A stretch of 32,000 nucleotides of DNA from Nostoc punctiforme PCC 73102 (GCF_000020025.1 NC_010628.1:3750001-3782000); one strand, 5' to 3'; shown: positions 1-32,000, counted from the first letter of the stretch. Notes: generated by a model not told the origin, from the sequence alone. Translations and numbers: made by a program.

Positions 1-43
1 AACTCAATACACCGTTATTTTTTTTACCAGTCCCTTATTTTGT

Positions 44-3000
44 TTAATTAATGTCTGCCAATATATCGTCAATATCTTCTTGACTTAACCCAGCTTTGGG
101 AAAGTCTGAAGGTGTAAATCCGCCAACATTGGGTAACTGGCAATGTTGAATTAAAGTTCGTAAAGCTTCCATAAACTGTCTAGCTAAACGCTCAACTGTA
201 CTGCGTTGATGAACTTTCTCGCTATACTCCCAATTTATTTGTAGTTCGCCATTCATTACCAATCCGCTTACCTGTAATAAATAATTGCGATATTCTTGGA
301 GACTATGTTCTGTTCCTCCAGATTCTTGAGCAAATTCCCAAGTAGCGATCGCTGATGATTCTCGGTTAAACTGCCCTAAGTAGTTGAAACTCACTTCTGC
401 TTTGGGCAAATGCTCTAGTTGCTCTGCATCTTGGCTCAGATAGCGTAAGACTCCATAACCAATACCTCGCATCGGCAAGCGGCGTAATTGCTCTTTGACT
501 AATTTCAGCGCCTCGCCTGGATTTGTCTCATCTCCTAATTTTAAGTGAACAGGGAACAAAGTTGTAAACCAGCCTACAGTCCGTGACAAATCCACGTCTT
601 CAAATAGTTCTTCTCGTCCATGTCCTTCAAGGTCAACTAATAAGGAGTCAGAACCAGTCCACTGGGTAAAGCTCTGCATTAAGGCGGTTAGCAGCACATC
701 ATTAATTTGGGTGTTGTAAACAGCAGGTACTTCCTGTAACAGTGTATCCGTCTCTTCACTACTCAAAGACAATGACACATAAGCAGATGAAGCTATGGTG
801 TTGGTTTCTTTGGTTGGGGGATAATCTACTGGTAAAGGAGTAATGTTTGTGGCTGATTCAGCTAACCAGTAGTTGATTTCGCTACTGAGTGCGGCTGATT
901 GAGCATATTTAGTAAGTTGTAAAGACCAATATTGAAAGGATGTAGTCTTAGGAGGTAATTGAATCACCTCAGCGCGAATCAACTGCTGGTAGCCAGTTTG
1001 CAAATCATCCAATAAAATTCGCCAAGAAACACCATCCACCGCCAAGTGATGAATCACCAGCAACAACCGACTCGGCTGATTATCACCAAGAGTAAATAAT
1101 ACTGCTCGCATCAACGGGCCAGTGGATAAACTCAGACTCGCTTGAAATTCACTACCAGCATTCTCCAAAGCAGCTGGTTGTTCCTGTGGCGAGAGAGTGG
1201 ATAAATCAACCACACTCAAAGCCACTGTTTCTTCAAAAGCCGCGTTAAATTGTTTCCAGATAACAGCATCCAGCACAAAGCGCAAGCGTAAAGCATCATG
1301 GTGTAGAAGTAACTGCTGCAAAACCCGTCTTAAAAGTTCCACGTCAAGGTCTGATGGAACTGATAGCAGCACTGATTGGTTGTAATGATGGGGTTGGGGC
1401 TGATTTTGAGCAAAGAACCAATGTTGAATCGGCGTTAACGGCACAATTCCTGTAACTAAATCTTGTTGAGCTTGGATTTTTTTAGTTGTGCCTACCACTT
1501 TTGCTAACTGAGCAATTGTCTGATGCTCAAACAACTGCTTAGGACTCAGTTGCAATCCGGCTTGATTTGCACGAGCAATAATTTGCAGACTAAGGATAGA
1601 ATCACCACCCAATTCAAAAAAGTTATCATGAATTCCTACCTGCTGCGATCGCAGAACCTCAGCCCAAATCAGTGCTAATTTTTGTTCAATAGATGTAGTC
1701 GCCGCTACAAAACTCACTTCTAGTTCCGAGCGCGACTCTGGTATAGGTAAGGCACGACGGTCGATTTTACCGTTGGGTGTCATAGGCAAAGCTGCCAAGA
1801 ACACAAAAGCCGCAGGTATCATATAATCAGGCAGCTTTGAGGTGAGGAATTGCCGCAGTTCTGTCACTGTGGGGGTTTGCTCTTGTTTAAGTACAAGATA
1901 AGCCACTAAGCGTTTGACACCAGGGTCATCTTCCCTAGCAATAACTACTGCTTGGAATACAGCCGGATTTTCGTTGAGAACAGTTTCTATCTCTCCCAAC
2001 TCAATACGGAAACCGCGAATTTTTACTTGGTTGTCTATCCGTCCCAAATACTCAATATTTCCATCAGGTAAATATCGCGCTAAATCCCCAGTTTTATACA
2101 AGCGCTCTGATTCTAATTTTGAATTTTGTACGACCTTGGCGTTCCCGTAGGGTATTTTGAATTTTGAATTGATAAATCTCTCTTGTGTTAAATCTGGACG
2201 ATTCAGATAGCCTTGTGCTAAACCAGCACCCCCAAGATGCAACTCTCCAGGCACACCAATTGGCACTGGTTGGAGATTTTGGTCGAGGATGTAAGCTTGG
2301 GTATTAGAAATCGGACGACCAATGGATGGTGCAACAGTCGCCCCTTGGGGAATCAATGCAAAGGTCGAGTAAGTTGTATCTTCCGAAGGACCATAAAGAT
2401 TGAAAACATATTTGACAGTTTCTTGTTGATAAATCTGTTGGACGAGTTGATTTTGTAGAGGTTCACCAGCCAAGTTAACTGTACTTACCCCAGCAGGTAT
2501 GCCATTAACGCGGATTAACTCACTAATTGCAGAAGGAACTGTGTTAATTAACGTCACCTGTTCAGCAGCAGGTAAAGTAGGTAGATGTAAGGCATTCTCA
2601 GCCAAGATAACTTTCCCACCCCAGGATAAAGGCACAAATAACTCGAAAACAGATAGGTCAAAACAAATAGAGGTAGAAGCCAAAACACCAGCAAGCTGTT
2701 GTGGGGTAAATACTTCTTTAGCCCAACTTATTAAAGCAACTGGGCTTTTGTGTTCGATAGCTACGCCTTTTGGTCTGCCTGTAGAGCCAGAAGTATAGAG
2801 GACATAAGCGAGGTTTGTCGGTTGAACAAAACTTTGCAAGTTGGTTGTGGGGAATTTTGCTAATTCTTGCCAATTTTCATCTAAGCAAACTACCTGTGCT
2901 TGATGTTCTGGAAGTTTGTCAACTAGTTGTTCTTGCGTTAGTAGTACCGAAAGCTGGGAATCTCTTAATGTGTAGCCTAGACGCTCTTGGGGATAATCTG

Positions 3001-6000
3001 GGTCAAGAGCGACATAAGCCCCACCTGCTTTGAGAATCCCCAATAGTCCCACCACCATTTCTAGGGAGCGTTTGACACAAATACCTACTAAAACATCTGG
3101 TTTGACTCCCAGACTTTGCAGATAATGTGCTAATTGATTGGCACGATGATTTAACTCGGTGTAGGTGAGTTGTTGGTTTTCAAATACTATTGCTACAGCA
3201 TCGGGGGTGCGTTTTACTTGGACTGCAAACAATTCATGAATGCAGAGATTTTGCGGGTAGTCTGTTTGTGTGGTATTCCATTCAATTAATAATTGCTGCT
3301 GCTCATCTGGTGTGAGTAAGGATAATTCCCGTAGCTGCTGATTTTGGTTGGTTACAAATCCTTCGAGCAAAGTCTGGAAGTGTCCCAGCATCCTGCTAAT
3401 TGTTGCTGCTTCAAAGCGACTTGTATCGTAACTCATCTTGACAGTTAATTCTTGACCGGGAATAGCTAACACTGTCAGAGGATAATTGGTTTGTTCCATA
3501 CCGCGAACACCAGAGACTTCCAGGCTGCCATTCTGTTCTTGCACAGAAGCATCAACTGGATAGTTCTCAAACACGACAAGGCTTTCAAACAATGACATTC
3601 CTCGCGGAATTTCACTCCAGTTCTGAATTTCTACTAGCGGCGTATATGAGTATTGCTCACACTCTACCTGCTGTGCTTGCAAATCCTTGAGCCAAGGTAA
3701 CAGTTCCTCGTTTTCAGAAATAATTACTCTCACTGGCAGGGTATTAATAAACAGTCCCACCATTGACTCCACACCCACAAGGGTTGGTGGACGACCGGAA
3801 ACAGTAGCACCAAATACCACATCTGCTTCCCCACTATAACGGGAAAGCAACACTGCCCATGCTCCCTGAACGAGGTTGTTTAGTGTTAATTGATGTCGCC
3901 TAGCGAAAGATTCAAGGGCATTTGTTACTGTTTGTGGTAAATAAATTTCTTGTTCACTGTAACTTGAGTGTTGCTCCTGGCCTATTAATGATTTATCCAC
4001 CATTAGAGAAGTTGGAGCAGTAAAGCCTTGGAGCTTTTGTTGCCAGTATATTTCTGCTTGCCCTAAGTCCTGTTTCTGTAACCAGGCGATGTAGTTTCTA
4101 TAAGGTGAACTAGGTTCGTGGCGTAAATTTTTGCCTTGACAAATGGCTTCATAATAATCGAAAACTTCTTTGAGAACCAAAGGTAAAGACCAACCATCGA
4201 GTAGTAGATGATGATAACTCCAAATGAATTGATATGCAGCTGCGTCTAATTGGATGAGATTTAGGCACATTAATGGGGCGAGTGAGAGTTTAAAGCTATG
4301 CTGTTGCTCAGATTTTAGGAAGATGTCTAGTTTCTCTTGCTGTTCGCTACTAGACAATGCACGCCAGTCATCAATTTCTAGAGGTAGTTTGACTTGACGG
4401 TAGACTAATTGCAAGGGCTGGTGATGATTTTCCCAAATGAACCCAGTGCGGAAAATTGAATGTCTATTAATTACTTGCTGCCAAGCTTGCTCAAAAGCTG
4501 GTATTTCTAGGTTGCCTTTTAATATACAACTCAACTGCTGAAAATAAACTCCTGACTCCGGCTCATACACACTGTGGAAAAGCATCCCCTGTTGCATCGG
4601 TGAGAGGGGATAAATATCTTCCAGATTTCGAGCGGTAGTTTTGCTCAATTGGGTATCAAGTTGTGCTTGAGTGAGTCTGGCTAGGGGAAAATCAGAAGGG
4701 GTGTAACCGCCAACCTCTGGAGATAAACAATGAGCTATGAGCGATCGCAATACTTCGATAAACTCTTGTGCTAGGTTTTTTATAGTGGCGTATTGATGAC
4801 TATTTTTGCTATAAGTCCAATCTATTTGCAATTGACCCTGGACGATGATGCCGTTGATGTCTAGCAGATGACTCCGCAAATTATTTAAACTTTGAACTGC
4901 ACCGAGAGACTCGGTAGTTAGTTGGAAATCAGCAGATTTACTCAAAGCTTGGTCAAATTGACCCAAATAGTTGAAGCTAATTTGTGCGGGTGGATATGTC
5001 TGCAAACAAGAGCTAATTTCCGCATCTTGTTGCAGATAACGTAGTATGCCATAGCCAATTCCTTTGTCTGGAATTTGCCGCAACTGCTCTTTAATTGACT
5101 TTAAGATATTCCCTAAATCTTCATTCACGCTTAATTCTAACAATACTGGGAAAATCGTTGTAAACCAACCAACAGTGCGTGATAAATCGACATCGGTAAA
5201 AATATCCTCCCGCCCATGACCTTCTAAATCAAGCAGCAAGTTGGAGCCAGTCCATTTGCCCAAAACCTGGACTAAAGCAGTCAGCAGAACATCATTAATC
5301 TGAGTATTGTAGGCTTTTGGTACTTCTTGTAACAATGCCTGGGTTTCTTCAGTAGTCAACGACACCGTCACTGTAGTAGCATCTGCAACAATGTTAGTAC
5401 CTTGTTCATAGTCTACAGGTATGGGCAGAACTTGTTTACGGGATGGATTAAGCCAATAAGTTAGTTCATCTTTGAGTGCGTCTGATTGTGCATACTCACT
5501 CAACTTTTGCGCCCAATATTTAAACGATGTTGTCTTAGACGGTAGTTGAATCGCCTCACCACTGCTAAGTTGGTGATAAGCATTTAACAAATCTTCTAAT
5601 AAAATCCGCCAGGATACACCATCTACCGCTAAGTGATGGATAATCATGAGCAATTTGCTAGGTTGACCATTACCAAATTGAAAGAGTACGGCTTGCAGCA
5701 ATGGCCCAGCAACAAGATTTAAGCTAGCTTGAAATTCATTGCCAGCATTCTCCAAAGCTTCTTTTTGCTCCTCTGACAGCATGGTTGACAAATCAACTAT
5801 GTTCAAAGGTACTGTTTTCTCAAAAGCAGCGTTAAACTGTTGCCAGCTTTTACCCTCTCGTACAAACCGCAGACGTAAGGCATCATGGTGTAGAAGTAAT
5901 TGCTGTAAAACACCCTTTAAAAGTTCTGGTTTTACGTCAAATGGGATTGATAGTAGCACCGATTGATTATAGTGATGCGGCTCATGCAGATTTTGCTCAA

Positions 6001-9000
6001 AAGCCCAATGTTGAATCGGTGTTAGTGGTAATTCTCCAGTTACTAAACCTTGTTCTGCTTGGATTTTCTTCGTTGTGCCTGCGATTGCCATCAATTCGAC
6101 AATTGTCGGATTTTCAAACAGCTGCTTGGGATTTAGCTGCAATCCTGCTTGGTTGGCTCTAGCAATAATTTGCAGACTGAGGATGGAATCGCCACCGAGT
6201 TCAAAGAAGTTATCATAGATACCTACTTGCTTGACTCTCAAGACATCTGTCCAGATACTCGCTAGCATCTTTTCAATGGGTGTGCGGGGAGCCACAAAGC
6301 TAACTTCCAATTCTTGACGTGAATCAGGAGCAGGTAAAGCGCGTTGGTCTACTTTGCCGTTAGATGTTAGAGGTAAGGCTTCTAAGAAAACAAAAGCCGC
6401 AGGTATCATATACTCAGGCAGTGTTTCTTTGAGGAACTGTCTTAGATAACTAACTGTCAGTACATGGTCTTGTTTGAGTACAAGATAAGCAACTAAACGT
6501 TTACTTCGACTTCGCTCAGTACAAGTGTCTCCTGGAATATCTTCTCGAACAAGTACCGCTATCTGTGAGATTGATGGATGTTGGCTAAGTGTAGTCTCAA
6601 CTTCGCCTAATTCAATGCGGAAGCCCCGGATTTTTACTTGGTTGTCAATGCGTCCTAGATACTCGATATTCCCATCTGGTAAATAACAGGCTAAATCTCC
6701 AGTTTTATATAATTTTGAATTTTGTACGCCCTTGGCGTTCCCGTAGGGTATTTTGAATTTTGAATTGTTAAAGGGATTGGGGATAAATTTCTCTTGTGTT
6801 AACTCAGGACGGTTGAGGTAGCCTAATGCCAGACTATCACCACCGATGTGTAGTTCCCCAGGTACACCAATCGGCACTGGTTGCAGATATTGGTCAAGGA
6901 TATAGACTTGGGTGTTTGCGATCGCACGACCAATGGAAGGTAAAATATCTTGGTGTTCATTAGCAACCACCAGCCCAGAAGTTGTAACCACAGTATTCTC
7001 AGTCGGGCCGTAATTATTGACTAGCTGGAAGGGAATTAAAGCAGATGGATAATGATGTAATCTATCTCCACCAGTTAAAAGCATTCGCAAAGCGCAATCA
7101 TTCCATTCTAGGGTTAACAAACCTTCTGCCAACGGTGTCGGTACAAAACTAATAGTTATTTGCTGGCAAATCAACCAATCCCGTAAACCGTGAAGTGAGC
7201 TAAGGATATCAGCCTTAACTAGGTAAATACTGGCTCCTGCACTTAGATAAGGCCATAATTCCCACACGGAAGCATCAAATGCTGTTCCTGCTAGTTGGGT
7301 AGCTCGGTCTGATGCAGTAACTTCAAAGGTGCGTTGATGCCAGAAAACTAAATTTAGTAATCCCTTATGAAGAACTAGCACTCCTTTAGGCTGACCTGTA
7401 GAGCCGGAAGTGTAAATCACATAAGCCAAATTACCAGCTTGCACACCACTAATGGAATTCTCTTCACTCTTTTGAGAGATTAAGTTCCAGTCAGTATCTA
7501 AGCAAACTACCTGTGCTGAATGTTGGGGTAGCTTCTCAAATAATCGCTGTTGCGTCAGCAGCACAGATACTTGAGAATCAGACAACATATAGCTCAGACG
7601 CTCTTGGGGATAATTGGGGTCAAGAGGGACGTAAGCCCCACCAGCCTTGAGAATGCCCAAAAGTCCTAACACCATCTCTAAAGAACGTTCCACACAAATA
7701 CCAACCAGCATATCTGCGCCCACACCCAAAGTTTGCAGATAATGTGCTAATTGATTGGCTCGACTATTTAATTGTTGGTAAGTGAATTGTTGGTTTTCAA
7801 ATACTACTGCTACTGCATCGGGAGTTAGCTTTACTTGATGCTCAAATAACTCATGAAAGCACCTATCTTGGGGATAATCTTTTTGCGTATTGTTCCATTC
7901 AAACAATAATTGCCGTTGCTCATTAGCGGTAAGTAAACACAATTCAGAAAGGTGCTGCTGTGGTTTTGCGACAATTCCTTCAAGCAAAGTTTGGAAATGT
8001 CCTAGCATCCTGGTAATTGTGGTTGCCTCAAAGCGACTAGTATCATAACTAATGTTCACCGATAACTGAGAACCGGGAACTGCCGACACCGTTAACGGAT
8101 AATTCGTTTGTTCACTGCCGTGAATATCAGAAATCTCCAAAAAGGCATTTTGTTGTTGAACAGAAGCATCAATAGGATAATTCTCAAACACAACAATACT
8201 CTCAAATAGAGGCATACCTCGTGGTACATCACTCCAACCTTGAATTTCTACCAGTGGAGTATATGAATATTGCTCAGACTCCACTTGCTGCGCTTGTAAA
8301 TCTTTGAGCCAAGGCAGAAGTTGCCCAGATTCGGGAACTTCTACACGGAGTGGCAAAGTATTAATAAACAGCCCCACCATCGACTCTACTCCTATAAGAG
8401 CAGGTGGACGACCAGAGACAGTCACACCAAAAACCACATCCGCCTCTCCACTGTAACGAGACAACAGCAGCGCCCATGCTCCTTGCACAATATTATTGAG
8501 CGTTAATTGATGCTGTCTGGCAAAACCTTGAAGAGCATTTGTTGCTAACTCCGGTAAATAAATCTCCTGTTTGCTGTAGCTAGATTGCTGCTGCTTTTTC
8601 AGTGTTTTATCTACTACCAAAGGCGTTGGAGCGCTAAAGCCTTGCAGTTTTTGCTGCCAGAAAACCTTTGCTTTTGCTAAATTCTGTTTTTGTAACCAAG
8701 CAATATAATTCTTATAATCACCAGGCGGTTGATAATCTAAATTTTTACCTTGACAAATAGCTTCATAAAACTCGAAAACTTCCTTGAAAACTAAAGGTAA
8801 AGACCAGCCATCAAGAAGTAAATGATGATGACTCCAAATAAATTCATATATATCTGCATCTAATTGGATTAAATTTAGGCGCATCAATGGGGCTTGAGAT
8901 AATTGAAAACCCCGCCTTTGCTCAGATTCTAAAAAAATCTCAAGTTGCTGTTCCTGTTCAATCGCAGACAGTTCACGCCAGTCGCTAATTTCCAAAGCCA

Positions 9001-12000
9001 ATTCGACTTGCCGATATACAACTTGTAGTGGCTGGTGATGATTATCCCAAATAAACCCAGTGCGAAAAACTGAATGTTGAGCGATTACCTGCTGCCAAGC
9101 TTGCTCAAAGCTGAGTATTTCTAAGTTACCCTTCACAGTAAAGTTTAACTGCTCAAAATATGCTCTCGACTCTGACGCATATAGACTGTGAAACAACATC
9201 CCCTGTTGCATTGGTGAGAGCGGATAAATATCTTCCAGATTTTGATATTTGATTTTGCTCAATTGTGCATCAAGTTGTGTTTGAGTCAGCTTGGCTAAAG
9301 GGAAATCGCTAGGAGTATAACCCCCAGCATCAGGAGATAAACAATGAGCTATCAATGCTTGCAACGCTTGAATAAACTCATTTGCCAGGTTTTCAATTGT
9401 GGACTGTTGATGAATATTGCTGCTGTACGTCCAATCTATTTGCAGTTGACCTTCAGAGATAAATCCACCAATATCTAATAAGTGAACCCGCCGACTGTGC
9501 AAACTTTGGCTGTGTCCCACAGATTCATCATCTAATTCAAATCCAGCACTTGTATTCACAACTTGGTCGAATTGACCCAAATAGTTGAAGCTAATCTGTG
9601 CTGTTGAATATGTCTGCAAACGAGAGCTAATTTCCGCGCCTTTTTGCAGATAATGTACTAAGCCATAACCAATCCCTTTGTTAGGAATACCACGCAACTG
9701 CTCTTTAACTGACTTTAAGACATTTCCTAAATCCTTAGTAGTTCCCAATTCTAATAACACAGGAAAAATCGTTGTAAACCAACCAACAGTGCGTGATAAA
9801 TCTACATCTTCAAATAATTCTTCTCGCCCATGACCTTCCAAGTTGAACAGCAATAATTTAGAGCCAGTCCAGTTACTCAAAACCAGCGCCAAAGCAGTCA
9901 CCAGAACATCATTGATTTGAGTATTGTAAGCCTTGGGTACTTCCTGTAATAGTGCTTGGGTTTCTAGCGCATTCAATGACACTGATACCGTAGCAGCATA
10001 GAGTGCAGTATTATCACCCTGGACATAATCAACTGGTATCGGTAGCACTTGTTGACGGGATGGATTAAGCCAATAAGTCAGTTCACCTGCGAGTGCATCT
10101 GATTGGGCATACTCGCTCAACCTTTGCGCCCAATGTTTAAATGATGTCGTTTTCAGTGGTAACTGCATCGCTTCACCACGAATTAGCTGTTGATAACCTG
10201 TTTGCAAATCATCTAACAAAATCCGCCAAGAGACACCATCTACAGCTAGGTGATGTATTGTCAGTAATAATCGGTTAGCTTGGTTGCCCAAATCAAATAA
10301 TGCCGCTCGGATTATCGGCCCAGTGCATAGGTTGAGTTGGGCTTGGAGTTTGCCGCCAACATCCTCTAGGGCGGCTAATTGCTCTTGTGGTGACATTGTG
10401 GATAAATCTACCACACTCAACGGCACTGTTGACTCAAAATCTGCGTTTACTTGGTGCCAGCCTTCTTTCTCTGGCGTAAACCGCAAGCGCAGTGCATCAT
10501 GGTGTAGTAGTAATTGCTGTAAAACCCGCTTTAAGAGTTCTGGTTTTAGGTCTGATGGTACTGAGAGCAGGACTGATTGATTATAGTGATGGGGTTCGGG
10601 CTGATTTTGCTCAAAAAACCAGTGTTGAATCGGTGTTAGGGGTACAAGTCCTGTGACTAAACCTTGTTGTGCTTGGATTTTTCTGGTTGTACCTGCCACT
10701 GCTGCTAACAGAGCAATTGTCTGATGTTCAAACAACTGCTTGGGACTTAAATGAACTCCGGCGAGATTGGCTCTGGCAATAATTTGTAGACTGAGGATAG
10801 AATCGCCACCGAGTTCAAAGAAGTTATCATGAATCCCTATTTGTTCTACTCCTAGCACCTCTGCCCAAATTTTACTAAGCATCTGTTCTATCGGTGTTCG
10901 GGGAGCTACAAACCTGTTTTCCAGTTCCCGCCCTGATTCTGGTGCTTTTAAGCCACTGCGGTCTACTTTGCCGTTAGATGTCAGTGGTAAGACATCCAAA
11001 AACACAAAGGCTGCCGGAATCATGTACTGGGGTAGCTTTGAACCCAGGAATTGCCGCAGCTCATTGACGCTGATAGCAAGCTGTTGATTGAGTACCAAGT
11101 AAGCAACTAAGCGTTTATCACCAGGGTTATCAACTCTAGCTAGAACTACAGTTGCTTGAACATCGGGATGTTGACTAATTGCGGCTTCAATTTCTCCCAA
11201 TTCGATGCGGAAACCGCGAATTTTCACCTGGTTGTCGATGCGTCCGAGATATTCTAAGTCACCATTGCCAAGATATCTGGCTAAATCCCCAGTTTTGTAC
11301 AATCGGGCATTTGGGTCATCATTAAAGGGGTGGGCAACAAATACTTTCGATGTCAACTCTTCTCGATTGAGATAACCACGGGCTAACCCTGCACCCCCCA
11401 CGTACATTTCCCCAGGAACGCCCATCGGCAGTAATTGCCTATTTTGATCTAAGATATATACCTGTAAATCTGGGATAGGACAACCAATCACACTGCCAGC
11501 ATTGCTGCTCAAATCTGCGATGGTGATGGGACGATAAGTTACATGAACGGTGGTTTCGGTAATTCCATACATATTCACCAACTGCGGCAATTTGTCTCCG
11601 TGGCGCTCAAACCACGGTTTTAAGCTTTGAAGTTCTAATGCTTCGCCGCCAAAGATTACCCATCGCAGAGCTAAACTTTCTGATGTCTTTATAAGTTCCT
11701 CAGTTTGTATCAACTGCCCGAAGGCTGAAGGTGTTTGATTTAAGACTGTTACTTGTTGTTTGCAAAGTAATTGATAGAAGTCAGCCGGAGAACGACTTAT
11801 CCAGTAGGGTACAATTACTAATCGCCCACCTTTGATTAATGCTCCCCAAATTTCCCACACTGAAAAGTCAAAGGCGAAGGAGTGGAACAGCGTCCATATA
11901 TCGTCTTGATTGAAGTGAAACCATTCTTCTGTAGCAGTAAATAGCCGCACAATATTGGCGTGATTAATTAAGACACCTTTGGGTTTACCTGTAGAGCCAG

Positions 12001-13891
12001 AGGTGTAAATGATGTAAGCGAGGTTGTCTGGTGTGGTAAGTCTTGGAGGGTTGTTTGCACTTGATTGAGCGATGAAGTCCCAATCGCTATCGATGCACAA
12101 AATTTGCGCTTGATTTTCGGGAAGATTTGGCAGTAGTTGCTGTTGGGTTATTAATACTTTGACTTGGGAATCTGCTAGGGTAAAGCTGAGTCGTTCTTGG
12201 GGGTAATTGGGGTCAAGCGGTACGTAAGCTCCTCCGGCTTTGAGAATTCCTAAGATGCCGATAAGCATTTCTATGGAACGTTCGACACAAATACCGACTA
12301 AGATATCTGCACTTACACCCAAACTTCGCAAGTGGTGGGCTAGTTGATTGGCTTTTGTGTTTAATTCTTGGTAAGTAAGTTGCTCGTTTTCATATACAAT
12401 TGCGATCGCATCTGGGCTACGCTCTACTTGTAATTCAAATAATTCATGGATACACTGTTCTTGAAAATAGCTGGTTTGTGTGTTGTTCCACTCTAAAAGT
12501 ATTTGATTTTGTTCAGTTTTTGTCAGCAGAGATAGTTGGCTTGGGTACTGATTTGCGTTAGCTGCGATGCTTTCGAGTAGTGTTTGGAAGTGTCCCAGCA
12601 TCCGGGCGATTGTAGGGGCTTCAAAGCGGTTAGTGTCATAACTGATACTGATGGATAACTCCGAACCGGGAACAGCCAATATTGTTAAAGGATAATTTGA
12701 TTGTTCTATACAGCGAATATCAGAAATATCCAAGTTAGCAATCTTTTCTTGCACAGAAGCATCAACTGGATAATTTTCAAATATCACAATGCTCTCAAAT
12801 AGAGGCATTCCCCCTGGTATTTCGCTCCAACCTTGAATTTCTACTAGTGGAGTATAAGAGTATTGCTCAGATTCTACTTGTTGTGCTTGTAATTCTTTGA
12901 GCCAAGGTAATACTTCCACGTCTTCGGGAATAGTTATTCGCACTGGCAAGGTGTTGATAAATAATCCTACCATTGATTCTACCCCCAGTAGCTCTGGTGG
13001 ACGACCAGAAACAGTCGCTCCAAAGACGATATCTGTTTGCCCACTGTAACGGGAGAGCAATAGCGCCCATGCTCCTTGGATGAGGTTGTTGAGCGTTAGT
13101 TTATGTTGCTTGGCGAATGTCTGGATGTTTGTGGTTGCTGGCTGAGTAATCTTGATTTGCTGTGTGGTATATTTTGACTGCTGCGTAGGCGTAGTGTGTC
13201 GTAGACATCGCTTGCTTAATGGAATTTCTACTGTTAAAGCTGTTGGGACTGTAAAATTTTGGAATTTTTCTCGCCAGTATAATTCTGCTTGGGAAACATC
13301 CTGCTTTTTTAGCCAAGTAATATAATCTTCGTAAGGACGAGGTGTTTTTAAATATAAATTATCGCCTTTATTGAAAGCATCATAGAAAGCAAATACTTCT
13401 TGGACTATGGTTGGTAAAGACCAACCATCTATTAACAGATGATGATGGCTCCAAATAAATGTATATGTATCATCTGCTATTTGAATCAAAGTGCAACGCA
13501 TCAGGGGAACTTGTTTAAGTTCAAAGCCTTTGTCTCTGTCTGCTTGCACAAAAGCTTCTAGTGCATCTTGTTGTTCGCTAGGAGATAGCGATGTCCAATC
13601 ATAATGAAACCAAGGTATATTAACTAATTTACAAACTACTTGGAAAGATTGCTTAGGGTTTTCCCAAACAAAAGCAGTACGCAAAACCGGATGGCGTTCT
13701 AATACTCGTTGCCAAGCTTGTTCAAATGCTGCAATATTGAGATTTCCCCGGAGGGTACAAATTAACTGCTGGAAATAAACCCCTGTTTCAGGGGCATAAA
13801 GAGTATGGAATAGCATACCCTGTTGCATGGGCGAAAGAGGGTATATGGATTCAATATTCTTACCTTTGCTTTTTTTATCAACAGTTACCAT
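44..13891 (-). CDS. Trimodular NRPS, (C-A-PCP-E) x3, 4615 aa; predicted D-Thr, D-Leu, D-Ala modules
   Basis: Uninterrupted 13.8 kb ORF starting 60 nt after the stop of the upstream synthase. The set YPLSPMQQGMLFH / HHxxxDGWS (C), YTSGSTG.PKG / LYKTGD / NGK (A), GGDSILSLQ (PCP) and HHLAVDGVSWRIL / EGHGRE (E) occurs three times with a period of about 4.6 kb. Confidence 0.95.
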   Translation of the reverse strand: MVTVDKKSKGKNIESIYPLSPMQQGMLFHTLYAPETGVYFQQLICTLRGNLNIAAFEQAWQRVLERHPVLRTAFVWENPKQSFQVVCKLVNIPWFHYDWTSLSPSEQQDALEAFVQADRDKGFELKQVPLMRCTLIQIADDTYTFIWSHHHLLIDGWSLPTIVQEVFAFYDAFNKGDNLYLKTPRPYEDYITWLKKQDVSQAELYWREKFQNFTVPTALTVEIPLSKRCLRHTTPTQQSKYTTQQIKITQPATTNIQTFAKQHKLTLNNLIQGAWALLLSRYSGQTDIVFGATVSGRPPELLGVESMVGLFINTLPVRITIPEDVEVLPWLKELQAQQVESEQYSYTPLVEIQGWSEIPGGMPLFESIVIFENYPVDASVQEKIANLDISDIRCIEQSNYPLTILAVPGSELSISISYDTNRFEAPTIARMLGHFQTLLESIAANANQYPSQLSLLTKTEQNQILLEWNNTQTSYFQEQCIHELFELQVERSPDAIAIVYENEQLTYQELNTKANQLAHHLRSLGVSADILVGICVERSIEMLIGILGILKAGGAYVPLDPNYPQERLSFTLADSQVKVLITQQQLLPNLPENQAQILCIDSDWDFIAQSSANNPPRLTTPDNLAYIIYTSGSTGKPKGVLINHANIVRLFTATEEWFHFNQDDIWTLFHSFAFDFSVWEIWGALIKGGRLVIVPYWISRSPADFYQLLCKQQVTVLNQTPSAFGQLIQTEELIKTSESLALRWVIFGGEALELQSLKPWFERHGDKLPQLVNMYGITETTVHVTYRPITIADLSSNAGSVIGCPIPDLQVYILDQNRQLLPMGVPGEMYVGGAGLARGYLNREELTSKVFVAHPFNDDPNARLYKTGDLARYLGNGDLEYLGRIDNQVKIRGFRIELGEIEAAISQHPDVQATVVLARVDNPGDKRLVAYLVLNQQLAISVNELRQFLGSKLPQYMIPAAFVFLDVLPLTSNGKVDRSGLKAPESGRELENRFVAPRTPIEQMLSKIWAEVLGVEQIGIHDNFFELGGDSILSLQIIARANLAGVHLSPKQLFEHQTIALLAAVAGTTRKIQAQQGLVTGLVPLTPIQHWFFEQNQPEPHHYNQSVLLSVPSDLKPELLKRVLQQLLLHHDALRLRFTPEKEGWHQVNADFESTVPLSVVDLSTMSPQEQLAALEDVGGKLQAQLNLCTGPIIRAALFDLGNQANRLLLTIHHLAVDGVSWRILLDDLQTGYQQLIRGEAMQLPLKTTSFKHWAQRLSEYAQSDALAGELTYWLNPSRQQVLPIPVDYVQGDNTALYAATVSVSLNALETQALLQEVPKAYNTQINDVLVTALALVLSNWTGSKLLLFNLEGHGREELFEDVDLSRTVGWFTTIFPVLLELGTTKDLGNVLKSVKEQLRGIPNKGIGYGLVHYLQKGAEISSRLQTYSTAQISFNYLGQFDQVVNTSAGFELDDESVGHSQSLHSRRVHLLDIGGFISEGQLQIDWTYSSNIHQQSTIENLANEFIQALQALIAHCLSPDAGGYTPSDFPLAKLTQTQLDAQLSKIKYQNLEDIYPLSPMQQGMLFHSLYASESRAYFEQLNFTVKGNLEILSFEQAWQQVIAQHSVFRTGFIWDNHHQPLQVVYRQVELALEISDWRELSAIEQEQQLEIFLESEQRRGFQLSQAPLMRLNLIQLDADIYEFIWSHHHLLLDGWSLPLVFKEVFEFYEAICQGKNLDYQPPGDYKNYIAWLQKQNLAKAKVFWQQKLQGFSAPTPLVVDKTLKKQQQSSYSKQEIYLPELATNALQGFARQHQLTLNNIVQGAWALLLSRYSGEADVVFGVTVSGRPPALIGVESMVGLFINTLPLRVEVPESGQLLPWLKDLQAQQVESEQYSYTPLVEIQGWSDVPRGMPLFESIVVFENYPIDASVQQQNAFLEISDIHGSEQTNYPLTVSAVPGSQLSVNISYDTSRFEATTITRMLGHFQTLLEGIVAKPQQHLSELCLLTANEQRQLLFEWNNTQKDYPQDRCFHELFEHQVKLTPDAVAVVFENQQFTYQQLNSRANQLAHYLQTLGVGADMLVGICVERSLEMVLGLLGILKAGGAYVPLDPNYPQERLSYMLSDSQVSVLLTQQRLFEKLPQHSAQVVCLDTDWNLISQKSEENSISGVQAGNLAYVIYTSGSTGQPKGVLVLHKGLLNLVFWHQRTFEVTASDRATQLAGTAFDASVWELWPYLSAGASIYLVKADILSSLHGLRDWLICQQITISFVPTPLAEGLLTLEWNDCALRMLLTGGDRLHHYPSALIPFQLVNNYGPTENTVVTTSGLVVANEHQDILPSIGRAIANTQVYILDQYLQPVPIGVPGELHIGGDSLALGYLNRPELTQEKFIPNPFNNSKFKIPYGNAKGVQNSKLYKTGDLACYLPDGNIEYLGRIDNQVKIRGFRIELGEVETTLSQHPSISQIAVLVREDIPGDTCTERSRSKRLVAYLVLKQDHVLTVSYLRQFLKETLPEYMIPAAFVFLEALPLTSNGKVDQRALPAPDSRQELEVSFVAPRTPIEKMLASIWTDVLRVKQVGIYDNFFELGGDSILSLQIIARANQAGLQLNPKQLFENPTIVELMAIAGTTKKIQAEQGLVTGELPLTPIQHWAFEQNLHEPHHYNQSVLLSIPFDVKPELLKGVLQQLLLHHDALRLRFVREGKSWQQFNAAFEKTVPLNIVDLSTMLSEEQKEALENAGNEFQASLNLVAGPLLQAVLFQFGNGQPSKLLMIIHHLAVDGVSWRILLEDLLNAYHQLSSGEAIQLPSKTTSFKYWAQKLSEYAQSDALKDELTYWLNPSRKQVLPIPVDYEQGTNIVADATTVTVSLTTEETQALLQEVPKAYNTQINDVLLTALVQVLGKWTGSNLLLDLEGHGREDIFTDVDLSRTVGWFTTIFPVLLELSVNEDLGNILKSIKEQLRQIPDKGIGYGILRYLQQDAEISSCLQTYPPAQISFNYLGQFDQALSKSADFQLTTESLGAVQSLNNLRSHLLDINGIIVQGQLQIDWTYSKNSHQYATIKNLAQEFIEVLRSLIAHCLSPEVGGYTPSDFPLARLTQAQLDTQLSKTTARNLEDIYPLSPMQQGMLFHSVYEPESGVYFQQLSCILKGNLEIPAFEQAWQQVINRHSIFRTGFIWENHHQPLQLVYRQVKLPLEIDDWRALSSSEQQEKLDIFLKSEQQHSFKLSLAPLMCLNLIQLDAAAYQFIWSYHHLLLDGWSLPLVLKEVFDYYEAICQGKNLRHEPSSPYRNYIAWLQKQDLGQAEIYWQQKLQGFTAPTSLMVDKSLIGQEQHSSYSEQEIYLPQTVTNALESFARRHQLTLNNLVQGAWAVLLSRYSGEADVVFGATVSGRPPTLVGVESMVGLFINTLPVRVIISENEELLPWLKDLQAQQVECEQYSYTPLVEIQNWSEIPRGMSLFESLVVFENYPVDASVQEQNGSLEVSGVRGMEQTNYPLTVLAIPGQELTVKMSYDTSRFEAATISRMLGHFQTLLEGFVTNQNQQLRELSLLTPDEQQQLLIEWNTTQTDYPQNLCIHELFAVQVKRTPDAVAIVFENQQLTYTELNHRANQLAHYLQSLGVKPDVLVGICVKRSLEMVVGLLGILKAGGAYVALDPDYPQERLGYTLRDSQLSVLLTQEQLVDKLPEHQAQVVCLDENWQELAKFPTTNLQSFVQPTNLAYVLYTSGSTGRPKGVAIEHKSPVALISWAKEVFTPQQLAGVLASTSICFDLSVFELFVPLSWGGKVILAENALHLPTLPAAEQVTLINTVPSAISELIRVNGIPAGVSTVNLAGEPLQNQLVQQIYQQETVKYVFNLYGPSEDTTYSTFALIPQGATVAPSIGRPISNTQAYILDQNLQPVPIGVPGELHLGGAGLAQGYLNRPDLTQERFINSKFKIPYGNAKVVQNSKLESERLYKTGDLARYLPDGNIEYLGRIDNQVKIRGFRIELGEIETVLNENPAVFQAVVIAREDDPGVKRLVAYLVLKQEQTPTVTELRQFLTSKLPDYMIPAAFVFLAALPMTPNGKIDRRALPIPESRSELEVSFVAATTSIEQKLALIWAEVLRSQQVGIHDNFFELGGDSILSLQIIARANQAGLQLSPKQLFEHQTIAQLAKVVGTTKKIQAQQDLVTGIVPLTPIQHWFFAQNQPQPHHYNQSVLLSVPSDLDVELLRRVLQQLLLHHDALRLRFVLDAVIWKQFNAAFEETVALSVVDLSTLSPQEQPAALENAGSEFQASLSLSTGPLMRAVLFTLGDNQPSRLLLVIHHLAVDGVSWRILLDDLQTGYQQLIRAEVIQLPPKTTSFQYWSLQLTKYAQSAALSSEINYWLAESATNITPLPVDYPPTKETNTIASSAYVSLSLSSEETDTLLQEVPAVYNTQINDVLLTALMQSFTQWTGSDSLLVDLEGHGREELFEDVDLSRTVGWFTTLFPVHLKLGDETNPGEALKLVKEQLRRLPMRGIGYGVLRYLSQDAEQLEHLPKAEVSFNYLGQFNRESSAIATWEFAQESGGTEHSLQEYRNYLLQVSGLVMNGELQINWEYSEKVHQRSTVERLARQFMEALRTLIQHCQLPNVGGFTPSDFPKAGLSQEDIDDILADIN
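107..1459 (-). other. Domain: epimerization E (ORF1 aa ~4145-4595), followed by a docking-type C-terminal tail
   Basis: LTPIQHWFFAQNQPQPHHYNQS, IHHLAVDGVSWRILL (His pair aa 4281-4282), DLEGHGREELF. The protein ends ...GLSQEDIDDILADIN. Confidence 0.85.
1481..1693 (-). other. Domain: PCP (ORF1 aa ~4067-4137), Ser4098
   Basis: FFELGGDSILSLQIIARAN; the Ser codon is at 1598-1600. Confidence 0.85.
1745..3244 (-). other. Domain: adenylation A (ORF1 aa ~3550-4049), predicted Ala (code DLFNNALTYK)
   Basis: FDLSVFE, TLINTVPSA, VNLAGEP, NLYGPSEDTTY, PNGKIDR (Lys4042 at 1766-1768). It carries the 57-bp in-frame element at 2115-2171. Confidence 0.85.
2115..2171 (-). repeat. 57-bp small dispersed repeat (27-nt core flanked by tandem AATTTTG heptamers), in frame inside the Ala A domain
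   Basis: aattttgaattttgtacgaccttggcgttcccgtagggtattttgaattttgaattg. It matches 6711-6767 at 56 of 57 positions (one a/c mismatch, 2133 vs 6729). It translates as NSKFKIPYGNAKVVQNSK between the A-domain motifs FI and LYKTGD. Confidence 0.85.
3329..4624 (-). other. Domain: condensation C (DCL-type; ORF1 aa ~3090-3521)
   Basis: LEDIYPLSPMQQGMLFHS; WSYHHLLLDGWS (His pair aa 3227-3228). Confidence 0.85.
4688..6046 (-). other. Domain: epimerization E (ORF1 aa ~2616-3068)
   Basis: LTPIQHWAFEQNLHEPHHYNQS, IHHLAVDGVSWRILL (His pair aa 2752-2753), DLEGHGREDIF. Confidence 0.85.
6068..6280 (-). other. Domain: PCP (ORF1 aa ~2538-2608), Ser2569
   Basis: FFELGGDSILSLQIIARAN; the Ser codon is at 6185-6187. 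Confidence 0.85.
6503..6526 (-). repeat. 24-nt in-frame insertion (TCTERSRS) in the PGD-KRLVAY loop of the Leu A domain
   Basis: The other four A domains read PG(D/V)KRL(V/I)AY. This one reads PGD-TCTERSRS-KRLVAY. The inserted DNA acttcgacttcgctcagtacaagt begins with a tandem acttcg x2. Confidence 0.7.
6711..6767 (-). repeat. Second copy of the 57-bp small dispersed repeat, in frame inside the Leu A domain
   Basis: aattttgaattttgtacgcccttggcgttcccgtagggtattttgaattttgaattg. It translates as NSKFKIPYGNAKGVQNSK immediately before LYKTGD. Confidence 0.85.
7946..9238 (-). other. Domain: condensation C (DCL-type; ORF1 aa ~1552-1982)
   Basis: LEDIYPLSPMQQGMLFHS; WSHHHLLLDGWS (His run aa 1688-1690). 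Confidence 0.85.
9302..10660 (-). other. Domain: epimerization E (ORF1 aa ~1078-1530)
   Basis: LTPIQHWFFEQNQPEPHHYNQS, IHHLAVDGVSWRILL (His pair aa 1213-1214), NLEGHGREELF. Confidence 0.85.
10682..10894 (-). other. Domain: PCP (ORF1 aa ~1000-1070), Ser1031
   Basis: FFELGGDSILSLQIIARAN; the Ser codon is at 10799-10801. Confidence 0.85.
10946..12454 (-). other. Domain: adenylation A (ORF1 aa ~480-982), predicted Thr (code DFWNIGMVHK)
   Basis: FDFSVWE, VLNQTPSAF, VIFGGEA, NMYGITETTVH, SNGKVDR (Lys975 at 10967-10969). Confidence 0.85.
12542..13855 (-). other. Domain: condensation C (DCL-type; ORF1 aa ~13-450)
   Basis: IYPLSPMQQGMLFH near the N-terminus; WSHHHLLIDGWS (His run aa 149-151). It follows an E domain on the upstream protein. 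Confidence 0.85.
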
Positions 13892-13902
13892 TGCTATTCC
13901 TA

Positions 13903-13907
13903 TCCTT
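13903..13907 (-). promoter_or_regulatory. Shine-Dalgarno-like AAGGA upstream of the trimodular NRPS start
   Basis: The minus-strand sense reads ...aataaaggataggaatagcaATG, with AAGGA 11 nt before the ATG (13889-13891). The 60-nt gap contains no obvious terminator hairpin, which suggests co-transcription. Confidence 0.35.
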
Positions 13908-13951
13908 TATTAATCTATTTCCAGCATCGTTTCATCAAGCTCAACTTAAAC

Positions 13952-16900
13952 TTAAGAAGGATCAAAAGCAAACATGAGATTGAGATTATCAATCTCTTCT
14001 TGACTCAAACTAACTTCAGGAAAGTCTGAAGATGTATAACCACCAACATCAGGTGATTGACAATGGTTAATCAGAGTTTTTAAGGCATTCATAAACCAAT
14101 CAGCTAAACACTCAACTGTTTTTAGTTGATGAATTTTCTGGCTGTAAGTCCAATTTATTTGCAGCTTTCCATTGATTGTTAAAACGTTGATATCTAATAA
14201 ATAATTGCGATTTTCGAGAGAATTATGCTCTACTCCTCCAGACTCTTGAGCCAATTTCCAAGTATCTGCTGCGGAGGATTTTTGACCTAGCTGTCCTAAA
14301 TAGTTGAAACTTACTTCTGCTTGAGGTAAAGCTTTCAATTGCTCTGCATAGGGACTTAAATATCGCAGGATTCCATACCCAATACCACGATTTGGTAATT
14401 GGCGTAGTTGCTCCTTCACCGACTTTAGGATATTTCCGGGATGGTTTGTCTGTTCGAGTTGCAAACGGACAGGGAATAAGCTTGTAAACCAGCCTACGGT
14501 ACGCGACAAATCCAAATCATCAAAAAGTTCTTCTCGTCCGTGTCCCTCGATATCAATTAATAGGGAAGAAGAGCCAGTCCACTGAGCAAAGCTTTGAAGT
14601 AAAGCAGTTAGCAAGACATCATTAATTTGGGTGTTATAAGCAGCAGGTACTTCTTGTAGTAAAGCGCTAGTTTCTTCTAAACTCAAAGACCTTGATACTT
14701 GAGCAGTTGCAGCAATATTATTGGCATCTTTACTTACAGGATAGTCTGTTGGCAAAGAGGTAAAGTTAAAGTTAGGCTGCATCCAGTAGTTTAACTCAGA
14801 TGTCAGTGCTAGCGATCGCGCATACTCCCTTAACCGATGCCCCCAATCTTTAAAGGAAGATGTTTTTGGCGGTAGCGCCATCATCTCGCCGCGACTTAGT
14901 TGCTGATAAGCGCTGAACAAATCCTCTAACAAAATTCGCCAAGAAACACCATCCACTATCAAATGATGTAAAATCACCAACAACCTATAAGGCTGGTTGT
15001 TACTAAACTTAAACAGTGCAACCCGCATTAGTGGCCCAGTGGATAAGTTCAAACTAGCTTGGAGTGCGCTACCACTATTTTCTAAGGCTACTGACTGCTC
15101 CTCTGCTGGAATTGTAGATAAATCAATCACATTTAAAGGTACTTTTGCCTCTAAGCCATCGTTAACTTGCTGCCAATCTCCGCCATCTGGTATAAACCGT
15201 AACCGCAGAGCATCATGGTGTAACAGTAATTTTTGCAACACTTGCTCCAATAGCTCTGACTGCACATCAGGAGGCACTAATAAGAGAATTGACTGGTTAA
15301 AGTGGTGTGGTTCAGGTAGATTCTGCTCAAAGAACCATTCCTGAATGGGCGTTAGCAGTAATGCCCCGGTAACTAAACCTTGTTCTGCCTGAATTTTCTT
15401 CGTTGTGCCTACTACTGCTGCTAACTCGGCAATAGTCTGATGTGCAAATAACTGTTTAGGAATGAGTTGCAGTCCTGCAAGATTTGCTCTGGCAATAATT
15501 TGCAGACTGAGGATGGAATCACCACCAAGGTCAAAAAAGTTATCGTGAATGCCGACTTGTTCAACTCGCAGCACATCTGCCCAGATTTTTCCTAGCGTCT
15601 CTTCAATAGATGTAGTGGGAGCAACAAAACTAACTTCTAATTCGCAGCGTAAATCAGGTGTTGGTAATGCCCGACGGTCTACTTTGCCATTGGGAGTTAT
15701 GGGAAGGGTTTCTAAGAACACAAAAGCTGAAGGCATCATGTAATTAGGCAGCTTTTGCTTAAGGAATTGCCGCAAATCGTTAACAGTGGGAGCTTCTTCT
15801 TGGTTGAGTACAAGATAAGCGACTAAGCGTTTGTCGCCAGGAACATCTTCGCGGGCAATTACTGCTACCTGTAACGCTGCTGGGTGTTGGCTCAGTATTA
15901 CCTCTATCTCTCCCAATTCAATGCGGAAGCCCCGAACTTTTACCTGATTATCAATGCGTCCTAAATACTCGATATTACCATCAGGTAAATAACGCGCTAA
16001 ATCCCCAGTTTTATATAATCTGCTCCCTTCTGCCGATGCTCGCGGGCTCGCTAACGCTGCGCTATCCTCAAACGGATTGAGAATAAATTTCTCGGTGGTT
16101 AACTCAGGGCGGTTAAGATAGCCTTGAGCTACACCAGCACCACCGATATGCAACTCACCGGGTACACCAATCGGCACAGGTTGGAGATAACTATCAAGGA
16201 TATAAGCTTGAGTATTAGGAATGGGACGACCAATAGGGGGTTTATCGGAGCGCTCGCCATTGCCACATTCTGCTACAGTTGCACAGACAGTAGTTTCCGT
16301 TGGTCCATAAGCGTTGAAGAAACGTCGCCCAACTGACCATTGCTTAATCAAGTCAGGAGCGCAAGCTTCACCCGCCACAATGATGTTCTGTAATGCCGGA
16401 AGTTCTGCTTGTGGTAGAACTGCTAACGCCGATGGTGGCAAGGTAATGTGGGTAATCCCATAGTCGCGTAATAATTCAATTAATTCCAAACCAGGTAAAA
16501 GAGACTCTTTAGTTCCTAAATACAGCCTTGCACCTGAACCCAATGCCATCACCACTTCCCAAATTGATGCGTCAAAGCTAAAAGAAGCAAATTGCAGAAT
16601 CCGACTTGAGGGCAGTAAATCAAACAAATCAATCTGGGCTTGAGCTAAGTTGCATAACCCGGAATGTTTCACCATCACACCCTTGGGTTTGCCTGTTGAG
16701 CCGGAGGTGTAAATCACATTTACTAAATCCGAGTCTTTCACCCCACTAATTGGATTTTCTTGGCTGTGTTGGATAATTTGTTCCCAACTTTCATCAATGA
16801 CTACCAGTGTGGCTTGATGCTCAGGTAATCTTGCAACTAATCGGTGTTGTGTCAGCAGCAGCGACACTTGAGAATCTGACAAGATATGAGATATTCGTTC

Positions 16901-19900
16901 TTGGGGATACTCCGGGTCAATCGGTACATAAGCACCACCCGCTTTCAGAATCCCTAATAATCCTACTAGCATTTCTAAAGAACGTTCGACACACAGACCA
17001 ACTAACACATCAACTCTTATACCTAGAGTCCTTAAATAATGGGCTAAGTGGTTCGCTTGTTGATTTAGTTCTCGGTAAGTGAGTTGTTGATTTTCAAACA
17101 CCAATGCCACTGCATCGGGGGTGCGTTCCACCTGCATTTCAAAAAACTGATGAATGCAGATATTTCCAAGATAGTCTTTTTGAGTGTGGTTCCATTCTTC
17201 TAGCAGCTGGTATTGTTCTTTAGCTGTGAGGAGAGGTAATTCGCCAATGCGTTGCTCTGGTTGAATAACAACACTCTCTAGCAGGGTTTGGAAATGTCCC
17301 GTCATCCTTTCAATGGTGCTGGCTTCAAACAAGTCTGTGTTGTATTCCCATACACCCATTAATCCTGTGGCAGTGTTCTCTAGGGTTAAAGTTAAATCAA
17401 ACTTTGCTGTTTTATTGTCTGGTGTCATAGAACTCAAGGTTAAACCAGGAAGCTCTATTTCTGACATTGGGGCATTCTGAAGGACAAATGCTACCTGGAA
17501 CAGAGGTGTATAACTTAAGTTGCGCTCCGGTTGTAATGTCTCTACCAGTAATTCAAACGGCAAGTCTTGATGGCTGTATGCTCCTAAAGCAACTTCTCGG
17601 ACTCGGTTTAGTAATTCCCGAAAACTGGGATTACCTGCAACATCTGTGCGGAAAACTAAAGTGTTGACAAAAAAACCAATTAATCCTTCTATTTCATTAT
17701 GATTCCGGTTGGCGATCGCAGAACCGACTAAAATATCTGTCTGTCCTGTGTAGCGGTAAAGCAAGGTATCGTAAGCTGCCAATAGCATCATAAACAGGGT
17801 GACACCTTCTTGCCGACTCAATAAGATCAGTGATCCTGTTAGCTCAAAAGAAAGTACGAAAGATTGATTTGCCCCTCGAAAGGTTTGTACCGCCGGCCTA
17901 GGTCGGTCAGTGGGTAGTTCTAATAAAGCTGTTGCCCCCGCCAGATGTTGTTGCCAATAAGCAAGTTGGGACTCTTTAATCTCACCTTGCAATAATTGTC
18001 TCTGCCACACGGCAAAGTCAACGTACTGGATGGCAAGTTCTGGCAGTGGTGTGGGCTGACCTTGAGAAAAAGCGCCATAGATTGCTGCTGTCTCTTGGAC
18101 AAAAACACCCATTGACCAACCATCAGAGACAATATGGTGCATACAGAACAGTAATATATGTTCTGTCTTTGATAGCACTAATAAAGTCGCCCGGATTAAA
18201 AGTTGATTTGCTAGGTCAAATGCTTGCTGTGCTTCTACTGTTGCTAATCGTTGAATTTCAATTTCTTGCTCACTTGCTGATAGTTGTCGCAAATCTACAA
18301 CTGGCATTGTGAAAGCAGCATCAGGGCGAATAATTTGTACTGCTTGCCCATCTTCTTGGGTAATAAAGTTGGTACGTAAACTTTCGTGGCGACGGATGAT
18401 TTCGCCGAGGCTTTGTTCTAAAGCAATTACATTTAGCTCACCTTGTAAACGTGCGGTTCCCGCTATGTTATAAAGCGCACTATTTGGCTCTAACTGGTTG
18501 AGGAACCATAATCGTTGTTGAGCAAAAGAAAGTGATAGTTGTCCATCCCTAACTACTGATTGTAGAGATGGTGCATTTAAATGTGGTGCGTCTTGCTGTA
18601 AAGCAATCCGTTCAGCTAAATCGGCGACAGTGGAAGCTTCAAATAAACTACGCAAAGGTAATTCTACTTTTAAGGCAGTCCGTATTCTAGAGATAAGTTG
18701 CGTTGCGATTAAAGAGTGTCCACCTAGCTCAAAGAAGTTATCGTGAATACCTACTTGTTTAACTCCCAGAACATCTACCCAAATTTGCGCCAATATCTCT
18801 TCAATGGGATTTCGTGGGGCGATAAAACTGGCTTCTAGTCCAGCACGTGATATTTCTGGAGCTGGTAGTTCTCGATAGTTAACTTTGCCGTTGGGAGTAA
18901 GTGGTATTGTTTGCAGAACCATGAAAGCTGCAGGTATCATGTACTCAGGCAACTTTTCTTTCAAGAAACGACGCAAATCACTAATTACGGGTACTGACTC
19001 TTGATTGCCAACAACATAAGCAATTAAGCGTTTATCACCAGGAATGTCTTCACGAGCCATCGCTACTGTCTGTGACACAGTAGGATACTGTCTAAGGACA
19101 GCTTCTATCTCTGCCAACTCGATGCGGAAGCCCCGGATTTTAACTTGATTATCAATCCGTCCCAGAAATTCGATGTTGCCATCTGCTAAAAACCGTGCCA
19201 AGTCTCCAGTTTTATAAAGGCGCGAGGTAGGTTCATTACTCAAAGGATTAGCAATAAATCTCTCTTGTGTCAAATCTGGGCGGTTAAGATAGCCATGAGC
19301 CAGACCAGCACCACCGATGTATAATTCCCCAAGTACACCAATGGGTACTGGTTGAAGATCGGAATCAAGGATGTAGATTTGAACGTTGGGAAATGGTTTA
19401 CCAATGGGTACTAGGGCTTCAACTGGCAGTTTGACATTGGTGCTTTCAAAATAGCAACTATCAATGGTGGCTTCACTTACCCCATAGGAATTAATCAATC
19501 GCGTTTCCAGACCACAAAAGCGCTGAAATTCTTCATACTCCTTCACATACCAGCTATCGGAACCAACAGCTAGCACTCGCATAAAGTCAAGATTTTGCTT
19601 TGTTTTCTCAAGATATGCAATTAAGTTTCTGATTACAGCTGGCACAAACTCGGCACAATCAACTTTCTCTTCTTGCATCAGCTTATAGAGAAGTTCTGGA
19701 GTCAGAAGCCATTCACGGGGGCAAAGAACTAACTTAGCTCCTGAACACAGCCCGCGCACCAAATCCCCAGTAAATACATCAAAAGAGAAATTTGCCATTT
19801 GTAAATGACTACTGGTTTTTGTTCGCAGTTCATAAGCTTGTTCCCAACCGAAATAAGCATTTACCAAACTGCGATGGGGAACCATTACCCCTTTTGGTCT

Positions 19901-22900
19901 GCCGGTAGAACCTGATGTGTAAATTACATAGGCTAAATTTTCCGGTTTCACCTCACTAGCTAGATTCTGCTGACTCTTAGTAGCAATTACATCCCAATCT
20001 GCATCCAAGTAGACTAATTGGGCGCTATGTCTTGGTATCTGGGTTACTAACTTTTTAGCAGTTAGCAATATGGATACTTGAGAATCGCTGAACATATAGT
20101 CTAAACGCTCTTGAGGATAATCAGGGTCAAGGGGTACATAAGCTGCTCCCGTCTTTAAAATCCCCAAAATACCCACGAATATATCTAAAGAACGTTCTAG
20201 ACAAATGCCAATTAGGGTATCTGGTTTTATTTCTAGTTCTTGTAAGTAGTGGGCTAATTGATTGGCGCGGCTGTTTAACTCTTGGTAAGTAAGTCGTTGA
20301 TTACCAAATACTACTGCTACTGCATTTGGGGTTAGCTCTACCTGCTCTTCAAATAACTGATGAATACACTTGTGAGGATATTCTCTTTGAGTATTGTTCC
20401 ATTCCACCAATAATTGTTGGCGTTCCCATGCTGCGAGTAATGGTAATTCTGCAATGCGCTGTTCAGGGTTAGCTACCATTCCTTCCAGCAAATTTCGGAA
20501 ATGCTCTGCCATTCTGGTAATAGTAGCAGCCTCAAACAGGTCGGTGTTATATTCCCATTCACCCACCAATCCTTGAGCAGTATTCTCTAAAGTTAAAGTT
20601 AAATCCAACTTAGAAGTGTAATTTTCTACTGTCATGCTGCTCCAAGTTACACCGGGTAGCTGCATTTCTGATATTGGGGTAGCACTATCAAGAATGAACA
20701 TCACCTGAAATAGTGGTGTGTAGCTTAAGTCCCGTACTGGCTGTAATGCTTCAATCAACTCCTCTACAGGCACATCTTGATGGGCGTAAGCTCCCAAGGC
20801 TGTTTTGCGGACTTGTTTGAGAAATTCCCGTAAACTTGGATTACCTGACATATCTGCACGTAGCAGAAGAATGTTGAGAAAGTAGCCAATTAATCCTTGG
20901 ATTTCAGGGCGATTGCGACTAGCGTTTGGCGAACCGACTAAAATATCCGCCTGTCCTGTATAGCGGTAAAGCAGTATATTATAAGCTGCTAACACTGTCA
21001 TAAATAAGGTAACACCTTCTTTTTTACTCAGTGCTTTGAGCGCTTCTGTTAGCTCAAAAGAAAGTGCAAAGGGTTGGTGCGCTCCCCGGACAGTTTGCAT
21101 TGTTGGTCGTGGTCTATCTGTCGGCAGTGATAATATTGTGGCTGCACCTGAGAGTTGTTTTTTCCAGTAAGTAAGTTGAGACTGAAGAACTGTACCTTGT
21201 AACCATTTTCTTTGCCACACAGCAAAGTCAACATATTGAATGGGGAGTTCTACTAAGGGCGTAGGTTGACCTTGACTGAAAGCGGTGTAAAGTGCAGTGA
21301 ACTCTTCTATCAGTATGCTCATTGACCAGCCATCAGAGACAATGTGGTGCATTGTTACTTGTAAGATGTACTCTGTCTGGGACAGTACTAATAAAGTAGC
21401 TCGCACTAATGATTCTGTTTCGAGGTTAAATGGTCGCTGCGCTTCGGCGATCGCTATTTTTTGACTTTCATTTTCTCGTTTACTGACTGGTAAATGTTGC
21501 AAATCCACTACTGATATTTGCCAATTCAAATTAGGATGGATAACTTGATGTGGTTGCCCATCTAAGGTAATGAAATTGGTACGTAAGGCTTCATGACGGC
21601 GAATGATTTCTCTAAAACTTTGTTCTAAAATTGCGACATTTAGCTGACCTTGTAACCGTACCGCCGCCGGAATGTTGTAAAAAGCGCTGTTTGGCTCTAA
21701 CTGATCGAGAAACCACAATCGTTGTTGAGCTAAGGACAGAGGTAATTTACCTTCTCTAGCGATTGCTTCCAAGACTGGTACTGATTCTGTAACGACTGGC
21801 TTTGTCAAGACACCATTTTGAGTTGTTTTAACTGTGCCATTACCATTACTACCTGCTGATAGTTTAGGCGATCGCTTGGGGATAAAACCGACTGCACGCA
21901 TCTCTTCTATGCTGTGCTTGACAGCCTGAATCACATACTCAATATCTTCATCAGTATGTGCTGTAGAAAGAAAACAGTTACGTCCTTCCCAAATATAAAC
22001 ACCCTTATATATCAGGTGATAGAACAGTAAATCAAAATTCCCCGAAAAAGCAAAACGAAACAGCGAGCCAAAATACACAATTTTGATGGGCACTTCTTCC
22101 TGTTCAAAGTATGTATTAAGTGCGATCGCTAAATCCGATGTCCGTTGATTTAAATGCTGTTGCAGCGCTGGCCCTTGGCTTTTAAGATACTTGAGTACAG
22201 CCCTAGCTACAGCCATCCCCAAATGGTTTTTGTTGAAAGTGCCAGCAAAAAATGTCTTTTCTACTTGAGGATAAGAAGCGTCCCCATAGTTCCACAAACC
22301 ACCGTCAATCCCATTCATGTAACTGGCTTTACCAGCTACCACACCAATTGGTATGCTACCACCAACAATCTTGCCGTATGTAACAATGTCTGCTTCAATC
22401 CCAAACCATGCTTGCGCCCCACCTAGATGAATGCGGAAACCCACAAGCACTTCATCAAAAATCAGTGCTACACCTGCTACGGCTGTAAACTGTCGTAACT
22501 GTTGTAAAAATTCTCGCGGTTGTAAATCAGGGTTACGTCCTTGCACTGGTTCAACCAATACAGCAGCTAATTCAGCAGCATGAGCTTGCAAAATCTCTAA
22601 AGATTTGGGTTCTCCATAATCTAACACCAGCACATCTTCAACCGCATTAGCAGTGATTCCGGGTGCAATGGGTACTGTTGATAATCCATCTAACGATTCT
22701 TTAGCCAAAATTCCATCAAAATGACCATGATAAGAACCAGCAAAAATCGCAATCTTGCTACGGCCTGTTTTTGTACGCGCCAAACGTAGCGCTGTCATCA
22801 CTGCCTCTGTACCTGAGTTACAGAAGGTGACTCGCTCCATACCCGTCAGTTCACTGATTAACGCGGCAACTTCCCCGGCGTAATTTGCCTGTGGGCCAAT

Positions 22901-25900
22901 TTGAATGCCTTGCTGAAGATGTTCATCTACCGCTGCGGTAATAAACGGTGCTGCATGACCAAAAAGCAGGACTCCAAATCCCATTGTGATATCTACATAT
23001 TCATTCCCATCTATGTCCCAACATCTCGCACCCTTGGCGCGTTCACCAATAATCGGGTATACCATTTCTTTGGTAGAAGGGCGAAATCCGGCGACAGCAC
23101 GACTATCAGCTAAAAATGAGCGATAAGTTTGTGCATACTGCTTTGATGATTGTGTTTTTTGAGTATAATTTGAAATCAGTGTTTTTAAGTGCTGCTGCTG
23201 TGGCTGATTGATTTCTCTTGGTGGTGGCGGTTCTATGGGAGAGAAATTTTTAGTAACGGTTTGATTAGATTGAACCTGATTGATAGCAATGCCTGTTTCT
23301 TTTACAACCTGATTTTGTGGTGTTGGTGGAGATGATGCTAGATGAGAATTACCATTCGATGACAGCACATTCCCTGTGGCACGCAAAACATCTAATTGCT
23401 GAGACATCACCTGAGACATCACTTGCAGTTGTTGCAGCATTATTCTTTCTACTGCTGTTTCACCTGCTGTTTGCTGAACAGTAGATTTTAATGTTGGTTG
23501 TTGAGTATGAGAATGACCATTACCATTGGACTCAACAAATGCCAAAGGAGGACTCTGTGGTGTTGGCGGTTGAGTTTGATATACAGGTTCAGGTAGTTGT
23601 ACATCGACAAAAATTGGCTCTGGAAGCAAATTCTGATCGATGTAGGACGCTACTGCATAGATAGTTGTCAATTGTTCAAACAATTGACTGATGGTAATCT
23701 TAATGCGATATGTGATGTCTATGTAATTTATGGCATCGATTAACATTAAGGAATCCGCTCCTATCTCTAAAAAAGGAGCATAAAAATCCACTTCCGAAGG
23801 TTCCGCTTTCAGTAAATTTACTATATAAGAATGTAATTTTGAAACAATCAGATCCAGCCTTTTGATTTGAGGAGTTGTATCAACTTTGGGCTGTAATGCC
23901 TTTAATGGTGGAGCTATTTCTGTATCAAATTGGCTAGTGCTTAATTGGGATGGCAGAGATTTTTGTGTGTCAAATTTATTATCTGATGTACTTACTGGTG
24001 CGTCAATCCAATAACGTTTACGCTGAAACGGGTAAGTTGGCAATTGCACACGACGACGGAAATAATCACGGTCAAAACCAGACCATTCTACCTGTACCCC
24101 ATGTACATATAGCTCTCCTAAACTTTCGAGTATTTGTTGCCAATCTTCGCGCCCTTGACGTAAACTAGCTAACCAAAGACCTTTACCTAGAAGGCATTTA
24201 CTCCCCATTCCCAATAAAATTGGTTTTGGGCCAATTTCCACAAAAATCTCATAATCTGCGGTGTGAAGCGTCTGTATACTCTTAGCAAACTGTACTGACG
24301 ATATTAAATGATCACACCAATATTCAGGATTAATCGCCTCACCGATCAGTTGTCCGGTAACGTTAGAGATGATATCAATTTGAGGAGCATTATAAGTCAC
24401 AGTGGCAGCAACTTGCCGGAATTCTGCCAGTATTGGCTCCATAAGTGGAGAGTGGAAACCGTAGGAGGTTACAAGCTTTTTCGTTTGAATTCCTGCGGCT
24501 TTTAAATTTGCACAGATTCGCTCAATTGCCTCCCGCTCTCCAGAAATCACAGTATTTTGTGGGCCGTTATAGGCTGCAATGCCTACAGATGGTTTCTCTT
24601 CGAGACGCGGCGCGAATGCCACTTCTGCCAGATCAATTTCTGTAATAGCCCAAATATCTGCCTCGCAAGCAAATACTGCCACCATCGCTCCTGTTTGTGG
24701 TAGGCTTTGCATCAAACGCGATCGCTCCGCAATCAGCTTCAATCCATCCTCTAGGCTGAAAACCCCTGCCACACAAGCGGCAACATATTCCCCAACACTA
24801 TGACCCATCACTACAGATGGTTCTACACCCCAGGATTTCCAAAGCTGTACCAAGGCATACTCTAGAGCGAATAGAGCAGGTTGGGCGTAAGCTGTCTGGT
24901 CTATGAGCGAGGTTTCTCCTGGTTGGGGATAGATAACTTTTAGCAGATCCTCTTTTAAGTAAGGACGCAAAATTTCATTGCAGTAGTCCAGAATTTTTCG
25001 GAAGGTAGGTTGCGTTTCGTAGAGTTGGCTTCCCATACCTACATATTGAGAACACTGCCCTGTAAACAAAAAGGCAATTTTTGGTGGCGTATTTTCGTGT
25101 ATTCGCCCGATTTTGATTCCTGTAACTTCTTGCTGACTAATAAAGTTAAGTAGCCGTTGATGCAGGTCAGATGTTGACGTAGCGATCGCACTTAACCGAT
25201 GCTGAAAATGTGAGCGTCCTGTATTCGCTGTAAAGCAGATATCTCCTAAAGGTAAATCTAAATTAGCGGCTAGATAAGTTTCATAACGACTTACTAACTG
25301 CACCAGAGCATTTTCTGTTTTCGCTGAGAAGGTGAGTAGATGTTTGGGACGCTCGATTTCTGGTATTACAGGTTCTAATGGTGGTGCTTCTTCAATCACA
25401 ATATGAGCGTTAGTGCCACCAATACCAAAAGAGCTAATTCCGGCTCTCCGCAAGCCTGATGATTCCCAAGAACATAACTTGGTATTGACTTGAAATGGTG
25501 TTTCTGCAAATGGAATCAGTGGATTAGGCTGCTGGAAATGCAAATTTGCAGGTATTTGACGGTGTTGAATAGCTAAAATAACTTTCAGGAGTTGGGCCAT
25601 GCCCGCAGCACATTCTAAATGCCCAATATTAGTTTTAACAGAGCCAATTTTACAAAACTGCTTGCGTTCTGTGTATTTGCGGAAAGCTTTCGTTAATCCC
25701 TCAACTTCAATTGGATCTCCCAAAGAAGTACCAGTTCCATGCGCCTCGACATAAGAAATCGTATCTGCGGAGATCCCTGCTGCATCCAAAGCCTGACAAA
25801 TTACCTCAGCATGAGAACGCGAATTCGGTGCTGTGATCCCATTAGTCCGACCATCATGATTGACAGCTGATCCTTTAATTACTGCATAAATGCGATCGCC

Positions 25901-28900
25901 ATCTTTTAAAGCCTGACTCAGAGGTTTTAACAATAATGCTCCCGCTCCTTCACCTAAGACGATACCATCAGCTTGGCTGTCAAAGGTTGCACAGCGTCCA
26001 TTTGGTGAGTGCATTTTCATCCGGCTCATGCCCACATAATATTCTGGAGACAAGAGCAGATTAACCCCTCCGGCTAAAGCTGTCGTACATTCACCTTGCT
26101 GTAGACTGCGACACGCCATGTGCAACGCTACCAGAGAGGAGGAACACATTGTATCAATTAAAACTGAAGGTCCACGAAGATTTAGTAAGAAAGAAACACG
26201 GTTAGCAATGATGGCATTCTGATTACCAATTCCGGCACTATAATCTGATGTATTCAGAGCAGGTGCAATGCGTTGGTAATAGCCATTATTACTACAGCCG
26301 ACAAAAACCCCCACCTGACTCTGAGCAAAGCTTTCCGGTGAGTAGCCAGCGTTTTCCAAAGCTTCCCAAGCTACTTCCAAGAATAGCCGTTGTTGCGGGT
26401 CCATTAACTCGGCTTCCCGTGGGGAGATTTGGAAGAAGAGAGGATCAAATTGATCGATATGATCGATAAATCCACCCCAACAGGAATAAGTTTTGTTAGC
26501 TGCACCAGGATTTTTGTCATACCAATCTGACAAATTCCAGCGCAAGCTAGGTACTTGAGCGATCGCATTTTTGCCTTGAGATAAGAGTTCCCAAAATGAC
26601 TGCAAATCTGGGGATTGCGGAAAGCGTCCAGACATCCCAATTACCGCAATATCTTCGGCACGGATGCGATCGTTAATTGGCTCAACTACTTTTGTGCTTG
26701 CAGGGTTAAATAACTTGTTAGATAAAACTACCGCTTTTTGTCGTTCTAAGTTAACAGCCCATAATTTAGCAGGTTCCCAGTTAACTAAGAGATATTTCTG
26801 TAACTGAGTTTTTTGCTCTTGAATCAGATATAAGGCAAATTCGGTTGGTGTAGGATATTCAAACAGTAGGGTGGGAGAGATAGAAAAGCCGAATTTTTCC
26901 CCTAAAGTTTCCATAATCTCTACAGCTTTAAGAGAATCTATACCAAAACTGTAAAAGCTTTTATCGAGGGAAATTTGGCTCGATTTTTTTCCTAAAGAGT
27001 TAGCAATTTGTTGGACTATGACTTCACCGATCCATTGTAGTAAAGAACCTTGGGGAACTTGCACCTCCTCATTTTGTCTAGAGGGTATTTTTAAACTAGT
27101 CTCAATGCTAAACGCTGGTAAAGAGTTATTGATAATTGCATTATTGGTTTGCTTAAGCACATCTGTTTTTGGTTGATTATAGCTTTCAATAGTTTCTTTG
27201 ATGCTGGGTTCATCTACACCGTTAACTAGTTGTCTGAGATTGTTTAAAGAGTCAAGACTGGCTAGAACTGTATTACCATCAATACCAAAGTCAATGAGAC
27301 AAGCAATTTCATCAACACCAATCTCATGCAAGCGCTGAACCATTTCTAAACAAGTGCTGGGTGTTCCAAATAAGGCACTTGTGTGGAAATATCTCTCAAA
27401 TGCATAAGCTAAGAGGTTCGCTTTTTCAGTTTCGGTCAACTTATCAAGATCGTCAGAACCGTGTCTCCACAAGTTCACAGAGCTTTTCATGTATTCTATA
27501 AAAGGTTCACGAACCTGATTGCGAACAACCTTAATGTCTTCACCAATAAAGGTATGCAACATCAGAGTTACTTGACCACTATCGGGATCGTAACCATGTT
27601 GCTTTCGAGTCTCTCGATAAAGGGCTATTTTTTGGGCTAATTCTTCAACAGGTTGAAAAAGAAGTGCCGTCAGGATGTTAAATCCAGATGCTCCAGCCTC
27701 AATAAATCTTTCTTTACCTCCAGTACAGGTGATCCATATAGACAATTCACGCTGCATAGGTAGGGGATAGACTTTAATATCTGTTTGTTTTCCAACACCA
27801 TTAGGAAGGGAAATATTTTCTCCGCGCCATAGTTTTTGTACAGTTTGGATACCTGAGAACATAACTTCTTTACTATCTGCATGGGTATCGGGCGATAGTA
27901 CAAAGTCGTTGGGGTTCCAACCTCTAGCAAAAGCTAAGTCTACTCTGCCATGAGATAAGTTATCAACAACAGACCATTCTTCAACGACTCGAATCGGGTT
28001 GTGCAATGGTAAGACAACACTACCAGCACGTAAGCGGATGCGCTTAGTTAAGGAGGTCAGGGCGGCACTTAAAACAGATGGATTGGGATATAGACCACCA
28101 AAGGCGTGAAAATGACGTTCTGGTGTCCAGACAGCAGTAAATCCATTGCGATCGGCAAACTTAGCCCCTTCAAGGAAAAGTTTATATTTTTCATCGCTAA
28201 ATTCAGCCTCGTTGCTAGAGAAATACAACAAGCTGAATTGCATCTTTTTGCTTTCTTTGGGATTTTGGAGTTGAGGCTCTATGACCACATCCACAGTATT
28301 TAAAGCATTTAAAGTTCCAGCTAAAAATCCCGCGCGACAAGCATGGCGCTGAATTTTACCACTAGAAGTTTTAGGAATACTTCCGGTTTTCAGCAACAAA
28401 ACTGCATAAACCTGTAGCTCATGGATTTGAGAGACTGATGTCTTGATAGCTTCAACTACCTCATCTAGGTTGAGATGCCGTAAATAAGTTCGTTCTACTT
28501 CCTGAACAATTACCAATTGTTCTTCGCCATCAATGTCAACACTAAAAGCTGCACCGGAACCTGCTTTTAGTGCCTGATGGCTTTGTTCTACTGTCAGTTC
28601 AATATCTTGAGGATAATGGTTGCATCCTCGAATAATCACAACATCCTTGAGTCGTCCAGTGATAAACAACTGACCATCTTTTAAAAATCCTAAATCTCCT
28701 GTGCGTAAGAAAGGCCCTTCCGCCGTATCTGCTAAATAGGCATGAAAAGTTTCCTTTGTTTGCTCTGGTCGATTCCAGTAACCCTTGGCGATACTTGATC
28801 CCGATACCCAAATCTCTCCTACTTGTTCGGGAGCGCACAAAGTTAACGATTGAGGATTGGCGATCGCAATTTTTGTATCGAGCCACGCATAGCCACACCC

Positions 28901-30010
28901 TACTAAATGCTTAACCTTTGGAGTATCTTCACTCACCTGGATAATTTGATTTTTTTCTAATGCCTTTGGATCAACTACACAGTAAACTGGCTCATCTGCA
29001 ACACCTCCACCAGAAATCATTAGCGTTGCTTCAGCCATCCCATAACAAGGATAGAAAAATTTAGCTTGGAAACCAGAAGATTTAAATGTTGCGGCAAACT
29101 TTTCCAAAGTTTCTCGACGCACAGGTTCAGCACCACTATAGGCGCTGCACCAACTACTCAAATCCAGGTTGGCTCGTTGTTCTGGAGTAATCTTACTCAC
29201 ACAAAGTTCATAGCCAAAGTTCGGGCCACCACAATGAGTTGCTTTGTAATCAGAAATAGCCTTCAGCCAACGAATCGGTTGCTGAACAAAGGATGCTGGT
29301 GACATCATGACACTCGGAAAACCTGTATACAGAGGTTGCAAAACCCCATCAATTAGCCCCATATCATGGAAGCTTGGCAACCAGGTTACAGACACACTAT
29401 TTGGTGTGAGTTCAAAGGCTGACTTGATATACTCCGAATTTTGCAACAAATTACCATGAGTAACGATCACACCCTTCGGCGTTCCTGTAGAACCCGAAGT
29501 GTATTGCAGAAAAGCCAACGTGCTTTTCTCCAGTGGTGGCTTTTGCCAATTAGAAGCATCACTAACAATCTTGTCAATGGCTATGCAATGCAAAGCTGTT
29601 AATTCTGGTTCTTGAGCAAAGCCTTGTTGAATATTAGTCAAGACGGATGCTGTAGTGAGGGCAAACCTTGCTTCTGAGTCTTTGACAATAGCTTGCAGTC
29701 TCGTCATGCGTTGGTTGCGTCGGGGTGGATATACGGGAACAGCTAAAACCCCAGCGTATAAACATCCGAAAAAAGCCACAATAAATTCTAATCCTGATGG
29801 ATAAAGCAGCAAAGCTCTTTCGCCTGGTGCAGCTTTTAAGCTCTGGAGTTCTACCGCAATAGCTCGTGCTTTTTGGTCTAACTCTTGATAAGTTAGTTTG
29901 ACTTCTTCGGTATCTCCATCCACCAAGAAAGTATAAGCGATTTGGTTTGGTTGGGATAAAGACCGATAAGATAATAAATCAACAAAAGTGGCACAGTTTA
30001 GAGAAGTCAT
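13952..30010 (-). CDS. Hybrid fatty-acyl-AMP ligase / PKS / aminotransferase / NRPS megasynthase (FAAL-LLM-ACP-KS-AT-ACP-AMT-C-A-PCP-C-A-PCP-E), 5352 aa
   Basis: Uninterrupted 16 kb ORF. Core motifs read from the translation: FAAL YTSGSTGTPKGV; LLM block MQFSLLYFSS...; ACP FGIDSL; KS DTMCSSS, HGTGT, NIGH; AT GHSVGE; ACP GADSL; class-III aminotransferase TYGKIVGG; two C domains MHHIVSDGWS; two A domains (YTSGSTG.PKG, LYKTGD, NGK); PCP GGHSL and GGDSI; E domain HHLIVDGVSW plus EGHGRE. Confidence 0.95.
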   Translation of the reverse strand: MTSLNCATFVDLLSYRSLSQPNQIAYTFLVDGDTEEVKLTYQELDQKARAIAVELQSLKAAPGERALLLYPSGLEFIVAFFGCLYAGVLAVPVYPPRRNQRMTRLQAIVKDSEARFALTTASVLTNIQQGFAQEPELTALHCIAIDKIVSDASNWQKPPLEKSTLAFLQYTSGSTGTPKGVIVTHGNLLQNSEYIKSAFELTPNSVSVTWLPSFHDMGLIDGVLQPLYTGFPSVMMSPASFVQQPIRWLKAISDYKATHCGGPNFGYELCVSKITPEQRANLDLSSWCSAYSGAEPVRRETLEKFAATFKSSGFQAKFFYPCYGMAEATLMISGGGVADEPVYCVVDPKALEKNQIIQVSEDTPKVKHLVGCGYAWLDTKIAIANPQSLTLCAPEQVGEIWVSGSSIAKGYWNRPEQTKETFHAYLADTAEGPFLRTGDLGFLKDGQLFITGRLKDVVIIRGCNHYPQDIELTVEQSHQALKAGSGAAFSVDIDGEEQLVIVQEVERTYLRHLNLDEVVEAIKTSVSQIHELQVYAVLLLKTGSIPKTSSGKIQRHACRAGFLAGTLNALNTVDVVIEPQLQNPKESKKMQFSLLYFSSNEAEFSDEKYKLFLEGAKFADRNGFTAVWTPERHFHAFGGLYPNPSVLSAALTSLTKRIRLRAGSVVLPLHNPIRVVEEWSVVDNLSHGRVDLAFARGWNPNDFVLSPDTHADSKEVMFSGIQTVQKLWRGENISLPNGVGKQTDIKVYPLPMQRELSIWITCTGGKERFIEAGASGFNILTALLFQPVEELAQKIALYRETRKQHGYDPDSGQVTLMLHTFIGEDIKVVRNQVREPFIEYMKSSVNLWRHGSDDLDKLTETEKANLLAYAFERYFHTSALFGTPSTCLEMVQRLHEIGVDEIACLIDFGIDGNTVLASLDSLNNLRQLVNGVDEPSIKETIESYNQPKTDVLKQTNNAIINNSLPAFSIETSLKIPSRQNEEVQVPQGSLLQWIGEVIVQQIANSLGKKSSQISLDKSFYSFGIDSLKAVEIMETLGEKFGFSISPTLLFEYPTPTEFALYLIQEQKTQLQKYLLVNWEPAKLWAVNLERQKAVVLSNKLFNPASTKVVEPINDRIRAEDIAVIGMSGRFPQSPDLQSFWELLSQGKNAIAQVPSLRWNLSDWYDKNPGAANKTYSCWGGFIDHIDQFDPLFFQISPREAELMDPQQRLFLEVAWEALENAGYSPESFAQSQVGVFVGCSNNGYYQRIAPALNTSDYSAGIGNQNAIIANRVSFLLNLRGPSVLIDTMCSSSLVALHMACRSLQQGECTTALAGGVNLLLSPEYYVGMSRMKMHSPNGRCATFDSQADGIVLGEGAGALLLKPLSQALKDGDRIYAVIKGSAVNHDGRTNGITAPNSRSHAEVICQALDAAGISADTISYVEAHGTGTSLGDPIEVEGLTKAFRKYTERKQFCKIGSVKTNIGHLECAAGMAQLLKVILAIQHRQIPANLHFQQPNPLIPFAETPFQVNTKLCSWESSGLRRAGISSFGIGGTNAHIVIEEAPPLEPVIPEIERPKHLLTFSAKTENALVQLVSRYETYLAANLDLPLGDICFTANTGRSHFQHRLSAIATSTSDLHQRLLNFISQQEVTGIKIGRIHENTPPKIAFLFTGQCSQYVGMGSQLYETQPTFRKILDYCNEILRPYLKEDLLKVIYPQPGETSLIDQTAYAQPALFALEYALVQLWKSWGVEPSVVMGHSVGEYVAACVAGVFSLEDGLKLIAERSRLMQSLPQTGAMVAVFACEADIWAITEIDLAEVAFAPRLEEKPSVGIAAYNGPQNTVISGEREAIERICANLKAAGIQTKKLVTSYGFHSPLMEPILAEFRQVAATVTYNAPQIDIISNVTGQLIGEAINPEYWCDHLISSVQFAKSIQTLHTADYEIFVEIGPKPILLGMGSKCLLGKGLWLASLRQGREDWQQILESLGELYVHGVQVEWSGFDRDYFRRRVQLPTYPFQRKRYWIDAPVSTSDNKFDTQKSLPSQLSTSQFDTEIAPPLKALQPKVDTTPQIKRLDLIVSKLHSYIVNLLKAEPSEVDFYAPFLEIGADSLMLIDAINYIDITYRIKITISQLFEQLTTIYAVASYIDQNLLPEPIFVDVQLPEPVYQTQPPTPQSPPLAFVESNGNGHSHTQQPTLKSTVQQTAGETAVERIMLQQLQVMSQVMSQQLDVLRATGNVLSSNGNSHLASSPPTPQNQVVKETGIAINQVQSNQTVTKNFSPIEPPPPREINQPQQQHLKTLISNYTQKTQSSKQYAQTYRSFLADSRAVAGFRPSTKEMVYPIIGERAKGARCWDIDGNEYVDITMGFGVLLFGHAAPFITAAVDEHLQQGIQIGPQANYAGEVAALISELTGMERVTFCNSGTEAVMTALRLARTKTGRSKIAIFAGSYHGHFDGILAKESLDGLSTVPIAPGITANAVEDVLVLDYGEPKSLEILQAHAAELAAVLVEPVQGRNPDLQPREFLQQLRQFTAVAGVALIFDEVLVGFRIHLGGAQAWFGIEADIVTYGKIVGGSIPIGVVAGKASYMNGIDGGLWNYGDASYPQVEKTFFAGTFNKNHLGMAVARAVLKYLKSQGPALQQHLNQRTSDLAIALNTYFEQEEVPIKIVYFGSLFRFAFSGNFDLLFYHLIYKGVYIWEGRNCFLSTAHTDEDIEYVIQAVKHSIEEMRAVGFIPKRSPKLSAGSNGNGTVKTTQNGVLTKPVVTESVPVLEAIAREGKLPLSLAQQRLWFLDQLEPNSAFYNIPAAVRLQGQLNVAILEQSFREIIRRHEALRTNFITLDGQPHQVIHPNLNWQISVVDLQHLPVSKRENESQKIAIAEAQRPFNLETESLVRATLLVLSQTEYILQVTMHHIVSDGWSMSILIEEFTALYTAFSQGQPTPLVELPIQYVDFAVWQRKWLQGTVLQSQLTYWKKQLSGAATILSLPTDRPRPTMQTVRGAHQPFALSFELTEALKALSKKEGVTLFMTVLAAYNILLYRYTGQADILVGSPNASRNRPEIQGLIGYFLNILLLRADMSGNPSLREFLKQVRKTALGAYAHQDVPVEELIEALQPVRDLSYTPLFQVMFILDSATPISEMQLPGVTWSSMTVENYTSKLDLTLTLENTAQGLVGEWEYNTDLFEAATITRMAEHFRNLLEGMVANPEQRIAELPLLAAWERQQLLVEWNNTQREYPHKCIHQLFEEQVELTPNAVAVVFGNQRLTYQELNSRANQLAHYLQELEIKPDTLIGICLERSLDIFVGILGILKTGAAYVPLDPDYPQERLDYMFSDSQVSILLTAKKLVTQIPRHSAQLVYLDADWDVIATKSQQNLASEVKPENLAYVIYTSGSTGRPKGVMVPHRSLVNAYFGWEQAYELRTKTSSHLQMANFSFDVFTGDLVRGLCSGAKLVLCPREWLLTPELLYKLMQEEKVDCAEFVPAVIRNLIAYLEKTKQNLDFMRVLAVGSDSWYVKEYEEFQRFCGLETRLINSYGVSEATIDSCYFESTNVKLPVEALVPIGKPFPNVQIYILDSDLQPVPIGVLGELYIGGAGLAHGYLNRPDLTQERFIANPLSNEPTSRLYKTGDLARFLADGNIEFLGRIDNQVKIRGFRIELAEIEAVLRQYPTVSQTVAMAREDIPGDKRLIAYVVGNQESVPVISDLRRFLKEKLPEYMIPAAFMVLQTIPLTPNGKVNYRELPAPEISRAGLEASFIAPRNPIEEILAQIWVDVLGVKQVGIHDNFFELGGHSLIATQLISRIRTALKVELPLRSLFEASTVADLAERIALQQDAPHLNAPSLQSVVRDGQLSLSFAQQRLWFLNQLEPNSALYNIAGTARLQGELNVIALEQSLGEIIRRHESLRTNFITQEDGQAVQIIRPDAAFTMPVVDLRQLSASEQEIEIQRLATVEAQQAFDLANQLLIRATLLVLSKTEHILLFCMHHIVSDGWSMGVFVQETAAIYGAFSQGQPTPLPELAIQYVDFAVWQRQLLQGEIKESQLAYWQQHLAGATALLELPTDRPRPAVQTFRGANQSFVLSFELTGSLILLSRQEGVTLFMMLLAAYDTLLYRYTGQTDILVGSAIANRNHNEIEGLIGFFVNTLVFRTDVAGNPSFRELLNRVREVALGAYSHQDLPFELLVETLQPERNLSYTPLFQVAFVLQNAPMSEIELPGLTLSSMTPDNKTAKFDLTLTLENTATGLMGVWEYNTDLFEASTIERMTGHFQTLLESVVIQPEQRIGELPLLTAKEQYQLLEEWNHTQKDYLGNICIHQFFEMQVERTPDAVALVFENQQLTYRELNQQANHLAHYLRTLGIRVDVLVGLCVERSLEMLVGLLGILKAGGAYVPIDPEYPQERISHILSDSQVSLLLTQHRLVARLPEHQATLVVIDESWEQIIQHSQENPISGVKDSDLVNVIYTSGSTGKPKGVMVKHSGLCNLAQAQIDLFDLLPSSRILQFASFSFDASIWEVVMALGSGARLYLGTKESLLPGLELIELLRDYGITHITLPPSALAVLPQAELPALQNIIVAGEACAPDLIKQWSVGRRFFNAYGPTETTVCATVAECGNGERSDKPPIGRPIPNTQAYILDSYLQPVPIGVPGELHIGGAGVAQGYLNRPELTTEKFILNPFEDSAALASPRASAEGSRLYKTGDLARYLPDGNIEYLGRIDNQVKVRGFRIELGEIEVILSQHPAALQVAVIAREDVPGDKRLVAYLVLNQEEAPTVNDLRQFLKQKLPNYMMPSAFVFLETLPITPNGKVDRRALPTPDLRCELEVSFVAPTTSIEETLGKIWADVLRVEQVGIHDNFFDLGGDSILSLQIIARANLAGLQLIPKQLFAHQTIAELAAVVGTTKKIQAEQGLVTGALLLTPIQEWFFEQNLPEPHHFNQSILLLVPPDVQSELLEQVLQKLLLHHDALRLRFIPDGGDWQQVNDGLEAKVPLNVIDLSTIPAEEQSVALENSGSALQASLNLSTGPLMRVALFKFSNNQPYRLLVILHHLIVDGVSWRILLEDLFSAYQQLSRGEMMALPPKTSSFKDWGHRLREYARSLALTSELNYWMQPNFNFTSLPTDYPVSKDANNIAATAQVSRSLSLEETSALLQEVPAAYNTQINDVLLTALLQSFAQWTGSSSLLIDIEGHGREELFDDLDLSRTVGWFTSLFPVRLQLEQTNHPGNILKSVKEQLRQLPNRGIGYGILRYLSPYAEQLKALPQAEVSFNYLGQLGQKSSAADTWKLAQESGGVEHNSLENRNYLLDINVLTINGKLQINWTYSQKIHQLKTVECLADWFMNALKTLINHCQSPDVGGYTSSDFPEVSLSQEEIDNLNLMFAFDPS
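14036..15373 (-). other. Domain: epimerization E (aa ~4880-5325), followed by a short docking-type tail
   Basis: LTPIQEWFFEQNLPEPHHFNQS, HHLIVDGVSWRILL (His pair aa 5015-5016), IDIEGHGREELF. The protein ends ...SLSQEEIDNLNLMFAFDPS. Confidence 0.85.
15401..15613 (-). other. Domain: PCP (aa ~4800-4870), Ser4832; the type that feeds an E domain
   Basis: DNFFDLGGDSILSLQIIARAN; the Ser codon is at 15515-15517. Confidence 0.85.
15665..17158 (-). other. Domain: adenylation A (aa ~4285-4782), predicted Phe (code DAWTIAAVCK)
   Basis: FDASIWE, ITHITLPPS, IIVAGEA, NAYGPTETTVCAT, PNGKVDR (Lys4776). The code differs from GrsA-Phe DAWTIAAICK only by I to V at position 330. Confidence 0.8.
16022..16069 (-). 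repeat. Expanded, locally GC-rich loop (EDSAALASPRASAEGS) in the Phe A domain, consistent with an in-frame insertion of about 30 nt
   Basis: The equivalent loop is 6 aa in two uninserted A domains (NPLSNEPTSRLYKTGD and HPFNDDPNARLYKTGD) but 16 aa here. The core tgccgatgctcgcgggctcgctaacgctgc (16031-16060) is visibly more GC-rich than its surroundings. Confidence 0.55.
17249..18538 (-). other. Domain: condensation C (LCL-type; aa ~3825-4254)
   Basis: LSFAQQRLWFLNQLEPNSALYN; CMHHIVSDGWS (His pair aa 3958-3959). Confidence 0.85.
18596..18808 (-). other. Domain: PCP (aa ~3735-3805), Ser3766; the type that feeds a C domain
   Basis: DNFFELGGHSLIATQL; the Ser codon is at 18713-18715. Confidence 0.85.
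18866..20368 (-). other. Domain: adenylation A (aa ~3215-3715), divergent; hand-derived code DVGELVSIDK, closest to the ornithine code
   Basis: AYVIYTSGSTGRPKGV, FSFDVFTGD, AEFVPAV, LAVGSDS, NSYGVSEATIDS, LYKTGD, PNGKVNY (Lys3709 at 18884-18886). The code was derived by manual alignment to GrsA-Phe numbering. Confidence 0.7.
20456..21742 (-). other. Domain: condensation C (LCL-type; aa ~2757-3185)
   Basis: LSLAQQRLWFLDQLEPNSAFYN; MHHIVSDGWS (HHxxxDG at 21329-21349). Confidence 0.85.
21878..23203 (-). other. Domain: PLP-dependent class-III aminotransferase AMT (aa ~2270-2711), putative PLP Lys2547
   Basis: LADSRAVAGFRP, GFGVLLFGH, FCNSGTEAVMTALRLAR, FDEVLVGFR, IVTYGKIVGG (Lys codon 22370-22372). 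It resembles the glutamate-1-semialdehyde-aminomutase-like domains of MycA/ItuA-type synthases. Confidence 0.85.
23399..23422 (-). repeat. Perfect 12-nt tandem duplication (ctgagacatcac x2) giving QVMSQVMS in the pre-aminotransferase helix/linker
   Basis: Read directly: 23399-23410 equals 23411-23422. It is in frame. Confidence 0.9.
23636..23863 (-). other. Domain: ACP2 (aa ~2050-2125), Ser2087
   Basis: FLEIGADSLMLIDAINYI; the Ser codon is at 23750-23752. Confidence 0.85.
24191..25078 (-). other. Domain: acyltransferase AT (aa 1645-1940), probably malonyl-specific but with atypical motifs
   Basis: FLFTGQCSQY (usual motif is GQGSQ), QTAYAQPALFALEYAL, GHSVGE (Ser1738 at 24797-24799), YGFHS at aa 1850-1854 (usual motif is HAFH for malonyl or YASH for methylmalonyl). 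Confidence 0.8.
25382..26656 (-). other. Domain: ketosynthase KS (aa 1119-1543), active-site Cys1289
   Basis: EDIAVIGMSGRFP start; DTMCSSS (Cys codon 26144-26146); EAHGTGT; KTNIGHLECAAG; GGTNAHIVIEE end. Confidence 0.9.
26816..27043 (-). other. Domain: ACP1 (aa ~990-1065), phosphopantetheine Ser1026
   Basis: FYSFGIDSLKAVEIM; the Ser codon is at 26933-26935. Confidence 0.85.
27224..28243 (-). other. Domain: luciferase-like (FMN-dependent) monooxygenase, LLM/Ox, embedded between FAAL and ACP (aa 590-929)
   Basis: 340-aa block MQFSLLYFSSNE...ADRNGFTAVWTPERHFHAFGGLYPNPSVL...GRVDLAFARGWNPNDF...EIGVDEIACLIDFG. It has the shape of the natural-product-biosynthesis LLM domain family. Coordinates were mapped from codons. 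Confidence 0.75.
28286..30010 (-). other. Domain: fatty acyl-AMP ligase (FAAL) loading domain (aa 1-575)
   Basis: N-terminus FVDLLSYRS...IAYTFL, then LQYTSGSTGTPKGVIVTHGNLL, YGMAEATL, FLRTGDLGF and IPKTSSGKIQR. This is the typical FAAL pattern rather than an amino-acid A domain. Confidence 0.85.
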
Positions 30011-30013
30011 TAG

Positions 30014-30106
30014 TATAGCAATCCTATTTAAATTGTAAAATTAGTTATGGAGACAGGTAATAGGTTATAGGCAAGATTTTTTTACGCATAATTTAGGATT
30101 GCTATA
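30014..30106 (-). promoter_or_regulatory. 13-bp perfect inverted repeat (tatagcaatccta / taggattgctata) with a 67-nt spacer in the 5' leader, ending 3 nt from the start codon
   Basis: The arms lie at 30014-30026 and 30094-30106. In the mRNA sense the 3' arm (uaggauugcuaua) contains the only AGGA-like element upstream of the ATG at 30008-30010. Confidence 0.4.
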
Positions 30107-30396
30107 TATTCAAGTTCTGTATTTTTGTGACAATTTTTTCTATTTTTTTAGATGCCGATTGAGGAAAATTTATAGCCTCTTTAGTCTCTAGTTCTTTTGC
30201 AGCCATAAAAAGCAAATTCACTGGTGATTAAGATATTCAGTACGGATGTCGCTTAAGAATAACTTCGCAATAACTAAAGATATCTTCTAGTCAAAGAAGG
30301 CAAGGCTAACTTAGCCATATCATTGATTTAATCAAGCCTAGGTTAACTATTAGTTAAACATCTCTGTGCTGAATAACTTAATCCATTTTACGATCA

Positions 30397-30422
30397 GTAA
30401 TCAAAAAATGAAGGTTGATTAC
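30397..30422 (-). terminator. Weak candidate terminator hairpin downstream of the DUF3102 gene
   Basis: gtaatcaa (30397-30404) and ttgattac (30415-30422) form an 8-bp AU-rich stem with a 10-nt loop, about 35 nt after the stop at 30458. No clear U-tract follows on the sense strand. Confidence 0.2.
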
Positions 30423-30457
30423 AAAAATCAGTTCTCGGTTTTATGGAAAACTTGGCA

Positions 30458-31378
30458 TTATGGAGTTTTTAAGAGTTTTTCACATATCTGAACTAAGGAT
30501 TGTAGATGGCGATCGCTCAACCCCAAATCAACAGACTTTGCTAATACTAAAGCCAATTGTTCTGGCGTTAAGTTTGTCAAGGTAATCGCTGTTTTATTAA
30601 TCAAACTATTTAATTGGGTATTGTCTAAACTTGAAGAGCTGTTCATTTCATTATCTAGTATTTCTTTCTGATCATAAACTATTATTTTACTAAAATTTAC
30701 AATTTTAGAATTTTCATTTTCTCTAGAAAATGACTGGCGTTCAAATAATGGAAAACTATTTTTCAATTTGATACCTTTGCTAGCTAAATCATCTGGTAGA
30801 TAAAAAATAGAAGTAGTTTCATGATCTTCTATTTGTAGGGAGTTAGAAGAATTGGGCCTGATGGTTTTTAAACCAATATTTGTATTTTCTAAATTACAAG
30901 GTTGAGATGGGACGTTTCCCTTATATTTATTGACAATTTCTTTAGCTTGTGTATAGGTAATATTTTCACCTATAACTGCACGTTTTAGAACTTCGGCTCT
31001 AGCCTCTTTAGAAGTAGAGGGAGCAGCGATGATATAAAGGGCTGAGGCACTAATATTCAAATTCGTAAAATTTACGAATTTCAGATGCTCTGCAACATGC
31101 ATAAACTTAGTTGCAGTTGAGATACTCCAATTAAACTCAACCTTGAGCCAATTTGTAAAGTTTCCATGCCCTAAAAACTTTTTTACTTCTATTAACCTCT
31201 GTCCAATATTGATAATGTCCTCAGCAGTTCGACGTATCAGTACTTTGATTTCGTGAGTATGTTCTTGAACTAAAGCTAGTGTTTCAGCATTTAAATTAGG
31301 ATATGTAATTTTGGAATTTGGGGTTGTTTGATTTGGCAGACGGTCTAATAATTCGCCCATTTTTTTGCTGGTTTCCAT
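30458..31378 (-). CDS. DUF3102-family protein (conserved N-terminal half, N/S-rich low-complexity C-terminal half), function unknown
   Basis: 306-aa ORF. The N-terminal block EIKVLIRRTAEDIINIGQRLIEVKKFLGHGNFTNWLKVEFNWSISTATKFMHVAE matches, from memory, the DUF3102 signature (EI..G..L...K..L.HG.F..WL...F.WS..TA..FM.VA). This family is common on cyanobacterial plasmids and mobile regions. The family call is recall only, not a search. Confidence 0.65.
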   Translation of the reverse strand: METSKKMGELLDRLPNQTTPNSKITYPNLNAETLALVQEHTHEIKVLIRRTAEDIINIGQRLIEVKKFLGHGNFTNWLKVEFNWSISTATKFMHVAEHLKFVNFTNLNISASALYIIAAPSTSKEARAEVLKRAVIGENITYTQAKEIVNKYKGNVPSQPCNLENTNIGLKTIRPNSSNSLQIEDHETTSIFYLPDDLASKGIKLKNSFPLFERQSFSRENENSKIVNFSKIIVYDQKEILDNEMNSSSSLDNTQLNSLINKTAITLTNLTPEQLALVLAKSVDLGLSDRHLQSLVQICEKLLKTP

Positions 31379-31443
31379 GTGAGAGTATAAACTCCATTTT
31401 TTCAGACAATTATGTATATATACAGTTTCCAGTAGGAAATTAT

Positions 31444-31458
31444 GTGAATTAGATTCAC
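31444..31458. promoter_or_regulatory. Palindrome GTGAAT-tag-ATTCAC upstream of the DUF3102 gene (possible operator)
   Basis: A perfect 6+6 inverted repeat 66-80 nt upstream of the ATG at 31376-31378. It resembles a CRP/NtcA-family half-site arrangement, but the spacing does not fit TGTGA-N6-TCACA or GTA-N8-TAC. Confidence 0.2.
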
Positions 31459-31874
31459 CTTTGTTAAGGTATCAGTAATAGGTTAAGGGCTTATGCAATT
31501 TAGGATAAGATTTTGTAACTAGGTGTATAACAGTGCAAACGCATTTTATTTACGCAATACTGACTAGATAACTCACCATTGCGATCATCGAATAATTAAT
31601 GTAATAGGTGAGCCAGGGATTTGATTAGTATTTTAAATATTAAAGATAAAATCTTTATTCACTAAGATTTTTATTTCAAGCTTATACTTGAATGTTCACA
31701 GAAACTACAGGTATATTAAATTAGAGTAAACTAACAATTGGTTAACAATAGGTAAAAAAATTAATAAATTTACTCTGAATAAAAAGCAGGGTTAGCGCGT
31801 CTCAAAACCTATTGGCAAAAGGACTTACTCGATCAGCAACAAAGTGACACCATCTGAGGTAGAGTAAGATTTAA

Positions 31875-32000
31875 TTCATCGAACTGCCATATAATTGGGA
31901 AGATATTGAGGAGTATGGGATCAATAAAAAAGAATGGTTGCAAACATTTTTAGAACTACCAGCAGTATTCGCCAAAAATAACGACGGCAGCTATGAACGA
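31875..32000 (+). pseudogene. Probable decayed fragment of an ISAs1-family (H-repeat-type) transposase gene
   Basis: The frame starting just after a TAA at 31872-31874 reads FIELPYNWEDIEEYGINKKEWLQTFLELPAVFAKNNDGSYER. The segment NWEDIEEYG..K.EWL..FLELP matches the conserved N-terminal region of ISAs1 transposases (..WEDIE.FG..K..WL..FL.LPNGIPSHDT). There is no start codon, an in-frame stop lies immediately upstream, and the sequence diverges after FLELP, so it looks like a relic. It runs off the window edge. Confidence 0.3.

What the first reader, a model, noticed from the sequence alone, without database searches (positions are those of the whole stretch)
1..30010. Beta-amino-fatty-acid lipopeptide assembly line (FAAL-PKS-aminotransferase-NRPS) with no product I can assign, cut off by the window edge
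The domain string is colinear. FAAL activates a fatty acid. One KS-AT-ACP module with no KR, DH or ER leaves a beta-keto group. The fused PLP aminotransferase should convert that to a beta-amine, as in mycosubtilin/iturin MycA/ItuA and the cyanobacterial puwainaphycin and laxaphycin-type pathways. Five NRPS modules follow. Hand-derived codes give Orn-like, D-Phe, D-Thr, D-Leu, D-Ala. I cannot match that order after a beta-amino acid to the iturin, puwainaphycin/minutissamide, laxaphycin or anabaenolysin sequences I remember. That comparison is memory only, so this is a candidate orphan cluster rather than a demonstrated novelty. Both giant ORFs are intact, which argues for a functional pathway.
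Basis: partly seen in the sequence, partly recalled or inferred. Interest (0 to 1): 0.7.

Follow-up and report, generated by a model that had tools for sequence, protein, structure and literature searches.

The report
Orphan lipopeptide synthetase of Nostoc punctiforme
The window holds the intact first two genes of a roughly 64-kb, five-gene assembly line in the model cyanobacterium Nostoc punctiforme PCC 73102 that should make a large fatty-acid-tailed peptide; the type of machinery is well known, but no paper I could search names its product.

Summary
Two intact minus-strand ORFs (13952-30010, 5352 aa; 44-13891, 4615 aa) encode FAAL-LLM-ACP-KS-AT-ACP-aminotransferase, then five NRPS modules. 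The specificity codes are Orn/Dab-like, Phe, Thr, Leu-like and Ala, and modules 2-5 carry epimerases.

Exact protein look-ups show the window is Nostoc punctiforme PCC 73102 (ORF2 = ACC81528.1). ORF2 is complete; only the cluster is cut. In a 96-98% identical genome the line continues with:
- a 3-module NRPS (Thr, Phe, Ile/Val-like);
- a KS-AT-KR-ACP PKS;
- a ~4458-aa NRPS (basic residue, Thr, a third module), which ends in a thioesterase in a 78%-identical colinear homolog.

A MacAB-type exporter lies upstream.

The aminotransferase is 57% identical to the solved MycA domain. The monooxygenase is ~55% identical to the solved PuwE domain, but it sits between FAAL and ACP1 and belongs to a separate clade.

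Predicted product: a cationic, D-rich lipo-undecapeptide with a hydroxylated beta-amino fatty acid and a statine-type unit.

Apart from a 96-98% identical sister genome, the best relatives are ~80% (mosaic, Nostoc sp. MG11) and then 56% or less. I found no matching compound in the searchable literature.

Verdict: a real, functional-looking orphan cluster and a new member of a known kind. Interest is moderate to low.

The parts
13952..30010 (-). ORF1 (5352 aa; ACC81529 by position in N. punctiforme PCC 73102): FAAL-LLM-ACP-KS-AT-ACP-AMT-C-A-PCP-C-A-PCP-E
28304..29953 (-). [quoted passage not shown]
   Evidence: Pfam AMP-binding plus DIP2-like C-terminal domain. NCBIfam fatty-acid--AMP ligase models score 395-468 bits.
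27233..28237 (-). FMN-dependent luciferase-like monooxygenase domain (TIGR04020, MupA/Atu3671 family), ORF1 aa 592-926
   Evidence: 523.8 bits against a cut-off of 244. Best PDB hit is the PuwE oxygenase domain 6KET, 431 bits, ~55% identity. dN/dS 0.05.
26825..27022 (-). ACP1 (loading carrier), aa 997-1062, DSL serine present
   Evidence: sequence
25232..26656 (-). Ketosynthase, aa 1119-1593; Cys (DTMCSSS), HGTGT and NIGHLE present
24197..25072 (-). Acyltransferase, aa 1647-1938. GHSVG serine is intact, and so is the final His of YGFH (the catalytic His by my recalled FabD numbering). Phe at position 200 suggests malonyl. It has the unusual motif GQCSQ in place of GQGSQ.
23639..23839 (-). ACP2, aa 2058-2124
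21875..23203 (-). PLP-dependent class-III aminotransferase domain, aa 2270-2712
   Evidence: Pfam Aminotran_3. 56.6% identical to the solved MycA aminotransferase domain 6KFM.
18605..21748 (-). NRPS module 1: C(LCL)-A-PCP, aa 2755-3802; code DVGELVSIDK (Orn/Dab-like); no E domain
13991..18541 (-). NRPS module 2: C(LCL)-A-PCP-E, aa 3824-5340; code DAWTIAAVCK (Phe, epimerised)
44..13891 (-). ORF2 (4615 aa = ACC81528.1 / WP_012409515.1): three C(DCL)-A-PCP-E modules; complete, stop codon at 44-46
9272..13864 (-). NRPS module 3: C(DCL)-A-PCP-E; code DFWNIGMVHK (Thr, epimerised)
4667..9235 (-). NRPS module 4: C(DCL)-A-PCP-E; code DAWSLGNVVK (Leu-like, uncertain; epimerised)
47..4624 (-). NRPS module 5: C(DCL)-A-PCP-E; code DLFNNALTYK (Ala, epimerised). 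The C-terminal tail ...LSQEDIDDILADIN is probably a docking end.
30458..31378 (-). DUF3102 protein (306 aa, ACC81530.1) between the exporter genes and ORF1. It is probably not part of the pathway, because it is not conserved next to the MG11 homolog.

Best explanation
The window is the upstream half of a roughly 64-kb hybrid PKS/NRPS cluster of Nostoc punctiforme PCC 73102.

Shown by sequence:
- ORF1 has a FAAL domain, a TIGR04020 flavin monooxygenase domain, ACP1, a KS-AT-ACP module with no reducing domains, a MycA-type aminotransferase and two NRPS modules.
- ORF2 has three more NRPS modules. Modules 2-5 each end in an epimerase.

Inferred mechanism:
1. FAAL adenylates a free fatty acid and loads it on ACP1.
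2. KS/AT add one malonate to give a beta-ketoacyl-ACP2.
3. The aminotransferase converts this to a beta-aminoacyl thioester, as shown biochemically for MycA.
4. The monooxygenase adds a hydroxyl alpha to a thioester. This is either C2 of the extended chain, as proposed for PuwE and microginin, or the starter on ACP1, which would become C4.
5. C1 joins the lipid carboxyl to an Orn/Dab-like residue, followed by D-Phe, D-allo-Thr, a D-Leu-like residue and D-Ala.

Outside the window, read from a 96-98% identical genome and from the strain's own ACC81527 and ACC81526 proteins, the chain continues:
- Thr. The next C domain is atypical (HHAILDG) and may dehydrate it.
- Phe.
- Ile/Val-like.
- A KS-AT-KR-ACP module, which would give a statine-type gamma-amino-beta-hydroxy unit.
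- A D-basic residue (code DVEDIGAVEK).
- D-allo-Thr.
- An eleventh residue.
- Probably a thioesterase for release, most likely with cyclisation.

A MacAB-type tripartite exporter encoded divergently upstream probably exports the product.
For: - ORFs, domains and motifs.
- Specificity codes.
- Source and gene identities by exact look-up: ACC81528.1, ACC81530-33; ACC81527.1; ACC81526.1.
- Downstream genes.
- TE end and the following MFS transporter in a colinear homolog that is 78.5% identical over the 3283 readable residues of ORF5 (P0383, AP018207).
- AMT is 56.6% identical to the solved MycA AMT.
- LLM belongs to TIGR04020 and is ~55% identical to the solved PuwE domain.
- Purifying selection on every ORF1 domain (omega 0.05-0.18).
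- The exporter is conserved next to the MG11 homolog.
- The role of AMT plus oxygenase in making 3-amino-2-hydroxy acids is proposed in PMC4219810, PMC9594780 and PMC13252402.
Against: - No product is known, and nothing here shows expression.
- The specificities of M1 (8 of 10 matches to the Orn code), M4 (DAWSLGNVVK) and M9 are uncertain. The reference codes come from my memory.
- The AT domain has Cys in place of a Gly that is invariant in 134 of 134 homologs (GQCSQ).
- The site of hydroxylation is unresolved.
- The last ~1170 residues of ORF5 were not read. The TE is inferred from protein length and from a colinear homolog that is 78.5% identical over the readable part of ORF5.
- The downstream genes were read from a sister genome, not from the window's own record, except for the protein sequences of ORF3 and ORF4.
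Confidence: 0.8

Rival explanations
1. The cluster is silent or decaying, a genomic relic that no longer makes a product.
For: No product has been reported, although N. punctiforme PCC 73102 is an intensively mined model strain. It had 16 orphan BGCs as of 2022 (PMC9324945). The AT domain carries GQCSQ where 134 of 134 homologs have GQGSQ, and YGFH where most have HAFH.
Against: About 30 kb of reading frame has no stop codon. All catalytic motifs checked are intact, including the AT Ser and the final His of the YGFH motif. dN/dS is 0.05-0.18 for every ORF1 domain against MG11. The whole five-gene line is conserved at 96-98% nucleotide identity in a second genome.
Confidence: 0.1
2. The product is a linear lipopeptide with a free beta-amine, like the microginin protease inhibitors, and not a macrocycle. 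In this reading the statine-type unit is a protease-inhibitor warhead.
For: Microginins use the same FAAL / PKS / AMT / LLM logic and stay linear (PMC9594780). The KS-AT-KR module after an Ile/Val-like module would give a statine-like residue, which is a classic aspartic-protease pharmacophore (my knowledge).
Against: Eleven residues with six epimerised ones, two or three cationic residues and a dedicated MacAB exporter look more like a membrane-active lipopeptide. In the iturin, puwainaphycin and laxaphycin families the beta-amine closes the ring (my knowledge; PMC4219810). The type of TE cannot be read from the data I hold.
Confidence: 0.25
3. The product is a lipidic siderophore whose Orn-like residues are N-hydroxylated or acylated for iron binding.
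For: There are Orn-like codes in M1 and, in the colinear homolog P0383, in M11. The exporter is adjacent.
Against: In the stretches I could read there is no ornithine N-monooxygenase, N-acyl/formyl transferase, TonB-dependent receptor or siderophore-binding protein gene. These stretches are 6 kb upstream, the whole line, and the region after the TE in the AP018207 relative. The hydrophobic D-residue stretch is atypical for siderophores.
Confidence: 0.05

Closest known systems
Mycosubtilin/iturin initiation (MycA/ItuA, Bacillus)
   Same: One protein carries an N-terminal FAAL, an ACP, a KS, an ACP and a class-III aminotransferase, followed directly by C-A-PCP. The AMT domain is 56.6% identical to the solved MycA AMT (6KFM). 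The logic is the same: fatty acid, then beta-keto, then beta-amino, then peptide.
   Different: Here the AT is in cis, whereas MycA uses a trans AT (my knowledge). This protein has an extra LLM domain. The first residue is Orn/Dab-like, not Asn. There are at least 11 modules plus a second PKS module instead of a heptapeptide. The host is a cyanobacterium.
Puwainaphycin/minutissamide synthetase (PuwC/D/B/E...; PMC4219810)
   Same: It is a cyanobacterial FAAL-primed line with KS-AT-ACP, an aminotransferase, an LLM-type oxygenase and NRPS modules. The window's LLM is ~55% identical to the solved PuwE oxygenase domain (6KET).
   Different: In puw, FAAL and ACP are separate proteins, a reducing/methylating PKS (PuwB) comes first, and the oxygenase follows the aminotransferase. 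Here FAAL-LLM-ACP are fused and the LLM precedes the KS. The LLM also falls in a different sequence clade: 47-60% identity between classes against 56-93% within a class. The peptide codes differ (Val comes first in puw).
Microginin (mic) and ralsolamycin (RmyA) pathways
   Same: They use FAAL plus PKS plus aminotransferase plus luciferase-like monooxygenase to build a 3-amino-2-hydroxy fatty acid head group (PMC9594780, PMC4989320).
   Different: The position of the LLM, the peptide length and composition, and the organisms all differ. Sequences were not compared here because they were not available to the tools.
Uncharacterised relatives: Nostoc sp. MG11 (JACXXN01 contigs 56 and 50) and AP018207.1 (GCA_002367995.1)
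   Same: MG11 has the same FAAL-LLM-ACP-KS-AT-ACP-AMT-C start at 80% identity and the same MFP/MacB exporter upstream. AP018207 has a colinear NRPS / KS-AT-KR-ACP PKS / NRPS-TE end at 78.5% identity.
   Different: MG11 is mosaic. Its modules are 65-80% identical but arranged in another order: Orn+E, Ala+E, Leu-like without E, and so on. Neither relative has a known product.

Membership tests
FAAL-PKS-aminotransferase-primed beta-amino-fatty-acid lipopeptide synthetases (MycA type) | N-terminal fatty acyl-AMP ligase domain followed by a carrier domain | tested here: met
   Pfam AMP-binding plus DIP2-like C-terminal domain, then PP-binding. NCBIfam FAAL models score 395-468 bits.
FAAL-PKS-aminotransferase-primed beta-amino-fatty-acid lipopeptide synthetases (MycA type) | One condensing KS module without KR, DH or ER | tested here: met
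   KS with Cys/His/His, AT and ACP; no reductive domains between AT and ACP2.
FAAL-PKS-aminotransferase-primed beta-amino-fatty-acid lipopeptide synthetases (MycA type) | Embedded class-III PLP aminotransferase homologous to the MycA AMT, directly upstream of C-A-PCP | tested here: met
   6KFM 'Mycosubtilin synthase subunit A', E 2e-167, 56.6% identity over 447 aa. A C domain follows.
FAAL-PKS-aminotransferase-primed beta-amino-fatty-acid lipopeptide synthetases (MycA type) | The product contains a beta-amino fatty acid | not testable with these tools
   Needs isolation, or in vitro assay of the AMT domain.
Iturin family proper | Seven NRPS modules beginning Asn-Tyr-Asn, spread over three genes and ending in a TE | tested here: not met
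   The M1 code is DVGELVSIDK and M2 is Phe. There are at least 11 modules plus a second PKS module over five genes.
Puwainaphycin/minutissamide (puw) cluster | Stand-alone FAAL and ACP, a reducing C-methylating PKS, then KS-AT-ACP-AMT-Ox-C-A(Val) | tested here: not met
   FAAL-LLM-ACP is fused to the KS. There is no cMT, DH, ER or KR in ORF1. The LLM precedes the KS. The first residue is Orn-like. The architecture of puw is taken from PMC4219810.
TIGR04020 MupA/Atu3671 FMN-dependent luciferase-like monooxygenase domains | Full-length match above the curated cut-off | tested here: met
   523.8 bits against a cut-off of 244.45, covering profile positions 1-341 of 341.
Post-aminotransferase LLM class (PuwE-like, AMT-LLM-C order) | The LLM is placed after the AMT and clusters with PuwE in sequence | tested here: not met
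   The LLM lies between FAAL and ACP1. It is 49-55% identical to six post-AMT LLMs including PuwE, and 66-93% identical to other N-terminal LLMs.
Laxaphycin/scytocyclamide (lxa) cluster | Stand-alone FAAL plus a shared PKS feeding two separate NRPS lines; no hydroxylase | not tested
   Compared only from the paper title and abstract (PMC7524897) and from memory. No sequences were available. No hit above 56% identity to ORF1 was named after it.

The most novel reading that the evidence does not exclude
The fused FAAL-LLM-ACP loading tri-domain may be a distinct, uncharacterised device that hydroxylates the fatty-acyl starter on ACP1 before chain extension. After one malonate and transamination, this would give a 3-amino-4-hydroxy fatty acid. 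Sister enzymes with a KR in place of the AMT would give a 3,4-dihydroxy acid. This differs from the 3-amino-2-hydroxy head group made by the PuwE- and microginin-type AMT-LLM pair. On this reading the five-gene line makes a 13-unit cationic, D-rich lipopeptide that combines a beta-amino fatty acid with a statine-type unit. I could not find that combination described for cyanobacteria. The support is that the N-terminal LLMs form their own clade and travel with the loading module whatever the beta-processing domain is.
Probability: 0.25. Interest if true: 0.5.

Novelty: new member of a known kind. Interest (0 to 1): 0.3.

Why it matters
N. punctiforme PCC 73102 is a genetically tractable plant-symbiotic model strain whose orphan clusters are being worked through one at a time. 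A concrete module-by-module prediction gives a mass and fragment target for LC-MS mining and for knock-out or activation experiments. The prediction is a hydroxylated beta-amino lipid, an Orn/Dab-like residue, D-Phe, D-aThr, a D-Leu-like residue, D-Ala, Thr/Dhb, Phe, an Ile/Val-derived statine-type unit, a D-basic residue, D-aThr and an eleventh residue.

The FAAL-LLM-ACP fusion recurs in at least a dozen of the 120 best database homologs, from cyanobacteria, Chloroflexota and metagenomes. I could not find it described in two recent FAAL reviews. Settling where this LLM hydroxylates would therefore inform many clusters.

Beyond that, this is one more orphan NRPS/PKS cluster of a familiar type.

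Tried and rejected
1. I first read the AT motif YGFH as loss of the catalytic His. By my recalled FabD numbering (H198-A199-F200-H201) the catalytic His is the last one, and it is intact in the window and in 134 of 134 homologs. I rejected the idea of an inactive AT. Only the GQGSQ-to-GQCSQ change remains unexplained.

2. I tried to use Nostoc sp. MG11 to extrapolate the missing downstream genes. MG11 turned out to be mosaic, with shared modules in a different order, so it is not a valid proxy.

3. An exact-DNA scan and a protein-pattern scan of metagenome contigs found nothing closer than 58%. A scan of one genome per species found nothing closer than 77%. The strain's own record appears to be hidden from those tools.

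4. Three long NRPS queries to the search for homologous proteins timed out or were badly framed. One search returned only proteins shorter than about 1.75 times the query length, so it missed the target.

5. The look-up of encoding contigs does not return the NCBI PCC 73102 record. I walked downstream through a JGI sister genome, using protein ids obtained from the listing of cluster members. The last ~1170 aa of ORF5 could not be reached. I inferred the end from P0383.

6. Ten literature searches found no paper on this cluster, no FAAL-LLM-ACP loading module and no compound with a matching sequence. Dehm et al. 2019 (PubMed 31091070) is not held, and PMC9324945 has no held supplements.

7. 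Rfam, tandem-repeat and promoter/terminator scans of the window showed nothing notable.

Full report
**What is in the window.** The ORF listing finds only three ORFs of 150 aa or more, all on the minus strand:
- 13952-30010 (5352 aa)
- 44-13891 (4615 aa)
- 30458-31378 (306 aa)

GC is 40-45% across the two giant ORFs and falls to 32-37% upstream of ORF1. No Rfam family, notable tandem repeat or significant promoter/terminator excess was found.

**Domain anatomy.** Pfam scans of ORF1 pieces give FAAL (AMP-binding plus a DIP2-like C-terminal domain), Bac_luciferase, PP-binding, KS N and C, AT, PP-binding and Aminotran_3, followed by C-A-PCP-C-A-PCP and a third Condensation-fold domain. ORF2 has six Condensation-fold, three A and three PCP domains.

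Motif scans separate C domains from E domains:
- C1 and C2 carry the LCL signature (SxAQQRLW, HHIVSDG).
- C3-C5 carry the DCL signature (LSPMQQG, HHLLxDGWS), as expected after E domains.
- The four E domains have HHxxxDGxSW, EGHGRE, TVGWFT, GIGYG and FNYLG.

The KS has Cys/His/His. Both ACPs and all five PCPs have the serine motif. All A domains have the core motifs A3, A5, A7, A8 and A10.

**Specificity codes.** I aligned each A domain to GrsA-PheA. I wrote the reference sequence from memory, and its numbering reproduces the published code DAWTIAAICK. The results are:

| Module | Code | Reading |
|---|---|---|
| M1 | DVGELVSIDK | Orn/Dab-like |
| M2 | DAWTIAAVCK | Phe |
| M3 | DFWNIGMVHK | Thr |
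| M4 | DAWSLGNVVK | Leu-like |
| M5 | DLFNNALTYK | Ala |

A second multiple alignment shifted M1 positions 299 and 301. Hand anchoring on the GS of VLAVGSDS supports L and V at those positions. Assignments rest on codes I know from memory: Orn DVGEIGSIDK, Dab DVGEISSIDK, Leu DAWFLGNVVK. M1 and M4 are therefore only Orn/Dab-like and Leu-like. Modules 2-5 end in E domains, so D-Phe, D-allo-Thr, a D-Leu-like residue and D-Ala are expected.

**Where the window comes from.**
- The DUF3102 protein occurs on Logan contigs that are 100% identical to the window. These extend 4.4 kb past position 32000 into an MFP (486 aa), a MacB-type permease (405 aa) and an ABC ATPase (252 aa) on the opposite strand.
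- Exact-sequence look-ups identify all of these proteins, and ORF2, as Nostoc punctiforme PCC 73102 / ATCC 29133 proteins. ORF2 is ACC81528.1 (WP_012409515.1), the DUF3102 protein is ACC81530.1, and the exporter genes are ACC81531-33.
- The locus is thus part of a genome that has been public for many years. A 2022 study counted 16 orphan BGCs in this strain (PMC9324945). One of them, pks3/ngl, was solved in 2024 (PMC10849952).
- I found no paper that treats the present cluster. The library lacks most subscription papers, so this is absence of evidence only.

**The rest of the assembly line.** ORF2 ends with an E domain and a stop codon at 44-46, so the line must continue. A JGI genome that is 96-98% identical in nucleotide sequence is readable. 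The following genes lie there:

1. **ORF3** starts ~35 nt after the window's edge (3259 aa). It is 97% identical to PCC 73102 ACC81527.1.
   - M6: C(DCL)-A(DFWNIGMVHK, Thr)-PCP.
   - M7: an atypical C domain (HHAILDG, LTMLQMGMLFHS) with A(DAWTIAAVCK, Phe)-PCP.
   - M8: C(LCL)-A(DAFFLGVTFK, Ile/Val-like)-PCP.
2. **ORF4** (1538 aa, in the same 90%-identity cluster as ACC81526.1) is KS-AT(HAFH)-KR-ACP. After an Ile/Val-like residue this would make a statine-type unit.
3. **ORF5** (~4458 aa) has M9 C(LCL)-A(DVEDIGAVEK, probably basic)-PCP-E and M10 C(DCL)-A(Thr)-PCP-E, followed by the start of M11.

A colinear homolog that is 78.5% identical over the 3283 readable residues of ORF5 (P0383, AP018207.1, 4440 aa) ends C-A(DVGELLSIDK)-PCP-TE. 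It is followed by an MFS transporter and then unrelated genes. By length and colinearity, ORF5 very probably ends in a TE too. This last step is inference.

**Relatives.**
- For the FAAL-to-AMT part, the best hit among 5.8 billion proteins is Nostoc sp. MG11 at 80%. The next is a Chamaesiphon protein at 56%.
- For ORF3, the next hit after the species itself is 52%.
- For the last E domain, genome and metagenome scans give 77% (MG11) and then 61% or less.
- MG11 shares the exporter upstream, but it is mosaic. Its modules match window modules at 65-80% in a different order and with different E-domain content.
- No hit carries the name of a characterised pathway.

**How the starter is built.** The aminotransferase is 56.6% identical over 447 residues to the solved MycA aminotransferase domain (6KFM, 561 bits). 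This is strong support for beta-keto to beta-amino conversion.

The LLM is a full-length TIGR04020 MupA/Atu3671-family domain (523.8 bits). Its best solved relative is the PuwE oxygenase domain (6KET, 431 bits, ~55% identity). [quoted passage not shown]

Here the order differs. Mapping domains on the best 120 homologs shows three classes of LLM placement:
- N-terminal FAAL-LLM-ACP
- post-AMT (AMT-LLM-C)
- embedded in an A domain

An identity matrix separates the first two classes: 63-93% within the N-terminal class, 56-76% within the post-AMT class (which includes PuwE), and 47-56% between them.

The N-terminal LLM also occurs with a KR in place of the AMT (P0003, LLM 88% identical to the window's). 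A close relative lacks both the LLM and the AMT through clean in-frame deletions (P0007).

The LLM therefore travels with the loading module. Whether it hydroxylates acyl-ACP1, which would give a 4-hydroxyl after extension, or reaches ACP2, which would give a 2-hydroxyl, cannot be decided from sequence.

**Is the line functional?** dN/dS against MG11 is 0.05 for LLM and KS, 0.09-0.11 for the ACPs and AMT, 0.14-0.18 for C1, AT and FAAL, and below 0.4 even for linkers. The only oddity is in the AT: GQCSQ where 134 of 134 homologs have GQGSQ, and YGFH where most have HAFH. The catalytic Ser is intact, and so is the final His of YGFH, which is the catalytic His by my recalled FabD numbering. My first reading of YGFH as a lost catalytic His was wrong, and I withdrew it.

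**Verdict.** The object is the first 30 kb of a five-gene, roughly 64-kb FAAL-PKS-AMT-NRPS-PKS-NRPS line. It has its own MacAB-type exporter, sits in a model Nostoc, and has no product that I could find. It is a new (uncharacterised) member of a known kind.

Its modest points of interest are:
- the FAAL-LLM-ACP loading architecture, which two recent FAAL reviews do not mention;
- the predicted combination of a beta-amino fatty acid with a statine-type unit;
- six D-residues and two or three cationic residues.

A specialist would not be surprised by such a cluster in Nostoc. Interest: 0.3.

Noticed in passing
window about 24990-25000 (ORF1 aa ~1672) and about 24450-24460 (aa ~1851-1854): The AT domain has GQCSQ where all 134 aligned homologs have GQGSQ. 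It has YGFH where most have HAFH (115 of 134 have His at the first position). The catalytic Ser and the final His are intact. The effect on activity or extender choice is unknown.
   Followed up: partly
ORF1 aa 592-926 (window 27233-28237) compared with homologs P0001-P0120: LLM domains in FAAL-primed megasynthases fall into two sequence clades that match their position: N-terminal FAAL-LLM-ACP, or post-aminotransferase like PuwE. The N-terminal type also pairs with a KR in place of the AMT (P0003, P0062).
   Followed up: partly
P0007 (aff. Roholtiella sp. LEGE 12411) compared with ORF1 aa 581-981 and 2320-2751: A relative that is 68-91% identical domain by domain lacks both the LLM and the aminotransferase through clean in-frame deletions.
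   Followed up: no
ORF2 aa ~2375-2392 and ~3910-3930 (window about 6715-6770 and 2100-2165); ORF2 aa ~2445: There are short in-frame inserts in the A domains. FKIPYGNAK(G/V)VQNSK lies between A6 and A7 of modules 4 and 5, and TCTERSRS lies after A8 of module 4. A longer TCTELSRSSTAEVSRS insert occupies the same place in module 6, outside the window. These look like small repeat-derived insertions.
   Followed up: no
window 8739-13180 and 15531-17220 compared with L105/L103: The line contains internal paralogs. Module 10 (in ORF5, outside the window) is 88% nucleotide-identical over 4.5 kb to module 3. The module 7 A domain is 91% identical to the module 2 A domain. This suggests recent duplication or gene conversion, and it probably explains why short-read assemblies break here.
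   Followed up: partly
L001 353-3825 (just beyond window position 32000) and L081 4946-7638: A split MacAB-type exporter (ATPase 252 aa, permease 405 aa, MFP 486 aa) is encoded divergently from the synthetase. The MFP and permease genes are conserved next to the MG11 homolog.
   Followed up: partly
window 30458-31378: A DUF3102 protein (ACC81530.1) lies between the exporter and ORF1. It has no NCBIfam match and is replaced by an unrelated 356-aa ORF in MG11.
   Followed up: partly
L103 about 27470-28570 (ORF3 module 7 C domain, outside the window): An atypical C domain (HHAILDG; N-terminal LTMLQMGMLFHS) follows a Thr module whose PCP is of the GGDSI type. It may be a dehydrating C domain of the modified-amino-acid type that makes Dhb. 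The Pfam match is only partial.
   Followed up: no
L111 (AP018207.1, 8328912-8362234): A third related cluster ends NRPS / KS-AT-KR-ACP / NRPS-TE, followed by an MFS transporter, then a transposase and nitrogenase-like genes. This marks a likely downstream cluster boundary.
   Followed up: partly
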